64,000 bases of DNA from a virus (taxonomy: Duplodnaviria > Heunggongvirae > Uroviricota > Caudoviricetes), in the IMG/VR virus record IMGVR_UViG_3300031414_000001, positions 32,001 through 96,000 of that record. One strand, given 5' to 3'. Below, one piece after another: positions 1 to 64,000 of the stretch. Below the pieces are notes generated by a model. It saw only the letters and a list, made by a program, of their open reading frames with translations, was not told where the DNA came from and made no database searches. The position numbers were made by a program, and so were the translations under genes. How positions within the stretch are numbered: the stretch's first letter is position 1; every line of letters starts with the position of its first letter.

Positions 1-40
1 AGGTAACGCCTTCGGTGTATACGAATAGTACAGTACTCAT
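1..40 (-). CDS. 5' end of a hypothetical protein running off the left edge (MSTVLFVYTEGVT...)
   Basis: ATG at 40, preceded by AGGAAAG SD and a canonical sigma70 promoter. Confidence 0.6.
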   Translation of the reverse strand, partial: MSTVLFVYTEGVT

Positions 41-96
41 TTTCTTTCCTTTTTGTGATTAACTTAAAACATGAATCTTCCGAATTCATGAGGGTG

Positions 97-125
97 ATTC
101 TACAGCAAGATTTCCGGCCTGTCAA
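97..125 (-). promoter_or_regulatory. Canonical sigma70 (early-type) promoter TTGACA-N17-TAGAAT
   Basis: Minus strand reads TTGACA ggccggaaatcttgctg TAGAAT; perfect -35 and 17-nt spacer. Confidence 0.75.
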
Positions 126-136
126 GGACAAAAACG

Positions 137-162
137 AAAAAAGGACGAAATTACGTCCTTTT
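137..162. terminator. Intrinsic terminator, AAGGACG-stem family
   Basis: aaaaaaggacg-aaatta-cgtcctttt at the end of ORF 151..945. Confidence 0.7.
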
Positions 163-945
163 AATATTCCAATGGAATTCTGTTACTGGTACGAACTGTT
201 CCGGCATCGGAGTTAAGTCATACATCGTTCCATTTCTAAATTTTAGTATATACGTTCCGCTGAGAATAGCAACTGCTTTCTGTAAAGATTGCATCGCTCG
301 TTCCTTCCAGAAGTTCTCATACGGCTCAGGGCAGTTTAAATGATCATACCTATACATGCCTAAGCTTGCCTGTATTAAACGCTGTGGAGCCTCGGTACGT
401 CCATCTATAAGACTAGCACCATGCTGTACGGAAGTCCAGCCAGGAATGCCAGGTAATGAACAAAATAAATCAAAGTCACGAATACTTACACACATCTCTG
501 AATCCACAATCTGATTGTGAATAACTGCTTCTTTAGCAGTCTTGTATAACTGGAAATCCATGTATACAGCTTTATTATCAATGATGTGTTGTAGTTCATC
601 ATATGTTGTCGGTACTGGTAGTTCAGGCATCATTTGTCCGAACACTTCCATACAGAAGATTCTCCACAATCCGTTAGTGAAAGCTATCTCTGATTCATAT
701 ACTTCATCAATAAGAAATCTACCTCTACGGTATTTCTCATTGATGAATATCTTACGTGCCAGATATGCTTTCAGAACCATTTCAGTACTTACATCATCTC
801 GATTAATATCATCGTAATTCTTTCCAATACGGTTAATCTCATAAGTTCTTACGTATAAACGCTTACTTAATCCTACATTACCAATTGAATGAATAGCTGT
901 CCTTGTACTTTCGTGTAGTGCTATCAACATATTATAAATTTTCAT
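151..945 (-). CDS. Hypothetical protein
   Basis: 264-aa ORF, start coupled to upstream stop. Confidence 0.75.
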   Translation of the reverse strand: MKIYNMLIALHESTRTAIHSIGNVGLSKRLYVRTYEINRIGKNYDDINRDDVSTEMVLKAYLARKIFINEKYRRGRFLIDEVYESEIAFTNGLWRIFCMEVFGQMMPELPVPTTYDELQHIIDNKAVYMDFQLYKTAKEAVIHNQIVDSEMCVSIRDFDLFCSLPGIPGWTSVQHGASLIDGRTEAPQRLIQASLGMYRYDHLNCPEPYENFWKERAMQSLQKAVAILSGTYILKFRNGTMYDLTPMPEQFVPVTEFHWNIKRT

Positions 946-1628
946 TATCTTAGTACTACGTATTTCCCGTTAATACCAACAATGTATTCATTGCCAGATC
1001 TTAATACATCATAGTTCTCACCTAGAACCGCACTCAAACGAGTACCGTCTAATGTCATATCTTCAGATAGTAAATCTTTAACATAAGTTTCGTTTACAAT
1101 ACCTGAACCTTTACTATAATGTAATTCCGTTCCATAAACACTTTTAATCTTGATGCTTTCATTTACAATTTCAACATTTACTGCTGCGAAGTCAAAGAAC
1201 TCTTTTAGTTCTTCTTCTGATACAAGTTCCATGTCATTTGTAATTTGATCAACATCTAAATCAATCGGGTCATTAACCCCGTACATCTGTAACTTCCAAC
1301 CTGGATTTGGGCAGATGTTTTCAATGCTTTTCATTAGCTCTATTAGTTTAGCAGGGAATTCACCATTACGTTCAAATTCAACAAATACTTGATAGCGTCC
1401 ATCAACGTTTGGTGTTTCGGCTGCTTCAGTATCAATTACGTCTACTGGTGAACGTTCAATGAATGAACTCAAATCATATGCTGCGTCAAAATTATCCAGT
1501 ACTTGAAATAGAACAACAATGTTCGAATCATCAATCTTTGGAGTATATTCATCAACGCTGATGATTGGATGTACTAAATCTTTCAGTACTAATGGTCTTA
1601 ATGCTCGTTCGTAAATTCTTTTAGTCAT
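945..1628 (-). CDS. Hypothetical phage protein (possible head-associated)
   Basis: 227-aa acidic ORF, coupled to neighbours, several L/I-x-E motifs. Confidence 0.7.
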   Translation of the reverse strand: MTKRIYERALRPLVLKDLVHPIISVDEYTPKIDDSNIVVLFQVLDNFDAAYDLSSFIERSPVDVIDTEAAETPNVDGRYQVFVEFERNGEFPAKLIELMKSIENICPNPGWKLQMYGVNDPIDLDVDQITNDMELVSEEELKEFFDFAAVNVEIVNESIKIKSVYGTELHYSKGSGIVNETYVKDLLSEDMTLDGTRLSAVLGENYDVLRSGNEYIVGINGKYVVLR

Positions 1629-2197
1629 TACATGCCCCCTTGTGGTTCGTCAAATTGAATATCATCAGAACCCGCATTTGGGTCTTGTTGATCTTGCTGT
1701 TCTGGTTGTTGTTCAGGAGCAGCAGTTTCTTCTTCATTCATAGAATTACTGTTGAAATCAGAAGCCATCAATTTGTATTCATCGAAACTTTCAGGGTTAA
1801 CTAAACGACGAGGAATTTGAAACTTCACTAACAGAATTGGTGTACGTTCATCTTTTGGTGTACTAAGGTTAGCAGCATTACCTAGAATGCTTTGCATATC
1901 ATCATTGCTGCGTGGGTGCTCAATTGGGTGAACTTCCCAATCTGGACGAACAAAAATCTTTGTTCCTTGTTTTTCGAATATCTTCGTTGCTACAGGATCT
2001 GGAAATGTGTCATGGGAAAATTTAAGAGTAATTTCTACCCAATATTTGGAGACATTCGGCCCCTCAACAATTTCACCATTAATCCAGTTCTTATAAGCAT
2101 ACAAATCCATGTTATCAAAATATTCTTCAACGCCAAGAAGAATGTCTAATAAACCGTCTTGATCGTAAAGATTTTGAATTGCTTGTGAACTATCCAT
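1628..2197 (-). CDS. Hypothetical phage protein
   Basis: 189-aa ORF, AAGGA SD, TAAATA at 2253-2258 upstream. Confidence 0.75.
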   Translation of the reverse strand: MDSSQAIQNLYDQDGLLDILLGVEEYFDNMDLYAYKNWINGEIVEGPNVSKYWVEITLKFSHDTFPDPVATKIFEKQGTKIFVRPDWEVHPIEHPRSNDDMQSILGNAANLSTPKDERTPILLVKFQIPRRLVNPESFDEYKLMASDFNSNSMNEEETAAPEQQPEQQDQQDPNAGSDDIQFDEPQGGM

Positions 2198-2275
2198 GTA
2201 TATCTTTCCTTTAAGGTTACTTCTCGGTATGAGAATCGTAATAATATAACCTTATTTACTAAACAGAAAAGGGGA

Positions 2276-2899
2276 TTACTCCCCTTTGATTGCTTCAGTA
2301 ATATGGAAGAACATTTGACCCCAATCGTTAACGAATTGATACCGTGGATCATCAGTACTGTCAGCGTTATGAGAACATTTCAGTACTAGAGTATCTAAAC
2401 CTAGACTTTGTGCTACATCAATATTAGCCAGATGATCATCAACTACAGTTACAATATCATACTGTTCTTTCAACTTAGCATAAGTACTGCGTTTAGATTG
2501 ATAGTTTTCAAGGATAATTACATCGTCGAAAATATCACCGAACACATTAATCAGATTTACCTTACGCAGTACTTCACCATGTCCGAACGTACCACTTTTC
2601 GTAACAACGATAAAGGCTACATCTGGATTTTCACGACGAAGTTCTTTCATTGCTGGAACCGTGTGAATATCCATAGGCTCAAGCAATCCAAATTCTACAC
2701 TGTAGAAGTTAAAGTTCTTAAGCAAATCCATTACCTGTTCACCATCACACTGTAACCAATCCTGAAGATTGTATTGCATTGGTTCGCCAACAGTTTCAAT
2801 ATCGTAGTATTTTTCGACGTACTTTTTAAAACCGCCTAGATGATTCAATAGAATCTCGTCACAATCTAAGATGACTGCTTTCTTTTTCTGGTTTGACAT
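2276..2899 (-). CDS. HAD-superfamily 5'(3')-deoxyribonucleotidase-like phosphatase
   Basis: N-terminal hhhDxD motif (VILDCDE), motif II IVVT, motif IV VVDD. Confidence 0.75.
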   Translation of the reverse strand: MSNQKKKAVILDCDEILLNHLGGFKKYVEKYYDIETVGEPMQYNLQDWLQCDGEQVMDLLKNFNFYSVEFGLLEPMDIHTVPAMKELRRENPDVAFIVVTKSGTFGHGEVLRKVNLINVFGDIFDDVIILENYQSKRSTYAKLKEQYDIVTVVDDHLANIDVAQSLGLDTLVLKCSHNADSTDDPRYQFVNDWGQMFFHITEAIKGE

Positions 2900-2910
2900 T
2901 ATCTTGTCCT

Positions 2911-3864
2911 TTACATTTGGTCGTTACAGATCAAATCCACTTCACATAGTAATGCTGATAGGTTCATCTCGCGGTCAGAAACGGAAGCTTGTTTTACAAC
3001 AGCATCACGAATCTTCACTTTGATCTTCATTTCTTTGATTTCGTCTTGTGTGAACATATCTACGTTACGGTACAGGAACGAAAAGAAGCCATCAATTTCA
3101 TCTTCTGGAATGTTCTGTACGATTTGTTCACGCATCTGACGAATATTACCAGCTTCAAGAGCATCAATAATAGCCGCACGATAACTGGCAGTACTATCAA
3201 TTGAGTCTTCAAGCTTAACTAGTTTACCTTTAACTACTGAGCTTTGCAACGTGTTTAAGGTTTTACGGAAATCAGGGAATGTACATTTAATGTACTTGTT
3301 CACCAAGTCTAGACTTTCTTCGGAATCCAGTTCTACACCTTCAGCCAATAGAATTTCAATAATACGAGTGGTGAAATCATCCTGATCATGTTTCTCGATT
3401 ACAATACTTTGTACACGAGACAAAATTGGTTTAAGAATTTTGTGTTGTTCATTTGATGTTAGAATAAAACGAGCATTCTCGTGATAATCTTCCATAATAC
3501 GTTTTAGTGAACCCTGAGCTTTCTGACCCATTTGTTCCATTTCTTCCAGTACGAAGATACGATAATCACCAAAAGCACTTAGACGAGCAGCAGCATCAAT
3601 CTTTTCACGTACTGCGTCCATACCTTCATCTGACATATTAAGAATTGTCACGTCTGAAGGATCTACGAATCCATTCTCTACTAGACCATTAATTAGTACT
3701 TTAATAGCTGTAGTTTTACCAGTACCTGCTGGACCAAAGAATCCAATATGTGGAATTTCACCAGTTTCGATCCACTCTAACATTTTCTGCTTGAATGCTG
3801 GATTCTTAAACACATATTCATCAACGGTTCCTGGGCGATACTTTTCTGTCCATAGAGTGGTCAT
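2911..3864 (-). CDS. 44: Clamp loader large subunit (T4 gp44/RFC-like AAA+)
   Basis: WTEKYRP RFC box, Walker A GPAGTGKTT, FILTSN, ILSR. Confidence 0.92.
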   Translation of the reverse strand: MTTLWTEKYRPGTVDEYVFKNPAFKQKMLEWIETGEIPHIGFFGPAGTGKTTAIKVLINGLVENGFVDPSDVTILNMSDEGMDAVREKIDAAARLSAFGDYRIFVLEEMEQMGQKAQGSLKRIMEDYHENARFILTSNEQHKILKPILSRVQSIVIEKHDQDDFTTRIIEILLAEGVELDSEESLDLVNKYIKCTFPDFRKTLNTLQSSVVKGKLVKLEDSIDSTASYRAAIIDALEAGNIRQMREQIVQNIPEDEIDGFFSFLYRNVDMFTQDEIKEMKIKVKIRDAVVKQASVSDREMNLSALLCEVDLICNDQM

Positions 3865-3866
3865 GC

Positions 3867-4163
3867 TTATTCCTTTTTAGTATTGTCTTCATTTATCCAT
3901 TCTGGATAAAGTAATGCTGTAAATAATTCTTCTGTCATTTCTAACTGGTCTAACAAGTAATCCAACGAGTTAGATTGGTTCGGATATTCAGTACCGAATC
4001 TTCTTGCTTCTGAGGCTGTAACCAACATGAATTTAAATTGATCTTCATCAACTGTATAAACTCTACCTTTATTCTTTGGTGTCTGGAAATATAATTTACC
4101 AGAAGGATTAGTACTTACCAGTTCTACATCATAGAAATTAAATTTTCCGTTTTCTACACTCAT
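3867..4163 (-). CDS. Hypothetical protein
   Basis: 98-aa ORF in operon orientation. Confidence 0.65.
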   Translation of the reverse strand: MSVENGKFNFYDVELVSTNPSGKLYFQTPKNKGRVYTVDEDQFKFMLVTASEARRFGTEYPNQSNSLDYLLDQLEMTEELFTALLYPEWINEDNTKKE

Positions 4164-4206
4164 AAAATTCCGACAAAAAGAAAGCCCTGACTAAGCAGGG
4201 CATAAA

Positions 4207-4527
4207 TTAGTATCCTAGACCTAAGAAGTCTGGACGTTCATCAGCAGCAGCGATAACGCCTTTCGGATAATCAACTAAATTTAAAGATACTTCATCAATA
4301 GTAATTGTTCTACTCCAACGACCATGAGCCACCAGAATCCAATCACCAGGTTTCAATTCAGTAATATCTTCACCAACGGAATATACCTTAGCCCAACGAC
4401 TATGTACACCACGTACAGTACCGTCATCATCACGAAGGACAATACCGGATTTTAATTTTTGTTCACCTGTATCTAAATCTGATACAAGGACTTTGCCTTT
4501 ACAAGCTGTAAGTACTTTCGACTCCAT
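4207..4527 (-). CDS. GroES-like co-chaperonin (copy 1)
   Basis: Start reassigned to MESKV (TAAGGA SD); mobile loop EQKLKSGIVL, VYSVG, LKPGDWIL. Confidence 0.8.
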   Translation of the reverse strand: MESKVLTACKGKVLVSDLDTGEQKLKSGIVLRDDDGTVRGVHSRWAKVYSVGEDITELKPGDWILVAHGRWSRTITIDEVSLNLVDYPKGVIAAADERPDFLGLGY

Positions 4528-4537
4528 TTGAATATCC

Positions 4538-4897
4538 TTATTCTTGATCAGCAGCGTCATCTTTAGTTTTCGCACGTTTAACTGGTGCTTTCTTTTCTTC
4601 GACTGGTTCTTGTGGTTCAATCTCGAATTGAGCATCATCGAAACCTGTATCTGCGAAGTCAAAAGTATCTGGAGCCATTGAATGGCTTTGATGCTCTGGA
4701 CTAATATCAGGTTTCTGTAGTTCACGTTCACGTTCAGCTAATAGATCTTCACGCTTCTTAATAACTGTGCCGCCTCGACCGATAATATCACCACGTGCGT
4801 TCATATTGGCATTGCCAATAGCTACACTATGTTGGTGCTGGAACTTCAACATTTCCATATCGATCTTCTGACCGCGATAGCTAGTGTGTTTCTTCAT
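4538..4897 (-). CDS. Hypothetical protein
   Basis: 119-aa ORF directly behind a TGAAAT-N17-TATAAT promoter. Confidence 0.7.
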   Translation of the reverse strand: MKKHTSYRGQKIDMEMLKFQHQHSVAIGNANMNARGDIIGRGGTVIKKREDLLAERERELQKPDISPEHQSHSMAPDTFDFADTGFDDAQFEIEPQEPVEEKKAPVKRAKTKDDAADQE

Positions 4898-4923
4898 AAA
4901 AATCCCTTTTCATTTGTAGGTAC

Positions 4924-4952
4924 ATTATACCATAAATTTTGTTACCATTTCA
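4924..4952 (-). promoter_or_regulatory. Phage middle-type promoter TGAAAT-N17-TATAAT
   Basis: Member of the 13-copy motif. Confidence 0.7.
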
Positions 4953-5460
4953 AAAATTCGTTAACATCTAAGTCGTATTTAATAGAATCTACCATGTGTA
5001 GTTCTATCAGGAATAGACAATAGCTGCTTACTGAACTTCCACGACCTAAACCCCAAAAGATATTATGTTCTTTTAGATAATCTACCAGCCATATCATACA
5101 GCGAAGCAGTTTAGTCATGTTATAGCTTTCATATAATCCCAATTCATACAGTACTCGTTCACGTTGAACATCAGTACTGCATAAATTAAGGAAGTAGTCT
5201 TCTAGATTGATTTTATCATAAGCTGAGTCATAACGCCATAGTTCATGATTCCTATCATGCTCTATAGTGTAATCTAGCATACGTTCTTCTAATCCGAACT
5301 TACGACAATTATCGTTGAACTTCAATCGTTCAGCTTCGTCTTGTTCGTTAAGCTGGATATAACTTATATCAGCACCGCAGTTGATAGCGTACACAACTGC
5401 GTTTAGATCTAAGCGAACGTCACCATCCTCGCTTATAGTTCGATTTCCTTGTACTTTCAT
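4942..5460 (-). CDS. DNA polymerase III alpha (DnaE)-like protein, N-terminal fragment
   Basis: RVLYEL...WGLGRGSSVSSY...VDSIKYDL..EFL matches DnaE RL..EL...GPGRGSGAGSL...[14 protein letters not shown]; start set at MKVQG. Confidence 0.8.
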   Translation of the reverse strand: MKVQGNRTISEDGDVRLDLNAVVYAINCGADISYIQLNEQDEAERLKFNDNCRKFGLEERMLDYTIEHDRNHELWRYDSAYDKINLEDYFLNLCSTDVQRERVLYELGLYESYNMTKLLRCMIWLVDYLKEHNIFWGLGRGSSVSSYCLFLIELHMVDSIKYDLDVNEFLKW

Positions 5461-5737
5461 TCTTTTTGTCTTCAGTTCCAGTGTTAATATAACTGTCCGA
5501 ATCAAATACAGTTTTGTTGTCTGCTTCTTTCTGTTGAGCTTCTAAGTCAGATTTAGCCTGACGAGTTCGAAGTTCTTCTTCGCATGAGCGAATAACAGAG
5601 AACATTTGCTGTATAATTTCGTACTGTACACCAGCAGAACGTGCTGATGAAATACGCATTGAGACTTCATTGATTTTATCATAAAGCTCTTGATTGCTTA
5701 AAGAAGAAGTATCAAAAAATGGATGGAACATACACAT
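5420..5737 (-). CDS. Hypothetical protein
   Basis: 105-aa helical ORF overlapping the dnaE-N start. Confidence 0.65.
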   Translation of the reverse strand: MCMFHPFFDTSSLSNQELYDKINEVSMRISSARSAGVQYEIIQQMFSVIRSCEEELRTRQAKSDLEAQQKEADNKTVFDSDSYINTGTEDKKNESTRKSNYKRGW

Positions 5738-5742
5738 CCCCC

Positions 5743-8112
5743 TTATTGAAATAGATTTGGCACTTTTAATGTTGCCGTAAAGTTTTCACGCTCATAACGA
5801 GCATTATCTTGAACATAGTAACTAAATTCTACCCCTGTAACTTCGAACTCATAATTCAATAACGCACCATGTTCATTATTCTGAATTAGTGTGTTGAAGA
5901 ATGTTTCACCCTGTCCTGGCTGTAAGTAAGCAACTACAATTCCAGGGAAGTATTCGGCTTGAATATTATCTTCGATATAAGGATGGTTCATGAAGCGTGG
6001 TACAGTATCTATCATTTCATCTGATAGACCACCAATAGCATCAACTACGATTCCACGGTTATTTAGATCTGTAGGGTCGGTTAGCAAGTTAACGGTATCT
6101 TCACCAAGAACTAGATATACGTTTTGACGTAATCCAAAGATTTCAGAAATGATTGAATTGCTATAATCAGTATACACAAGTGGATTCAAACTAAGACTTA
6201 CTTGAGTTCCTTCAGGGTGTACTTCTCTGTATAGTACATCATACAGTACGTTTCCTGCGTTGTCAAGGGCTGAACGAACTTTATAGTTACCAAGTACTAA
6301 ACGGAATGATCCGTCAGGCGTTGGAGCACCACTAGTTGTGTTCACTATACCATTACGAATGTTAGTAACAGTTTGTTTAATACCAGGCCAATTATGAGTT
6401 GTGTCCACATAGTTTTCTTTTAGAAGAATACGAGGAACTTTACGAACACCATAACGAGGATCAGAAGCACGATAGTACTGAGCTTGACTGAATGCTGTAG
6501 TACTGATGGTATTGAACCAAGTACGTTCCATTGTCAAAGATGGTTGAATATCAGCACTGATAAAGTTCTGACCGAAACCGCGAACAATTGTAATGTTGAA
6601 ACGTTGGGTTAATGATTTACCATTTTTTCCAGTTGCTACTACATCGAACTCTAATTTAATATCATCGTTCGCTGAGAAGTCTGTGCTTAAAGCATACGCA
6701 GTACCAATCATAAATCCATCAGCACTTAAATCTAATCCGTACTTACGAATATCATTCGGTGAAGTACTTTCATTGATTTCGTATGTGATTAAGTCAGAAC
6801 CACTGGCAACAATTTTAGGATACACAGTATGACCAAAATATTCACCTACGTGAATTGTACCTAAATTAGCATCAGTTTCAAATGAAATATCAGTACCAGT
6901 ATCCCCATTTAAGATAATACGGAATATTCTAGTATTGTTGATAATACCTGAACCTAATGATTCATTATAAATTCCTAAATCATACCATTTTGTAGCATCA
7001 TATGAAATTACCGGATTACCTTCAAATACATCTTCTGATACAACATAAGGATATATGGTAGTATCTTTTAATTGATATAAATGACCGCTGATTGGTACAT
7101 CATGAAAATCAGAAGTATCAGTTGGAGCAATCCAAGTTTGATAAGCACGGAAACGTTTACCGACATAATAAGCATCAGCTTCAGTACTGTAATAACGTTT
7201 AACTGAAACTACTCGAATTTTGATATAAGCATCAATTGGGTCTGAATCATAGAGCATAGTCTGAATAATCTGACCGTTGTTTCCATTGAATTTTAAGCCA
7301 GTATTAACTAAGTTGCCAGTACTGTCTTTAACAAGTAAAGGAACTTCTTCTAATAGACCATTACTTAAATCTGGAACTAAAATTGTTCCTGAACCAGTAA
7401 TATTAGTACTAGGTTTTTCTGAATCAAGAATAGTCAGTACTTCGTAAGCTGGCATGAATACATTAGTAGCACCGTTTATTGATTGACTTTTACCGAATGC
7501 TTGAACGAACAAGCGACTTTCAGCACCATAACCTACACCACCAATGGTGTATAGATTAGAACCATGAGTTGTTAATCCTGGTGTTAGCCAAATTTCGTTA
7601 GTGGTGTTATAATTCAAAGTACTTGAAGTTGTTCCGAGAACACCGCTCGGTAGCGTATTTGCTATTTGACCATCTAGCAACGTAATTACGTTGATACTGT
7701 CAATATTGAATGTTAATGATTCTGGACCATCCCATATTCCATCTTGTGGACATTCTATCTTAAAGTAATAAGCATCAATATAAGATACAGAACTTAAATC
7801 ATATGATTTAGTACTGAATTTTACTACATGCGTACCTTGAGTAGTGGATACTCCAGTTCCTGCGTTGCCAATTGGAACTAATGAAGAAGTACTTTCACCT
7901 ACACTAACTATAAAATCGCGTTCTTCTAAAGTCTCACCAGCACCGACGATGTTATAAGTAAATTCCAAGTACTGGTCATCAGTTAAAACATAAGTATTAT
8001 CGGTAGAAGTTGATTGACTCTTTTTCAAGCGTAGTCTAAAATAGGTGGTTTGTCCTTCTTGTATTGTATTGGTGTCAGCGATCAAATCCCATTGGGGTTC
8101 GAAGTTTGCCAT
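5743..8112 (-). CDS. Large virion structural protein (baseplate/tail-like, Ig-like beta repeats)
   Basis: T/S/G/N-rich beta-type sequence; GGAG SD before MANFEP; TAAATA at 8145-8150. Confidence 0.6.
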   Translation of the reverse strand: MANFEPQWDLIADTNTIQEGQTTYFRLRLKKSQSTSTDNTYVLTDDQYLEFTYNIVGAGETLEERDFIVSVGESTSSLVPIGNAGTGVSTTQGTHVVKFSTKSYDLSSVSYIDAYYFKIECPQDGIWDGPESLTFNIDSINVITLLDGQIANTLPSGVLGTTSSTLNYNTTNEIWLTPGLTTHGSNLYTIGGVGYGAESRLFVQAFGKSQSINGATNVFMPAYEVLTILDSEKPSTNITGSGTILVPDLSNGLLEEVPLLVKDSTGNLVNTGLKFNGNNGQIIQTMLYDSDPIDAYIKIRVVSVKRYYSTEADAYYVGKRFRAYQTWIAPTDTSDFHDVPISGHLYQLKDTTIYPYVVSEDVFEGNPVISYDATKWYDLGIYNESLGSGIINNTRIFRIILNGDTGTDISFETDANLGTIHVGEYFGHTVYPKIVASGSDLITYEINESTSPNDIRKYGLDLSADGFMIGTAYALSTDFSANDDIKLEFDVVATGKNGKSLTQRFNITIVRGFGQNFISADIQPSLTMERTWFNTISTTAFSQAQYYRASDPRYGVRKVPRILLKENYVDTTHNWPGIKQTVTNIRNGIVNTTSGAPTPDGSFRLVLGNYKVRSALDNAGNVLYDVLYREVHPEGTQVSLSLNPLVYTDYSNSIISEIFGLRQNVYLVLGEDTVNLLTDPTDLNNRGIVVDAIGGLSDEMIDTVPRFMNHPYIEDNIQAEYFPGIVVAYLQPGQGETFFNTLIQNNEHGALLNYEFEVTGVEFSYYVQDNARYERENFTATLKVPNLFQ

Positions 8113-8172
8113 ATCTAATCTCCAAAACATAAAAAGCTTTGTCGTATTTATTCTATGGGCTTAATTAAAAAT

Positions 8173-8193
8173 AAAGGACGCCGAAGCGTCCTT
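8173..8193 (-). terminator. Intrinsic terminator, AAGGACGC-stem family
   Basis: aaggacgc-cgaa-gcgtcctt (UUCG loop on the minus strand) after the topoisomerase gene. Confidence 0.75.
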
Positions 8194-8198
8194 AAAAA

Positions 8199-9614
8199 TT
8201 ATTCATCATCATCTTTATAGACGATGTTCATGTTACGAAGTTCTATGAGTTCTTCTTCGTAGATTTTCCAAATCTTGTCATGATTCTCTAGCAAATCATT
8301 GTATTCATCCATCTTCGCTAAGGCATCTTCAATTTCTTGATTTACCTTAACGTAGTTTTCTTTAGTCCAACGATACGCCGCGAAGTTCACGATGTTCTGT
8401 ACGTTTTCCTCGGATGCTTCAATTTCAGCATTCAATGAGGTTACAAAGTCAACAACTTCCGCACGGTTCTCAAATTCTTTAATCTTAACAGTCATGTCGT
8501 TTTCAAAACATTCTTTAACCAGAATCTTATAACGCACTTCTGCGTCAGCATCGGCTAGAAGTTTCTCATAACGCTTGATGTAGTATTTGAATCGGAACTC
8601 AACGAAGTCCGAGATTATATCTTGAACAGTGTTGTAACTTTTTACTTTTCCGTTTTCACCTAAAACATTGAGGGTATGTGCCAATTTTGTTGAAATGTCA
8701 AAATACTGAAGCACATCCATTTCTGACCATGAAGCCGAAAGACCACGTGGTAGTTTTATGGTAATGTCAACCTTACCAGAACTGTTATCATCGTAGCTAC
8801 GGATTTTACCTGAATCTTCCATTGCGATCAAGTCCTCAACGAATTTTTCTAGTTTCATACGTGGAGCTAGACCAGTAATACGAACAGTACTTGCATCGAT
8901 TACTTCAGCTTTACCGAAGAAAGTATACTTACCTTCGCCACGGTCTTCAACATAATCGTTCGCACCATAACTTGCGTAGTACGGCATCATTTCTAAAAGT
9001 TCTTCACCACGGATAGCACGGAGAGTGTTCTCAATGATTTCGTTCATACGATATGGGAAGATAAAACTTTTATACGCTGTCGCAGTACCATCAACGCCAA
9101 GTAGTGCTAATGGAATAATTGGTAGGAAGAACTTAGGTTCCATTGTAGTACCGTCATAGTTTTCCTGCATCGGTACAACATCCATATCACGAAGTACTAA
9201 AGCTTCGGTGAGTTTGGTTTTCTTCACATATGTATAACGTGGGCTTGCTGGTTCAGGGTTAACCTGAGTACCAAATCCACCACGCTTACCAATAAGTGGA
9301 TAGTTGTTCACAACTGGACTTGCTAGGTTCTGTAGAGTACCACTAGCAGAAGCATCACCATGAAGATAGATACCATCACTAATCATACGACCAGCACAAG
9401 ATACAGTTTTGATTTCACCACTTACTTTACTCAAAGTGAAGATAGCTTTACGCTGTGAGTTTTTGAAACCATCAATCCCAGGTAGAGCACGATCAAAAGT
9501 ACTCAAAGCATATTCTAGGGATGATTGGTTGATATAGTCTGAGCTACCATAGCCTAACAGAGTTAGAGCATTAGGTACAATCTCAGCTTGGGTTTTCTTT
9601 GTTGATTTACGCAT
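8199..9614 (-). CDS. 52: Type II topoisomerase, GyrA/ParC-like subunit (T4 gp52)
   Basis: RALPGIDGFK..QRK, YLHGDAS, catalytic ASPRYT, EPKFFLP. Confidence 0.93.
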   Translation of the reverse strand: MRKSTKKTQAEIVPNALTLLGYGSSDYINQSSLEYALSTFDRALPGIDGFKNSQRKAIFTLSKVSGEIKTVSCAGRMISDGIYLHGDASASGTLQNLASPVVNNYPLIGKRGGFGTQVNPEPASPRYTYVKKTKLTEALVLRDMDVVPMQENYDGTTMEPKFFLPIIPLALLGVDGTATAYKSFIFPYRMNEIIENTLRAIRGEELLEMMPYYASYGANDYVEDRGEGKYTFFGKAEVIDASTVRITGLAPRMKLEKFVEDLIAMEDSGKIRSYDDNSSGKVDITIKLPRGLSASWSEMDVLQYFDISTKLAHTLNVLGENGKVKSYNTVQDIISDFVEFRFKYYIKRYEKLLADADAEVRYKILVKECFENDMTVKIKEFENRAEVVDFVTSLNAEIEASEENVQNIVNFAAYRWTKENYVKVNQEIEDALAKMDEYNDLLENHDKIWKIYEEELIELRNMNIVYKDDDE

Positions 9615-9663
9615 TTCCTTTGCCTCTTTGCTAATACGGGGAACTCCTGTTCCCCACTAATAA

Positions 9664-11652
9664 TTATGCTGCTTCTTGCTCACGTGTCCAATCTTTACGG
9701 TCATCAGCACGTTCTTTGTTGAAGATCAAATCTAGGGTTTCTCCTAGTGATCCATCATCAGTAATCGCTACTGCTACACCATTGGATAGTGCGTCACGGA
9801 AGTTTGTTACTTCTAGAGTACCAAGACCTTTCGCACGTGTTGCTTTCCATCCTTTCCATTCTTCAGGATTGTATTCATGGACGTTATGACCATAGAAGTA
9901 CTTCGATTCTTTACCTTTCTCAAGGATGATGAACGGAGTCTTGAAGATATAAATGAATGGATCTTCTGGATCAGAGAATAACTCAGGCCAGAATTTGTAG
10001 AAGAAGTTAACCACAAGAGCACCGATGTTCTTACCATCTTCATCTTCGTCAGCACAAATGTATAACTTGCCGAAGTTCATGTTAGCACGAACGGCACGTT
10101 CACCTGGAACTAGATTCAATGATGCCATAATGTCATGTATCGCTGATGGTTTATCAGCAGTACCCATTAGGTCTTTAGTTTTCTCTTTACCGTTTACGTT
10201 CTGGATTTTACCACGTAGTGGAAGAATACCATGAATTTCAGAGTTCCTAGCAGCAGTCATTGAAGATACTGCGGAATCACCTTCTGCGATTAGTAGAATA
10301 CATTTAGAACGATCAGTACCGTTAGCATCACGCAATTTAGCAACTTTACCTTTCAGTAAACGTTTAGCCATCTTACGATCTTCATCGGCATCTTTCTTGT
10401 TTGTACGTTCAGCACAACGAGCATAAATTTCTTCTACCCAATCGTTATTTTTCTTAACGAGTTCAGCAAAGAATTCATCAGTCATTGCGTTCTGTACTGG
10501 TTTAATGACATTCTCATTAGTTAGCTTAGTTTTGATCTGAGAGTTGAATGTTGGAGTATTCATCTTAGTGACGTTATAAATCAACAAACCTTCTTCAATA
10601 TCAGAACGGTTAGGGGTCATTTTCTTTTGCTTAGATTTACGTTCTAGGGCTTTAATCACACCTAGTGCGAACTTCTGTTGGAAGGTATCTAAGTGAGTAC
10701 CACCTTCGAGGGATGGAGCGTTGTTAACAAGACCTTGCATATGTAGGTTCTTGCTAAGACCATCAACTACACCAGGGACAATATAGAAAGTACTGTCAAA
10801 GCCAGTTGTACCGTCTTCAACTTTCAATGTCATAGTGTTTTTGTGAGAAGCAAATAGACCTTTCTTCGGAACAACAATACGTTCACCATTCAAGAAAATC
10901 TTGTACGATGGGTTTGCTGCTGCGATTTCTTTCAGGATACTAAACACGAGTTCAAGTGGTAAAGTATGTACTTTGAATACTTCTTTACTGATTTTGAATC
11001 GTACTGTAGTACCAGTCTTTTCTGCTTGTACTTTACGAATACTTGGTTCATTAATTCCAAGTTCAGGGAACATTGCTGTACCTTCAGTGAACTTCTGAGT
11101 GAATTTATATGTACCATCATATTCAGAGTTGGCTTTATCGGTTTTGTACGGTTTACCTGCACGATGAATTTCGAGTTCAGCTTTCTCAGATACGATCATA
11201 ACTACTGAACCGCCTAAGCCGTTCATCCCGATAACGTTAGTACGTTCATCGTCGTTAAAGTTACGTCCAGTTTTCATTTCGGTTAGAACCATAGTACAGA
11301 CATGTTTCTGTGTTTCTGGTACATAGTCGATTGGAATACCACGACCGTTATCGCTAATTTCGAATTCAAGTTCATCTTGATTGTACTGGACTTTCAATAC
11401 TGGATCGCGTGTTCCAGCTTTAACGAATTCGTCCAATGAGTTATCCACGATTTCGCGGAAAGATGTTAGTAGGGCAGGAACCCAACCTAAGTTTTGCACG
11501 TTGAACCCTTCTTCTCCAAAAAGAAGTACAGGTTGTTCATGTTCTGATTTCGAACCCAAATACATTTCAGTACGGATACGAGCATGTTGATATTCAGTTA
11601 ATTGCTGTACACCATGTTCAGCGAGAACAGAACTTTTCTTTTCCTTTGCCAT
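9664..11652 (-). CDS. 39: Type II topoisomerase, GyrB/ParE-like subunit (gp39+gp60 in one ORF)
   Basis: GHKL EIVDNSLDE, DNGRGIP, GMNGLG; TOPRIM EGDSA, PLRGK, ADEDEDG, KGLG; start set at MAKEKK. Confidence 0.93.
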   Translation of the reverse strand: MAKEKKSSVLAEHGVQQLTEYQHARIRTEMYLGSKSEHEQPVLLFGEEGFNVQNLGWVPALLTSFREIVDNSLDEFVKAGTRDPVLKVQYNQDELEFEISDNGRGIPIDYVPETQKHVCTMVLTEMKTGRNFNDDERTNVIGMNGLGGSVVMIVSEKAELEIHRAGKPYKTDKANSEYDGTYKFTQKFTEGTAMFPELGINEPSIRKVQAEKTGTTVRFKISKEVFKVHTLPLELVFSILKEIAAANPSYKIFLNGERIVVPKKGLFASHKNTMTLKVEDGTTGFDSTFYIVPGVVDGLSKNLHMQGLVNNAPSLEGGTHLDTFQQKFALGVIKALERKSKQKKMTPNRSDIEEGLLIYNVTKMNTPTFNSQIKTKLTNENVIKPVQNAMTDEFFAELVKKNNDWVEEIYARCAERTNKKDADEDRKMAKRLLKGKVAKLRDANGTDRSKCILLIAEGDSAVSSMTAARNSEIHGILPLRGKIQNVNGKEKTKDLMGTADKPSAIHDIMASLNLVPGERAVRANMNFGKLYICADEDEDGKNIGALVVNFFYKFWPELFSDPEDPFIYIFKTPFIILEKGKESKYFYGHNVHEYNPEEWKGWKATRAKGLGTLEVTNFRDALSNGVAVAITDDGSLGETLDLIFNKERADDRKDWTREQEAA

Positions 11653-11683
11653 TTCAAATTCCTTTTTGTTTCTTAGCCATTGC

Positions 11684-11712
11684 ATTATAGCATAAATTGT
11701 TTCTTTGTTCCA
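11684..11712 (-). promoter_or_regulatory. Phage middle-type promoter TGGAAC-N17-TATAAT
   Basis: 13-copy motif, upstream of the topoisomerase genes. Confidence 0.75.
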
Positions 11713-11746
11713 AAAAAATAACGACGCATTTCTGCGTCGTCAGTAT

Positions 11747-12118
11747 TTATAGTAGAACCAGTATAGCAATTATCACGTAATGTGTCAAGTGGTGAGCCAT
11801 CTGGTCAATACCTAAGTACCACCAGAATTCTGGCTTACTGTGATCAGTACTGCGAGATGCCTCAACTTTGATTTTATCAACAATAAAATGTATTCCAAAA
11901 TCAAGAAGTGCTACCGCTATCACAACCGGAAGCGAAGCACCGACACATACGGCAATTAAGAACGTACCTAAAAGGTGCGTAGCCGCATGTGCTGTTAGTG
12001 GTAGTTCCCACCCTTCTTCTTTGAATTTACCTAACATGTAACGACCTTGGAAAAAGTAATCACATAGTAGATGTTTAATTTGGTACACGAATAGTAAGAT
12101 AAAAATCGTGGTTATCAT
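11747..12118 (-). CDS. DUF3307-like membrane protein
   Basis: HLLCDYFFQ, HFIVD, GIDQMAH motifs with hydrophobic segments. Confidence 0.75.
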   Translation of the reverse strand: MITTIFILLFVYQIKHLLCDYFFQGRYMLGKFKEEGWELPLTAHAATHLLGTFLIAVCVGASLPVVIAVALLDFGIHFIVDKIKVEASRSTDHSKPEFWWYLGIDQMAHHLTHYVIIAILVLL

Positions 12119-12127
12119 ATTTTGCCT

Positions 12128-14577
12128 TTATTTGACTAGTAAAAGTTGGAACTGCGATTGTGGCGAACCTTCTTCATCACTCCAGTACTTATGGAACTTC
12201 TCTGGTGTAGCCTGTTGTAGTACTTCACCATTAGCAACCACATATACTTTATGTGACTGAATTAGTCTTTGCCAAAATTTTATGGCATCGTCTGATTGTA
12301 GGCGTCCACTCAAAATTGGAGTACCTTCAACTTTAACAATATCCATGAACATTTGATAAACTACACCTTTCACCGAACGGCTAGAAGCTGTTACATCAAC
12401 GTTAAACCATCCTTCATCCACATGACCTTTAACTGTAGCAATTGCTTCTCCAGTATCATTGTCATATGCCATGTATCCATCATGACCACGATAAGTTGTC
12501 CACTCACCATGATCCTTAACTGGAGTCATGTTCTTTGGTGTATTAGCTTGTGCTTCCTTATCTACGTACACTTGTGGGTCCATTCCCATAAACGAATCAT
12601 ATTTAAGTGGCATTTCTTCTAGAACACCTTTATTAATTAGTTCTTGTTCGTCAGCATCATCCATATCATGTTCTAGTTCAGCATTTTGTACAATGTCTGC
12701 TAGACCACGCATACTTGATTCTGCCATAGCTGCTTCACCACGTTCTCTGCGTTTAGCAGTACGTTCTACATAATAAGCAAGTGATTCATCAAAATCAGAA
12801 ATAGATTCTGAGTACTGTAATGCTTTGTTTATGTGACGTGGTTCAACTTCTGGATTGTAATATCCATCAAAAACTTTAGTGAAAAATTCTTCAATTTCTT
12901 TTTCAGAACCAATGAAATTATTTTCACCATCATCAATATCAACAGTATACATTTTTCCTGATGTTTGGCAAATAATTTTTGCTTTTACATCTGCCATTTG
13001 AACCTGGAAGAATCCTTCATCTTGAACATAATCATCAAATTGAACTTTGCGAGTACTGTCATTATTAAAGAAACCTGCGTTCTCATTGATATTCTCAACT
13101 GCGAATAACATACCTTCCAAGTTAGCATCCGGTGCGTTTTCTTTTTCAATTATATCTTGTAATGTTTGAATACCACGCATGTTTCCAAGATAGTTAACTG
13201 GTAATTTAGCCATTTGCTCTTTAGTAAAATCTAAACGCATTGGCTCTCCACCATCTGGTTTAACAAGGATGAAATAATCATCTCTGTGACCATGACGGAA
13301 TACTAAATCATACGGTGTATAACCACCTTCAACTCGTAGTGTGAATTGTTCAGGATCATGAGCTTGACTTAGACCATGAATCTTTGGACGTTCACCGAAT
13401 TCACGCCATACTTTCAAATATAAATCACCCATTAAACTATCACCAGCTTCAGGATATTCTTGATCACGATTAACTTCATGTCCGTCATCAATATTCTTTT
13501 CAGTACTGTCAAATTCGTGATTATCTTCAGCGTGTAATTCATTATCATAGAAGTTACTAACTTCACGATAAATCAATTTCATTGCCTTATTAGCACGAGC
13601 ATCTTCTTTGTACTTTCTAAGTTCTTTTACTAGATTAGCTTGTGGGAATGATCTCAAAACATGTTGAATAGCTTTAGAAATATCTGCGTTCTTATTACCA
13701 GTTATTAAATCTGGATGTTCTTCAAGCCATTCATTAGCAAAGTTTGCTAAATCTTTAACTTGTGGACCAAATTCAATACCGCCACGATAGTACGCATCGG
13801 GATCTTGACCAGAAATATAATCAGGATGCTGATGTGCTTGTTGATCTTTTGGATTTAAATTTCTATTAACTACTTGTTGAATAGTATGTTGAAGTTCATG
13901 CTCAACTGTACCAATAGCATAATTCAAAGAACGAGCAACACCATCTAAATTAGCATTCTTAATATCTTCATAAGATGGAATACCTAAATCTAAATTATTT
14001 TGCGTTCCACGAACAGCACTACTACCACCTTTATCAAGGAACTGATTACTAATTTTCATCTTGATTGTAAGATTATTAATCAATTCTTTAGTACGAGGAT
14101 TCTTTTTCAAATTCTCTGGCAATGAGTTATAAATTTCATTAGCATCAATATTCAAATTAGTACTGCTATTGATGTATTTCTTTAAATCAGCAGGTGTTAG
14201 TACTGAAGCACCATACTTACGTTGGAATCTACGTAGAAAATTTAGTAGTGCTTCTGATTCAGATTCTCTACCATTTTTTTGTAATTCATGTTGTTTCATC
14301 ACACCCATAGTTAGAAGTACTGAACCAACATATTTTTGAACTTGTTTAAGTAATGTTTGTGGTACTTTAATAATACCAACACCACTAGCTTCATCAAGCT
14401 CTACTTCTTCTGAGACATGAGAAGGAAGATCAGAACCTTTCTTAAGGTTTCCTTCCTTCTCGTCAGCTTTATTAAAATCGTGAGCAACACTCATATCAAT
14501 ACCAGCATCTTTAGCAATGTCTGGATTATGTGCGGCAGCCGCCATTAAGTGTGCTTGTGCTTTGCTTTTACTTGGCA

Positions 14578-14578
<1 letters not shown>
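12128..14578 (-). CDS. Large multidomain putative internal virion protein: HExxH zincin-like domain plus C-terminal GNAT-like domain
   Basis: EHELQH motif; C-terminal KGVVYQMF...LSGRLQSDDAIKFWQRL; paralogous to 14578..16170. Confidence 0.55.
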
Positions 14579-16745
<2,167 letters not shown>

Positions 16746-16761
16746 TAATTAGGTCAGATTA

Positions 16762-17295
16762 TTAAATATCGCCTGGGAAATCACGACGAATAAGACGTTC
16801 TAGTACTTCTAAGCTGTCCATGCTATTAGCATTGAAGGTTTCGATAATATCTGTTTCCAGTTCTTCACCCATCTGTTCATTAATGGTTTCTACCATACAT
16901 GCGAAAGTATGAGCGAGTTCGTAAGTATACGTTCCAACGATACAAGCACCGTTATAGTGAACGAGGTCAGCCATTTCGGTAGCTTCTTCGAAGGTTTTGC
17001 GGAACAAGTCACCAATGACTTGAGCTACGAAATCTTTTGAAGATTTTGGATTATCAAGGAAAACCAGATTGTACAGTGGAACTGCCAATTGGTTATTTTT
17101 CGGATGGTCACGCAGGAATGCGTCAAGACCATGTTTGATCGCCTCAATTTCATCAATTGCGAAAGATGATTTTACGAGACTAACGTATTCAGTAATGTCG
17201 CTGTCGCCAGCAATGTAGTATACTGAATCTTTATAAGAAGCCTTAACCACATCCATAGCAGGTAGGGAAAATACTTCACGCACGATATGTTTCAT
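16762..17295 (-). CDS. clpS: ClpS-like N-end-rule adaptor with N-terminal extension
   Basis: PLYNLVFLDN...DFVAQVIGDLF..EEATEMADLVHYNGACIVGTYTYELA; start MKHIV with GGAG SD. Confidence 0.75.
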   Translation of the reverse strand: MKHIVREVFSLPAMDVVKASYKDSVYYIAGDSDITEYVSLVKSSFAIDEIEAIKHGLDAFLRDHPKNNQLAVPLYNLVFLDNPKSSKDFVAQVIGDLFRKTFEEATEMADLVHYNGACIVGTYTYELAHTFACMVETINEQMGEELETDIIETFNANSMDSLEVLERLIRRDFPGDI

Positions 17296-17354
17296 AATAA
17301 TACTCCAGATGTGTGTTAGGGGGTGCTTTTTTGTATTTAGCACCCTTACTGTAC

Positions 17355-17861
17355 TTACTTCGCTTTTAACGTACAGGTAACATTGTTTCCTTGTACTGCG
17401 ACATTTTGGACAAAATCAGACTCTTGAACACGAGAAACGAATTGATTCATCTTTGTGATGTTCGCTGCTACCATGTCAGGATTAGATTTGGCACGACCAG
17501 TCATTTTCATAACTACTCGAACATGCTTACCTTCCTGGATAAATTTTTGAGCAGCTTTCAACTTCGTTTGGAGATCATTCTCCTGAGTACTGAAAGCGAA
17601 CTGTACTTCTTTAACCTGAACGGCGGTTTCACGCTGTTTCTTTTTATTGCTTTTATCAGCTTGTTTTTGCTCATACAAGTACTTGTTCAAGTCCATGATT
17701 TTTACAACAGGAACATCTTGATCAGATACTTGGATCAGATCCATCTCTTTACTGTAAGCAAGATTACGTGCTTCAGCAATTGCCATTACTTTACTCGAAT
17801 CTCCTTGTACAACACGAACATTCTTCGCAGTAATTTTTTCGTTGGCAATAACAGATTTCAT
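17355..17861 (-). CDS. infC: Translation initiation factor IF3
   Basis: NEKI..KNVRVV, MDLIQV..PVVKIMD..KYLYEQK, VKEVQF, NDLQTK...FIQEGKHVRV. Confidence 0.9.
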   Translation of the reverse strand: MKSVIANEKITAKNVRVVQGDSSKVMAIAEARNLAYSKEMDLIQVSDQDVPVVKIMDLNKYLYEQKQADKSNKKKQRETAVQVKEVQFAFSTQENDLQTKLKAAQKFIQEGKHVRVVMKMTGRAKSNPDMVAANITKMNQFVSRVQESDFVQNVAVQGNNVTCTLKAK

Positions 17862-17937
17862 ATAGGATTTGTAACTCCGTGGGGGATTTTGTTTACGTAT
17901 GAGATGGTATCAAAAAGACACCATCTCGTCAAGCGGC

Positions 17938-18132
17938 TTACTGCTTGTTTTCTGCGTCTTTCAACGCTTTGCATATTTCTTGAACAAATTTCAAGTTAGC
18001 TATTGCTGTATCAGCAACGCTACGGGTACGTGGGTACGGTGCTTCTTGAGACATTTTCTCAAGATCAAAAATAATTTGGTCGAACGCACCAACGTCCTCT
18101 AGAATGCGATCATAAAAGGATTTGCTATCCAT
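17938..18132 (-). CDS. Hypothetical protein
   Basis: 64-aa ORF with GGAG SD. Confidence 0.65.
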   Translation of the reverse strand: MDSKSFYDRILEDVGAFDQIIFDLEKMSQEAPYPRTRSVADTAIANLKFVQEICKALKDAENKQ

Positions 18133-18155
18133 GTCAACTCCATGTTGTGTATGTT

Positions 18156-18692
18156 TTAAGCAGTTAGATCGATATGAACTACAGTACTTTCTACTCCAGA
18201 ATCAGCAACAGTAATGTACTCAGTTTTCAATTCACGATAATCGTTAGTTGTGCTTGAGCCAGGGAACAGTGCTTTAGAGTAAGTAACTTGTACTTCAAAG
18301 AATTCGTCAATAATCTCAACACTCAATGCTTCATCAATGATTGCTTTAATCACTGAAGCAGCATCAGCAAAATGATCACTCGTTAGTACTTCTAGAGTGC
18401 TAAGGAATGGTTCAATTGAAATGTAAGATACTACGATTTCTGCGTCAGATGGAACAGTGCTTGCTGTACCCTCTGTACCGAATTTGATTGTAAAATATAC
18501 AGGAACGGATAGTTCTGATAGTTTACGCTCAACATGTTTTAGTCTAACAAAAGCCTGAGCTTTTGTCAATGTTTCAGCGTCCGTTGGAACGGTTGTGCTT
18601 GTATTGTCGTAATCAGCGTACTCGAAAAATTTCTTATCGTCAAGTACTTCGCCAGGTACTTTAATACTAAATGCGTTGAATAAGTTGTTCAT
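18156..18692 (-). CDS. Hypothetical, probably late/structural protein
   Basis: Start MNNLF with GGAG SD; TAAATA at 18721-18726. Confidence 0.65.
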   Translation of the reverse strand: MNNLFNAFSIKVPGEVLDDKKFFEYADYDNTSTTVPTDAETLTKAQAFVRLKHVERKLSELSVPVYFTIKFGTEGTASTVPSDAEIVVSYISIEPFLSTLEVLTSDHFADAASVIKAIIDEALSVEIIDEFFEVQVTYSKALFPGSSTTNDYRELKTEYITVADSGVESTVVHIDLTA

Positions 18693-18728
18693 TATAGTCT
18701 CCATAGAAAGAACTTTCTATTATTTATG

Positions 18729-20065
18729 TTAGAATCTTCCACTTTTACGCAACATCACACTATAACGTGGTCGTGTTAACGCAGTGTACAGAATACGGCA
18801 TTTTGTATCGTTGTTCGGAATTCGTTCAATAAAATCGGTATCGAACCAGATATTATCGAAAGTACTTCCTTGTGATTTGTGAGCCGTAGTCGCATATGGA
18901 TAGTTAATGACATTAATCTTATTCTTGATTACGTAGTAATCTTGCCACATGTAAGGCTTTTTGGTCAATGGATTTTCGACACGTTTTTCAATCTTGTCAA
19001 CAAGATCCTTCAAATATTCTTCTAACTTGATTCGGGTATACGGCCCGACTCCCAATAAGAAGTTACCATTCGGTAACTTGAATTGCCAACAATCAATTCC
19101 TAAGAATGATTCCTGACGAATCTCTGGACACTGAATAACTTGCTGTACCGTATAAGGACAGTTCTCTGTGATGCTTTCAAATACGATTGGTTCACCAGGA
19201 ATAAACTCAGTGTCTGTATGTTCATGAAATACTTCATTACGAATATACATATTAGCGAAGTTAACCCGATAATTTGTATAAGCAATGATTTTGTTTTCCT
19301 GAACGAAATCGTAAATCTTCAATGATGAAGTACTGTGCTCTTTGATATACTCTTTGTATACATCAAGGAATACCATTTCATCTTCAATCGGTGTAATAGT
19401 TTCTAGGTCATCTAATTGGTTTAAGATAGCCATTGGATCATTACGAGTACCGATACATTGACGAATTTGTGTAGCAACACTTAGAATTGGGTTATCTAGT
19501 GCCTGACGAAGTACTTCATTCAATTCGTATTGTAACGGAATATCAAATGTAGGACTTAGTTTTGTTTCACCAGTAGTACCTTCAGATTCAACTGGTGGTA
19601 GCTGGCATTTATCGCCGATGAAAATAATCGCACGGCGTACACGGTGAATTTGATCCATGATGTGTTTGTACATTTCTTCTGAAATCATACTACATTCATC
19701 AACGAACAGTACATCCACCATTGCGGTACTGTTCTTGGATTGTGGGTCATGTTTCAGTACTTGACGACTTTTCTCATAGACTAGTTTTAATCCTAAGAAA
19801 GAGTGTATAGTACTGACTAGAGCATCTTCTTTATCTAATCCAGCATTGAGTAACATCTTACGCAGTACAGCATTAGCTTTGTGCGTGGGTGAAGTTACAG
19901 CAATGTTATATCCCTGATAGATATTCCCGATGATTTCAGATACCAAAGTACTTTTACCAGTTCCAGCATAACCAACGATTACTGCTTCAGTTCGACCTGG
20001 AAAGTTATTGATTCTGTCAATTACATCATCAAAAATATTTTGTTGCTTGTCCGTAAGCGTAATAC

Positions 20066-20069
<4 letters not shown>
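18729..20069 (-). CDS. dda: Dda/RecD-like SF1B DNA helicase
   Basis: GYAGTGKS, PTHKA, DECSM, GDKCQLPPV, TAHKSQGSTF, YTALTR. Confidence 0.9.
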
Positions 20070-21008
<939 letters not shown>

Positions 21009-21016
<8 letters not shown>

Positions 21017-21389
21017 TGCGATATTCTTTTATTTTATTATATGCCATTACTAGAGACATGACACGATAGAATGCTACAGCCGATATAGCGAACAGTACTG
21101 ACATATTTCCTATCAGTACTCCAACTATAATAGCATGACATAGGTAAGAACCTATGAAGTTATATAGCCGAAGTTTATACTCGGTTTTATCGAAGATTAA
21201 TTCAACAGCTTCTTTGTACTGAGAATTAATATGGGGATACATCTTTACCCAACGATCTAATCTGAAGGTGGTAAAGATTGCCATCATAGAAAGGAAAAGA
21301 TATAATGGTAAAAGATAATTCACATAACCTGCATAATAAAGCACCGAAGTGATTGTAATCATGATTATGTTATAAATAGTGGGAAACAT
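21009..21389 (-). CDS. Hypothetical membrane protein
   Basis: Multiple hydrophobic segments; follows a middle-type promoter. Confidence 0.65.
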
Positions 21390-21416
21390 AAGACGCTCTT
21401 AGTAAGTTTTGTAAAG

Positions 21417-21445
21417 ATTATAGCACAAATCCAAATCTTGTTCCA
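21417..21445 (-). promoter_or_regulatory. Phage middle-type promoter TGGAAC-N17-TATAAT
   Basis: 13-copy motif. Confidence 0.75.
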
Positions 21446-21489
21446 GTTTTTTACACTTTTTAATCATGTACAGGTAAATATGTGTATAA

Positions 21490-22233
<744 letters not shown>

Positions 22234-22244
22234 GGAGAATAAGC

Positions 22245-22898
22245 ATGTTTAATCGTAAAGATAAACCTTCCATTTTGGAAAGATTTTTTACAATTGTTGC
22301 GTGTTTCGTACTTGGTGTGTTCGTCCTGATCAACGCGAATTTTATACAAGGTAAAGCGGAAGCAGAAGTATTTCCCATTATGATGAACAGTGTTTATGCT
22401 AGTCAGCAAAACAATGAAAACATTAATGTGGAATTCAGGAAAATGATGATAAAGTATCCTGATATAAAGTCTGTCGTTTTATATAAATTCGTACAAGATA
22501 GCGGAACATCCATATATACAGGTCAAATCAATATAACATCTGAAACACACGATGGCTCTAAATTACCGGATGACAATGACGTTAATCCAATGGTAGATAG
22601 TACTAACAGTATTCAAGATATTTTATTGAATAAGGTCAATTACGAAAACGTGGCAACAATTCAACTTCTATGTGAGAACAAATTTAATGCATCTCAGCTA
22701 TTTTCATGCGAGAGATACAAGAAGATTGGTTCAAAATATAAAAGTGTAATATCTATTCCAATCATCCAAAACGTCGATGTAGGCGTTGTCGGATATGTGA
22801 TGATCACATTGGGTTCAGAATACGATAACCTTCAAGTTCAAGATCTTGTAAATGGTTTACGACCATATATCACAAGTGTTCAACTACTTGTCAATTAA
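22245..22898 (+). CDS. Paralogous single-TM GAF-like protein (holin/antiholin candidate)
   Basis: TM near N-terminus, VVLYKFV, ISIPI...GYVMITL shared with the preceding gene; AAGGAG SD. Confidence 0.45.
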   Translation: MFNRKDKPSILERFFTIVACFVLGVFVLINANFIQGKAEAEVFPIMMNSVYASQQNNENINVEFRKMMIKYPDIKSVVLYKFVQDSGTSIYTGQINITSETHDGSKLPDDNDVNPMVDSTNSIQDILLNKVNYENVATIQLLCENKFNASQLFSCERYKKIGSKYKSVISIPIIQNVDVGVVGYVMITLGSEYDNLQVQDLVNGLRPYITSVQLLVN

Positions 22899-22901
22899 TA
22901 T

Positions 22902-22927
22902 AAAAGGGAGCTTAATGCTCCCTTTTT
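22902..22927. terminator. Bidirectional intrinsic terminator
   Basis: aaaagggagc-ttaat-gctcccttttt between convergent genes. Confidence 0.8.
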
Positions 22928-22931
22928 GTTT

Positions 22932-23651
22932 TTACACAGTAATGAATTTGTTCAAGTCAGGCTCGAAGAAGTCAAGACCTTTCAGTACTTTACCATCCCC
23001 AGCACGACGAATAACATAGTATGAAGTACCGTTAACCTGTACTTCATGACCTTCAGCACCATTGTAATCTTCTGGTTTTTCTTTCTGGCGTTCCAAAATA
23101 CTCTTAGCACATTCATGAGCAGATTTACAGAACTTAGCCATGTTAGATGCGTGAACTTCTTTAAAAGCACCATCTAAATCAAAGTTGTGTAGTGTTGATA
23201 GGTCAATGATATTATAAATCAAACTATTCAATCCACTCTGGATAGTACGCATATCACCCATCAGAAGACCACGTGCGGTTTTCTCATAGCAATCATTAAT
23301 GTACTTAGACATTGTAGCCGCTACGCTATACGACAATACCGTACTAGCCCCACTACGTTGACGTGGAATTTCATATGTCGGTGATTCGATACCAAAGGTA
23401 GCTAGAGCACCGTAAGCAACGTATAGTACGTCACAAATACCATCAAGAATCCCTTTCAGATCATCTTTCGCGATACTATCAAATAGTTCATTTTTTCCCG
23501 CCATTTCTTCTTTAATCAAAGATAGACGAAAATTACCAACTTTAGTTGTAGGTTCAACGAAAGTGCTATTTACTTCTTGTCCAGCAACAGTCATGAACTC
23601 AACTACTGCGTCAAATTGTTCTTTGGTATTTGTCTTTTCGAACATTACCAT
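22932..23651 (-). CDS. MazG-like/PRA-PH nucleotide pyrophosphohydrolase
   Basis: LIKEE...LDGICDVLYVAYG, EVHASNMAK, DGKVLKG. Confidence 0.8.
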   Translation of the reverse strand: MVMFEKTNTKEQFDAVVEFMTVAGQEVNSTFVEPTTKVGNFRLSLIKEEMAGKNELFDSIAKDDLKGILDGICDVLYVAYGALATFGIESPTYEIPRQRSGASTVLSYSVAATMSKYINDCYEKTARGLLMGDMRTIQSGLNSLIYNIIDLSTLHNFDLDGAFKEVHASNMAKFCKSAHECAKSILERQKEKPEDYNGAEGHEVQVNGTSYYVIRRAGDGKVLKGLDFFEPDLNKFITV

Positions 23652-24022
23652 TCTCCATAATATGCGTCACCGTATAGTACAGTGACATTTCCTATTTCTG
23701 CGTAACTTGGGTCAATCTCTGATAGAATCAGAAGTAGACCTTTACAGTACTCTTTGACGAAGTTTTCAGAGAACTCTGATGTTTTAACTTGGAACATAAT
23801 ATTAGTTCCAACTTGGCTTCCACCAACAAAAGTACTGTCATCATATTCATAGATAGCATCCAGTAGTTTATCTTCTGCTGGAACATCAAATAACCCTGCG
23901 GATAAATCAATGGAAACCAAAGTTTCTGCGAAATCATCTAAATGTAACTTTTTCAAGGAACGTTTACTACGAAGTGTAGTTTTTGGGAATTTTTCATTGA
24001 TTTTTTCGAAAGAGTACTGCAT
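23645..24022 (-). CDS. YggL/DUF469-like protein
   Basis: RSKRSLKKLHLDDFAE resembles YggL RSRRLRKKMHIDEFQE; C-terminal DAYY. Confidence 0.65.
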   Translation of the reverse strand: MQYSFEKINEKFPKTTLRSKRSLKKLHLDDFAETLVSIDLSAGLFDVPAEDKLLDAIYEYDDSTFVGGSQVGTNIMFQVKTSEFSENFVKEYCKGLLLILSEIDPSYAEIGNVTVLYGDAYYGEW

Positions 24023-24033
24023 AATGACTTCTC

Positions 24034-24264
24034 TTATTTGCGGTTCTGACGACGAGACTTACGAGCAACTTTGTTCGCAGCACGGCGTTTAGATTTGATT
24101 TTACGTTTTTCTGCTACGTCAGAATCTTTCTTCATATAGTAGTTAGACAGACGAGCAATCATCTTACTGGTATATTCCATTTCTTCAGCAGTCATTTCGT
24201 ATCCGGTAACTTCTTCTGCTGCTTCCATGTTCTTTTCTACCATTTTGTTCAGTTCGTTGTTCAT
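24034..24264 (-). CDS. Hypothetical protein with Arg/Lys-rich C-terminus
   Basis: KRKIKSKRRAANKVARKSRRQNRK; follows a middle-type promoter. Confidence 0.7.
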   Translation of the reverse strand: MNNELNKMVEKNMEAAEEVTGYEMTAEEMEYTSKMIARLSNYYMKKDSDVAEKRKIKSKRRAANKVARKSRRQNRK

Positions 24265-24299
24265 TGTGATATTTTCCTTTTCACTGTTTTAACACGTTC

Positions 24300-24328
24300 A
24301 TTATAGCACAAAAACTTATGCCGTTTCA
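24300..24328 (-). promoter_or_regulatory. Phage middle-type promoter TGAAAC-N17-TATAAT
   Basis: 13-copy motif. Confidence 0.8.
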
Positions 24329-24528
24329 TCTTTTTGATCGCTCACTACAGGAACGAAAAATGCAATTTTGTCAGTTGGGATATGTTCTAGTGTGTTTAGA
24401 ATAATTCCATTATCTCTTGCATCAATAACAAAGCCAGTTAGATTAACTTGATTGATCAAAAAGAAAGTGTATTGGTACTCTGGATCAAAGGTGAAAATAT
24501 CTTTGATGTGTGGTTGTGTATTAGCCAT
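24316..24528 (-). CDS. Small Sm/Hfq-like protein
   Basis: YTFFLINQVNLTGFV...GIIL...IAFFVP aligns by eye with Hfq VSIYLVNGIKLQGQI...VILL...ISTVVP. Confidence 0.45.
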   Translation of the reverse strand: MANTQPHIKDIFTFDPEYQYTFFLINQVNLTGFVIDARDNGIILNTLEHIPTDKIAFFVPVVSDQKDETA

Positions 24529-24567
24529 ATTTTATCCATGAAAAAAAGGAGGCATAGCCTCCTGTTA

Positions 24568-25689
24568 TTAAAGTTCAATCCCTTGGAAGGATTCTTCAGA
24601 AACATCGTTATCAACTCCACCAATTAGGTAAGAACTGATTTCAGTTTCTTGTGGAGCTACTTGTACGTCAGCACCAGTAATCCAGTCCATTGTCCAAGGT
24701 AGCGGGTTGTTCTGTCCAATGCTATAAGGGCATTTAATACCTACAGCACTCATACGCTTACAACCAATCCAACGAACATATTGTTTTAGAATGGTAGCGT
24801 TTAGACCGATGATAGAACCATCTTTGAATAGGAAATCTGCCCATTCTTCTTCCTGCTTGATTGCGTCCATGAACATATCCTGAACTTCATCATAGCATTC
24901 TTCAGCAATCTTCGCAAAGTCAGGATCTTCTTTCTTCATTAGGCGAAGCATCATTTGCGTTGCACCTAAGTGAATGTTTTCATCACGGCAGATGAAACGA
25001 ATGATTTTCGCATTACCTTCCATTTTCTCATTCTCTGCGAAACTCCAGGAACAAGCAAATGATACGTAGAAACGAATACCTTCTAGAATGTTTATACTGT
25101 TGATACACAACCAAAGCTTTTTCTTTAGTTCATACAAATCAACAACAACTTCTTCACCATTTACGATGTGAGTACCTTCTCCAAGCATACGGTACTTAAG
25201 AATGTAATCATCTAGATCATCATAGTACTTTGCAATATCTTCAGCACAATCTGTAATTTCAGGAATATCCAGCATGGTATCAAATACTTCTGATGGATTA
25301 GGATATACGTTACGAATGATATGAGTATATGAACGACTATGAATACTTTCAAAGAACGCCCACGTTTCAATGAATGATTCAATCTCTGGCAGAGAAGCAA
25401 TTGGAAGTAGTGCTAGGTTAGGACCACGACCTTGTACTGAATCCAGAAGAATCTGACGTTTTAGATTAGCAGTAAAGATATGTTTCTCATGATCTTGTAG
25501 TGCTTTGAAATCAATACGGTCTTTGGACAAGTCAACTTCTTGAGGACGCCAGAAGAAACTTTGATGGCTTTCAGTCATTTTTTCAAATGGTGAATACTTT
25601 ACTGCGTCATAACGTTGAATGTCTACCGATTCATCCAGGAACATATTCTTTTCTAGATGGGAAGTTTCATTCTTTTTAAATACTGACAT
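24568..25689 (-). CDS. nrdB: Ribonucleotide reductase class Ia beta subunit
   Basis: FFWRPQEVD, LDSVQGR, ESIHSRSY, EGIRFYVSF, RDENIH, QVAPQETEISSY. Confidence 0.97.
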   Translation of the reverse strand: MSVFKKNETSHLEKNMFLDESVDIQRYDAVKYSPFEKMTESHQSFFWRPQEVDLSKDRIDFKALQDHEKHIFTANLKRQILLDSVQGRGPNLALLPIASLPEIESFIETWAFFESIHSRSYTHIIRNVYPNPSEVFDTMLDIPEITDCAEDIAKYYDDLDDYILKYRMLGEGTHIVNGEEVVVDLYELKKKLWLCINSINILEGIRFYVSFACSWSFAENEKMEGNAKIIRFICRDENIHLGATQMMLRLMKKEDPDFAKIAEECYDEVQDMFMDAIKQEEEWADFLFKDGSIIGLNATILKQYVRWIGCKRMSAVGIKCPYSIGQNNPLPWTMDWITGADVQVAPQETEISSYLIGGVDNDVSEESFQGIEL

Positions 25690-25698
25690 TGTATTTCC

Positions 25699-26472
25699 TT
25701 ATGTGTTAATCTTTTTACCAAGTTTCCATGAAAGCCAGTGAATATCACGCTGTCCATCTTTGGTAGTATTGTGTAGGGTTAATAGTTCGTTCCATGTTAG
25801 AACAGTTGTGTCAAGTGGTGTATGTGCGTGGTAACGTGTCATACCATCTTCACAAGGGTCAAAAGCCATAATCTGAGCACCAGTAATAGTTTTTGCTGGT
25901 GGTTGTAAACCTAGTAAATCACGAACATCATCTTCAATGATTTGGAAGGTAGCAATTGCGGCTATACTTAATTCTGACCACTTTTCTTTAATGAAGTCCA
26001 CTGTTAGCTGTTGATATTTTGAAATGTAATTCTTGTCTAGATATTCCCATTTCTCTTTAATGAAATCAACAGCCATTGTTTGGTAACGTGAAATCTCACC
26101 AGCAACCTTATCTGAAAAGGCTACCAGTTGATCCCATTTCTCAGAAAGAAAGTCCTGAGTTAGTTTTTGATACTTAGCAATGGTTTCAACAGCAGTACTT
26201 TGAAAGTCCGTCCACTTTTCTTTAATCCATTCAATAGGCATAATAACATATTGTGCTATTACATTCTTATTGAACCATTCCCATTTCTCTTTAATGAAAT
26301 CCATTGTCATAGTTTGATAACGCACTAATGCGTTAGCATCTAGTTTATGAAAATGTTTCTCAATAAAATCTTGAGGTAACTTTTGATATTGAACAACTTG
26401 GTTCATATCTAAGTCTTCCCAAAATTCTTCAATGAAATCTAAATCCATTGGTTTTGTATAATCAACTTTCAT
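25699..26472 (-). CDS. Tryptophan-repeat protein (about 23-aa YQxL/MxxDFIKEKW repeats)
   Basis: At least 6 tandem repeats visible in the translation. Confidence 0.75.
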   Translation of the reverse strand: MKVDYTKPMDLDFIEEFWEDLDMNQVVQYQKLPQDFIEKHFHKLDANALVRYQTMTMDFIKEKWEWFNKNVIAQYVIMPIEWIKEKWTDFQSTAVETIAKYQKLTQDFLSEKWDQLVAFSDKVAGEISRYQTMAVDFIKEKWEYLDKNYISKYQQLTVDFIKEKWSELSIAAIATFQIIEDDVRDLLGLQPPAKTITGAQIMAFDPCEDGMTRYHAHTPLDTTVLTWNELLTLHNTTKDGQRDIHWLSWKLGKKINT

Positions 26473-26487
26473 ATTGCATATCCGATA

Positions 26488-26514
26488 AAAATCCCCTCAC
26501 TTGGAGGGGATTTT
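26488..26514 (-). terminator. Intrinsic terminator after nrdA
   Basis: aaaatcccctc-acttg-gaggggatttt. Confidence 0.7.
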
Positions 26515-26517
26515 ATT

Positions 26518-28839
26518 TTAAATCTTACAGCTATCGCAATCGTCTTCTGCTTCCATAGGAGGAAGAAGTACTACAATACCTTTTTCTTTCTTTTCGCCTT
26601 CTAGTTTATCTAGATCTACTTCACCAGAACCATCGTTCGTGTTCATGTAGTACAAGTTCTTAAGTCCGTACTTGTAAGCTAATAGCAATTCTGTTAACAG
26701 CATATCCATAGATAACTTACCGTTAGGATAGTTAGCAGGGTTATAGCTGGTGTTAGCACTGATACTTTGGTCGATATATTTCTGTAGAACACCACAAATC
26801 TTAATATAACCTTCGTTGCTAGTCTGTTCCCAAAGTAGAGTGTACTTGTTCTTCAGTTTACCAATTTCTGGAACAACTTGTTTCAAGATACCATCTTTGG
26901 ATGCTTTAATTGAAACTAGGTTACGTGGTGGTTCAATACCGTTAGTACTGTTACTAATCTGTGCTGATGTTTCAGCAGGCATTAGAGCCATTGTTGTTGC
27001 GTTACGAATACCATGAATCGCAATCTCAGCACGTAGAGCTTCCCAATCCATCTTCAATTCAGTACCGACTAAATCATCAATACTTTTCTTGTAGTTGTCA
27101 ATTGGTAGAATACCTTGAGCATAACGTAGGTTTTCGAATTTCTCACAACGACCTTGTTCTTTTGCTAATTGTACTGATGATTTAATCAAATAGTACGACC
27201 ATGCTTCTGACCATTCGTTAATAGTACTGAGAGCACCGTCATCGTAGCGTAGGCCACGTTTAGCAAGGAAGTAAGCTAGATTGATGATTCCTACACCTAG
27301 TGGACGATAAGCCTTTGTAGCTCGTTCTGCGTGGATTACAGGGTATTCCTGATAATCTAGTAGAGCGTCCAACGCACGTACAGAAAGGTCACAAGCTTCT
27401 TCCATTTGGTCTGGAGTATCAAAGTTACCCCAATTGATTGCTGCTAGAGTACAAAGGCTAATTAGACCTTCTTCATCATCCTTCACATCTTCAAATGGAA
27501 TAGATGGCAGAGCAATCTCTTGACACAAGTTACTTTGTTCAATCGGAGCAACCGAAGGGTCGAACGGAGAGTGATCATTAACTAGGTCAATATTTTGAAC
27601 ATAGATACGACCAGTTTCAGTACGTTCAGTCATTAACTGAGTGAATACTTCTAGTGCTGGAAGTGTCTTTTTACGAATGCTTGGATCAGCTTCGTATTTT
27701 TGATAAAGTTTTTCAAATTTATCTTGATCGGCACAAAACGCTTCATACAATCCAGGAACATCACTTGGAGAGAAGAAAGTAATATTTTTACGTTGAATCA
27801 AACGTTGATAAAGAGTTTTGTTAATTTGGAAACAGTAATCCAACTGACGAACACGAGATACTTCAGTACCTTTGTTATTCTTCAGTACTACAAGATCTTC
27901 GAACTCATAGTGCCATAGTGGGAAGTGAACTGTTGCCGCTCCACCACGTACACCACCCTGAGAACAGGATTTAACAGTTTTAGCAACTGCGTGTAGGAAT
28001 GGAATCAAACCTGTGTGAACTGCGTCACCACCACGAATTTCAGAACCAACAGCACGGACACGACCATAGTTAACACCTAGTCCAGCTTTCTTAGAAATGT
28101 ACTTCATGATAGCACTATTACCAGCACTGATGCTGTCTAGACTATCACCAACGTTCATAACAACACAAGAACTGAATTGGCGTGTATTGGTACGAAGACC
28201 AGCCATAATTGGAGTTGGTAGAGAAATGTCGAAGTTACTAATCGCATCATAGAATTTCTTAACCCATTGAATACGGTTATTAGTATACTTCATGAATACG
28301 ATAGCAGCAATCATCATATATGCCATTTGCGGGGTTTCGAAGATTTGAGCTTCAACACCTTTCTTGGAACGGTTCTGTACTAGATACTTACCTTCCCATT
28401 GCTTCATAGCAACGAATGTGAATTTGTCATCACGTTTGTGTTTAATGTATTTTCCAAGTTCTTCTAGTTCTTGGGTAGTATACATGTCGAGAATTTCTGG
28501 ATCATATTTTCCGTTTTCAACTAATCCGGTAACATGATCTACGAATTTGATTGGCTCATAAGTTCCATATACTTGCTTACGTAGAGAATAGTTAATCAAT
28601 CTACCAGCGACATATTGGTAATTAGGAGTTTCTTCAGAAATGAGTTCTGAAGCGGCTTTGATTAGAATGTTATGAATGGTCTTAGTACTCATACCTTCAA
28701 AGAACTGAAGTTGAGAACGCATTTCAATTTCTGAAACAGAAACGCCAGTTAAACCTTCACACGCAAAAAATAAAATCTGATGAATTTTATCTAGATCTAG
28801 TGCTTCCTTAGCACCATTACGTTTAGTAACGTTAATCAT
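26518..28839 (-). CDS. nrdA: Ribonucleotide reductase class Ia alpha subunit
   Basis: ATP cone VTKRNG, PTPIM, QFSSC, QGGVRGG, SNLCQEI, YY, C-terminal CxxC. Confidence 0.97.
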   Translation of the reverse strand: MINVTKRNGAKEALDLDKIHQILFFACEGLTGVSVSEIEMRSQLQFFEGMSTKTIHNILIKAASELISEETPNYQYVAGRLINYSLRKQVYGTYEPIKFVDHVTGLVENGKYDPEILDMYTTQELEELGKYIKHKRDDKFTFVAMKQWEGKYLVQNRSKKGVEAQIFETPQMAYMMIAAIVFMKYTNNRIQWVKKFYDAISNFDISLPTPIMAGLRTNTRQFSSCVVMNVGDSLDSISAGNSAIMKYISKKAGLGVNYGRVRAVGSEIRGGDAVHTGLIPFLHAVAKTVKSCSQGGVRGGAATVHFPLWHYEFEDLVVLKNNKGTEVSRVRQLDYCFQINKTLYQRLIQRKNITFFSPSDVPGLYEAFCADQDKFEKLYQKYEADPSIRKKTLPALEVFTQLMTERTETGRIYVQNIDLVNDHSPFDPSVAPIEQSNLCQEIALPSIPFEDVKDDEEGLISLCTLAAINWGNFDTPDQMEEACDLSVRALDALLDYQEYPVIHAERATKAYRPLGVGIINLAYFLAKRGLRYDDGALSTINEWSEAWSYYLIKSSVQLAKEQGRCEKFENLRYAQGILPIDNYKKSIDDLVGTELKMDWEALRAEIAIHGIRNATTMALMPAETSAQISNSTNGIEPPRNLVSIKASKDGILKQVVPEIGKLKNKYTLLWEQTSNEGYIKICGVLQKYIDQSISANTSYNPANYPNGKLSMDMLLTELLLAYKYGLKNLYYMNTNDGSGEVDLDKLEGEKKEKGIVVLLPPMEAEDDCDSCKI

Positions 28840-28914
28840 TATACATCCTTGTTGTTGTTTTTCTTAAAAATTGTGGTTCTTTATTTATAAGGGTCGAAAA
28901 AAGGTGGGAGCCTT

Positions 28915-29493
28915 TTAAATAGCATCCCACCCGCGAAGTATATACTCAACAGTAAAAGCTTCAGCACTATCATTAGATAGAGTGACAGCCATTCTGCTGG
29001 TTCCTGTGTCAAAGGCTGGATCTTGAAATTCGATCACTACTAGCCCTTCAGGTTGATTTGTGTTGTTTTGCTGAGCAATAAGTACTGTGCCAGCTTGAAC
29101 CACAAGTTGTACTGTGCCAGATTCTAGTAAAGTACTTCCAGTAGCATTACTATATCCAACGTAATCAATGAATAACCTTGATGTACTTTGTATGTTTACA
29201 GTTACTGAACCATTTGCTGGTACTGTAACCTTATATGGTTTGTTGATAAGTTCGTTAAGAATGCTCCAAGGTGTAAACTCAGTAAGAATTTCCACATTTT
29301 CCTTTCCACTATTTGGGGCGTTATCCCATGTTCTACCAGCAACCAATGAAGAAGGTTCAGAAGAACTTGGTAGGCCGATAAAACAGCGACCTACGTCAGT
29401 ACTAAATCCGATTTGTCCTTTTTCAAGAGCCAAAGGTAAGTCACGTTGTTTACCCATACGAACTTGCATCAAAGCAATTTCTTTTTGAGCCAT
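28915..29493 (-). CDS. Virion structural protein (fibre N-terminal motif)
   Basis: QVRMG...LEKGQIGFSTDVGRCFIG, a tail-fibre/Mtd-N-like motif; TAAATA at 29523-29528. Confidence 0.6.
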   Translation of the reverse strand: MAQKEIALMQVRMGKQRDLPLALEKGQIGFSTDVGRCFIGLPSSSEPSSLVAGRTWDNAPNSGKENVEILTEFTPWSILNELINKPYKVTVPANGSVTVNIQSTSRLFIDYVGYSNATGSTLLESGTVQLVVQAGTVLIAQQNNTNQPEGLVVIEFQDPAFDTGTSRMAVTLSNDSAEAFTVEYILRGWDAI

Positions 29494-29521
29494 AACTAAA
29501 ATCTCCTATTAAAGTATAGAA

Positions 29522-30073
29522 TTATTTAGTGCTTTCGGCTTGAGCTTTAACATCAGCAATACGCTTTTCAATTAGCTCATTCACTTTTGAACCGTCAACT
29601 GATGAAAGAATAGCTGCTGGGACAGCGGTTTTCAAATGTTTTAGGAACGGAGCAAAAGATTTAAAATCTTTTTCATTCAGTGCTTGTACGATAATATCAA
29701 CATCATCTTGAGCACTTTCAGTACGAACAATCTGAACTTCATCTTCAGGAATAACCACTGAACTTTGAATTTCTTCAATGATAGCTTGTTGTTCTACTGT
29801 ATTTGTTTTATATTCTAGTACTGCTTCATCTACAGTACCGTCTTCTACGGTAGCAGATTCTTGTACCATTAAATCAGCAATTTCTTCAGAGATTTGCTGG
29901 ACAGTTTTACCGCCACGCATTTTATAATCTTTGATTGCTTGAATTAGTTTTACTGGAAGTGGTAGTACATCCAGTTCTGAATCGTCTTGTTTGATCAATT
30001 CATTAATATCGTAACCTTTAGCTTGTACTGCTTTGATTGCGAAAATATCTTGTTTCATTGCTCTTAATCCCAT
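29522..30073 (-). CDS. Hypothetical protein
   Basis: ORF with GGAG SD before MGLRA. Confidence 0.7.
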   Translation of the reverse strand: MGLRAMKQDIFAIKAVQAKGYDINELIKQDDSELDVLPLPVKLIQAIKDYKMRGGKTVQQISEEIADLMVQESATVEDGTVDEAVLEYKTNTVEQQAIIEEIQSSVVIPEDEVQIVRTESAQDDVDIIVQALNEKDFKSFAPFLKHLKTAVPAAILSSVDGSKVNELIEKRIADVKAQAESTK

Positions 30074-30074
30074 T

Positions 30075-30776
30075 TTACATTTCTCCACGTTGAGCGTAAT
30101 ACATTTCGACTCTTTCTATCCACATATTGACAGCTTCATCAAAATCAGCACCCTCAATTACGAATTCTTGATATTCAAGATTCTCAGGGTCTTGACGAAC
30201 ACAAATAAAAATAACACCGCGATCAATCGTAGTGCCGTGTTGTTGATTATGTGCTAGTGCGTATGCTGCGATCTGAAGACGATAGTTTTCGATGTATTCC
30301 CACGTCTTAGGTTTACGGGAGTTTTTATAGTCCATTATACTAGGGATTCCATTATGTATTCCTACTAAGTCTGTTGTTCCCGCCCAAAGTCCTTCATAAT
30401 ATAAAGGTACTTCTTGACCCCATACTTCATTTATTTGAGGCCAGGCATTTGCCTGTATAACATCAGCCATATTACGAGCCAGTACTCTTATAGGCATTCC
30501 ACCTTTATGATCTGGATCACCAACTAATCTACGTTCTAAATTTTCATGCATGAACGTTCCGACTGTTGTAGCTTCTAATGTTATTTCGTTGGCTTTCTTT
30601 TCACCAACTGCGGCTCGCCATTTCTTCAATCCTTCATCATCAGAAGTGGCACTTAGTATTGTAGTCACGCTTGGCAGGTTTCCGCTTGGGGTAGAATAAA
30701 GGCGACCATCAGGGCCGCCTTCAATTCGTTCATAACCTGTATACGTGTACTTATTGACAATAGGTGGTATGTACAT
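30075..30776 (-). CDS. PD-(D/E)xK exonuclease (Cas4-like/exoV-like)
   Basis: LPSVTTIL, GTFMH, E..AGTTDL...IMDYK, QIAAYA. Confidence 0.85.
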   Translation of the reverse strand: MYIPPIVNKYTYTGYERIEGGPDGRLYSTPSGNLPSVTTILSATSDDEGLKKWRAAVGEKKANEITLEATTVGTFMHENLERRLVGDPDHKGGMPIRVLARNMADVIQANAWPQINEVWGQEVPLYYEGLWAGTTDLVGIHNGIPSIMDYKNSRKPKTWEYIENYRLQIAAYALAHNQQHGTTIDRGVIFICVRQDPENLEYQEFVIEGADFDEAVNMWIERVEMYYAQRGEM

Positions 30777-30789
30777 CCTGTACTCCTAT

Positions 30790-30818
30790 ATTATAGCACA
30801 TGTTTTTAGTTTGTTTCA
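30790..30818 (-). promoter_or_regulatory. Phage middle-type promoter TGAAAC-N17-TATAAT
   Basis: 13-copy motif. Confidence 0.75.
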
Positions 30819-31151
30819 AAAATCTTGTTTTAAGTTGTTTGCTGCTGCTTTTGTTGCCATGTCCTCTACTTGTTCTTCAGAAGATTCAGCATTGTCACCA
30901 CTTGGAGTAGTATCATTGCCTTGTAGAGTAACTATGTCAGAGTTCGCATCTTGAACGAATGGTAGTTCATTCAGAATGTCCATCATGACGTTATAAGGAA
31001 CATCAATATTAGTACGCTTCTTAATCTCATTAATTAGAGATTGAACACTGATCTGTTCCCTGCCAGTGGCAATAAGAGACAGTGCGATAGTACTAATCAT
31101 GTTCCTAATATCTTTTCCTGGAGCATCCTCGGTTATTTGACTATAACGCAT
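30816..31151 (-). CDS. Hypothetical, probable head/core protein
   Basis: N-terminus MRYSQITE resembles the T4 capsid-targeting sequence; GGAGG SD. Confidence 0.6.
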   Translation of the reverse strand: MRYSQITEDAPGKDIRNMISTIALSLIATGREQISVQSLINEIKKRTNIDVPYNVMMDILNELPFVQDANSDIVTLQGNDTTPSGDNAESSEEQVEDMATKAAANNLKQDF

Positions 31152-31163
31152 ATAACCCTCCGA

Positions 31164-31814
31164 TTATTTTAGGATCTTTAGAACCTTAGCGATTTTGTTT
31201 TCGTTTTCAGAAAGCCATTGGTTCATTTCTTTCTTAGAGTTGAAGTACTTATTACCTACAGTACCTTTAACACTTTCAAGTTGAATACCAATACGCTTAG
31301 GTTTAGCAGATTCTTTCATTTCGCGATCCATTGGAGTTGGTTCTGGTAGATCACCAGCGTCACCTAGTCCAGCATCATCTTCGAAATCAAAATCACCTTC
31401 TGGTGTATCTACATCTAGAGATACATCATCAGATCCAAAATCATCTGCACCTAGATCAGCAACATCTGGAGAACTTGTAATGTCACCAGTTAGTTTTAGA
31501 GTTTCAGTACTGATCTTGTCTTTAACATCCATAATTGTTTTAACAGCATGATCTAGAAGACCACTAATGTTATTACGGAATGATTCTGCTGCTTCAACGC
31601 CGTGTTCAGCTTTAATACGGTCTAGTAGTGGACCTAGTACGTCAACACCCATGTTGTTGATTACTTCAGCTTGACGTTGTAGTTTATCTACGATTTCACC
31701 CTTAACTGCTAGTACAATTTCAGCTTTCTCAATATTTGATTCATTTAGTTGAACAAAATTTAGAGCTTCAACGCGACTGCCGGATTCCATCATTTTTTGA
31801 AATTGTTTTGACAT
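31164..31814 (-). CDS. Hypothetical, probable prohead core/scaffold-like protein
   Basis: Acidic; repeated L/M-x-ES motifs; TAAATA at 31847-31852. Confidence 0.55.
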   Translation of the reverse strand: MSKQFQKMMESGSRVEALNFVQLNESNIEKAEIVLAVKGEIVDKLQRQAEVINNMGVDVLGPLLDRIKAEHGVEAAESFRNNISGLLDHAVKTIMDVKDKISTETLKLTGDITSSPDVADLGADDFGSDDVSLDVDTPEGDFDFEDDAGLGDAGDLPEPTPMDREMKESAKPKRIGIQLESVKGTVGNKYFNSKKEMNQWLSENENKIAKVLKILK

Positions 31815-31845
31815 TATTATTTCCTTATAAATGAAATTTATATCC

Positions 31846-32658
31846 TTATTTAGTTATGAATCCTTCTTCTTTTAAGAAGTTCAATACTCTTGCTTTCAAG
31901 TCTTGGGCTTTTTTCTTGTGTTCAGCTATAACTGTATCAAGTTCCTGAGCCTTGTCGTACTTAGATTCTTTAAGTACATTTTGACGTTCTTTGGCAGCTT
32001 TAATAGCTTCCTTAACGACATTAGTGTATTGAATACCAGAACTAATGATACCAAGTACTTTAGTATCAGTTAAGGTTCTACCAGCGTTTAGAAGATTACG
32101 TAATGCTAAAGCTGATTCATACATCATAATATTGTCTAGTACTACTTGATTAGTAGCTAAACATTTTATGCTATATGTTTTAGCATTCTTCATTCCTAGC
32201 ACCGATTCTTCAATAATACCCCAATTCATTCCTGGAACGTATGGGCGATTTTGTTGTACTGGTGCAGCAGTTTGAGATTGCTGTTGTTGTGTTTGTGGTT
32301 TTACTTGACGCATACGAACAGCGATTGGGTCTTCAATGAAGGTTTCCCCAGCTTGCGGTTCATAATAACCATAAATGCTATCATAATCATTGTCAGAATC
32401 TACGTTAACGTATTCTTGACCATAAAATGATTCTTCTTGAATATTACCATATTCTCCGGTCAGTTCTTGTAGACCGTGTAGAAGATTCTTTGTTTCAGCA
32501 AGATTAACTTGAGCAAAGTCATTAACAAAAGTACTACCATCTGGTAGTTTCTTAGTTACGGCTTTCCCTTCTTCAATGTCATCGAATGCTGAAAGAATAT
32601 CTCCCATTAAATCAACACCATGTTTATAGTGTTCGAAATCTCCGAAATCATCACTCAT
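31846..32658 (-). CDS. Hypothetical protein (head-related candidate)
   Basis: 270-aa ORF in a late operon. Confidence 0.65.
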   Translation of the reverse strand: MSDDFGDFEHYKHGVDLMGDILSAFDDIEEGKAVTKKLPDGSTFVNDFAQVNLAETKNLLHGLQELTGEYGNIQEESFYGQEYVNVDSDNDYDSIYGYYEPQAGETFIEDPIAVRMRQVKPQTQQQQSQTAAPVQQNRPYVPGMNWGIIEESVLGMKNAKTYSIKCLATNQVVLDNIMMYESALALRNLLNAGRTLTDTKVLGIISSGIQYTNVVKEAIKAAKERQNVLKESKYDKAQELDTVIAEHKKKAQDLKARVLNFLKEEGFITK

Positions 32659-32873
32659 TGCTTACTCCTTTTAATTGATACAAAATATTCAGTTCCATCT
32701 TTTTCTACCTTATTTAGAATTCCACGAGAGACAAGTTTATCACCCAACTCTTGATAGTATTCACCAAAGTACTCAACTGGCATCTCAATATTTGCATCAA
32801 TCTTCTTAACAAGACGGTATTCTTCATTTGATACAATTATGGTAAACCCTTTATTTGTACCGACCGATCTCAT
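32655..32873 (-). CDS. Hypothetical protein
   Basis: 72-aa ORF coupled on both sides. Confidence 0.65.
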   Translation of the reverse strand: MRSVGTNKGFTIIVSNEEYRLVKKIDANIEMPVEYFGEYYQELGDKLVSRGILNKVEKDGTEYFVSIKRSKQ

Positions 32874-33799
32874 TATCTTCCTCTCATTCTTGAACAGAAG
32901 TCGATGATCTGAGAAAGAATTTCATCAGCATCATGCATACCTTCATTACCTTGTGGTGATTCTTCACCAGTAGTATCCTGTTCACCCTCAATATCACCAA
33001 TTGCTTGTGATAGACGGCCTAGACTTGGATTTTCATGTGTTAGTGGAGAAGATGTTTGTTCAATACTTCTCTTAGGTTCTGGAGCCATTACAGCACCTTC
33101 ACTATTATCCACTTCATCATGTTCATCATCTTCCTGAACAGGTTCAATGTCATCTAAACCAAATACATTTACTTGATTAGCCTTTGATGGATCTTTTGTA
33201 ACTACTAGACTTTTGTCAGGAGTTGGTCCAATATCTACACCAACAACATTAGCTAGTTCAGTACTACCAGCTTGGTTCCCAGGAACAGAAACTTTAAAAT
33301 TCGTGTTCGACGCATTACGTTGTAAATCTGCTTGCTTCATTTTGATAGCAGTTTGTGGATTTACTTGAGATTGTTGCTGAGCAGTGTTTTGTTTATTAAT
33401 CTGCTGAGCGGTCATCTGTGAAGTTATGTCTTCATTTAATTCGTCAAAAACTAATGTTTTAATTTCAGCAAGTGTTAGGTGAGAATTTTCACGCAACGCA
33501 AAAGCACAATTTGCTTTATAGAATTCTTCCAGTTCTGAAACTGTAAGTTTATTCAATGCGTTTACTTCTGCTGATTCATTAATCTTGTTTGAAGCGAAAA
33601 GTTTATAGTTCTCGCTCATTTGTGCTTTATACTTTTGTAGTACTTGCATGATAGCTCTATTATCAGAGTTATCCATTGCTTGGTTAATTTCTACAAAATC
33701 ACCAGCATCCATAGCACTCAGGGCTTGATTTACATCCATCTGTAAACCATTCGCGTCTGCGAACTTTTGAAGCTCTTGTGCGGTTTGTTGTATATCCAT
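32873..33799 (-). CDS. Hypothetical protein (head-related candidate)
   Basis: 308-aa Q/E-rich ORF, GGAG SD, late promoter upstream. Confidence 0.65.
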   Translation of the reverse strand: MDIQQTAQELQKFADANGLQMDVNQALSAMDAGDFVEINQAMDNSDNRAIMQVLQKYKAQMSENYKLFASNKINESAEVNALNKLTVSELEEFYKANCAFALRENSHLTLAEIKTLVFDELNEDITSQMTAQQINKQNTAQQQSQVNPQTAIKMKQADLQRNASNTNFKVSVPGNQAGSTELANVVGVDIGPTPDKSLVVTKDPSKANQVNVFGLDDIEPVQEDDEHDEVDNSEGAVMAPEPKRSIEQTSSPLTHENPSLGRLSQAIGDIEGEQDTTGEESPQGNEGMHDADEILSQIIDFCSRMRGR

Positions 33800-33816
33800 A
33801 TTATCTCCAAAAAGAA

Positions 33817-33864
33817 AAACCTTTTCTGTACATGAAGATATTTATCATGTACGGGAAAAGGTTT
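33817..33864 (-). promoter_or_regulatory. Terminator-like hairpin with late promoter TAAATA (33839-33844) in the loop
   Basis: aaaccttttc-tgtacatga...tcatgtac-gggaaaaggttt, followed by a T-run on the minus strand. Confidence 0.65.
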
Positions 33865-34243
33865 GCTTAGTAATGCTAATATTCCTTTCGGATGTAACAC
33901 TGTTAAATTTTGTTAGACGTGTACCATTAACGTTAGTTGGCAGTACTAGAGGTACACCAGTAACAGATAATTCCACATCCATTGGTAATGCGAATTTGAA
34001 AGTACTCACAACACATTCTCCCCATGCACTAGGGAGATTGTAGAATGATGAATTGTTGTTTTTACTCAAGTCAACTTCAGTTTTAACAACACTCACCATC
34101 ATCGGCCTGTCGAATACCATAACACATTCCAGCAATCTTGACAAATTCATCGCACCAGTAAACTCTCCATTCACAATTGTTGGAGTACTACCATCACCAA
34201 TGTCAATTACAGTGTTGATTGTGTAAAATGTATAAGAAGTCAT
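33845..34243 (-). CDS. Hypothetical (structural candidate)
   Basis: 132-aa ORF, AAGGA SD. Confidence 0.65.
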   Translation of the reverse strand: MTSYTFYTINTVIDIGDGSTPTIVNGEFTGAMNLSRLLECVMVFDRPMMVSVVKTEVDLSKNNNSSFYNLPSAWGECVVSTFKFALPMDVELSVTGVPLVLPTNVNGTRLTKFNSVTSERNISITKQTFSRT

Positions 34244-34244
34244 G

Positions 34245-34400
34245 TTAATCCTTTTTGCCTTTATATTCTTTATATCCGAAGAAATTCGATTTTGGCATTC
34301 TTGTAATTAGAGGATAATTAAGTCCACCGCTTACAGATGCGATTGAACCAGAACTGGTAGCACCGGAAGAAGCATTTTCGTTTACTTTTTTCTTTTTCAT
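34245..34400 (-). CDS. Small 51-aa protein missed by the ORF track (MKKKKVNENASSGATSSGSIASV...)
   Basis: Fills the gap exactly, 1 nt from both neighbours; AGGTG SD-like sequence. Confidence 0.7.
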   Translation of the reverse strand: MKKKKVNENASSGATSSGSIASVSGGLNYPLITRMPKSNFFGYKEYKGKKD

Positions 34401-34401
34401 A

Positions 34402-34671
34402 TTATTCACCTTTGTTCTTACGCTTTTCGTCTAAGGTAAGATTCTCTAACCCCTTTTCGAATTTACGATAGTCACGGTTCTTAATACTCAAGAACAAACG
34501 TCTTGTGAGGTCGTTTGCTACTTCTTCGTCAAAATCTTCGTCAATACTATCCAGTAGATTGATTATCGAATTTATTGCATGATCAGCACGATTTCCTAAA
34601 CTTTGAAGTTTTTCTTTGTCCGAAGTATAGTTAACTATACTATCCAGAAGATTGTGCTTTTTACTCGACAT
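34402..34671 (-). CDS. Hypothetical protein
   Basis: 89-aa ORF downstream of the helicase. Confidence 0.7.
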   Translation of the reverse strand: MSSKKHNLLDSIVNYTSDKEKLQSLGNRADHAINSIINLLDSIDEDFDEEVANDLTRRLFLSIKNRDYRKFEKGLENLTLDEKRKNKGE

Positions 34672-34673
34672 AA

Positions 34674-36173
34674 TTACATCCTACCATTCAAAAAGTTTCT
34701 CATACTAGAAACTTTATCCTCAGCCTTTGGTGTATTTATATCTTGTGATTCAGGAGTACTGTGATTTTGTACATCATTTGTACTAGGTTTATGGGTAACT
34801 GTGGTAAGTTTATTCTGTAGAGAACTCATAGCACCGCCAGGAGCTTGTGGAGTACTGAATACATTACTTTTACCAATCATTACCTTCCCACTGTGTTTGA
34901 AACCAGTGTTAATTTCCATTTCCTGAACGGTATTAGGATGATCTAGTACTCGAAGTGAGTCAATATCGTAAGACATGATCAAACGAGAACCTACTGCTGA
35001 ACTATTACGTGTTTTCTGGAAGTCCAGAACCATTTCACCACGATCTTTACGAGCATCAATGTAAATTACGTTATCTGCTGTATAAATCTTGGAAATACCA
35101 CCAGCAATCTGTGCTTGAGACTTAACATCTTCTCCAGCAACACCAGAACGGTTGAACTGACAAGCTGTGAATACAGTTAGATCCATTTTCATAGCTAAAG
35201 CACGTAATTCTTCGGATACGAACTTATCTTTAACGAACGCATTAGACTTATCGTTCGGCCCACAACGATCTGATGTTAACAAATCGAGATAGTCTACACA
35301 AACATAGTCAAGTTTTACGCCAGTTTTGATTTGAAGTTCACGAATGTAACTTTCAATGTCGTTGACAGTACTAACAGATTCAGGTAAACGATGGATACGT
35401 AATTTACCGTTACTGCGTTCCTCAATTTTGACCTTAGCAGCAGTTTCATCAATATCAACTTTGACTTTATTCTGTGCAGTATTAACCATCATACCATAGA
35501 TACGAACAGCAACTAGTTCTGATGCTAGTTCTAGAGTGATGTAAGCACCGTTAAGTCCAGCTTTACTGAAGTTAACTGCTAAGTTTTGGAGGACAACTGA
35601 CTTACCACCACCTGACGCAGCAGCAAAGATTTCTAATTCTTGCTTACCGAAGCCACCAAATAGTTTATAGTCGAAAGTTTCCCAACCAGATTTGAATGTA
35701 CCTTGTTGTTCTGCCAATTTACGAATAACCGCTTCTGGATCTTCATAAATGTCTAGACCAATATCATTCTGTACTGTTACAAGCATGGCTTCACGAATGA
35801 GTTCTTCGATTCCACCATAACGTTTCTGGTTCACCAGTTCCATTCCTTGCTGAATAGCTTGGGCTAGAGCTTTATGACGACAGAATTCACCTACACTATC
35901 CAGTACTGCTTGTTGATTCAAATCTGGAACTACAGTTTCAGAATATGAAAAATCGGCATTGTGTTTAATGTCATTCAGTGTAGGAGTAATGTTGTACTTT
36001 GATGAATAATCATGTACATATTGAATGCTCGCATGATATTCCTTATCGAAATAGTCAGGCTTCAAAACATTCTTACAACGAACATACAAGTCCGGTGTAC
36101 TAAAAATTTGCTGTAGCAAATATAATTGATATTGAATATCGTATTTTCTAACGTCCGTGTTACTTACTGCCAT
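34674..36173 (-). CDS. 41: Replicative DnaB-like helicase (T4 gp41)
   Basis: AASGGGKS, YITLEL, VDYLD, EELRALA, TACQFNR, KTR. Confidence 0.92.
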   Translation of the reverse strand: MAVSNTDVRKYDIQYQLYLLQQIFSTPDLYVRCKNVLKPDYFDKEYHASIQYVHDYSSKYNITPTLNDIKHNADFSYSETVVPDLNQQAVLDSVGEFCRHKALAQAIQQGMELVNQKRYGGIEELIREAMLVTVQNDIGLDIYEDPEAVIRKLAEQQGTFKSGWETFDYKLFGGFGKQELEIFAAASGGGKSVVLQNLAVNFSKAGLNGAYITLELASELVAVRIYGMMVNTAQNKVKVDIDETAAKVKIEERSNGKLRIHRLPESVSTVNDIESYIRELQIKTGVKLDYVCVDYLDLLTSDRCGPNDKSNAFVKDKFVSEELRALAMKMDLTVFTACQFNRSGVAGEDVKSQAQIAGGISKIYTADNVIYIDARKDRGEMVLDFQKTRNSSAVGSRLIMSYDIDSLRVLDHPNTVQEMEINTGFKHSGKVMIGKSNVFSTPQAPGGAMSSLQNKLTTVTHKPSTNDVQNHSTPESQDINTPKAEDKVSSMRNFLNGRM

Positions 36174-36180
36174 TTAAACC

Positions 36181-37227
36181 TCAAATCCATTTTTCAGTTT
36201 GTACTCTAATATCGAATCTATCTGTGTATATACTCTTATGAAGAAGTTGTAAACAGAACAACCTTCCATACTTAGCACATGCTTCATCAAAATCCTTAAT
36301 GTGACGGATTCCCTCTCCATCACGAACAGCCCCGAAGTCAGGTAATGCTACACTGAATCCGTGCTCGATAGCTTGTTCAATTGTTACTAGACCATCTTTA
36401 TCACGGTCTGGTACGATAACTATCATTTTACCACGTTCCTGAGCTTTCTTCAACAATTCAATTTGTGAAGTACTAAGGAAGTAGTTATTAGCAGAGATTC
36501 CACCCATTAATGCTGCGTCAATCGGGCCTTCTGCTACCAGGATGGTTTGCATCCTGTCATCATTTAGCAAATCGAAGTTATAAAAAATGCTCGTACTCAC
36601 TTGGTTCCGATAACGATATTCGCTATCTTTGTCAATGTGACGAGCAGTATAACCGATAATTTGTCCATTCATGTAATACGGAATGATGAACCGTTGGAAC
36701 ATGTAAAACTCTTTTGATGGACTCCAGTACAGATCTAAGTCCAACAGATACGGATTACGATCATTGACTGCGTTAACAACTTTCATGAACTCTGGTGGAA
36801 TATTCGGAGAATTCACCCATTCAAGGAAAGGTTTAGCGTCAGGAGGTAAATCACGTTGTACTATTTTCTGGTATAGTTTTGATGCCGCAGTATCTTGTAC
36901 TTCGTAATCGCCACTTTCTACCATTTCTTTTGCGATTAGCTTAATGCTAATCATTTCTTTATCCGACGCACCATATGAACGAAGCAAGGATTCCATATCC
37001 TTGCTTACATATCTTCCTGGTGTCCAGACTGTTTTTAGGTGACAGTTAAAACAATTATACACAACAGAACCATCATTACGGAACATGTGATTTCCACGTC
37101 CTTTCGTATCAGGTCTTGATTGTCCTCTTGTAACACAAGCAGGACAATTGTGTTGATTCCAGCGATCCATCATTGGTGCTGGGTCGTGCATAATTGATGC
37201 CATAATGTCTTGTATCTGATTCATCAT
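36181..37227 (-). CDS. 61: DNA primase (T4 gp61-like)
   Basis: Zn finger CPAC...CFNC; TOPRIM EGPIDA, PDRDKDG, KDFDE. Confidence 0.88.
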   Translation of the reverse strand: MMNQIQDIMASIMHDPAPMMDRWNQHNCPACVTRGQSRPDTKGRGNHMFRNDGSVVYNCFNCHLKTVWTPGRYVSKDMESLLRSYGASDKEMISIKLIAKEMVESGDYEVQDTAASKLYQKIVQRDLPPDAKPFLEWVNSPNIPPEFMKVVNAVNDRNPYLLDLDLYWSPSKEFYMFQRFIIPYYMNGQIIGYTARHIDKDSEYRYRNQVSTSIFYNFDLLNDDRMQTILVAEGPIDAALMGGISANNYFLSTSQIELLKKAQERGKMIVIVPDRDKDGLVTIEQAIEHGFSVALPDFGAVRDGEGIRHIKDFDEACAKYGRLFCLQLLHKSIYTDRFDIRVQTEKWI

Positions 37228-37259
37228 TCAAATCCTATGTCTGTGTCAGTACTTCGATC

Positions 37260-37288
37260 ATTATACCACAATTTTACAAATCATTCCA
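37260..37288 (-). promoter_or_regulatory. Phage middle-type promoter TGGAAT-N17-TATAAT
   Basis: 13-copy motif, upstream of primase-helicase. Confidence 0.75.
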
Positions 37289-37289
37289 T

Positions 37290-38261
37290 TTATCTGCGAA
37301 TCAAAATCTTAGGGATAGTGTTCAACGGATTATAATCTTTCTTGATTATATTAGGTGGGTAATTTTTAACAATAGGAGGGATAGCAGCTACTACACGAAC
37401 CCACATAAGTTGTCCGTGGAAGTTAAATGCTCTAATTCCTTCCAATGGAATTGGAATACCGTTTGGATCAAAATCATTCTCAATGTATTCTTTACCATCA
37501 AGTTTAATGATGAACCACTTATAGTCTTCAGCATCCTTTGGAGTTTCATTAGCTAGACAACCTTGTAGTTGAACTCTACCAATGAAATTATTGAAATAAA
37601 ATGCGATAGTACTTAAACCATCTACTAAACCATATTGAGCATCAGCACGAATCGCAGAACTATGCAATACATCGAATTCCCCAATAATACCATTAGAAAT
37701 AGGTTTATTTTCCTTATCTTTAATTGGTAGATATGAAGGATTCTTTTCTGCACTGATTTCTTGACTTGGTGTAAATGTTGGGGCTGCTAGATTACTGATA
37801 GTTAATTCAGCACTAGCTTCAAAGTTTAAACCAGTATACAAGTACTCTGTAGGTTCAATTAGATCTCCATCCATTGTTACCTTAGTAATACTCCAACGGT
37901 ATTTTGAGCCAACACTTAGGTCTTGTATAACTCCAGCAGGAACCATACAACCATAGTAGACTTTAACTTTATTACTAACAGTTGGTCGTGCTTGTCCAGC
38001 TTCAGATACCCATGAAGGTATTTGCTTGTCAAGTACTGTTTCGAAGATTCTAGTATCCGAACGGGCATCAAAGATGCTGAATACTAGATATTGATTATCA
38101 CTAATCAATGTATATTTTCCATCAGCATTATGTATTGTAAAGCTAAGTGGATTGTTTGCACCTCTATAAATGGTTAGTTTCTGTTGAGAGAAAGGCATAT
38201 TGAAATTGCCTAGAGAAACTTCATTGTTATAAGGATACATGTAAACGCCATGATGTGCCAT
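37290..38261 (-). CDS. Hypothetical structural protein
   Basis: 323-aa beta-rich ORF; TAAATA at 38299-38304. Confidence 0.6.
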   Translation of the reverse strand: MAHHGVYMYPYNNEVSLGNFNMPFSQQKLTIYRGANNPLSFTIHNADGKYTLISDNQYLVFSIFDARSDTRIFETVLDKQIPSWVSEAGQARPTVSNKVKVYYGCMVPAGVIQDLSVGSKYRWSITKVTMDGDLIEPTEYLYTGLNFEASAELTISNLAAPTFTPSQEISAEKNPSYLPIKDKENKPISNGIIGEFDVLHSSAIRADAQYGLVDGLSTIAFYFNNFIGRVQLQGCLANETPKDAEDYKWFIIKLDGKEYIENDFDPNGIPIPLEGIRAFNFHGQLMWVRVVAAIPPIVKNYPPNIIKKDYNPLNTIPKILIRR

Positions 38262-38314
38262 GTTAAACCTCGATAAATATAATATACAATTTATACAATA
38301 TTTATGGAAGTCCT

Positions 38315-38668
38315 ATGAATGAATATAAAACTTATCCGTTCGTGACTATTATTGAACACGACGATATAATCTATTATGGGATTATCAAAATCAAAAGTAA
38401 ACAATACATGACATTGTACTGCTTCTCTGAGATGGATGAATCCCTTCAAGAAGAACTGCTATTACTAGCTAATAACTGGTGGTGGCAAAGTAATCGAACC
38501 ATTCCTATTTGCTTATTCATGCAAGAAGAAATGGAAAAATTTGAACCATATACCAAACGATTTAACACTGACCAAGTGAAAGTTCATAGCGGTCCAGTTA
38601 TTTCTTTAAGTGATCTACCTACTAAACGTATTAAACGTCGCAACGTTGCTCTTAAGAAGCGGAAGTGA
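38315..38668 (+). CDS. Hypothetical protein
   Basis: 117-aa plus-strand ORF (WWWQSNRTIPI), TAAATA at 38274-38279. Confidence 0.7.
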   Translation: MNEYKTYPFVTIIEHDDIIYYGIIKIKSKQYMTLYCFSEMDESLQEELLLLANNWWWQSNRTIPICLFMQEEMEKFEPYTKRFNTDQVKVHSGPVISLSDLPTKRIKRRNVALKKRK

Positions 38669-39302
38669 TGTATTCAACCAATGCGTTTAACTGAACAACA
38701 ATCATCAAACTATAAGCGTATGCATGAGGCTTTTTGAAGTATCTTAACTTCCGACCTTCAGCATCAAGACCAATACCCTCATAATCCCAAATCACTGCCC
38801 TTACTTCATCCCAACTATTCATACTCTGACATTGACGCTTACCTGGACGAATCATAGCAATAAACATTGCCAATTCATCTATGCTTTTAGGCTTCCAGAT
38901 GTGGAGCAACGTAATGTGCTTCTTAATCTGAGATAGTTCTTCTACGAATTCCGGTACTAATAATAGATCCCAATCAGGCTCTTTGTTCATTAACTCCTTC
39001 AAATGATCCCTATCACGAACATGCTCATAAGCCGATTGAGACAGAATATCAACTTTTTGATATCCTAATCTTTCGGCTTCTTTATATTGTATGCTTGATA
39101 ATCCACTAATTGGATCTACAGGTATATTATCGAAGTGAACACCACTATTGTGTGGGATCAAACCATCTTCTGTAATCTTCTCTACACTTCTAGTACAGGG
39201 AAGTTGCTCTATCACTGACTTTCCATCTTTAAAGTCAATATCAATATCAGTTCGAGCTTTACGGTAATTAATAGTTTGAGAACTCTTGTGATCCGTATCC
39301 AT
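38652..39302 (-). CDS. DNA polymerase III alpha (DnaE)-like protein, C-terminal catalytic fragment
   Basis: TDIDIDF (DnaE PDFDVDF), HNSGV, GYQKVDIL (third Asp), AMIRPG, FKKPHAYAY. Confidence 0.85.
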   Translation of the reverse strand: MDTDHKSSQTINYRKARTDIDIDFKDGKSVIEQLPCTRSVEKITEDGLIPHNSGVHFDNIPVDPISGLSSIQYKEAERLGYQKVDILSQSAYEHVRDRDHLKELMNKEPDWDLLLVPEFVEELSQIKKHITLLHIWKPKSIDELAMFIAMIRPGKRQCQSMNSWDEVRAVIWDYEGIGLDAEGRKLRYFKKPHAYAYSLMIVVQLNALVEYITSAS

Positions 39303-39627
39303 TCGTTATTTCCTTTAGTCTTTGGACTTCTTGTTTCAACGTAGCAATATCATTAGCCATAATCTTAAGTATGGATGTTTGCTCTTTAATACGCTGACGT
39401 AAAGTGAATAACGCTTCTTCATGCTGTCCAATAAAGGTAATAGCCTGTTCGATACGTTTAGGATCAGTAACCTGAAAAGTTCTGTCTCCCATTGTAATCT
39501 CGGTAACAGTACCTTGACGCAGGATTGAAAGCTGTGAAGCATTTTCTTTTAATTTCTCTTTCTCAAGAGCAATTTCTGTTTTTTCTTCTTCTGTAAGTTC
39601 TGGTTCAGAATAAATTCTTGATTTCAT
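39268..39627 (-). CDS. Hypothetical coiled-coil protein
   Basis: 119-aa ORF. Confidence 0.65.
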   Translation of the reverse strand: MKSRIYSEPELTEEEKTEIALEKEKLKENASQLSILRQGTVTEITMGDRTFQVTDPKRIEQAITFIGQHEEALFTLRQRIKEQTSILKIMANDIATLKQEVQRLKEITNGYGSQEFSNY

Positions 39628-40343
39628 ATACCTGCCTCCGTGAGTAAATTTCGTATATCCATTACTTCATCATTGTACCTGATTTGTAAAATCTTGAAGT
39701 ACGTTGGGTCAATGAATCGAACAAGATACTCTAACTCTGAATCCGAGAAACGGTTCAGTAGTTTATTTCCACTTTCTGGAGAAGCAGCGTAGATAATCCA
39801 CGGTGATAGTTTACCAGTCTCGAACCACAATATAGCACGTTCAGTACTGACATTCTCAAAGAAATCTGTCCATTCATTATCTGTAGCAACTCCCCATTCC
39901 ACAATTGCGTTAATAGAACGCTCGATACCTCGACGTGGATGTTCATTACGAATACAGCTAATTACCCATTCTTCGTATGTCTTTTGGGATTTCCATTCAT
40001 AGACGGTTTTACCACCAGTTAAGACATGCTTGATGAATTGTTCTTTATTTAGAATATCATGAGACAAAATATACTGAGCAAAATCATAGAAGTCATTAAA
40101 GTACCTGGATTTTATGAATTGCATCAATGGTTCTTCATTTTTCTTCATCTGAAATTTGTGTGCTTCCATGAATAACATGTACAGACGATATGCCTCACGC
40201 ATCAATCGGGATTCACGGTCATTATATCGATCACGCTTCACACAATTATGTGTCAGTACTGTATCTTCACGTTTATATTCTTTATCACAAAATCTACATT
40301 TAAAAGTAGGGGCTTTAGCAGCCCCTTTTTTATTTGTTGCCAT
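39624..40343 (-). CDS. Zn-finger hypothetical protein
   Basis: FKCRFC...THNC N-terminal motif. Confidence 0.65.
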   Translation of the reverse strand: MATNKKGAAKAPTFKCRFCDKEYKREDTVLTHNCVKRDRYNDRESRLMREAYRLYMLFMEAHKFQMKKNEEPLMQFIKSRYFNDFYDFAQYILSHDILNKEQFIKHVLTGGKTVYEWKSQKTYEEWVISCIRNEHPRRGIERSINAIVEWGVATDNEWTDFFENVSTERAILWFETGKLSPWIIYAASPESGNKLLNRFSDSELEYLVRFIDPTYFKILQIRYNDEVMDIRNLLTEAGI

Positions 40344-41175
40344 ATTTTTCGGTTTCTGCCTTGAATAGTTTTAAGAGTGATTTAATCTCTTGGTCTGAAC
40401 TACCTAAATCCTTAAGTAGTTCTTCAAAGGTTTCTTTCGTGTAACTGGACAATAATATTTTGTATTCTGCCTCATTCATTTGGACAGATACGGATTCTGG
40501 TTGTGTACGTTTAATAATTTCGAAAATATTCTTATCTACATTCTTTAAACCTTTACAATGTGCCAACCAGTTATGAGCACGTTTTTGTGGCCCAATCATT
40601 TCTGATACTGAACACATAAGTTGATAGACCAATTCAGGGTGATTCTTCATTTCCCAAAAGTTACTATTAACCATGTCATTCAACATAATCAAATGGTACT
40701 TAATTGTAGTACTATCGATCAATGAAATGATTTCATGTCCAGTAATACCAAATTCTTTCATCATTAGTACTAGAGCATCAGCAGATGCCCTATCCTGAAC
40801 GGCGAATTTGATTCTCCAGTCATATTTTGCGTGTTCATACTTAGCAGTACTGATACATACTCCGTTACCAGTACCGTTGAACTCGTCTTTTAGTTCATTT
40901 AGAGCTTCTTTACCGCCGCCTGACCATTTTCCAAAGATAGCTTCTACTTTCTTCGCATTATACGTCAATTGGACTGAATCATCAAGAGAACTAATCCAAC
41001 GTAATACGATATAAGGCTGGAAATGCTTCTTTTCTTTATCACTTAGGGTTTCATAATACCCATAATCTGCCATGTCAATCTTTTCAAGTAATAGATTCAT
41101 ATCTAACTTGTGATTTGACTCGGACGCTGAATCTTCATCCTCTGAAGATATTGGTAATCCGCTAAAATCGAACAT
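40330..41175 (-). CDS. Clamp loader small subunit (gp62-like) candidate with internal insertion
   Basis: FQPYIVLRWIS and NDMVN...HPELVYQL...NWL resemble gp62 motifs. Confidence 0.5.
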   Translation of the reverse strand: MFDFSGLPISSEDEDSASESNHKLDMNLLLEKIDMADYGYYETLSDKEKKHFQPYIVLRWISSLDDSVQLTYNAKKVEAIFGKWSGGGKEALNELKDEFNGTGNGVCISTAKYEHAKYDWRIKFAVQDRASADALVLMMKEFGITGHEIISLIDSTTIKYHLIMLNDMVNSNFWEMKNHPELVYQLMCSVSEMIGPQKRAHNWLAHCKGLKNVDKNIFEIIKRTQPESVSVQMNEAEYKILLSSYTKETFEELLKDLGSSDQEIKSLLKLFKAETEKYGNK

Positions 41176-41678
41176 TAGTCACCAATTCCTAAAAATAAAT
41201 CTTGGATTTTTTCATTTTCATCTGCAAAATATACACATGGTGGGTTTGTACCATTATGAAGGGGTACTGCTAGAAGGTTTTTCTTCGGAAGCATTGGAAT
41301 TTGCCACTTAGTTGTTAATGTGAATACTCGAAGTACTTTAACTTGCTCATATCGTGGATACATTGAGCGAATAGGATTGTAAACGAAAGCACGAGGGTCT
41401 TTCATATTCAAAATATTCTCAATAGTACACATCTCCATCATACCAGTATCTTCATCTCCTAGCAAGATTTGCCATCCGAGAGGAACCTGGACAATGTGAT
41501 TTCCAATTTGTAAGTCAGCACTAATACTGTTAAACGAAACTGTATTCAGAATATGTTTAAAGTAGTAATCAGCATCTTCGACCGAGCTTAGATCTAATAC
41601 GCAGTACATTTCTTCTGGAATGGTATCAGTAACCAAATCCATTTCAAATGCATAATTTTCAGGGGTTAATACGTTCAT
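41175..41678 (-). CDS. Hypothetical protein
   Basis: 167-aa ORF, AAGGA SD. Confidence 0.7.
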   Translation of the reverse strand: MNVLTPENYAFEMDLVTDTIPEEMYCVLDLSSVEDADYYFKHILNTVSFNSISADLQIGNHIVQVPLGWQILLGDEDTGMMEMCTIENILNMKDPRAFVYNPIRSMYPRYEQVKVLRVFTLTTKWQIPMLPKKNLLAVPLHNGTNPPCVYFADENEKIQDLFLGIGD

Positions 41679-41687
41679 GTGAATTCC

Positions 41688-42128
41688 TTAGTAGTAATTG
41701 TCGTCATCATCTTCGTCAGAATCCAGATAATAATCATTGTCATCATCGGAACTGCCGTAGAACTCCAATCCATAGGTTTCACACAATTCTTGAATCTTGT
41801 CTGTGTCAGTATCAAGGTACGCATCGAAATTACCAGTTACACTAATAACATCAATGTACGACTTTCCATCAGTACTAGCATAGATAATATCATATTTGCG
41901 TTCTTGATCAAATTTATCATCCAATCGAGCTTTAATGTCGTAGATGTTGACCCAAGAATCACCGTTACAATCGCAACGGTACACATAGGTATCTGTAGTT
42001 TCCAGTTCTGGAATGAAGTCTACTGAGAATACCATGTCGTCAATCATTGATTCTTCCGTTATCAGGTCATCAATGATTTCTAAAATTTCAGTTTCGCCAA
42101 TAAAGGCAATACTTGATCGAAGTTCCAT
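41688..42128 (-). CDS. Acidic hypothetical protein
   Basis: 146-aa very D/E-rich ORF behind a middle-type promoter. Confidence 0.7.
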   Translation of the reverse strand: MELRSSIAFIGETEILEIIDDLITEESMIDDMVFSVDFIPELETTDTYVYRCDCNGDSWVNIYDIKARLDDKFDQERKYDIIYASTDGKSYIDVISVTGNFDAYLDTDTDKIQELCETYGLEFYGSSDDDNDYYLDSDEDDDDNYY

Positions 42129-42161
42129 TTCAAAATATCCTTATTATTTTGTTTCGTCTAT

Positions 42162-42190
42162 ATTATAGCACAAAAATGCTACTCATTCCA
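42162..42190 (-). promoter_or_regulatory. Phage middle-type promoter TGGAAT-N17-TATAAT
   Basis: 13-copy motif. Confidence 0.75.
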
Positions 42191-43667
42191 TTTTTTCCCA
42201 ATCTTCCACTATCATTTCGACATATGGATACTGGACTTCTTTATAATAAGCTATACGTTCTCTAGAGTGCTTAGCACTGTACTTATTAGAACCGCATATA
42301 TCATAAATTTCAACATGGTCTTTATCTTCAGCACGGCGTAGACCACGACCGATACTTTGGATAGTACGAACAAAACTTTTTCCTGGCTCGATAAGTACTA
42401 CATTGTAAAGACGACTAATACTAATACCTGTACTCGCAACACCATAGGTAGCGATAAGTATCTTATTGTCAGCCCAACGTATCTCACCATAGGATGCTTC
42501 ACGGTCTTTCTTCTTAGTATCACCACGAACGAACTCAGACCTTGGGATACCTAAAGCATCACAAAGAAGTTCACCCGCCTCTAGCCTATCAACTAGTACT
42601 AGTGTGTTACCAGATTCCGCGATTGCTGCTATCAAAGTAGCAATATAGGACATTCGATCCTTATCAGTAACTAAGTACTTTAGTTCTTCCTGATAATTAC
42701 CAAATTTTAGAGCACTTTTTAGTTTAATGCAGTTCACATTACAAGTACTGAGAATCTTCTTATCCTGTAGCTCTTTCGCTGAGATTGTGTATATAACATC
42801 ACCGACATTACATTTAATCTTAGCTGCTAGTACTGGATCTTTAGGAATAGTACCTGTTAAACCCCAACGTAGGGGAATGTTACGCATTACTTGGCCTAGT
42901 ACTGCGTGTAATGCTTCTGCCGCACTTGTATGTGCTTCATCGACAATTACCGCAATTACACCATTAATGAAGTCATGAACATCTTGTTCAGTAAGTTCCA
43001 CTTCACCTTTCTTTGTCTTTTTCCACAAAGAGTTTAATGATTGCCAAGTTGTAATGGTATGCTGATGACCAAGTTCTTTCTTGTCACCATAGAATACACC
43101 AGCATCTAATCCGACCATTTCATAGTCATTATAGGTTTGCTGAACCAAGTCTTTGTTAGGTACGATTACAATACTACGACCGTACTTCTCAACTGACTTA
43201 GACATTGCTGCGGTGATTAGTGTTTTACCGGAGCTAGTACTTGCCAATAGTAATCCATGAGGATTCTGGAGGCAAGTGTTTACTGCGTTCACCTGATGTT
43301 CACGGAGGATAATTTTCTTACCTTCCATGTGATGACCCGCTGGGAATTCAACATAATCAAAAATATTTTCATCAATCGCATCGAACTCAAAATCGTGTTG
43401 AATACGTTGATCATCAATTTCGATCATTACATCATGTTTTTCAAGAATTGGAAGTAATTGATCCAACATGTGGTAGTGTGTACTACCACCCATATTCATA
43501 AAGTTTACCTTACCATCCCAACGACCCATACGACCCGCTGGGGTGAATTTCGCATATGGTAATACATAAGATACTTTACGAATCATTTCTTGACGAACAT
43601 TAGGGGCAAGCCCCTCAAATTTACAGTTAACTTCATCCTGAAGTATTAACTTACAAGTTCCACTCAT
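42183..43667 (-). CDS. uvsW: UvsW-like SF2 helicase
   Basis: WDGK, LREHQ, TSSGKT, DEAH, GLTGT, QSIGRGLR. Confidence 0.92.
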   Translation of the reverse strand: MSGTCKLILQDEVNCKFEGLAPNVRQEMIRKVSYVLPYAKFTPAGRMGRWDGKVNFMNMGGSTHYHMLDQLLPILEKHDVMIEIDDQRIQHDFEFDAIDENIFDYVEFPAGHHMEGKKIILREHQVNAVNTCLQNPHGLLLASTSSGKTLITAAMSKSVEKYGRSIVIVPNKDLVQQTYNDYEMVGLDAGVFYGDKKELGHQHTITTWQSLNSLWKKTKKGEVELTEQDVHDFINGVIAVIVDEAHTSAAEALHAVLGQVMRNIPLRWGLTGTIPKDPVLAAKIKCNVGDVIYTISAKELQDKKILSTCNVNCIKLKSALKFGNYQEELKYLVTDKDRMSYIATLIAAIAESGNTLVLVDRLEAGELLCDALGIPRSEFVRGDTKKKDREASYGEIRWADNKILIATYGVASTGISISRLYNVVLIEPGKSFVRTIQSIGRGLRRAEDKDHVEIYDICGSNKYSAKHSRERIAYYKEVQYPYVEMIVEDWEKME

Positions 43668-43690
43668 TCCTTGAGTCCTTTATTTGTTAC

Positions 43691-44566
43691 TTAGTGTGGT
43701 TGTTCATCCACATTTATTTCCGTATCTTCGAACGTTACCAAACCAGCATCAATACGTCGAGTAATTTCGACTTCTACAGTATGAGCAAGGTCAGCATCAA
43801 AGTTTGGCATTTCAGGATTCATTACATCCATGTTCATAATCATCCATTCCAGATAATTCATGGGTACATCTTCCATAGCCCAGCCTTTGTGCTTACCAAT
43901 AGTCATAGTACTGTAACATATTGGGGTATTAGCTAGTGATACAACTTGTGAACCAATATCCTTACTGGTATCAATCAAGTTACGTTCGATGGCTATATTT
44001 ACTAAGTGAGAAAGTACCTTATATGTCATATATACATCGTCTTCAGCACTGTGAGGAACGATTTTATGAGTACAAGTCTTATATAACTCAAATTTGAACC
44101 ATAAGAAGCTCAAAGTAAGGTTTTTAAACTCGGTATCTTCAGCAAATAGCTTTTTAGCTAGTTTCAAAGTACAAATCCAGCTATCGTCGTTCTCAAATTC
44201 AGGAACTACCTTAGAATTAAGGTGCTTTACTGTGTTTTTCTGTAACATTCGACGGTCAAACTGCACGTTGTGTCCTACATAGTACTGTTTAAGTTCGAAT
44301 AACGGATAAAATTCAGAATGTTTATCTGAATATGATTCTTCGTTTGCTAAATCTTCAGTTGTAATGAAGTGTACCGCTGATGCTCCAGGTGGAACATCAT
44401 GCGTTGGTTTGAAACGGGTTGTATAATTATAAACGTCATCAAATGAGTCATTAGAACTCACTGGAAACGACGCACTGAACTCAATAATGTCTGAATCGTC
44501 ATCAGTACCAGTTGTTTCAGTATCTAATATCATAACATTATTGTAAAATTTGTCAAGCTCTGTCAT
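43691..44566 (-). CDS. DEDDh 3'-5' exonuclease (DnaQ/ExoX-like)
   Basis: LDTETTG, GHNVQFD, HSAEDD; C-terminal GKHKG...VPMNYLEW domain. Confidence 0.88.
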   Translation of the reverse strand: MTELDKFYNNVMILDTETTGTDDDSDIIEFSASFPVSSNDSFDDVYNYTTRFKPTHDVPPGASAVHFITTEDLANEESYSDKHSEFYPLFELKQYYVGHNVQFDRRMLQKNTVKHLNSKVVPEFENDDSWICTLKLAKKLFAEDTEFKNLTLSFLWFKFELYKTCTHKIVPHSAEDDVYMTYKVLSHLVNIAIERNLIDTSKDIGSQVVSLANTPICYSTMTIGKHKGWAMEDVPMNYLEWMIMNMDVMNPEMPNFDADLAHTVEVEITRRIDAGLVTFEDTEINVDEQPH

Positions 44567-44584
44567 TAGCTTTCTCCAAAAAGC

Positions 44585-44609
44585 AAAAAGGACGCTATAA
44601 GCGTCCTTT
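44585..44609 (-). terminator. Intrinsic terminator, AAGGACGC-stem family
   Basis: aaaaaggacgc-tataa-gcgtccttt. Confidence 0.8.
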
Positions 44610-44611
44610 AA

Positions 44612-45076
44612 TTAATCTAATCGTGCGTCTTCGATTCCAGCAGTTCGAAGTTTAACAATGTTGTTCAACTGAAATGCTTTCATCTCTAACGATTTTACTA
44701 TTCCTAGCAATTGGTTTCGGATATAGGCTACATCTGAAATCAAAAGTGAAATAGCAACAACATCTGGATCACCTTCTACGTACTTTTTACAGTCCGATGA
44801 AGTAAGCTGACGCTTATAGTGTTCAAGAAGTTGTTTAAATTTCTCGGATTCAAGTTGTTTTAACTCAATTTCCAAGACTTCAAGTACTGTTTCGACTTGT
44901 TGGAGTTGGCTGAACCGAAGTTCGTGATAAGCTGGCAATTTTTGAGACAGTGTTTCAATAACACCAGATTGCTTTACTTCACGCCTGGCGTCTTCTAACT
45001 CATTTTCAAAGAAATCGACCATATCGACTATCTTTGATTTATCATCTTTGATGATCCAATGCCATGCTTTAGCCAT
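44612..45076 (-). CDS. uvsY: UvsY-like recombination mediator
   Basis: Follows uvsX; KYVEGDPD, KAFQLNNIVKLRTAG. Confidence 0.75.
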   Translation of the reverse strand: MAKAWHWIIKDDKSKIVDMVDFFENELEDARREVKQSGVIETLSQKLPAYHELRFSQLQQVETVLEVLEIELKQLESEKFKQLLEHYKRQLTSSDCKKYVEGDPDVVAISLLISDVAYIRNQLLGIVKSLEMKAFQLNNIVKLRTAGIEDARLD

Positions 45077-45077
45077 C

Positions 45078-46238
45078 TTAATCCTCTACTACGTCTACAA
45101 TAGTTTCTTCAATATCTTCGACGTTATCTAAATCAATATCTGTACCGAAATCTTCATCACCTTTATCTGCTTCAGTTACTACAGCAACTAATGGATGGCG
45201 ATTAAACTGACCCATAATTAAGTCTAGGCAAGAATTGGTATTCTTTTCCCATGCTTTACGGAACTGTTTGATTTCTTCACCAGTATCAATGTCAACATAA
45301 ACTAGGCTATTACCTGATTTAGTTACTAGACCACGTTTTTCGAACATATCTAATAGACCACTGTAAGGGTTCATACCAGTATTGTAAGGGATTTTGATTT
45401 CCACATCTTCGAATGGTTTGTTATAACGTGTTTTCATGATTTTACATGCCGCACGAATACCATTTACCTGAGATACTTTGTTTCCGTCTTCATCTTCTTT
45501 TAGTTTTAGTTTACGCATTGCCACCATAATAGATGAAGCATATACGAAACCAGCACCACCAGAAACTTTAGGATCTGGATCAAACATATCTTGAGATGCG
45601 TAAGTATGGTTAGTAGCAATTAGTCCGATATTTAAATCACCGAACATGTTTACGCAGTTCGTTACCAATGCTTTAAGTTGTTTAGCTTTACGACCCATGT
45701 CACCTTTCATATCACCATTCTCGAACTGAGCGGTTTCTGTAGGTGTCATTAACATACCGAGTGAGTCAATTACGAATAGTAGCTTTGGACGTTCTTCACG
45801 TGGAAGATCACCGAACTGATCACGATAGTCTTTTACAACATCAGCGATTAGTTTTGCTACGTCATCAATCATCGCAGCGTTAGCTTTGAACATCATTGAT
45901 TCATCAGTATCTACGCCTAGATCTGTTAACCACTTATCATCAAGTGCGTTTTCAGAGTCAATTACGTATGGGTAGATGCCTTGTTTTTGTGCTTCGCGGA
46001 TTACGTTACCGGAAACGATATAAGATTTACCAGCACCAGACTCACCAGCGAATACAGTTACTTTCCCAAGTGGAATACCATTGTGAAATTCACCGCTGAT
46101 AAGATAGTTCAATGCGTAGTTACCAGTACTAATCCAAGTGTCGGGATCGTGAAATCCGATACTTACACCAGTCATTTTCTTGATACTATTTGAACTGTTT
46201 TTGATGATGCCAGCTAAACCAACAGACGTTTTTTTCAT
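45078..46238 (-). CDS. uvsX: UvsX/RecA recombinase
   Basis: TGNYALN, GESGAGKS, DSENA, IDSLG, NHTY, SGG; start set at MKKTS. Confidence 0.93.
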   Translation of the reverse strand: MKKTSVGLAGIIKNSSNSIKKMTGVSIGFHDPDTWISTGNYALNYLISGEFHNGIPLGKVTVFAGESGAGKSYIVSGNVIREAQKQGIYPYVIDSENALDDKWLTDLGVDTDESMMFKANAAMIDDVAKLIADVVKDYRDQFGDLPREERPKLLFVIDSLGMLMTPTETAQFENGDMKGDMGRKAKQLKALVTNCVNMFGDLNIGLIATNHTYASQDMFDPDPKVSGGAGFVYASSIMVAMRKLKLKEDEDGNKVSQVNGIRAACKIMKTRYNKPFEDVEIKIPYNTGMNPYSGLLDMFEKRGLVTKSGNSLVYVDIDTGEEIKQFRKAWEKNTNSCLDLIMGQFNRHPLVAVVTEADKGDEDFGTDIDLDNVEDIEETIVDVVED

Positions 46239-46296
46239 ATTATCTCTCCATGAAATGAAATCGGGGCAAATCCTTTGCCCCAATAAATTTAACTAA

Positions 46297-47343
46297 TTAG
46301 TTACCGCTTTTAGCCTTTAGCTTAGCTACTAGATCTGCTGGAGATAGTTTCTCTTTTGGTGCTGCTTCGGTTGAAGCTGCTGGAGTCTCTACTTTCGCAG
46401 TTTCAGTTACTACTGGCTTGCTTTCTACTACTGGTGCTGTTTTAACAGGTGCAGTTGTAGTAGCTGCTGGTACTGAAGTTGGAGTGTCTGTGGTAGAACC
46501 AGTTGCTGGTTTCTGAACACCTGCTGGACGATAGAATGCCGCCCAACGTGCTGGATCATATGCTTCGCCGTTTACGGATGCTTCGAACATCTCTTTGATA
46601 GCGATTAGTTCCTCTGGAGTTGGCTGTTTAGGCATGAACTCGCTAAGGTTGAATAGACCATATGTTTCTACAGCGGTGCGTTCGTCTTCGTTTAGTGGAC
46701 GCTCGGAGAATTTGAACTGAGATGCGTCATAGTTGTTGAATCCACCAGCGTTTTTAGACTTGATCACACGGAAATCACGACCATGTTCAAAATCGGTTGG
46801 TAGTTCTTCTACATCAGGGTTCATTAGGATTGATTTGATCTTTTCGAACAAATCTTTGTTCACTAGAACGCGACGGATTGGGTTCTCTGGAGCGTTGTCA
46901 TCTTTGACTTCTACAGAGTTTGGAGCTACTAGGCATTGGAATAGATAAGATTTCTTTTTCCAGTACTTAGAGGCTTGTTTAGAAAGATCTTCGTTTCCAG
47001 TTTCTTTAGCGATTTTATACCACTGACGAATCTCGGTAAGAATCGGGCAAGAATTTGCTACCCACATTTCGTTACAAGGTACTTGTAGACGCACTTTATC
47101 AGTGTGTACACCTTTAACGCCGTTGAATTCGAGATTAATCATCTCACGTTCACGCCAGAAGTACTGGTTATTGTGGTCGCCGTCTGGAAGAAAGCGTAGG
47201 TTAAGATCAGCATTCTCTGGAATGTTCCAGAAAGCTAGGAATGCATCCGGTTGGCGTTCGCCAGTGAATGTTCCGTTTTTTACTGCGTCTTGTTTTGCTT
47301 GTTCTGCTGCTAATAGAGCACGAATTTCTGCTAATGATGCCAT
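46297..47343 (-). CDS. 32: Single-stranded DNA-binding protein (T4 gp32-like)
   Basis: LRFLPDG, CPI, DFEHGRDF.VIK, NYDASQF; position upstream of uvsX. Confidence 0.85.
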   Translation of the reverse strand: MASLAEIRALLAAEQAKQDAVKNGTFTGERQPDAFLAFWNIPENADLNLRFLPDGDHNNQYFWREREMINLEFNGVKGVHTDKVRLQVPCNEMWVANSCPILTEIRQWYKIAKETGNEDLSKQASKYWKKKSYLFQCLVAPNSVEVKDDNAPENPIRRVLVNKDLFEKIKSILMNPDVEELPTDFEHGRDFRVIKSKNAGGFNNYDASQFKFSERPLNEDERTAVETYGLFNLSEFMPKQPTPEELIAIKEMFEASVNGEAYDPARWAAFYRPAGVQKPATGSTTDTPTSVPAATTTAPVKTAPVVESKPVVTETAKVETPAASTEAAPKEKLSPADLVAKLKAKSGN

Positions 47344-47425
47344 TTTGATTTCCTTATCAATTTGTTTCTTTGTTACTAAGTTTTGCTTCTTTGTTTGTCA
47401 TTGGCTCCTTGCCGCTGACATTTCT

Positions 47426-47454
47426 ATTATACCACAATTTCTTGTGGCGTTTCA
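47426..47454 (-). promoter_or_regulatory. Phage middle-type promoter TGAAAC-N17-TATAAT (proximal, gp32)
   Basis: 13-copy motif. Confidence 0.8.
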
Positions 47455-47511
47455 TCTTTTTTCCGTTTTTTCGTCACGGTTGACTATCCAAGTTTTCGCT
47501 TGGTTATGAAC

Positions 47512-47540
47512 ATTATACCACAAAAGGGTATAACGTTTCA
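47512..47540 (-). promoter_or_regulatory. Phage middle-type promoter TGAAAC-N17-TATAAT (distal, gp32)
   Basis: 13-copy motif; TAAATA directly adjacent at 47543-47548. Confidence 0.8.
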
Positions 47541-47568
47541 TCTATTTATCGAACAGGGTTGGGAGCTT

Positions 47569-48870
<1,302 letters not shown>

Positions 48871-48893
48871 TCAAATCTGTATAGATGTATTTA

Positions 48894-51234
<2,341 letters not shown>

Positions 51235-51244
51235 AATCTTCCTT

Positions 51245-51270
51245 AAAAAGTACTGCCAATAGGCAGTACT
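51245..51270 (-). terminator. Hairpin/terminator with AGTACT in both arms
   Basis: agtactgcc-aata-ggcagtact followed by a T-run on the minus strand. Confidence 0.6.
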
Positions 51271-51278
51271 ATATCCAT

Positions 51279-51778
51279 TTATAGTTGTTTTAACGTATAA
51301 GTTACATCCATATAGGACTTAAATGGCCCATATAGTGCTTCTGTATTGTTTCTTTCATTATAAATGTCCACACTAAGGGTTAAACGTGGCAAATATGTTC
51401 CGTTTTCCCCTCGAACAAGCCACCATCCAGGATAAAAACGCTTTTTAGAGCGTTGACTCTTACGAAAAGAGCCTATTCCTAGTGGATCATCGTTCTGAAT
51501 GTCGATAATGTTGTCAGTATCGTTAATAGGATACTCACCCAAGGCTTTTGATGTATTAGTACTGTCAGTTACTTCAATTTCAGCATAAGTAAATTCTTCA
51601 CCTAATGCTTCTTCGAGTTCTTTAATGTTACTGAACTTCAAAGCACCCTCTGAAGTAAAGAACTCAATACCAGTACGCTCAGTAGTACCTTCATCGTAAT
51701 TCACTAGAATACCCATCTTGTCACCAGTATTGGTTTCAACAATGAATGAGTACTCAGTTAGAATTTTTAAAATAGCCA

Positions 51779-51779
<1 letters not shown>
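51279..51779 (-). CDS. Hypothetical protein
   Basis: 166-aa ORF. Confidence 0.7.
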
Positions 51780-52792
<1,013 letters not shown>

Positions 52793-52794
52793 TC

Positions 52795-52823
52795 ATTATA
52801 CCACATTTTCCAAGGTGGTTTCA
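52795..52823 (-). promoter_or_regulatory. Phage middle-type promoter TGAAAC-N17-TATAAT
   Basis: 13-copy motif. Confidence 0.8.
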
Positions 52824-52954
52824 CATAAGAAATAAATAGTTGCATATAAACATTTTGATTAAATTTTTTACGTTATTAATAGTAACGAAAAGGATTTGAT
52901 AAATAACATTAAGCAGGTCAGTGTACCTGCACCAAATTAACAAGGAGATTTCTT

Positions 52955-53515
52955 ATGAGTCTTAATTCTTTTGATCGTAACTATGGTATGTCTGCTAATA
53001 GTCGCGAGTTTTGGGGTGGTGATAACGGTTTCGTAACTGTTGTTATTACTCTACCTACTGATGTAGAAATCGGTGTTTCAACTGTTGCTTTCGACGGTAC
53101 TGAAGCTGGTGATAACGCTGCTCAAACCGCTCTATCTGCTGCTGAGAAAAACCAATTCATCATCGCTCAAGCTCTTGCTCAACGTGCGGTTCTAGTAACT
53201 ACTTCCGCTTTGTCTACTGATGTTGATCCTACTGTTTCTGGTTTTGAAACTGTTGGCGGTAATGTTATCGCTTTCGGTAAATCCGGTACTCTAGCTGATG
53301 GTTCTTTCGGTATTACTTACATCGTTGAACGTCAAGACGTGTTCACAAAACAAGATGGCAAACCAGGTTCTACCTACGCTCTAGTAGTTGATCCTACTGT
53401 TGAAATCGCTACCAATCTAGCACAAGCTGGTGTATTCCAGAAGAAAGACGGTACTCCTGCTCTTGCTGCTGCTGTTGGTATCAAAGTGTTCAAAGCACTT
53501 CCAGTACTACTATAA
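52955..53515 (+). CDS. Abundant virion structural protein (decoration/fibre-like), paralog 1
   Basis: Strong codon bias, AAGGAG SD, TAAATA at 52900-52905. Confidence 0.65.
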   Translation: MSLNSFDRNYGMSANSREFWGGDNGFVTVVITLPTDVEIGVSTVAFDGTEAGDNAAQTALSAAEKNQFIIAQALAQRAVLVTTSALSTDVDPTVSGFETVGGNVIAFGKSGTLADGSFGITYIVERQDVFTKQDGKPGSTYALVVDPTVEIATNLAQAGVFQKKDGTPALAAAVGIKVFKALPVLL

Positions 53516-53533
53516 TTTCAAGGAGAATAAAAT

Positions 53534-54190
53534 ATGTTAGAACGTATTAATGGTTTCTCCGAATCTGGAGTACTAGGTTATTTCTATGGTAAGAACGCTC
53601 TAGTTTCTATCGCTATCGGCGGTGCTTCAAACGTAGTTGTTAAGGTTACAGGTGCTGTAGCATCATTCGTTGAACTACAACGTTTCCTAAACACTGAAGA
53701 TGTTGATGCAATCGTAGAATTCCTAAACGACAAAGGTGTTGTTCGTGTTGATGGTACTGCTTTCGTAGCTGTATCTCTAGAAGCTGACTACACCGCTGCT
53801 TATGCTGCTCAGACTAACGTTAAACGTGTGATTGACATTGTTCAACAACGTGCGGTTGTTCTAAGTACTTCCTTGACTGCTCAAGGTGTTGCTGTAGCTG
53901 GTTTCCGTAATGCACCATCAGGTGTTACTGCTGCTGCTTCTGTAGCTGCTTCAAACGTTATTACTTTCCTAGTAGAACGTGCGAATGTGTTTGATAAAGA
54001 CCTAGTAACCTTCCAAGGTGTTCCAGCTAACCAAATCGACGAAGGTCGTCTACTAATTGATGATCTAACTGGTGTTCCAATGCTAACCAGTACTGGTACT
54101 GAAGTAATTCTTGCTTCTTCCGCTACTGCTGCTGCCGCTGGTAACTTCGCGATTAAAGTATACAAAGCTATCCCAGCATTGTCTATCTAA
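53534..54190 (+). CDS. Abundant virion structural protein, paralog 2
   Basis: Shares QRAV, IT(Y/F)(I/L)VER..VF.K and IKV(F/Y)KA.P with paralog 1. Confidence 0.65.
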   Translation: MLERINGFSESGVLGYFYGKNALVSIAIGGASNVVVKVTGAVASFVELQRFLNTEDVDAIVEFLNDKGVVRVDGTAFVAVSLEADYTAAYAAQTNVKRVIDIVQQRAVVLSTSLTAQGVAVAGFRNAPSGVTAAASVAASNVITFLVERANVFDKDLVTFQGVPANQIDEGRLLIDDLTGVPMLTSTGTEVILASSATAAAAGNFAIKVYKAIPALSI

Positions 54191-54202
54191 TAAATCAAAA
54201 CG

Positions 54203-54234
54203 AAAAAAGGACGCTTTATGCGTCCTTTTTTTTT
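54203..54234. terminator. Bidirectional terminator, AAGGACGC-stem family
   Basis: aaaaaaggacgc-tttat-gcgtcctttttttt between convergent genes. Confidence 0.85.
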
Positions 54235-54958
54235 ATTCGTAGATTTTGAAATTAGGATCAATAGAACCAGTCTGTTGATTCATTTCGTCGTTTACGCTTG
54301 TTAGCTTTGTGTCATAGTCACCGCTATAATCTTCTGTTGCTAACTTCCGACCCCAATCTTTAATAAAGTTGTCGATAATCTCATGTTCATCATTACCTGG
54401 ATGACCTTCAGCACGTAACTTTTTCCAGAAATGTTCATTATAATCGAAAATCATACTAAGTTCATTACTTTCCTCGTTGAACTCAACATCAAATGCGAAC
54501 CAAGGCTCACGCTTAAATGTTGCTAATTCTTTCTCGTATTCGTTCTGAGTAATTTCTTCGTACTTTAATGCGTATTTCAAAGCTGCTACGTACTTCTTAT
54601 CTTCATCCTTGATTAGTTCAACGATTTGTTTATCGTATTCCTTTTCATCAATTTTGTGGAACTGAAGATCCAACTCCAACTTTTTCAGTACTACAGTGTC
54701 TTTTCCAATCACTGCGTGTTTGAATTCCAAATCAACTTTATTCACTTCAAATTCATACTCAGTGAATTCTCCATGATTGTATCGAATTTCATTTTTAGCT
54801 ACGTCGCGGTCATGAAGTGTGAGATATAAAATATCCGCACGTTTCAAGTCAGCTTCTAAGCCTTCAAAATGAAAATCAATTAACGCAAGCTCTTTAGCTT
54901 GACCTTTTAGACCCCAATGTGAAGGGTAAATCCAGAATGGTATAATTCTTTTAGCCAT
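54233..54958 (-). CDS. Hypothetical protein
   Basis: Start set at MAKRII; charged helical ORF. Confidence 0.7.
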   Translation of the reverse strand: MAKRIIPFWIYPSHWGLKGQAKELALIDFHFEGLEADLKRADILYLTLHDRDVAKNEIRYNHGEFTEYEFEVNKVDLEFKHAVIGKDTVVLKKLELDLQFHKIDEKEYDKQIVELIKDEDKKYVAALKYALKYEEITQNEYEKELATFKREPWFAFDVEFNEESNELSMIFDYNEHFWKKLRAEGHPGNDEHEIIDNFIKDWGRKLATEDYSGDYDTKLTSVNDEMNQQTGSIDPNFKIYE

Positions 54959-55250
54959 TTTTCTTCCCAAATATATCACCAATTTTCATAACATAGAAGT
55001 TTTTATTATCATCTTCTAGTGGCATATTTAGTGAAGATTTTCCAAAAACAACAGTGTCGCCAACTTCGAGGTTATGTTCCTCACGTGTACCATCATTCAA
55101 TACACGTCCTGGACCAACTGTAATAACAGTACCAGTACATGGCGGCTCAACTTTAGTGAGGATTAATCCACCTGAGCTTTTGGTTGTATTGTCGATTAGT
55201 TCAACAATAACGTAATCATTAATTGCTTGTAAACTCATATTTGACTCCAT
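54951..55250 (-). CDS. groES: GroES-like co-chaperonin (copy 2)
   Basis: LQAINDYVIV, KSSGGLIL, GTVITVGPG, LEVGDTVVF, DIFG. Confidence 0.88.
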   Translation of the reverse strand: MESNMSLQAINDYVIVELIDNTTKSSGGLILTKVEPPCTGTVITVGPGRVLNDGTREEHNLEVGDTVVFGKSSLNMPLEDDNKNFYVMKIGDIFGKKNG

Positions 55251-55256
55251 TCAAAT

Positions 55257-55466
55257 TTAGTATCGTCCAGTGGTGTTGAACCAGTTACCCTTGTACCTAA
55301 AGGTTGTTCCTTTATCTCCAGGGGTAAAAAGTTCTAGTTTCATGCACTGTTCCGTACCGCACTGTTCGCAATCATAAGTCATCTTTTCTCGATCATCATA
55401 TTTGACAATCTTATCAATGCTATGTTGACAGTCTTCTTTTTCGCAACGGTATGTATATAGTGGCAT
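55257..55466 (-). CDS. FmdB-family zinc-ribbon protein
   Basis: MPLYTYRC..C...CEQCG...FRYKGNWF. Confidence 0.8.
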   Translation of the reverse strand: MPLYTYRCEKEDCQHSIDKIVKYDDREKMTYDCEQCGTEQCMKLELFTPGDKGTTFRYKGNWFNTTGRY

Positions 55467-55478
55467 GTTTGTATCCTT

Positions 55479-56093
55479 TTAAACAGTAATTTTTCTTGAT
55501 TCTTCTAGTGCTTTGTAATACGCTGCTTTAGCAATCGGATTAGATTCAATAACACTTAGTGCGTCTTCATTCGGCACACCAGCAAAGATTTGTTGTGTAC
55601 TATTTACTGTCTCAAAACCTTGACGTACTTCGTGAAGTGTACGAGGGAAGAAGTTCATGAAAGAACTATCAACTGATACGTTCATGTATTCTAGTCCACT
55701 TACAGATTCAGTGTGAACGTGACCGTGGATATTCTTTTTACCACGTAGTTCTTCAGGATGAATCGGTGAGTGTGACAACCAGAATTCTTTGTACTTCATT
55801 AATGCGTGTACTTCATCAAACGTTTCACAAAGTTTCTTAGTACTGATGTATTCTGAACAGTGATTACCAAGAATCAGAATTTTAGTACCAGGAAGTTCTT
55901 TGAAGAATGGTAGATACTTTTCATCAAAGACAGCATCGCCTAAGATAAACATAGTATCACGTTTTGTACAGGTTTCAGCGAGGATGTATTGAAAGTACAA
56001 GTCATTATGTAGAGTACTTTCAAAGACTGGACGGTATTTCCAGATATTTTTGTGACCCATATGGGTATCAGCGATAAAACGAGGGGTACTCAT
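55479..56093 (-). CDS. Calcineurin-like metallophosphoesterase
   Basis: ADTHMGH, LGD, GNH, SH.P, HGHVH; start MSTPR. Confidence 0.88.
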   Translation of the reverse strand: MSTPRFIADTHMGHKNIWKYRPVFESTLHNDLYFQYILAETCTKRDTMFILGDAVFDEKYLPFFKELPGTKILILGNHCSEYISTKKLCETFDEVHALMKYKEFWLSHSPIHPEELRGKKNIHGHVHTESVSGLEYMNVSVDSSFMNFFPRTLHEVRQGFETVNSTQQIFAGVPNEDALSVIESNPIAKAAYYKALEESRKITV

Positions 56094-56140
56094 AATAATT
56101 TTCCAAATAAGAAAAGGGAACCGAAGTTCCCTTATATAAA

Positions 56141-56872
56141 TTAGCAACCACTTACGTAGATGCTATAAACAGCGATACCAGTATCAACAGTTACGTTCAT
56201 CATACCAGTTTTGGTGAATCCCATTGTCTTAGATTCAGCACTGGATACGCGGTTCAGTGCTTGGAATACACGATCAATTGGATAACCGTAACCTTTGGTT
56301 AGATCACCTTCAGTTTTAGAGAACTGTAGGGTTCCTGTATGGTTGTTTTTATTCTTTTCACCAACGTAGAAGTATAAGCTGTCGTCCTCAGTGTAGGGAG
56401 TGACTAAAGCAGAGAAAGATTTAAACACGCCTGAGAAGCTTTTTAGTTCATTAACCTTTGCGGCACTAGGTGTAACCTGTACATCATATGGTTGGTCAGT
56501 GAATCGTGGTTGGTTCGGAATATATTTTTCCGCAACTACTAGATAGTTGGTATTTGCTTCGTCGGAATTGAAGGTCAGGCTTTTAACAACACCATCTTTC
56601 GCATTCACGCCGATTTTAGTACTTTCAGTCTTATAGACATTCAGGTTTAGTAGACCTTGAAGCATTCCAAGATTACCAATACCGAAACGACCTACAACTT
56701 CAGGTACGTCTTCTTTAGTATATGCTCGCATAACTAAATTTTTGTCAGAAGTATAAGCTTCCATATAAACACGTTGGCCTTCGCCACGATCTTCGCTTGA
56801 AATAGCGATACAATCAAAGTCAATTCCAGCGGTGGTGTTTACCAGGTCGCGTAGTACGTCACGTAATTCCAT
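56141..56872 (-). CDS. 45: Sliding clamp (T4 gp45-like)
   Basis: FGIGNLGML motif, two-domain size, position near the polymerase. Confidence 0.65.
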   Translation of the reverse strand: MELRDVLRDLVNTTAGIDFDCIAISSEDRGEGQRVYMEAYTSDKNLVMRAYTKEDVPEVVGRFGIGNLGMLQGLLNLNVYKTESTKIGVNAKDGVVKSLTFNSDEANTNYLVVAEKYIPNQPRFTDQPYDVQVTPSAAKVNELKSFSGVFKSFSALVTPYTEDDSLYFYVGEKNKNNHTGTLQFSKTEGDLTKGYGYPIDRVFQALNRVSSAESKTMGFTKTGMMNVTVDTGIAVYSIYVSGC

Positions 56873-56902
56873 TTGTTAATTCTCCATGTTGTTAACGGGT
56901 AC

Positions 56903-56931
56903 ATTATACCATATAATTTCTACCCGTTTCA
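56903..56931 (-). promoter_or_regulatory. Phage middle-type promoter TGAAAC-N17-TATAAT
   Basis: 13-copy motif; -10 flanked by inverted repeat aacgggta/tacccgtt. Confidence 0.8.
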
Positions 56932-56938
56932 TCTTTTT

Positions 56939-57415
56939 TTAAACGTTTCTTGTTGGTGTGGTGTTTTGAGCAATCACACTAAGGTAATCAACCATTTCTT
57001 TATTGGATGAATTTGATAAGAATCCAGTACCAGAATAAGAATTACCATCACCACTTACTGTAGTACCTTTATATTGCATCCAAGACGCATCTCCAGTACC
57101 TGTACCATAAGTATACAGTGGTTTTTGCTCGTTGTAGTACCAGATACCAGGATCTGGACGACCAAACGGATAAGATTTATCATTGTAAGGCCAAGATGTT
57201 TCTTTCTTTGGAACTTCTACAATTTTGATTACTTCTTTCGTTTTTTGTTCGATCTTAAACAGGGCGACGATTTTATCGCCCTCTTTAATAGATCCAACCT
57301 TTGTAAAACCAGCAGCAGTTAGTACATCTTCTTCATGTTTACTTTCAGCACGAATAATATCGTGCTTACCGTTAGAAAGAAGTGCTTCACCAATGCGTTC
57401 ATAAATGTTAGACAT
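56939..57415 (-). CDS. Hypothetical protein
   Basis: 158-aa ORF. Confidence 0.65.
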   Translation of the reverse strand: MSNIYERIGEALLSNGKHDIIRAESKHEEDVLTAAGFTKVGSIKEGDKIVALFKIEQKTKEVIKIVEVPKKETSWPYNDKSYPFGRPDPGIWYYNEQKPLYTYGTGTGDASWMQYKGTTVSGDGNSYSGTGFLSNSSNKEMVDYLSVIAQNTTPTRNV

Positions 57416-57430
57416 ATTTTTTATCCTTTA

Positions 57431-60400
57431 TTACCAACCGAAGAAACCAGTGTTTAATTCGATTGAACTCTTTTCGTCTATAGCAATATCCATATCCAGA
57501 ATACCGAAGATATTACCCAATTTCTTTGTCAGTACTGCCAATTCCATAGCATCATCATCGAACGGAAGTTCTAGATACCACTCTGGTAAGTAATCTACAC
57601 AGTCAATTGGATAACCAATCTTCTTAATACCTAATGGATTCGGTTTTAGGTCACAAACAATTACTTTAGTACCGTCTGTTGCTTCTGGAACTGATTTATC
57701 ATCGTTCAAATCACGAAGTTTGTTCCATTGAATAGCGGCTAGTACGTGTCCTACCTTACATTTACCTGTATCCTGGTATTCTTTCTCTTTATTGGTATAG
57801 TTTTTCACTGTTTTTGGTGAACCTTTCTCAATACTTGGCTTGTCTTTGAACTCTTTCTTGAACGCACGAACACGTTTACGTAGTTCTTCTTCAGTTTCAC
57901 CCACCAGCAACGCAATTAGCGTTTCTTCTAGGAAGTTCTGGATGTATTTTGGTGTGTCTGAACGTTTAATTTCAAGACCCATAGCTTTGATTTTACCAGG
58001 TTTACCATCCACATCTAAACGGAACCCATCTTCCCAATATTTCAGAATAGCATAACGCTTCTTCTTCAAGAATAAACCACGAGAACCAACCATTTCTAAG
58101 TCAGCACCAACGATTTTACCCTTTTCAATACCAGTATTAAAGGTTTGATCCATAAATTCAGGGAATGATGCACCTACAGTGTCACCAATCATTTGATAAA
58201 GTTCTACAACTTCATCTTTAGACATTTCAAATGGAATGTCATTCTCTTTGTAGTAATGTGCTACGCTGAAATACACGGAATCCGTGTCACCATATACAAC
58301 TACACCACCACTATGATCGTATGTTTCAGTACATACTTCATTAATCTTACTCGCCATGTGCTTAGTCATGCTACGACCAGTTAATGTAACTGATTGTCCT
58401 AGACGTTTGTCGAAGAAACGTGAACCTTTGTTCAACAACGCACCATATAGTGAGTTTAGAAGAATCTTACGAATCTGTTGGTTCTGTTTCCAGAACGCAG
58501 ACTGAGTTTTACAGTACTTTTTATCGGAATCTTGTACGAATACACGACCATTCTCTAAACGCATACCATTATCAGCGATAATCTTAGCAAGTTCAGCATA
58601 ATTCTTGTCAGCAAGAGCTAAACGCATCAGATAAATCGGATCACCTTCGTGCAAGTTCGTTTTATGGATACCAGCACCAAATTGTAGTGATTTTAGTACT
58701 TCTTCAAGTTCTTGTAAAGCTTCTTCTGGCATTTCCCAACCATCTGTTGCCAGGTGTTTGTAGTCAATAACCATTTTCTGTTGTGCTTTACGTTCTGAGT
58801 ACCATACTGTAAGAATTTCTGGAATTACACCGTACTTAGTCTTATCAAATAGAGTACCGTTCGCACTTAGTACGATAGTACTGTCTTCACTAAAGATAAT
58901 ATCATATAATTCCGCACCTGTAGCTTGGAAACTTGTACCATCTTCTAGATCTACAGTAATGATTTCGTCAGATTTCTCACGAACCATTGTAAATTCAACA
59001 CTTGCGAACAAACCGTGCCATGCTTCAGTATATTTCGGCTCAAAACGTCCTTTTCCGCGATAACGCTGACGTTGTTCCTCAATACGTGCTGCTAGATAAG
59101 CTTCAGTATAAGTTTGACGTAGTTGACCAAGGATACATTCAGTACTCATGCCTAAAGCACGTAGAACTGTTGGATATAGTGAGTTAAAGTCCGTACAACC
59201 TAACCAATCAATCAATCCTAGTACTGGATCTTGTACCCAAGCACCAGCAGCCTTAGAACCTTTAGGTTGTTCGTCTTCATCATCTTCATCGTCATCATAA
59301 TCAATTTCGTAGTCCTGATATTCGAAATCAGCTTCATCATCATCAAGTTTACGCTTGTTGAATACTACTTCACCACGTTGGTGAGCCAGATTGATGATTG
59401 CCGTGTCAATTAGTGCTACTGAACCCATTGTAGTACTGATAAGTACACATTCTTTGTGTGCTAGTCGGTTATGTAGGTTGATGAAGTCCATTTTCTCGTC
59501 TATTTTCTTCAACAAGATACTATCTTGCTTAGAATAACGTAAGAATGTCATGTAATCTTCACGATATAACTTATCCAAAGACCCATCATAGGATACTTTG
59601 TTCTCGCCAGTTACTTTTTCAGCAATATAATCTAGTTTATATGACTGTTCTACTTGTCCAGCATGTTTCTTATAAAGAGCTAGATAGTCTAGGTGAACAC
59701 GTCCAACTAAATCAAAGGTTACAATGGTTTTACCAAACATATCTGCTTCACGAGCGTTTGGTTTCTTGTTCCATAAGCACCAACGAGCAAGAGTAGCTTC
59801 ATTAAAGAGCTTTCTTGTACGGTTTACCATGTATGGAATATCAAAGAATTCGCTGTTCCAGCCAGAGAGTACGTCGCCGTCTTCAATTAGCTCGAAGAAC
59901 GTTTCAAACATCTCTGTTTCTTCAGTATAGAGGATGACAATACTATCAGGATTGTCAGTTTCCGCATTGAGGCGGTTAATAATGTCCTGAGCTTCATGGA
60001 TTTCCATACCAGATGGAGCCATTGTAAGAACATAGTCCTTACCTGTCCAGCTTTGGTACAAAGAAATTGCTGTTACTCGGTTGAATGGATCACTCGGCTG
60101 AGCATATCCGAACTTAGGGTGAAAGTCTGTTTCAATATCGAAGAATACGATATTAAGGTCAGGAGAAGACTTACCCATGTAATGTTTCGCAAGGGTTTTA
60201 AATGTCACATTACAATCTGCTTCATAAATCTTAGCAGAAACAGGTAATGATTCCATTTGTTTTTTCATATCTGAATAGCGAGAGAACTCAAACTTCTCGG
60301 CAAAAGTGCCATTGATAGTTTTATGTTCACCACGTGGAGATTCTACATAGTACTCGTATACTGGTTCAATTTCGCGTAGAACACGACGACCATTAATACG

Positions 60401-60460
60401 TTCAGCAACGTGTAGTACTTCTCCAGTACGTTTCCTATCCATATATCCATCTATATACAT
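57431..60460 (-). CDS. 43: B-family DNA polymerase (T4 gp43-like)
   Basis: Exonuclease FDIET, WNSEFFD; polymerase DFNSLYP, KILLNSLYG, YGDTDS, KKRY. Confidence 0.97.
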   Translation of the reverse strand: MYIDGYMDRKRTGEVLHVAERINGRRVLREIEPVYEYYVESPRGEHKTINGTFAEKFEFSRYSDMKKQMESLPVSAKIYEADCNVTFKTLAKHYMGKSSPDLNIVFFDIETDFHPKFGYAQPSDPFNRVTAISLYQSWTGKDYVLTMAPSGMEIHEAQDIINRLNAETDNPDSIVILYTEETEMFETFFELIEDGDVLSGWNSEFFDIPYMVNRTRKLFNEATLARWCLWNKKPNAREADMFGKTIVTFDLVGRVHLDYLALYKKHAGQVEQSYKLDYIAEKVTGENKVSYDGSLDKLYREDYMTFLRYSKQDSILLKKIDEKMDFINLHNRLAHKECVLISTTMGSVALIDTAIINLAHQRGEVVFNKRKLDDDEADFEYQDYEIDYDDDEDDEDEQPKGSKAAGAWVQDPVLGLIDWLGCTDFNSLYPTVLRALGMSTECILGQLRQTYTEAYLAARIEEQRQRYRGKGRFEPKYTEAWHGLFASVEFTMVREKSDEIITVDLEDGTSFQATGAELYDIIFSEDSTIVLSANGTLFDKTKYGVIPEILTVWYSERKAQQKMVIDYKHLATDGWEMPEEALQELEEVLKSLQFGAGIHKTNLHEGDPIYLMRLALADKNYAELAKIIADNGMRLENGRVFVQDSDKKYCKTQSAFWKQNQQIRKILLNSLYGALLNKGSRFFDKRLGQSVTLTGRSMTKHMASKINEVCTETYDHSGGVVVYGDTDSVYFSVAHYYKENDIPFEMSKDEVVELYQMIGDTVGASFPEFMDQTFNTGIEKGKIVGADLEMVGSRGLFLKKKRYAILKYWEDGFRLDVDGKPGKIKAMGLEIKRSDTPKYIQNFLEETLIALLVGETEEELRKRVRAFKKEFKDKPSIEKGSPKTVKNYTNKEKEYQDTGKCKVGHVLAAIQWNKLRDLNDDKSVPEATDGTKVIVCDLKPNPLGIKKIGYPIDCVDYLPEWYLELPFDDDAMELAVLTKKLGNIFGILDMDIAIDEKSSIELNTGFFGW

Positions 60461-60519
60461 CTTATCTCCTTATAATTACGTACTTAAAACTAAAGCCCCA
60501 TCCATTGGGGCTTTATTTA

Positions 60520-60825
60520 TTACTCGTCTTCGTCTTCCATTGAAGCCAAGTTACCGGAAACGGTAAGGATGGTTTCAACTTCGTCCTGATCGCGAACTTT
60601 ATCGAAGAAGTCTTGCTTGTAGATACGCATCGCAGCAGATTTCAACTTAGATTTGTCAAGACCTAGTTCATCTGCTAGAGTATCCATGAAGTCGCCATAT
60701 GATTCTTTAAGTGTATCAAGGTGGGTCAACTGTACTACCGCAGAATTCAAGCCATCTTTGAGTTTCTTACGTTGTGCGTCGTTCAACTCATGTGCTTCAA
60801 TTTTAGATTCTGTCTTCTTAGCCAT
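60520..60825 (-). CDS. Small dsDNA-binding protein (T4 DsbA-like candidate)
   Basis: Helical 101-aa protein, LADELGL...AMRIYKQDF pattern. Confidence 0.5.
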   Translation of the reverse strand: MAKKTESKIEAHELNDAQRKKLKDGLNSAVVQLTHLDTLKESYGDFMDTLADELGLDKSKLKSAAMRIYKQDFFDKVRDQDEVETILTVSGNLASMEDEDE

Positions 60826-60845
60826 TTGTGTATTTCTCCATGTAT

Positions 60846-60878
60846 AAAAAAAAGCATCCTAACTCTCCGCTAGGATGC
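60846..60878 (-). terminator. Intrinsic terminator abutting the start site of a middle promoter
   Basis: Minus strand gcatccta-gcggagagt-taggatgc-T8. Confidence 0.7.
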
Positions 60879-60882
60879 CTAC

Positions 60883-60911
60883 ATTATAGCACAGGAATTT
60901 TACCCGTTTCA
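60883..60911 (-). promoter_or_regulatory. Phage middle-type promoter TGAAAC-N17-TATAAT
   Basis: 13-copy motif. Confidence 0.8.
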
Positions 60912-61322
60912 GTTATTTTTGAGCTTTTCTTCTAACTTAGCTTTGAGTTCTTCGAACTCTGCTTTCTCAGCAGCAGTCATTTTGGACTTCAACATCAACA
61001 TGAATAGTTGGTTTTTAATGTCCTCTGTTGTTTCCCTCTTAGGAAACTCAGTTAGATAGAATTTTTCACCATCATAAGAGTACTTAACTAGTTCCAGGTC
61101 ATCTGGAACATCTTCAGGCTGAACAATATGAAGATTAGTTTCATTTGGATTCAGTGTAGTAGCATCATGATTGAATCCTACTACAACATTACGTTCATTT
61201 GTTAGTACTTTAAGTGTATCTGTCTCAGTGTTATCAGCATAATCATACCAGTCTTGACCGTTTTCGTCAATCCAGTACTGAACATTACTGTAACCACCTT
61301 CTTTATTATATCTCTTAAACAT
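60909..61322 (-). CDS. Tail fibre assembly chaperone
   Basis: DENGQDWY, DATTLNP, YSYDG; follows the tail fibre gene; start MFKRY. Confidence 0.75.
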   Translation of the reverse strand: MFKRYNKEGGYSNVQYWIDENGQDWYDYADNTETDTLKVLTNERNVVVGFNHDATTLNPNETNLHIVQPEDVPDDLELVKYSYDGEKFYLTEFPKRETTEDIKNQLFMLMLKSKMTAAEKAEFEELKAKLEEKLKNN

Positions 61323-62931
61323 CGTCAATTGTTCTCCATGAACCATCAATAAGAATTTGTACAGGTCTAGCAAACATAGTACGGAATTCATCTTTCTCAC
61401 CACTACTTGAACCAACCCAAAAACCAGTTACATATGAACCTGGAGCACAACGATAGGTAAATGTTTCATGACCTAATGATTCACGGTCTGTAGCAATTTC
61501 AGAACCACGACGCACATTAGTTACTACACCACCAGTAATACTTAGAGTTACGTTACCGTTAGCATCAGCAGTTGTTCCATTAATAGCACGTACAATATTA
61601 CGTCCACCAACAGTACCAGATTGACCACTAACAACTAAACCAGTAGTAGTTAGAACAGCAGTATTAGAAATACTTACTTCAGCACCACCAGCACTACGTA
61701 AACGAAGGGTGTTAGTACTAGAACTATGATAGATAGCAGCACGTTCACCACCTGAGCTATTCTGGAACCAGAATACTAGGTTAGTATCGTTAGCACGAAC
61801 AGCAGCACTGTTAGCAATGGTTAATGAACCAGTCATTACATCACCAGACTTCAATACATAACGAGCATCACCCGCATCTTGGTTCAAAGCAAGACTTGGT
61901 TCAGCAATATTATATAGCATAGCTACATTAAAGTGTCCAACATCAATACCAGTTAGATTATGGTTATGTGTTGTTGTATTTCCATTAGGATAAATTGGAT
62001 ATGTTGTTGTAAAAGCACGACGACTATCAGAACCTTCAGCGGCGGTAGTCCAATACTGTTGTTTATCACCAGTAATGATAGCACCTGTATAAGCACGACC
62101 ATCATTCCAAGTTTTACCTATAATGAATACACCATCATCGCCTTGGCTTCCACCTAGACCAATCATCATACCAGTACCGTGATAGTGATCAGGTACAGTA
62201 ATGGTGGCTGAACTAATAGTACCTGAGCCTGCGATTACTGAATCAATTTTAGTTACACCACTAGTGGTTATTCCTTTCATGTATGCTTCTTGGTTTAAAT
62301 TTGGAACAACTTTAGTTACAGTTGTAGTACCATTCCATGTCCACCATAAACCATCAGCGAAAGCCCAACCAGTTTTAGTTACATAAGGTGCTGCTTGAGT
62401 ACCATTACGTCCTGATTGTCCACCAGTTACCCCACTCAACTGTTCACGAATACTCGCAACAGATTGTCCAGAAGTTAATGCGTATTGCATAATACTACCA
62501 GGAGGTGAAGATGTAAACAATCCAGGAACTGCTGTTCCACCACCACTTGTACTGGTAGGGAATACAATATTCAAGTTTGTTCCACTTACAGAAGCAGAAG
62601 CAACAGCACTTGAACTATAGGTAACAGTACTAACGCGGTTAGCAAGTTGGTTATAAATGTTTGTCAATGAAACATTGACTGGAGCTAGAATATCATCTTG
62701 AGATAGCAATTCTACCCATGAAATTCCGTTATGATATTTTAATGTTTTTGAGGTAGTGTCAAAGACAACTGCCCCAGCTTCACCGATTGGTAAAACCTTA
62801 TTAGGCATAATAATCGAAGAAGCATTAAGTCTTAATGGACGTGGAACCGTTGGTGTTCCACCTTCAATGACTATACTTGCTGTATTAGTACTAGTTATAG
62901 TACCAGCAGCGTGATTAAATCTTATACTCAT
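61315..62931 (-). CDS. Tail fibre protein
   Basis: G/T/S-rich; HxH motifs, YVLKSGDVMTGSL, VRAINGTTADANGNV, C-terminal RPVQILIDGSWRTI. Confidence 0.85.
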   Translation of the reverse strand: MSIRFNHAAGTITSTNTASIVIEGGTPTVPRPLRLNASSIIMPNKVLPIGEAGAVVFDTTSKTLKYHNGISWVELLSQDDILAPVNVSLTNIYNQLANRVSTVTYSSSAVASASVSGTNLNIVFPTSTSGGGTAVPGLFTSSPPGSIMQYALTSGQSVASIREQLSGVTGGQSGRNGTQAAPYVTKTGWAFADGLWWTWNGTTTVTKVVPNLNQEAYMKGITTSGVTKIDSVIAGSGTISSATITVPDHYHGTGMMIGLGGSQGDDGVFIIGKTWNDGRAYTGAIITGDKQQYWTTAAEGSDSRRAFTTTYPIYPNGNTTTHNHNLTGIDVGHFNVAMLYNIAEPSLALNQDAGDARYVLKSGDVMTGSLTIANSAAVRANDTNLVFWFQNSSGGERAAIYHSSSTNTLRLRSAGGAEVSISNTAVLTTTGLVVSGQSGTVGGRNIVRAINGTTADANGNVTLSITGGVVTNVRRGSEIATDRESLGHETFTYRCAPGSYVTGFWVGSSSGEKDEFRTMFARPVQILIDGSWRTIDDV

Positions 62932-62973
62932 ATAAATCAGTCCTCACGTTTATATTATAGAGATATTTATGAA

Positions 62974-63285
62974 TTATTCCTGAGCTTCATCAAGATCATC
63001 TTTTACGCCATCTATCATATTGGCTGCGAGCTTTTTAGGCATTTTATACCACTCTTTACCAGTACCTTGAGTTGCGTTCATCTGCTTTAGACGTTTATTA
63101 ACTTCCTTTTCAGCAGCTTTAGCATCTTCAAATTGTACTTCATGATAAACTTCATAATCTCTAAACGGAGAACCAGTTTGATACGTACTTAATCTGGTTT
63201 TCATTTCTTCTTTTGACGTAAATCCAATCTTAACCCATTCAGGCCAAGCTTGATTCACGATTACGTAACAAATTTGATTAGCCAT
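62974..63285 (-). CDS. GIY-YIG-like (T5orf172/MUG113) domain protein
   Basis: YVI..WVKIG..RLSTYQTGSP..EKEV..EWY. Confidence 0.8.
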   Translation of the reverse strand: MANQICYVIVNQAWPEWVKIGFTSKEEMKTRLSTYQTGSPFRDYEVYHEVQFEDAKAAEKEVNKRLKQMNATQGTGKEWYKMPKKLAANMIDGVKDDLDEAQE

Positions 63286-63314
63286 AACATTTCCCCTCTA
63301 AATTAGTGGGGTAT

Positions 63315-63743
63315 TTAGCCTTTCAAAATCTGTACTTTTACGCCATGATTGCTTAAATTTTGTAGTACTGGATTAGAATTCAACATTTCTCGTACTGGAA
63401 CTGGTTGATTGAACTCAGTTACTTGTGTAGCACCAAAAGTAATTGGAGGTGAGTCATTAAGCATTGGAGCACCTGGATTTTCACGTGTTAGCTTACCTTG
63501 ATAGTACTGAATATATTGCTCATATGTCATTTCTTGAATATCTGAACACATAACATCGTTGACATAACGATTCATGTCATAGTAAACTGTTTCGAAGCCA
63601 CAACAAAGTACTCCTAAGTCTTCGATGTATCCAACCATCTTATACTCTTGGAATAGTACTTCGAATTTGCTGTATACACTACGGTGATATTCTTGTTTAG
63701 TGTTAAGATACACTACGACTATTGAATCTGGTTTAATGATCAT
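63315..63743 (-). CDS. Hypothetical protein
   Basis: Start MIIKP with GGAG SD, behind a middle-type promoter. Confidence 0.65.
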   Translation of the reverse strand: MIIKPDSIVVVYLNTKQEYHRSVYSKFEVLFQEYKMVGYIEDLGVLCCGFETVYYDMNRYVNDVMCSDIQEMTYEQYIQYYQGKLTRENPGAPMLNDSPPITFGATQVTEFNQPVPVREMLNSNPVLQNLSNHGVKVQILKG

Positions 63744-63758
63744 ATTATTGTCTCCATG

Positions 63759-63787
63759 ATTATAGCACAAAAGGTGCTCGCGTTTCA
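63759..63787 (-). promoter_or_regulatory. Phage middle-type promoter TGAAAC-N17-TATAAT
   Basis: 13-copy motif. Confidence 0.8.
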
Positions 63788-63825
63788 ACCAATATGCTAT
63801 TTACTTTATGGATTCCAGAAACGCG

Positions 63826-63850
63826 AAAAGGACGCATATAGCGTCCTTTT
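63826..63850 (-). terminator. Intrinsic terminator after the capsid gene, AAGGACGC-stem family
   Basis: aaaaggacgc-atata-gcgtcctttt. Confidence 0.8.
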
Positions 63851-63895
63851 CTTTGATAAAACATCAGATTTATTTAAATCTAAATGGTCACTTCA

Positions 63896-64000
63896 TTACA
63901 TGAAGGTTACGTTGCGGATAGCAATTTTGCTGTAGTAGTCAGCAGCGTTACCTAGAGATGAAGTACTGTCGGTTAGTTGTACGTAGCCATAACGAGTTAG
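63896..64000 (-). CDS. 23: C-terminus of the major capsid protein (gp23-like), partial
   Basis: Manual translation LTRYGYVQLTDSTSSLGNAADYYSKIAIRNVTFM*; TRYG motif, strong codon bias, terminator follows. Confidence 0.75.
   Translation of the reverse strand, partial: LTRYGYVQLTDSTSSLGNAADYYSKIAIRNVTFM

Follow-up and report, generated by a model that had tools for sequence, protein, structure and literature searches.

The window analysed here, a 64,000-nucleotide stretch of viral DNA, is a piece of a 371-kb Rak2/GAP32-like jumbo phage with 92% identity to Erwinia phage Kaldavass. This placement was based on the genes for the topoisomerase II large subunit (9664..11685, minus strand; 98% to Kaldavass) and the terminase large subunit (48894..50543, minus strand), the latter also used to choose sister lineages without the signature described next. 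Two strandless features span the entire window (1..64000): dispersed copies of the palindrome AGTACT (172 sites, 2.7/kb), which continue genome-wide (1,166 sites, 3.1/kb, one per ~320 bp), and the complete absence of GCGC, the second half of the signature, which the first-pass annotation had overlooked. AGTACT is the most frequent hexamer of the window, at 8.1x the 21.1 copies expected from base composition; the earlier estimate was ~9-fold at 35% GC, and the GC content is corrected to 37.3%. All individually listed coordinates proved to be AGTACT sites, and our recounts returned 31 in the first 10 kb (32..9902, no strand), where at least 31 had been reported, and the same seven within the UvsW-like helicase gene (42394..43241, minus strand; ORF 42183-43667). 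The density also looks similar elsewhere, as had been stated, with 6-16 sites per 4-kb bin across the window. The hairpin described outside genes is a perfect 9-bp inverted repeat lying between two genes (51249..51270, no strand), with AGTACT in both arms.

Genome-wide, AGTACT reaches ~5x its order-2 Markov expectation and uses all three codon phases (520/155/365, plus 126 sites outside called genes), in line with the initial view that a codon-pair bias is unlikely. Loss of the enrichment in codon-preserving shuffles had been named as the refuting outcome; instead, 960 coding sites were observed versus 223 expected from a per-gene synonymous shuffle, 274 when the next base was also preserved, and 419 when the codon box was also preserved. 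After shuffling, AGTACT ranked first among all hexamers in each of the three phases. Ser-Thr written as AGT-ACT makes up half of the coding sites (494 of all 728 Ser-Thr pairs take this form), and dipeptide usage is skewed, with ST, VL, QY, and KY among the top dipeptides; nevertheless, a codon or dicodon artefact has a negligible chance of being correct, given the shuffles and the fact that noncoding DNA carries the word as frequently as coding DNA (3.6 vs 3.1/kb).

The flanks of the word are also biased, the form CAGTACTG being favoured (17 in the window) and GAGTACTC disfavoured. Since AGTACT is the core of the site of SlmA (GTGAGTACTCAC), it could conceivably recruit this host protein and block cell division. 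We regard this as highly improbable: the 12-bp GTnAGTACTnAC with GT/AC flanks occurs at chance (8 copies here against 4.8 expected, and 1-8 against 3-5 in relatives), half-sites are rarer than expected, and of the flanks the G/C of the SlmA consensus is used least often. Some sigma70-like promoters are overlapped by AGTACT at recurrent offsets (about 1.2-1.8x). A promoter role was rejected, as this overlap covers a few percent of the sites.

The conservation check at synonymous positions that had been proposed was run: polarised silent losses of AGTACT amount to 92 observed versus 392 expected (0.23x), with ratios of 0.04-0.55 over all motif positions and base changes, and silent changes are 2-3x rarer within the motif than in the same codons outside it. 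Even losses that change amino acids occur at 0.48x expectation. In all regions and all classes of gene, the word occupies about 60% of its silent opportunities, and its spacing is slightly more regular than random (CV 0.82-0.91, p 0.003-0.04). Because losses are suppressed at every position, they reflect selection rather than one repair path; natural selection on the DNA itself maintains AGTACT across the whole lineage. Any drive that restores the word would likewise make its sites look conserved, so a neutral mismatch-repair or conversion bias (Vsr-like) that regenerates AGTACT has to be weighed. It is very unlikely, as the suppression is not confined to one mismatch type, silent gains stand near background (23 vs 20, 1.1x), none of the words one change away from it is strongly depleted in this genome group (0.83-1.5x), and the sites show both a regional gradient and even spacing. 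A motif generated by Vsr-like repair was accordingly discarded, with neither a favoured mismatch path nor a matching depleted neighbour. Hence, the shuffles and the suppressed silent losses support the original idea of a selected, HIP1-like self-mark, while its variant of an enzymatically generated word or repair target is not supported.

AGTACT is densest in the terminal repeat, whose noncoding DNA holds 10 sites/kb versus 1.7-4.2 in other regions, and the first kilobase holds 8-13 sites in five genomes with defined ends. Looser protein constraint accounts for part of this peak, and the realised fraction is 0.68 in the terminal repeat versus 0.61. Which end of the genome enters first is something we infer. 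A dense, even, palindromic word could also act as a phage-encoded nicking or recombination cue—a Chi-like hot spot or primer site in recombination-dependent replication—rather than as a coating or licensing tag, and the window does encode T4-like UvsX, UvsY, and UvsW, with a conserved early HNH nuclease also present. However, nicks were not reported for Kaldavass by a study that detected them in another phage (PMC11780129), and such a cue would not account for the high noncoding density at the end of the genome, so we consider it improbable.

The first-pass annotation had further proposed a methyltransferase target. Methylation of AGTACT is unlikely, because the C5 (PF00145) and N4/N6 (PF01555) enzymes are missing from the motif-rich phages Munch, Kae01, and XaC1 and from two motif-rich metagenomic genomes, which eliminates them as drivers, and because native-versus-amplified nanopore data for Kaldavass list GATC, CCWGG, and TGCAT only (PMC11780129). 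The Kaldavass genome contains 352 TGCAT and 454 CCWGG sites, and 1,114 AGTACT sites; for Hallingskeid, AGTACT modification is likewise not reported (PMC11780129). The PF02086 Dam profile found no match in the genome, which does encode a Dam-family adenine methyltransferase of PF05869 (genome 249707-250252). This gene is present in 19/19 motif-rich genomes, a co-occurrence that fits as well as that of the nuclease described below; the two lie 3.5-7 kb apart on the same strand and are adjacent in contigs L543 and L544. They could thus form a restriction-modification pair on AGTACT, with methylated sites as the self-mark, in the manner of an Elhai-type HIP/methyltransferase link. We give this pairing a low probability in view of the nanopore reports and of the 49% identity of the enzyme to lactococcal 936-phage Dam proteins, a kind that includes the GATC methylator M.Phi93DAM (PMC4190342). 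Furthermore, contig L545 holds both genes with AGTACT not enriched, and self-protection requires no enrichment.

GCGC is absent from the window, from the full 371 kb, and from all Rak2-like relatives examined. Outside the window, an orphan gene (genome 245500-246231, minus strand) encodes a 243-aa orthologue of CBB_80, which its predicted fold and conserved residues mark as type II restriction-endonuclease-like. The ten best structural matches of its predicted structure (pLDDT 92) are restriction endonucleases; it scores Z 8.1 against ThaI (rmsd 4.6, 168 aligned), Z 6.5 against HinP1I, and Z 5.1 against HhaI (rank 14). These many concordant matches at modest Z, which came from the wide aligner only, as Foldseek against the PDB gave none at E<=0.001, point to a PD-(D/E)XK fold. 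E28, D48, and S59-x-K61 are invariant in 50 homologues, as is E88RR, and every distant homologue retains D48, nearly every one K61 as well; by analogy, E28, D48, and K61 would correspond to the expected catalytic acidic residues and lysine. The R.HinP1I (PF11463) and GIY-YIG profiles found no match in the genome. A shared fold, here with modest Z-scores, does not give cleavage specificity; it is the co-occurrence with GCGC-free DNA that suggests that the protein probably cuts GCGC. The gene is present in 19/19 complete motif-rich genomes and in none of the motif-poor genomes, hosts, or prophages, although this is not independent evidence, since the motif-rich jumbo genomes form one clade, beside which sister lineages without the signature exist. 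Contigs with distant nuclease homologues also bear on this point: L545 has no GCGC (34 expected), only 0.26 AGTACT/kb, and another dispersed iterated word, CAGGTACGAT; L543 lacks GCGC and carries the strict TCAGTACTGA; and L548 lacks GCGC. On such fragments, contigs 19 kb and 8 kb long, the nuclease therefore tracks the GCGC ban and not AGTACT, and the iterated word appears to vary with phage lineage, for which a different host could also account. To our analysis, this clade-wide orphan gene with a predicted type II restriction endonuclease fold is new.

Both marks recur in a family of 33-kb prophages unrelated to the jumbo phages, with 1-5 AGTACT/kb, the same flank bias, and no GCGC. The signature ends sharply at the border with host DNA, and CAGTACTG occurs 50 times per 32.5-kb prophage versus 60-128 times per 4.6-5 Mb host genome. 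Their virion genes are preceded by the jumbo-type late promoter ATAAATA. Scored at 20-95 nt with a ribosome-site criterion that was used in the same way for the controls, it precedes 9/16 gene starts in one whole prophage (p 1e-3) and 35/87 in pooled prophages (p 1e-7), with 7-mer controls at ~15%; this was the second measure tried, the first (first ORF starts only, 28-60 nt) being weak, at 1-2 of ~9 in most loci. Its placement suggests that the late genes are under a helper-type promoter, weakly so in two members, L531 (2/17) and L537 (1/13). As ATAAATA also serves T4-like phages, Vibrio 2.275, and PA5oct as their late promoter, and occurs in the sister prophage L465 (5/13), which lacks the AGTACT/GCGC signature, it does not by itself tie the prophages to a Rak2-like helper. 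No repressor, antiterminator, sigma, initiator, or replication gene was recognised in the gene map of a 32-kb prophage, where one gene has a helicase-like N-terminus and several are unannotated and could be unrecognised regulators. By their gene content, these prophages look like satellites, and their combination of both marks with a jumbo-type late promoter is likewise new here.

That two unrelated phage families of enterobacterial hosts share a word and its flank bias might instead mean that AGTACT is recognised by a host (Enterobacterales) protein and that both families converged on it independently, much as lambdoid phages benefit from Chi and other host words. Consistent with this, phmmer found no DNA-binding gene common to both families, the matches they share being limited to genes for lysozyme, HNH, terminase, and tail fibre and to sporadic accessory genes. 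We nonetheless consider a host reader unlikely: host genomes carry AGTACT at background level, sequence pieces of T4 and T5 from the same hosts show neither its enrichment nor GCGC absence, related jumbo lineages have tighter or different words, the prophages look helper-dependent, and two motif-rich phages were isolated on Xanthomonas.

Our main reading, to which we assign a probability of roughly 0.45, combines an unmodified self-tag bound by a putative phage protein with GCGC-directed destruction of host DNA. AGTACT and the absence of GCGC probably form a 'self' code on the virus DNA, so that Rak2-like jumbo phages would use a negative word, GCGC, and a positive word, AGTACT. GCGC would be banned because the phage encodes an endonuclease-like protein that probably cuts it: this orphan nuclease would destroy host DNA and spare the GCGC-free phage DNA. 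Protection during host DNA degradation, earlier suggested as a role of AGTACT, may thus be served mainly by the total absence of GCGC. Unmodified (C)AGTACT(G), retained by weak purifying selection and concentrated toward the genome end and terminal repeat, would be loaded with a putative phage-encoded sequence-specific DNA-binding protein, marking the DNA as the phage's own, for protection, organisation, or entry into replication or transcription. The initial suggestion of a protein-binding tag remains the best reading of the word, though no named DNA-binding protein emerged when most of the 32 core genes specific to the clade were scanned against PHROG and Pfam. The 33-kb prophages, apparently dependent on a jumbo/T4-type late sigma factor, may have adopted both words so as to be taken for self. 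The fuller scheme—self/non-self discrimination by sequence only, through a GCGC nuclease, a coat or licensing protein reading AGTACT (or CAGGTACGAT in a distant lineage), and complete-virion satellites mimicking the words and the late promoter—is speculative and rather doubtful as a whole.

Searches of literature mostly outside subscription papers returned nothing relevant on the motif, on GCGC-directed host DNA degradation, or on late-sigma-dependent satellites, and we know of no function established for highly iterated palindromes after decades. Since AGTACT is found in phages that are in culture on laboratory hosts, and both candidate genes and a naturally occurring variant of the word are available, the question can be tested directly. 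The reading offers a way for a jumbo phage that forms no nucleus and has ordinary bases to spare its own DNA while destroying that of the host, points to an undescribed satellite class exploiting jumbo phages, and implies that inserts engineered into Rak2-like phages may need GCGC-free sequence.

Among known systems, HIP1 (GCGATCGC) is a hyper-abundant cyanobacterial palindrome, enriched 15-300x, whose function is unexplained (Xu, Lawrence & Durand 2018, PMC5861425). AGTACT resembles it in being a short palindrome that is highly over-represented in every frame and in intergenic DNA and is conserved beyond codon constraint, but has a 6-bp core, belongs to an enterobacterial jumbo phage rather than a cyanobacterial chromosome, reaches ~5-8x, has no cognate methylation found, and comes with a terminal-repeat gradient, a paired banned word, and lineage-specific variants. 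The SlmA site shares the AGTACT core, whereas the phage word lacks enrichment of GT/AC flanks, is far denser, and has the opposite flank preference. The uptake sequences DUS of Neisseria and USS of Haemophilus, as well as Chi, are longer, non-palindromic bacterial words with known readers such as ComP and RecBCD; they too are selected genome-wide, bend codon and amino-acid usage, and are read unmodified by protein, whereas AGTACT is palindromic, shorter, and viral. A further parallel is the avoidance of restriction sites combined with virus-encoded endonucleases that degrade host DNA, such as T4 EndoII and the chlorovirus R-M systems; GCGC absence together with a gene of restriction-enzyme fold would give comparable self/non-self cutting, except that self would be spared by site absence rather than modification, with the enriched word unaccounted for. 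Finally, the 33-kb prophages recall the phage satellites P4, PICI/cf-PICI, and Vibrio PLE in being integrated, without a recognisable lytic switch, with late genes apparently under helper control and nucleases carried; unlike these, they carry all the siphovirus genes for head, tail, and lysis, a lytic jumbo phage would serve as their helper, and they copy the word usage of that helper.

The window covers positions 32001-96000 of a viral record 370,971 bases long. Over 20 kb it matches Erwinia phage Kaldavass (92%) and phage XbC2 (91%) most closely, followed by CBB, GAP32, BF and Yen9-04; these similarities place the phage among the Rak2/GAP32-like jumbo myoviruses, with the window spanning its core replication and structural region. 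All AGTACT sites quoted in the first-pass annotation, which noted the enrichment of the hexamer and proposed a selected or enzymatically generated self-mark, are present. The window holds 172 evenly spread copies versus 21 expected, with most other GC-containing palindromic hexamers absent, and the whole genome carries 1,166 (3.1/kb) in every codon phase and outside genes. The claimed enrichment survives codon shuffling: 960 coding sites were observed versus 223 when protein and codon usage are kept, and 274 and 419 under stricter shuffles, with AGTACT ranking first among hexamers in each codon phase. AGT-ACT encodes 494 of 728 Ser-Thr pairs, and the dipeptides able to spell the word (ST, VL, QY, KY) lie within the eight most over-represented. 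Every region and gene class uses about 60% of its silent opportunities, and the sites are spaced a little more evenly than chance would give. Separately, a conserved membrane-protein gene (window 21520-22233, plus strand) has no site despite five such opportunities.

Around the word, CAGTACTG is favoured and GAGTACTC disfavoured. Recruitment of SlmA, whose sites have an AGTACT core in common, is very improbable, as the SlmA flanks are not enriched. Across seven pooled Rak2-like genomes, pairs at 18, 20 and 21 bp number 41, 53 and 64 versus about 22 at neighbouring distances, a 2-3-fold excess for which two turns of the helix or recurring promoter elements may account.

Every Rak2-like phage examined carries 2.4-3.9 AGTACT/kb genome-wide and zero GCGC. 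Neither mark was found in the sister lineages Vibrio 2.275, PA5oct, Atu_ph07 and XacN1, or in the pieces of T5 and T4 examined. In Atu_ph07 (positions 1-21338), CGAGGA is over-represented (21 versus 3.5), possibly as another lineage-specific word. Within the terminal repeat, which lies at about 259-281.8 kb in this genome (22,456 bp in CBB), noncoding DNA reaches 10 AGTACT/kb, compared with 1.7-4.2 elsewhere; in genomes whose ends are defined, the first kilobase contains 8-13 copies. By analogy with T5, we infer that this dense end may enter the cell first.

In codon alignments of this phage with Kaldavass, XbC2 and CBB, silent changes are two to three times rarer inside AGTACT than at the same codons outside, bearing out the earlier proposal of selection. 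When polarised on three genomes, silent losses number 92 versus 392 expected and are low at every position and for every base change, while amino-acid-changing losses run at 0.48x; this deficit is conservative because parsimony polarisation inflates common-to-rare changes. Silent gains stand at 1.1x and amino-acid-changing gains, on small numbers, at 1.9x. Since losses are low throughout and one-off neighbours show no strong depletion, the alignments fit weak purifying selection acting across the entire word; a repair drive regenerating AGTACT is quite improbable given the uniformly low losses. The enrichment is real, selected and clade-wide.

The absence of GCGC from window and genome alike was overlooked in the first-pass annotation. 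Among 32 genes common to all eight AGTACT-dense (rich) genomes and missing from both outgroups, one of the best conserved encodes a 243-aa orphan (genome 245500-246231). Its structure model (pLDDT 92) aligns best with ThaI (Z 8.1), NhoI, HinP1I (Z 6.5), SfiI, EcoRV and others; its nearest named Atlas clusters, a lead only, are restriction enzymes (0.86-0.87), and E28, D48, S59-x-K61 and E88RR are invariant. Every rich genome (19/19) carries the gene, whereas the outgroups, hosts and prophages all lack it. Three contigs with distant homologues lack GCGC: L545 (0 versus 34 expected), with little AGTACT and a different word, CAGGTACGAT, dispersed along it and most concentrated among small genes; L543 (about 6 expected), with a strict TCAGTACTGA; and L548 (about 6 expected). 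A still more distant homologue lies on a 1.6-kb contig with 2 GCGC. Because the distant homologues separate the two marks, the nuclease-like protein tracks the GCGC ban and not one word, the iterated word differing by lineage; its GCGC specificity is presumed from correlation with GCGC-free DNA. In L545:1-17000, from a distant jumbo lineage, CAGGTACGAT occurs in both orientations among small genes, and all 17 sites past position 4700 lie on one strand. A second candidate for degrading host DNA is an early-region HNH nuclease (L540:1498-2496, genome 300549-301547, minus strand), whose homologues span all eight Rak2-like genomes (the HNH domain alone in the most distant). Some 30 other hexamers are also nearly absent genome-wide, including many restriction sites (CAGCTG, CTGCAG, GGTACC, CGTACG, GATATC, CTCTTC and GACATC); this is ordinary restriction avoidance, implying that phage DNA is not globally shielded.

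At L543:9505-10729, the gene for a PF05869 methyltransferase sits immediately next to the restriction-enzyme-like gene, like a restriction-modification pair, which keeps alive the reading of AGTACT as a methylated target; in Rak2-like phages the two genes lie 3.5-7 kb apart. All complete rich genomes (19/19) encode this adenine methyltransferase, and the motif-poor genomes do not. Its lactococcal relatives are 49% identical, and M.Phi93DAM, one of that kind, methylates GATC (PMC4190342). Native-versus-amplified nanopore reads of Kaldavass yielded only GATC, CCWGG and TGCAT as modified motifs (PMC11780129), by manual inspection that could have missed an AGTACT mark; AGTACT sites there are three times as numerous as TGCAT sites. 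Against these reads a methylated target is unlikely, and unmodified AGTACT is the better reading. The C5 and N4/N6 methyltransferases encoded here also fail as the suggested drivers, both being missing from the motif-rich Munch, Kae01, XaC1 and two metagenomic genomes. A roughly five-fold depletion of TGCA is confined to the genus-level group of this phage, Kaldavass and XbC2 (364-396 sites versus 1,500-2,150 in other Rak2-like phages). Kaldavass is also the phage reported as modified at TGCAT, but the N4/N6 enzyme does not account for such a link, as CBB and BF carry it as well.

A pattern search located a family of lambda-type prophages of ~33 kb in Leclercia, Enterobacter and Escherichia sp. 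They have the jumbo-phage flank bias, carry 1-5 AGTACT/kb and lack GCGC. The signature stops sharply at the host border, and CAGTACTG in the hosts is at background level, about 100-fold sparser. ATAAATA, the jumbo late promoter (PMC5259590), lies within 80 nt of a start at 34/56 sites in this jumbo genome. In one whole prophage it precedes starts at 9/16 sites versus 18/109 for control words, including small terminase, capsid, tail fibre, major tail, distal tail, lysozyme and GIY-YIG genes; pooled prophages give 35/87 versus about 15%. The signal was weak under an initial way of scoring, two members show the placement weakly, and the promoter is common to T4-like phages generally. At L359:13610-14572, divergent lysozyme and GIY-YIG genes have overlapping ATAAATA promoters on opposite strands. 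A sister prophage in Atlantibacter (L465) has ATAAATA before virion genes but lacks both marks, and another T4-like phage may serve as its helper. The lysozyme (46-48%) and HNH genes of the prophages resemble jumbo genes, as does one tail fibre (L467:18198-21053), which shares 50% identity with a protein of PBECO4 across 950 aa and points to gene exchange with jumbo phages. Nothing recognisable as a repressor, antiterminator, sigma factor or initiator turned up among prophage genes. From its sequence, the family reads as a helper-dependent element mimicking its helper.

We favour, at a probability of roughly 0.45, an unmodified AGTACT tag: a phage-encoded protein would bind it and protect, organise or license phage DNA, while a GCGC-cutting nuclease would clear host DNA alongside. 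No such reader was found in this analysis; that a host protein reads the word instead is rather doubtful, and a nicking or recombination cue is unlikely. Our literature search found no paper describing the AGTACT word, the lack of GCGC or the connection to prophages. AGTACT is not HIP1, yet like HIP1 it is abundant, frame-independent, conserved and unexplained (PMC5861425), and here the iterated-word phenomenon comes with testable candidate parts.

Follow-up and report, generated by a model that had tools for sequence, protein, structure and literature searches.

Two distant genes of a Rak2-like jumbo phage as probable complementary pieces of a minimal C-family polymerase core

A split and minimal form of the DNA polymerase III alpha subunit has been described in the group 2.2 jumbo phages by Iyer, Anantharaman, Krishnan, Burroughs and Aravind (2021, Viruses 13:63, PMC7824862), and it was proposed to help in the synthesis of one strand or in repair, beside a family B polymerase. 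The split polymerase is thus already known from sequence analysis since 2021. The genome papers of the phages CBB and Atu_ph07 saw the N half only, the former as a truncated alpha subunit and the latter as a Pol III alpha subunit. The omics paper on PA5oct is silent on the split polymerase genes, and we found no experimental follow-up of the split Pol III alpha in the full-text literature. Atu_ph07, which is one of the named group 2.2 phages, carries the same split-polymerase family as the phage described here.

The DNA analysed here (the window) is a stretch of 64,000 nucleotides, bases 32001-96000 of a viral record of 370,971 bases. In a 5-kb test stretch (window 4000-9000) the identity is 91% to Erwinia phage Kaldavass and to Xanthomonas phage XbC2, and about 79% to both Cronobacter phage GAP32 and Pectobacterium phage CBB; the phage is therefore a Rak2-like jumbo myovirus. 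It has a family B polymerase of its own, a 1009-aa ORF at window 57431-60460 with PF00136 in a 1012-codon open frame, and no PolA was found in the phage genome. An RFC-like clamp loader, a primase and a DnaB-like helicase are annotated in the 91% identical Kaldavass. A first, sequence-only reading of the window had proposed a split DnaE, with the N fragment ending where a C fragment 33 kb away begins. Both ORFs are real as that reading gave them and both are on the minus strand, the N-half gene at 4942..5460 (172 aa) and the C-half gene at 38652..39302 (216 aa). They are placed amid replication genes, the N half flanked by topoisomerase II genes and a clamp-loader gene, and the C half by a helicase gene and primase/DnaB-like genes.

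The immediate surroundings of both genes have features that recur in other phages. A gene for a GroES-like co-chaperonin is located just downstream of the N-half gene (window 4207-4731, minus strand). Such a gene directly follows the N half in the relatives from Erwinia and Serratia as well, and also in Sinorhizobium phage Phosso, which is only distantly related. The arrangement is conserved, though the polymerase halves are never linked. At the other gene, the last 17 nt of the C-half gene are shared with a 117-aa ORF that runs on the opposite strand (window 38315-38668, plus strand), and the annotations of CBB (CBB_288), GAP32 (GAP32_283), PBECO4 and RaK2 (ORF125) show this convergent overlap as well.

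The N half consists of an N-terminal domain followed by the N-terminal region of the C-family large palm subdomain. Its product ends with EFLKW and the stop at 4942. The open frame extends to a TTG at 5505, and the ATG at 5460 is the start in the homologues, in PHROG 11127 and in the Kaldavass annotation. It matches Pfam PF07733 (DNA_pol3_alpha), positions 21-95, with 33.9 bits at a cut-off of 23.9, and PF07733 is above the cut-off in 31/31 homologues; the match to PHROG 11127, 'DNA polymerase', has an E of 5e-84, and the profile of the family aligns to residues 322-392 of E. coli alpha (E 0.0014). The AlphaFold model of the N half (pLDDT 85.6) was compared with reference structures of bacterial Pol III alpha, DnaE1 and PolC (PDB 2hnh, 4jom, 5lew, 3e0d and 3f2c) using VIA-align. 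Residues 72-172 superimpose on residues 276-394 of E. coli alpha with Z 9.0-9.6, an rmsd of 2.8 and about 98 aligned residues, on M. tuberculosis DnaE1 307-414 with Z 10.0, on PolC 822-965 with Z 9.2 and on T. aquaticus alpha 293-456 with Z 5.9-8.2. No unrelated structure matched the N half at Z 2 or more.

The first 71 residues (5248..5460, minus strand) form a small strand-and-helix domain, located at the place of the PHP domain in bacterial alpha. No structural match was found to this domain and no region of alpha matched it; its best score in the Atlas, 0.84, is at noise level. A similarity of the N-terminal 70 residues to Pfam DUF6648 was dropped, as it reached 20.6 bits at a cut-off of 27 and was seen in only 2/31 members.

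The C half carries the remaining palm with the catalytic carboxylates, and shortened index and middle fingers. It starts at 39302 with a variable leader of 17 residues, followed by T-D-I-D-I-D-F. The match to PHROG 11778, 'DNA polymerase', has an E of 1e-107; against Pfam the C half alone gives a sub-threshold finger-domain match only, and PF17657 is matched by 8/31 homologues at E 3e-5 or better. The family profile is colinear with three segments of M. tuberculosis DnaE1, although weakly overall (E 0.032), and the motifs aligned are PDIDIDF (413-424), G..K.D to RPG (568-668) and F.KSHA (773-787). The AlphaFold model has a pLDDT of 90.3. In Foldseek the E of the C half is weak, about 0.006, and for each half the top 13-16 PDB matches are all Pol III alpha, DnaE1 or PolC. 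VIA-align placed residues 11-215 on E. coli alpha 394-781 (Z 7.4-8.6), M. tuberculosis DnaE1 414-811 (Z 9.1), T. aquaticus alpha 455-841 (Z 9.2) and PolC 966-1296 (Z 9.2). The structural matches of both halves are C-family polymerases exclusively, down to Z 5.5-5.9, and the next unrelated structure for the C half comes at Z 4.0. In several GenBank records the homologues of the C half (GAP32_282, CBB_287 and those of the pEa_SNUABM phages) are labelled 'putative membrane protein' on the basis of one TMHMM helix. The hydrophobic helix, residues 191-215, is in the model the finger helix that follows the K-S-H motif, and the label is, judging from the predicted fold, probably wrong.

The two halves are contiguous on DnaE, as had been proposed, and the junction is the same in all four reference structures (E. 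coli, M. tuberculosis, T. aquaticus and PolC). On E. coli alpha the N half covers residues 276-394 and the C half 394-781, so that the split immediately precedes the strand with the catalytic Asp-x-Asp. In conserved sequence the N family extends to EFLK, which corresponds to RFLN393 in E. coli, and it stops 0-10 residues past the last palm helix in 31/31 members; in many members of the C family the start is 1-3 residues ahead of the first Asp (E. coli D401). The linker that is unaccounted for is at most about seven residues. The start point of the C half is approximate because the first 18 or so residues of the model have low pLDDT. In the conserved cores only E. coli 394-400, approximately, is left unmatched, and the proposal that the halves neither overlap nor leave a gap to speak of therefore holds. 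In a recent cryo-EM study of E. coli alpha, DNA binding left residues 271-393 of the large palm as they were, whereas the remaining palm, with D401 and D403, moved (bioRxiv 10.64898/2026.06.29.735100). The phage break at about 393/394 coincides with this reported boundary between the rigid part and the mobile catalytic palm, and it is therefore a natural mechanical boundary.

Complementary halves are thus what the two genes encode, but not a whole DnaE, as together they amount to about 390 aa compared to about 1160 aa. 'Split DnaE' overstates what is there, as the pair lacks a PHP domain, outer fingers and the clamp/OB/tau-binding region, and apparently most or all of the thumb. No match to the PHP domain (PF02811) was found in the whole 371-kb genome, and the control was detected in 14/14 genomes. 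From the DxD strand to the K-x-D motif the C half has about 60 residues (D23 to K83) as compared to about 150 in E. coli, so that the thumb is probably absent or cut down to a hairpin, at most a remnant. A beta-hairpin at residues 37-56 of the AlphaFold model could be this remnant. The index finger, from RPG to the K-S-H helix, is likewise reduced, about 30 residues against about 110 in E. coli. The chain stops at about E. coli 781, and it consequently lacks the outer fingers as well as the clamp-binding, OB and tau-binding regions. Lacking clamp-binding, OB and PHP domains, the halves would need other partners for duplex binding and processivity. No further alpha-like piece was found in the phage genome; a candidate third piece of DnaE at genome 229051-229311, outside the window (PF07733, 15 bits, E 0.002), is interrupted by a TAG and coincides in part with an ORF resembling cytidine/dCMP deaminases, and was rejected as a chance match.

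Residue conservation was counted in 31 members of each half family and mapped onto the E. coli active site of the 2026 cryo-EM preprint (bioRxiv 10.64898/2026.06.29.735100), which is also the source of the E. coli functions given here. In the N half, the GS motif R140-G141-S142 (5035..5043, minus strand) corresponds to R362-G363-S364, which binds the incoming dNTP, and is invariant in 31/31. The other motifs are all in the C half and on the same strand. D19-I-D21-I-D23 (39234..39248) is the metal-binding strand D401-F-D403-V-D405, where D401 and D403 are ligands of metal B; D19 and D23 are kept in 31/31 members and D21 in 30/31. K83-V-D85 (39048..39056), with both the Lys and the Asp kept in 31/31, corresponds to K553, which contacts the primer-terminal phosphate and whose replacement in K553A gives an inactive enzyme, and to D555, the third catalytic Asp. 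R152-P153-G154 (38841..38849) is the equivalent of R639-P640-G641, located within 4 Å of the templating nucleotide; R152 and P153 are kept in 31/31 members, and the third position is G, A or S. K190-K191-P192-H193 (38724..38735) aligns with N757-K758-S759-H760, of which H760 is the steric gate against rNTPs, and K190 and H193 are conserved in 31/31 members. One position differs: E. coli R390 aligns with a nearly invariant Glu, E168 (window 4957-4959), in 28/31 N-half members, with a conserved Lys or Arg three residues further on (K171). R390 is within 4 Å of the dNTP, and the R390A replacement lowers the catalytic efficiency 27-fold (bioRxiv 10.64898/2026.06.29.735100).

A complete active site is found in neither protein; its residues are divided between the halves, and invariant or nearly so. 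That they are split between two proteins and still near-invariant makes a heterodimer a reasonable inference. We consider it likely that the two gene products are complementary pieces of a single, minimal core of a C-family (Pol III alpha-like) polymerase, pieces that would assemble into an accessory enzyme. The N protein would contribute the rigid region at the N-terminal side of the large palm, which includes the nucleotide-binding GS motif, as well as the 70-residue domain at the PHP place. From the C protein would come the strand with the two metal-binding Asp, the small palm with the Lys and the third Asp, and the shortened fingers, in which RPG would contact the template and the His would be the steric gate. 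As for the mechanism, non-covalent binding of the two proteins, which would rebuild the sheet of the Pol-beta fold, is the most likely. Such a complex may extend a primer along a template with dNTPs, as an accessory enzyme next to the family B replicase, and its possible roles would be in repair, gap filling or the synthesis of one strand.

It is also conceivable that the proteins do assemble, but as a nucleotidyltransferase of the Pol-beta fold with another chemistry than templated DNA synthesis, for instance untemplated tailing, primer-independent synthesis or the making of a nucleotide product for phage-host conflict. The change from R390 to Glu counts against the polymerase reading, since the equivalent of a residue close to the dNTP is here acidic, and the phage already has a complete replicase of family B (1009 aa). 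However, the equivalents of K553, of R639-P640-G641 and of H760, which touches the 2' position of the incoming sugar, are near-invariant, and this would be unexpected in an untemplated or NTP-using enzyme. Judged from the alignments, the retained contacts are those expected of a primer- and template-dependent, dNTP-selective enzyme, and the conservation of residues for primer, template and rNTP exclusion favours templated DNA synthesis. We therefore regard another chemistry as unlikely.

Equally doubtful, in our view, is the suggestion that the separation of the genes is itself a control device, where an active site exists only when both proteins are present and is gated by assembly or timing, for a job other than bulk replication. 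Such jobs could be specialised repair, origin-specific synthesis or conflict-related nucleic acid production, and if this were true the pair would make a minimal model of an ancestral C-family polymerase. The transcription signals bear on whether the halves are regulated together. A promoter-like motif, TGRAAY-N17-TATAAT, occurs in 13 copies in the window, where 0.16 would be expected, and all copies are on the minus strand. One of them, TGGAAT-N17-TATAAT at 42162..42190 (minus strand), heads a tightly packed array of six genes which ends with the C-half gene; the junctions in the array overlap or abut, and the six genes are probably co-transcribed. The N half is located downstream of another copy, at 11684, which is the nearest upstream promoter of the replication class. 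Between this promoter and the N half there is a terminator-like hairpin (8193-8174; 8 pairs, then a T-run) and also an ATAAATA box resembling a late promoter, and shared regulation of the halves is therefore no more than possible.

Two further observations were made on these signals. At window 8130-8193 (minus strand) the hairpin is followed by a AATAAATA box about 20 nt upstream of the gene for a 795-aa virion protein, and the region looks like a boundary between middle and late transcription within the replication-gene array. Another of the 13 promoter-like sites, at 4924-4952 (minus strand), has its -35 box, TGAAAT, within the last codons of the N half (L-K-W-stop), and this site would drive the next gene downstream, 4538-4897.

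The two genes are maintained together. The halves are found in about 95 and about 96 GenBank phage records with near-identical genus tallies, and in IMG/VR there are 539 loci of the N half and at least 589 of the C half. We also made a reciprocal test, where five large IMG/VR contigs picked by their N half were searched for the C half, and five vice versa. In 10/10 cases each half was present in one copy; the frames, of 172-214 codons, were separate and intact, with 52-300 kb between them. The spacing of 33 kb in the window phage compares to 11-300 kb in the relatives. Sinorhizobium phage Phosso (469 kb) has both halves 224 kb apart, and Alishewanella phage Slickus01 (OQ508957.1), with a complete and circular genome of 141,644 bp, has them 11 kb apart. 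As Slickus01 is a 141-kb phage, the split mini-Pol III is not confined to phages above 200 kb. The halves of Slickus01 adjoin RFC-like and primase/helicase genes. Neither a lack of co-occurrence nor neutral evolution, both named by the sequence-only reading as arguments against the pair, is thus seen: the N half has dN/dS values of 0.024-0.084 and the C half of 0.014-0.096 (Nei-Gojobori, six phages, dS unsaturated), which is strong purifying selection.

The family is also large. A profile search of 1.84 billion representatives gave 3119 matches at E up to 0.001, and 482 at E up to 1e-30. The best 150 of the 3119 are all 156-196 aa with the same end position in the profile, and most of the weaker matches are probably bacterial DnaE. 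A fused or longer form was found neither among these best 150 nor in a word-based search that was aimed at longer N-half relatives. The boundaries are identical across hundreds of divergent clusters.

These observations also bear on the idea that the halves are without catalytic activity, or work apart from each other, and have a structural or regulatory function in the replisome, for example as adaptors for the clamp loader, the helicase or PolB. The genes are never linked and belong to different gene arrays in the window, and the N half has an extra domain of 70 residues, all of which would fit with separate functions. Pseudoenzymes, on the other hand, usually lose their catalytic residues, and here the GS motif, the three Asp and the Lys are kept in 30-31/31 members. 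Furthermore, the strict one-to-one co-occurrence fits an obligate pair. Separate or inert proteins are for these reasons quite improbable, clearly more so than an assembled enzyme with another chemistry.

That the halves would become covalently joined, by a split intein or a trans-spliced split intron, has a precedent in the split-intein DnaE of cyanobacteria. The sequence-only reading had seen neither intein nor intron, and the searches agree with it: there was no Pfam intein/Hint match at either end at E up to 1, and no Rfam intron, or any other Rfam family, at gathering score within the window. The termini, with 0-10 residues past the palm helix in the N half and 1-3 before the Asp in the C half, are far too short to hold the two parts of a split intein, which take about 100 and about 35 residues, and we give covalent joining very little chance. 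Finally, the notion of a broken DnaE gene whose remnants are decaying, or of an artefact of assembly or annotation, which the word 'truncated' in the CBB genome paper could bring to mind, has next to no probability and is refuted by the selection far below a dN/dS of 1, the boundaries shared by hundreds of clusters and the intact paired frames in 10/10 contigs.

If the pair of complementary pieces is active as a polymerase, it would be much smaller than any other known C-family polymerase, with about 390 residues over two chains, and would make a tractable model for what the catalytic core of Pol III needs and for its origin. It would also mean that a phage with a replicase of family B, the archaeo-eukaryotic type, keeps a polymerase core of the bacterial type alongside.

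Compared to the bacterial enzymes Pol III alpha, DnaE1 and PolC, the phage pair has in common the palm of the Pol-beta fold, the GS motif, the Asp triad, the K553 equivalent, RPG and the K-S-H helix-loop-helix, and each half reaches a structural Z of about 7-10 against them (5.9-8.2 for the N half on T. aquaticus alpha). The differences are that about 390 aa are divided between two chains, whereas bacterial alpha has 1160 aa in one, that the PHP domain, the outer fingers and the clamp-binding, OB and tau-binding regions are absent and the thumb apparently largely missing, and that a Glu takes the place of R390. With the split-intein DnaE of cyanobacteria it shares that a C-family polymerase comes from two unlinked genes. 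The cyanobacterial DnaE-n and DnaE-c are full-size pieces with intein halves, ligated by protein trans-splicing, and they are split at a different site. Unlike these, the phage proteins have no intein that could be found and termini without room for one.

The closest system is the one of Iyer et al., and from the description of that family we infer that the window pair is the same split minimal Pol III alpha, as nothing essential differs. In both cases there are two stand-alone proteins from distant genes, the N protein being the NTP-binding unit and the C protein the Mg2+/template-binding unit, with no other Pol III domains, and in both a family B polymerase and T4-like replisome parts are present. 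What is added here is the residue-level position of the junction (about 393/394) and its match to the hinge, the E168-for-R390 change, the dN/dS values, the co-occurrence counts and a 141-kb phage that is not a jumbo phage. The remaining value of the split polymerase is accordingly in its biochemistry and not in its discovery.

Follow-up and report, generated by a model that had tools for sequence, protein, structure and literature searches.

The protein encoded at 38652..39302 of the window (the whole stretch of 64,000 nucleotides analysed here) is the C-half of a split minimal DNA polymerase III alpha subunit (Pol III alpha). Together with an N-half encoded 33 kb away, it probably acts as an active but poorly processive, template-directed dNTP polymerase, which would carry out short-patch synthesis, most plausibly primer extension or gap filling, beside a family B polymerase (PolB). 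The homology, residue conservation, selection, co-occurrence and natural fusions reported below are computed observations.

38652..39302 (−): C-half of split minimal Pol III alpha, 216 aa, with D19/D21/D85, K83, R152-K155 (RPGK) and H193/Y197
4942..5460 (−): N-half, 172 aa, with a PF07733 match (E=2.6e-8) and a GRGSS nucleotide-binding loop

The sequence-only reading of this DNA left undecided whether such a system had been described; Iyer et al. 2021 (Viruses 13:63, PMC7824862) supply the answer. From sequence, that paper describes a minimal Pol III alpha in two pieces for the group 2.2 jumbo phages, in which distant genes encode NTP-binding and Mg2+/template-binding proteins beside a family B polymerase, and it suggests a role in strand synthesis, possibly of one strand, or in repair. 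The kind of enzyme is therefore already published, and the 172-aa half has been listed as a truncated alpha subunit in the paper on phage CBB (PMC5259590). Added here are the arginine losses, the family-specific near-invariant lysines and a fused copy coupled to a plasmid-type Rep gene; the accessible part of Iyer et al. 2021 makes no mention of natural fusions, arginine losses or a Rep-linked copy. The open-access literature searched yielded neither a biochemical nor a genetic test of this protein family, here called mini-DnaE; the passages searched in a 2026 review, in Yutin et al. 2024 and in the Sharanji paper likewise gave no experimental test.

Identity of the 216-aa protein

The open reading frame starts with ATG, with AAGGA a short way 5'. 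The claim that it retains the three catalytic Asp residues of DnaE together with HNSGV, AMIRPG and FKKPHAYAY was confirmed by alignment to E. coli DnaE: the motifs DIDIDF, HNSGV, KVDIL, AMIRPG and FKKPHAYAY start at residues 19, 51, 83, 149 and 189, and their E. coli counterparts start in the same order at 400, 511, 553, 636 and 756. The motif spacing bears out the proposed deletion of the thumb and most of the fingers. D19 and H51 are 32 aa apart versus 110 in E. coli DnaE (78 residues lost, in the DnaE thumb region), R152 and H193 are 41 aa apart versus 121 (80 residues lost, with most of the fingers gone), and the chain ends at about residue 784 of 1160. The summed length of the halves, 216 + 172 = 388 aa, agrees with the earlier estimate of about 390 aa versus about 1160 aa for DnaE.

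The C-half matches the PHROGs family phrog_11778 'DNA polymerase' (E=1e-107). Profile and fold searches were needed to place it further, because a single-sequence search of the PDB gave no DnaE match and the sole Pfam result was a sub-threshold finger match. With a profile built from 65 homologues, DnaE chains ranked first in the PDB. The AlphaFold model (pLDDT 91.8) had DnaE or PolC as its best 15 matches in Foldseek, and its best seven matches in VIA-align were all PolC or DnaE (PolC: Z 9.6, 201 residues aligned, rmsd 4.0; DnaE: Z 9.1, likewise with about 200 of the 216 residues aligned), followed by an unrelated protein at Z 4.4. The predicted fold fits C-family polymerases only. PolC (Geobacillus 3F2B) is the best single structural match; it differs in that a single long chain also carries OB, PHP and exonuclease parts, and the sequence motifs of mini-DnaE are DnaE-like. 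The likeness to bacterial DnaE (E. coli 2HNH, 5M1S; Taq 2HPI; mycobacterial 5LEW) comprises the Pol beta-type palm, D401/D403/D555, K553, the GRGS loop, the RPG motif and the H760/Y764 helix, in identical order. The differences are the size (388 versus 1160 aa), a chain break just before the first catalytic Asp, the lack of intact PHP, thumb, long fingers, HhH, clamp site, OB and tau site, and the failure to keep R390, R396, R709 and R710.

Searches of the whole 371-kb record for PHP, HHH_6 and finger families found none, with positive controls, and PF07733 had a single match in the record, namely the N-half. A supply of the lost DnaE domains from elsewhere in the genome is rejected on these whole-record searches. 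The earlier statement that the PHP, clamp-binding and OB domains are absent stands for the last two; for PHP there is no genome match, yet the start of the N-half may be a remnant of it.

Two genes, one predicted enzyme

The N-half aligns to E. coli DnaE 322-396, with R140, G141 and S142 corresponding to R362, G363 and S364. The two halves abut: the N-half stops near E. coli residue 394, four residues past the R390 position, and the aligned range of the C-half starts at about 394, many C-halves beginning 1-6 residues before D19. Intein sequences were sought at the ends of both halves and none was found. In cyanobacteria, DnaE is likewise encoded by two distant genes, the products of which are spliced through a split intein into a full-length chain; the phage system differs in having no intein, another break point and a minimal core.

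Structure prediction gave a complex of the N-half and C-half with a score of 0.90, versus 0.00 for three controls; the runs shared at least 92% of contacts, and the pLDDT of the partners was at least 89. The mark used for a complex was reached by 58 of 80 solved pairs and by 2 of 110 mismatched pairs, and the halves may pass it owing to their likeness to solved DnaE. In the predicted complex, the catalytic strand 22-24 pairs with strand 134-137, which precedes the GRGS loop.

Natural fusions of the two halves occur in two types, represented by P0276, P0365 and P0366 (375-376 aa; 78-81% identity to P0276) and by P0358 (336 aa). Both of the longer fusions that were examined occupy the usual C-half position, and in a quick tree the two types nest separately amid split forms, P0358 on a long branch. 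The phage contigs that carry the 375-376-aa fusions at L214:1066-2193 and L216:519-1649 are AT-rich and stem from independent samples. The model of P0276 (pTM 0.87) matched DnaE with Z 21.5 (rmsd 6.2-6.6, 336-340 residues aligned) and PolC with Z 20.5 (rmsd 3.5, 289 aligned), versus Z<=3.8 for other Pol beta-fold transferases. In this model the first ~75 residues of the N-half overlay the PHP position with low confidence (pLDDT 46-78), and model residues 1-15 onward align, in the same low-confidence region, with DnaE residues 13-49 onward; the modelled overlay suggests that this piece may be a PHP remnant. The abutting ranges without an intein, the predicted complex and the natural fusions together argue that the halves join as one enzyme, a dimer.

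The 336-aa single-chain mini-DnaE P0358 lacks even the N-terminal 75-aa piece. At L215:1516-4181, in an 8-kb contig with 59% G+C, its gene and a PF03090 Replicase gene of 552 aa overlap at the stop codon of the latter. No phage replication genes were recognised on this contig; scans of metagenomes, viruses and plasmids gave no relatives of this Rep-linked fusion, which is confined to a single contig. It has possibly been captured by a plasmid-like element. Reps of the PF03090 family make primers that a separate polymerase extends, and the coupling therefore favours primer extension, as judged from this one contig. If the 336-aa chain extends primers alone, it would be a very small working C-family polymerase. 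The natural single-chain fusions (336-376 aa) simplify an assay of activity.

Conserved residues and predicted chemistry

D19, D21 and D85 correspond to E. coli DnaE D401, D403 and D555, K83 to K553, H193 to H760 and Y197 to Y764. The sequence-only reading had named a lack of conservation of the catalytic Asp residues among homologs as one ground for refutation, and the check does not refute it: among representatives found by profile, D19 and D21 are each kept in 130/130 and D85 in 140/141, alongside K83 in 141/141 and H193 in 116/120. These C-half figures refer to the profile-found set, some other loci having been picked by motif patterns; the percentages given below for the N-half include pattern-picked loci. 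With dN/dS values of 0.02-0.08 against close relatives, the N-half and C-half genes alike are under purifying selection.

In E. coli DnaE, R362, R390, R709 and R710 have been reported to contact the incoming dATP (PMC4374717). Only R362 survives, as R140 of the N-half. The R390 position is a conserved Glu (N-half E168; 87% E, 9% D), R709 and R710 belong to the part that has been deleted, and no residue is fixed at the R396 position, so that by alignment the family is without three or four of the triphosphate-binding arginines of DnaE. Two basic residues are instead near-invariant and specific to the family, K155 (94%; P642 in E. coli) and K/R171 (96%), and these may stand in for the lost arginines. 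Ordinary polymerase chemistry should not be assumed, mainly because the dNTP-contacting arginines are lost and the family has basic residues of its own instead. The missing arginines could also point to a catalytically dead protein, serving as a scaffold or as a decoy for host DnaE. We consider this highly improbable, given that the metal ligands are all essentially invariant over members at 30-45% identity and that the surfaces for host partners (clamp, tau and epsilon sites) are the very parts that have been lost.

In DnaE the steric gate is H760 (PMC8485763; PMC11253446), and altering the residue before it changes sugar selectivity (PMC8485763). At that position E. coli has S759 and this phage Pro; 115/120 distant members have Ser or Ala. 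Retention of the gate His points to dNTP substrates, and with the kept primer-end Lys it speaks, at the level of alignment, more for a templated polymerase of dNTPs than for an enzyme that uses rNTPs. RNA synthesis, by a second primase or an RNA polymerase, might be suggested by the nearby primase and helicase genes and by the Pro before the gate, where E. coli has S759; set against the gate His and the Ser or Ala before it in nearly all distant members, and against the intact motifs of the phage's own primase, it has very little probability.

Replication genes and neighbours

The source record, of 370,971 bases, is a CBB/GAP32-like jumbo phage genome (371 kb) in which PolB is intact. The C-half shares 97.7% identity with its counterpart in Erwinia phage Kaldavass and 92-94% with the CBB, BF and GAP32 copies. 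The window contains the following replication genes and neighbours.

57431..60460 (−): family B DNA polymerase, 1009 aa, motifs A, B and C intact
36181..37227 (−): DnaG-type primase, zinc-binding cysteines and TOPRIM acidic motifs intact
34674..36173 (−): DnaB-like helicase
2911..3864 (−): clamp-loader ATPase (gp44/RFC), phrog_168 (E=2e-76), four genes downstream of the N-half
40330..41175 (−): gp62-like, probable clamp-loader small subunit (hhalign to T4 gp62, E=0.039)
43691-44566 (−): epsilon-like DEDDh exonuclease
39624..40343 (−): CCHC zinc-finger protein, 239 aa, N-terminal finger, invariant C16, C19, H32 and C34
38315..38668 (+): convergent 117-aa gene with a tryptophan-rich motif, preceded by a late-type promoter motif and overlapping the 3' end of the C-half gene by 17 nt

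PolB is presumably the replicase. The setting is the same in kind as that of the group 2.2 split Pol III alpha: a stand-alone Asp-bearing C-unit and a distant N-unit are both present, other Pol III domains are absent here too (PHP, HHH_6 and finger having been searched), and a family B polymerase accompanies a T4-type replisome (primase, helicase and clamp-loader ATPase). The earlier placement of the C-half gene between the primase-helicase genes and the gp62-like gene is right in outline; two genes intervene on each side (38315-38668 and 37290-38261 towards the primase, 39268-39627 and 39624-40343 towards the gp62-like gene), and the gp62-like label itself is weakly supported. One of 11 members matches a clamp-loader PHROG, and the homologue in Alishewanella phage Slickus01 follows the RFC gene. 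The gp62-like protein has 281 aa versus ~155 aa in distant homologues, which do not have its ~90-aa insertion. Sequence comparison gave no confirmation of the sliding-clamp label of 56141-56872.

Among 133 C-half loci, the zinc-finger gene is present in 125, immediately upstream of the C-half in 66, and it stays by the C-half even in rearranged genomes; its product is a candidate partner. The 117-aa gene is also present in 125/133, with a late-type promoter motif upstream in 70% of loci. The gp62-like gene is found in 106, primase in 98, UvsW in 94 and helicase in 78. N-half loci contain a GroES-like gene in 77/82 and the clamp-loader ATPase gene in 63/82. The DEDDh exonuclease is not a fixed partner, because it lies near the C-half in only 16/133 loci, those of close relatives. 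Neither the zinc-finger protein nor the 117-aa protein matches DnaE, and the idea that either is a detached piece of it is rejected; identity of the zinc-finger protein with the T4 gp59 helicase loader is unsupported (hhalign E=0.49; no gp59 among the 25 families listed). Atlas searches gave no name for either neighbour, and no family or fold match was found for the 117-aa protein.

The constancy of these two neighbours, which flank the C-half in 125/133 loci and persist after rearrangement, bears on a reading in which the dimer, alone or with a neighbour, is a dNTP transferase and no ordinary templated polymerase, tailing DNA ends or adding dNMP to a protein or an unusual primer. The loss of the thumb, long fingers and OB, the replacement of R390 by Glu, the absence of R709/R710 and the family-specific K155 would suit such an enzyme. 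We nevertheless regard it as unlikely: K83, R152 and the steric-gate helix are retained, the fold gives Z 14-21 to C-family polymerases versus Z<=3.8 to template-free transferases, and the C-half gene lies in a replisome context. A broader notion, which we hold to be doubtful, is that the family has been rewired, with residues of its own for the triphosphate arginines, a nearly lost duplex grip and a reaction new for the fold; this new reaction would be dNMP transfer without a template or onto a protein primer, or else primer extension by the 336-aa chain on its own.

The N-half and the C-half each lie near a different clamp-loader gene. This would fit a lagging-strand replicase that is made processive by the clamp, the clamp loader and the zinc-finger neighbour and divides the strands with PolB, as would its retention across phages of 141 kb to 490 kb; Iyer et al. 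2021 (PMC7824862) raise synthesis of one strand as possible. A search of mini-DnaE for a clamp-binding motif gave none, however, and the genome has no separate PHP, finger or HhH match. As the neighbours do not resemble DnaE and the exonuclease is seldom nearby, this arrangement is quite unlikely.

Putative promoters

42162..42190 (−): replication-class promoter-like site, heading the abutting gene run from 42128 to 38652, in which the C-half is last
6238..6266 (−): sigma-70-like site ~800 nt upstream of the N-half, within the structural gene 5743-8130

The promoter-like element TG(A/G)AA..N..TG(C/G)TATAAT, an element described for CBB and GAP32, has 29 strict copies genome-wide and 0 in 5 shuffles; the replication-class promoter has been described for CBB (PMC5259590). 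Such sites precede polymerase, clamp-like, SSB-like, primase and topoisomerase genes. Within 4924-63787 (−) of the window there are at least 12 copies with replication genes downstream.

A gene with the late-type TAAATA motif usually stands 2-4 genes upstream of the N-half, mostly without an intervening terminator; the motif is found at 70-100% of those genes versus 0-6% of replication genes, and in this genome a structural gene with the late motif precedes the N-half. This arrangement could speak for a late role in genome maturation, for example copying of the long terminal repeat at packaging, with assembly delayed until the N-half is transcribed late. Against it, 47/79 N-halves, versus 11.5 expected, have a strong site of the sigma-70-like or extended -10 kind in the 900 nt upstream, the site at 6238..6266 is kept in 6/6 close relatives (protein constraint could contribute), and phage PA5oct has such a site two genes upstream. 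We consider a late maturation role very unlikely. The site at 6238..6266 is possibly the N-half promoter. Late-only expression of the N-half is not claimed, because upstream sigma-70-like sites are four times commoner than expected, and the idea that the split serves as a timing switch is weakened by the same conserved sites. Neither gp220 nor gp288 of PA5oct is flagged as a virion protein. At 4924-4952 (−), the promoter of the GroES/clamp-loader run has a -35-like element that coincides in part with the final codons of the N-half gene.

Proposed role

We infer a dimer in the cell, its activity, its low processivity and its role as follows. The 216-aa and 172-aa proteins would fold together, non-covalently, into a single C-family (Pol beta-fold) active site, to which the C-half would contribute the metal-binding aspartates, the primer-end lysine and the steric-gate helix and the N-half the GRGS nucleotide loop. 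Because the thumb, long fingers, HhH, clamp-binding and OB parts are missing, the grip on the duplex should be weak and few dNTPs added per binding. That the protein is a minimal C-family core and not a processive replicase, as the sequence-only reading had proposed, is supported by the absence of the duplex-gripping and clamp-binding parts and by PolB being the likely replicase.

The dimer might extend RNA primers made by the primase and then hand off to PolB. The setting of the C-half, in the company of primase, helicase, UvsW and gp62-like genes and behind a replication-class promoter, is in favour of short-patch synthesis beside PolB in general. B. subtilis DnaE, which extends RNA primers beside PolC, and the comparable eukaryotic Pol alpha provide the functional model: each is a second, less processive polymerase beside the main replicase. 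They differ in being full-length and biochemically shown, and their replicases cannot use RNA primers, a limit that this PolB is not known to share. T4 gp43 extends RNA primers unaided, so PolB has no evident need of a hand-off enzyme. As a specific assignment, primer extension or lagging-strand hand-off is tentative. Alternatively, the dimer would close short gaps in intermediates of lagging-strand synthesis and of recombination, and to such gap filling, in repair or recombination, we give less weight.

A one-third-size bacterial-type polymerase core is retained beside a family B replicase in hundreds of large-phage lineages, and the selection on it is strong. If active, mini-DnaE would define a minimal C-family polymerase, show a phage replisome of two polymerase families and explain how catalysis proceeds without the usual triphosphate-binding arginines.

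Occurrence in phages and other genomes

Relatives of the C-half number 620 at E<=0.001 among 50%-identity representatives, and mini-DnaE is present in phages from 141 kb to 490 kb. All nine near-complete carrier genomes encode PolB and the N-half, and eight encode the C-half; the one without the C-half also has no zinc-finger neighbour and may be incomplete. A role as sole replicase is rejected, as no near-complete phage genome carries mini-DnaE without PolB, and the 141-kb Slickus01 has PolB too.

Cellular copies amounted to 10 matches, every one in a metagenome-assembled genome. They are probably mis-binned phage contigs, because the seven that were checked show phage gene order.

Alishewanella phage Slickus01, a non-jumbo phage of 141 kb, encodes both halves 11 kb apart (L220:8533-9045 and 17514-20495), with adjacent genes for the large and small clamp-loader subunits just upstream of the C-half and PolB in two pieces. 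On a 205-kb phage contig, an 860-aa protein (L232:9763-12345) with major vault protein Pfam matches (PF17795, PF11978) is encoded two genes from a C-half.
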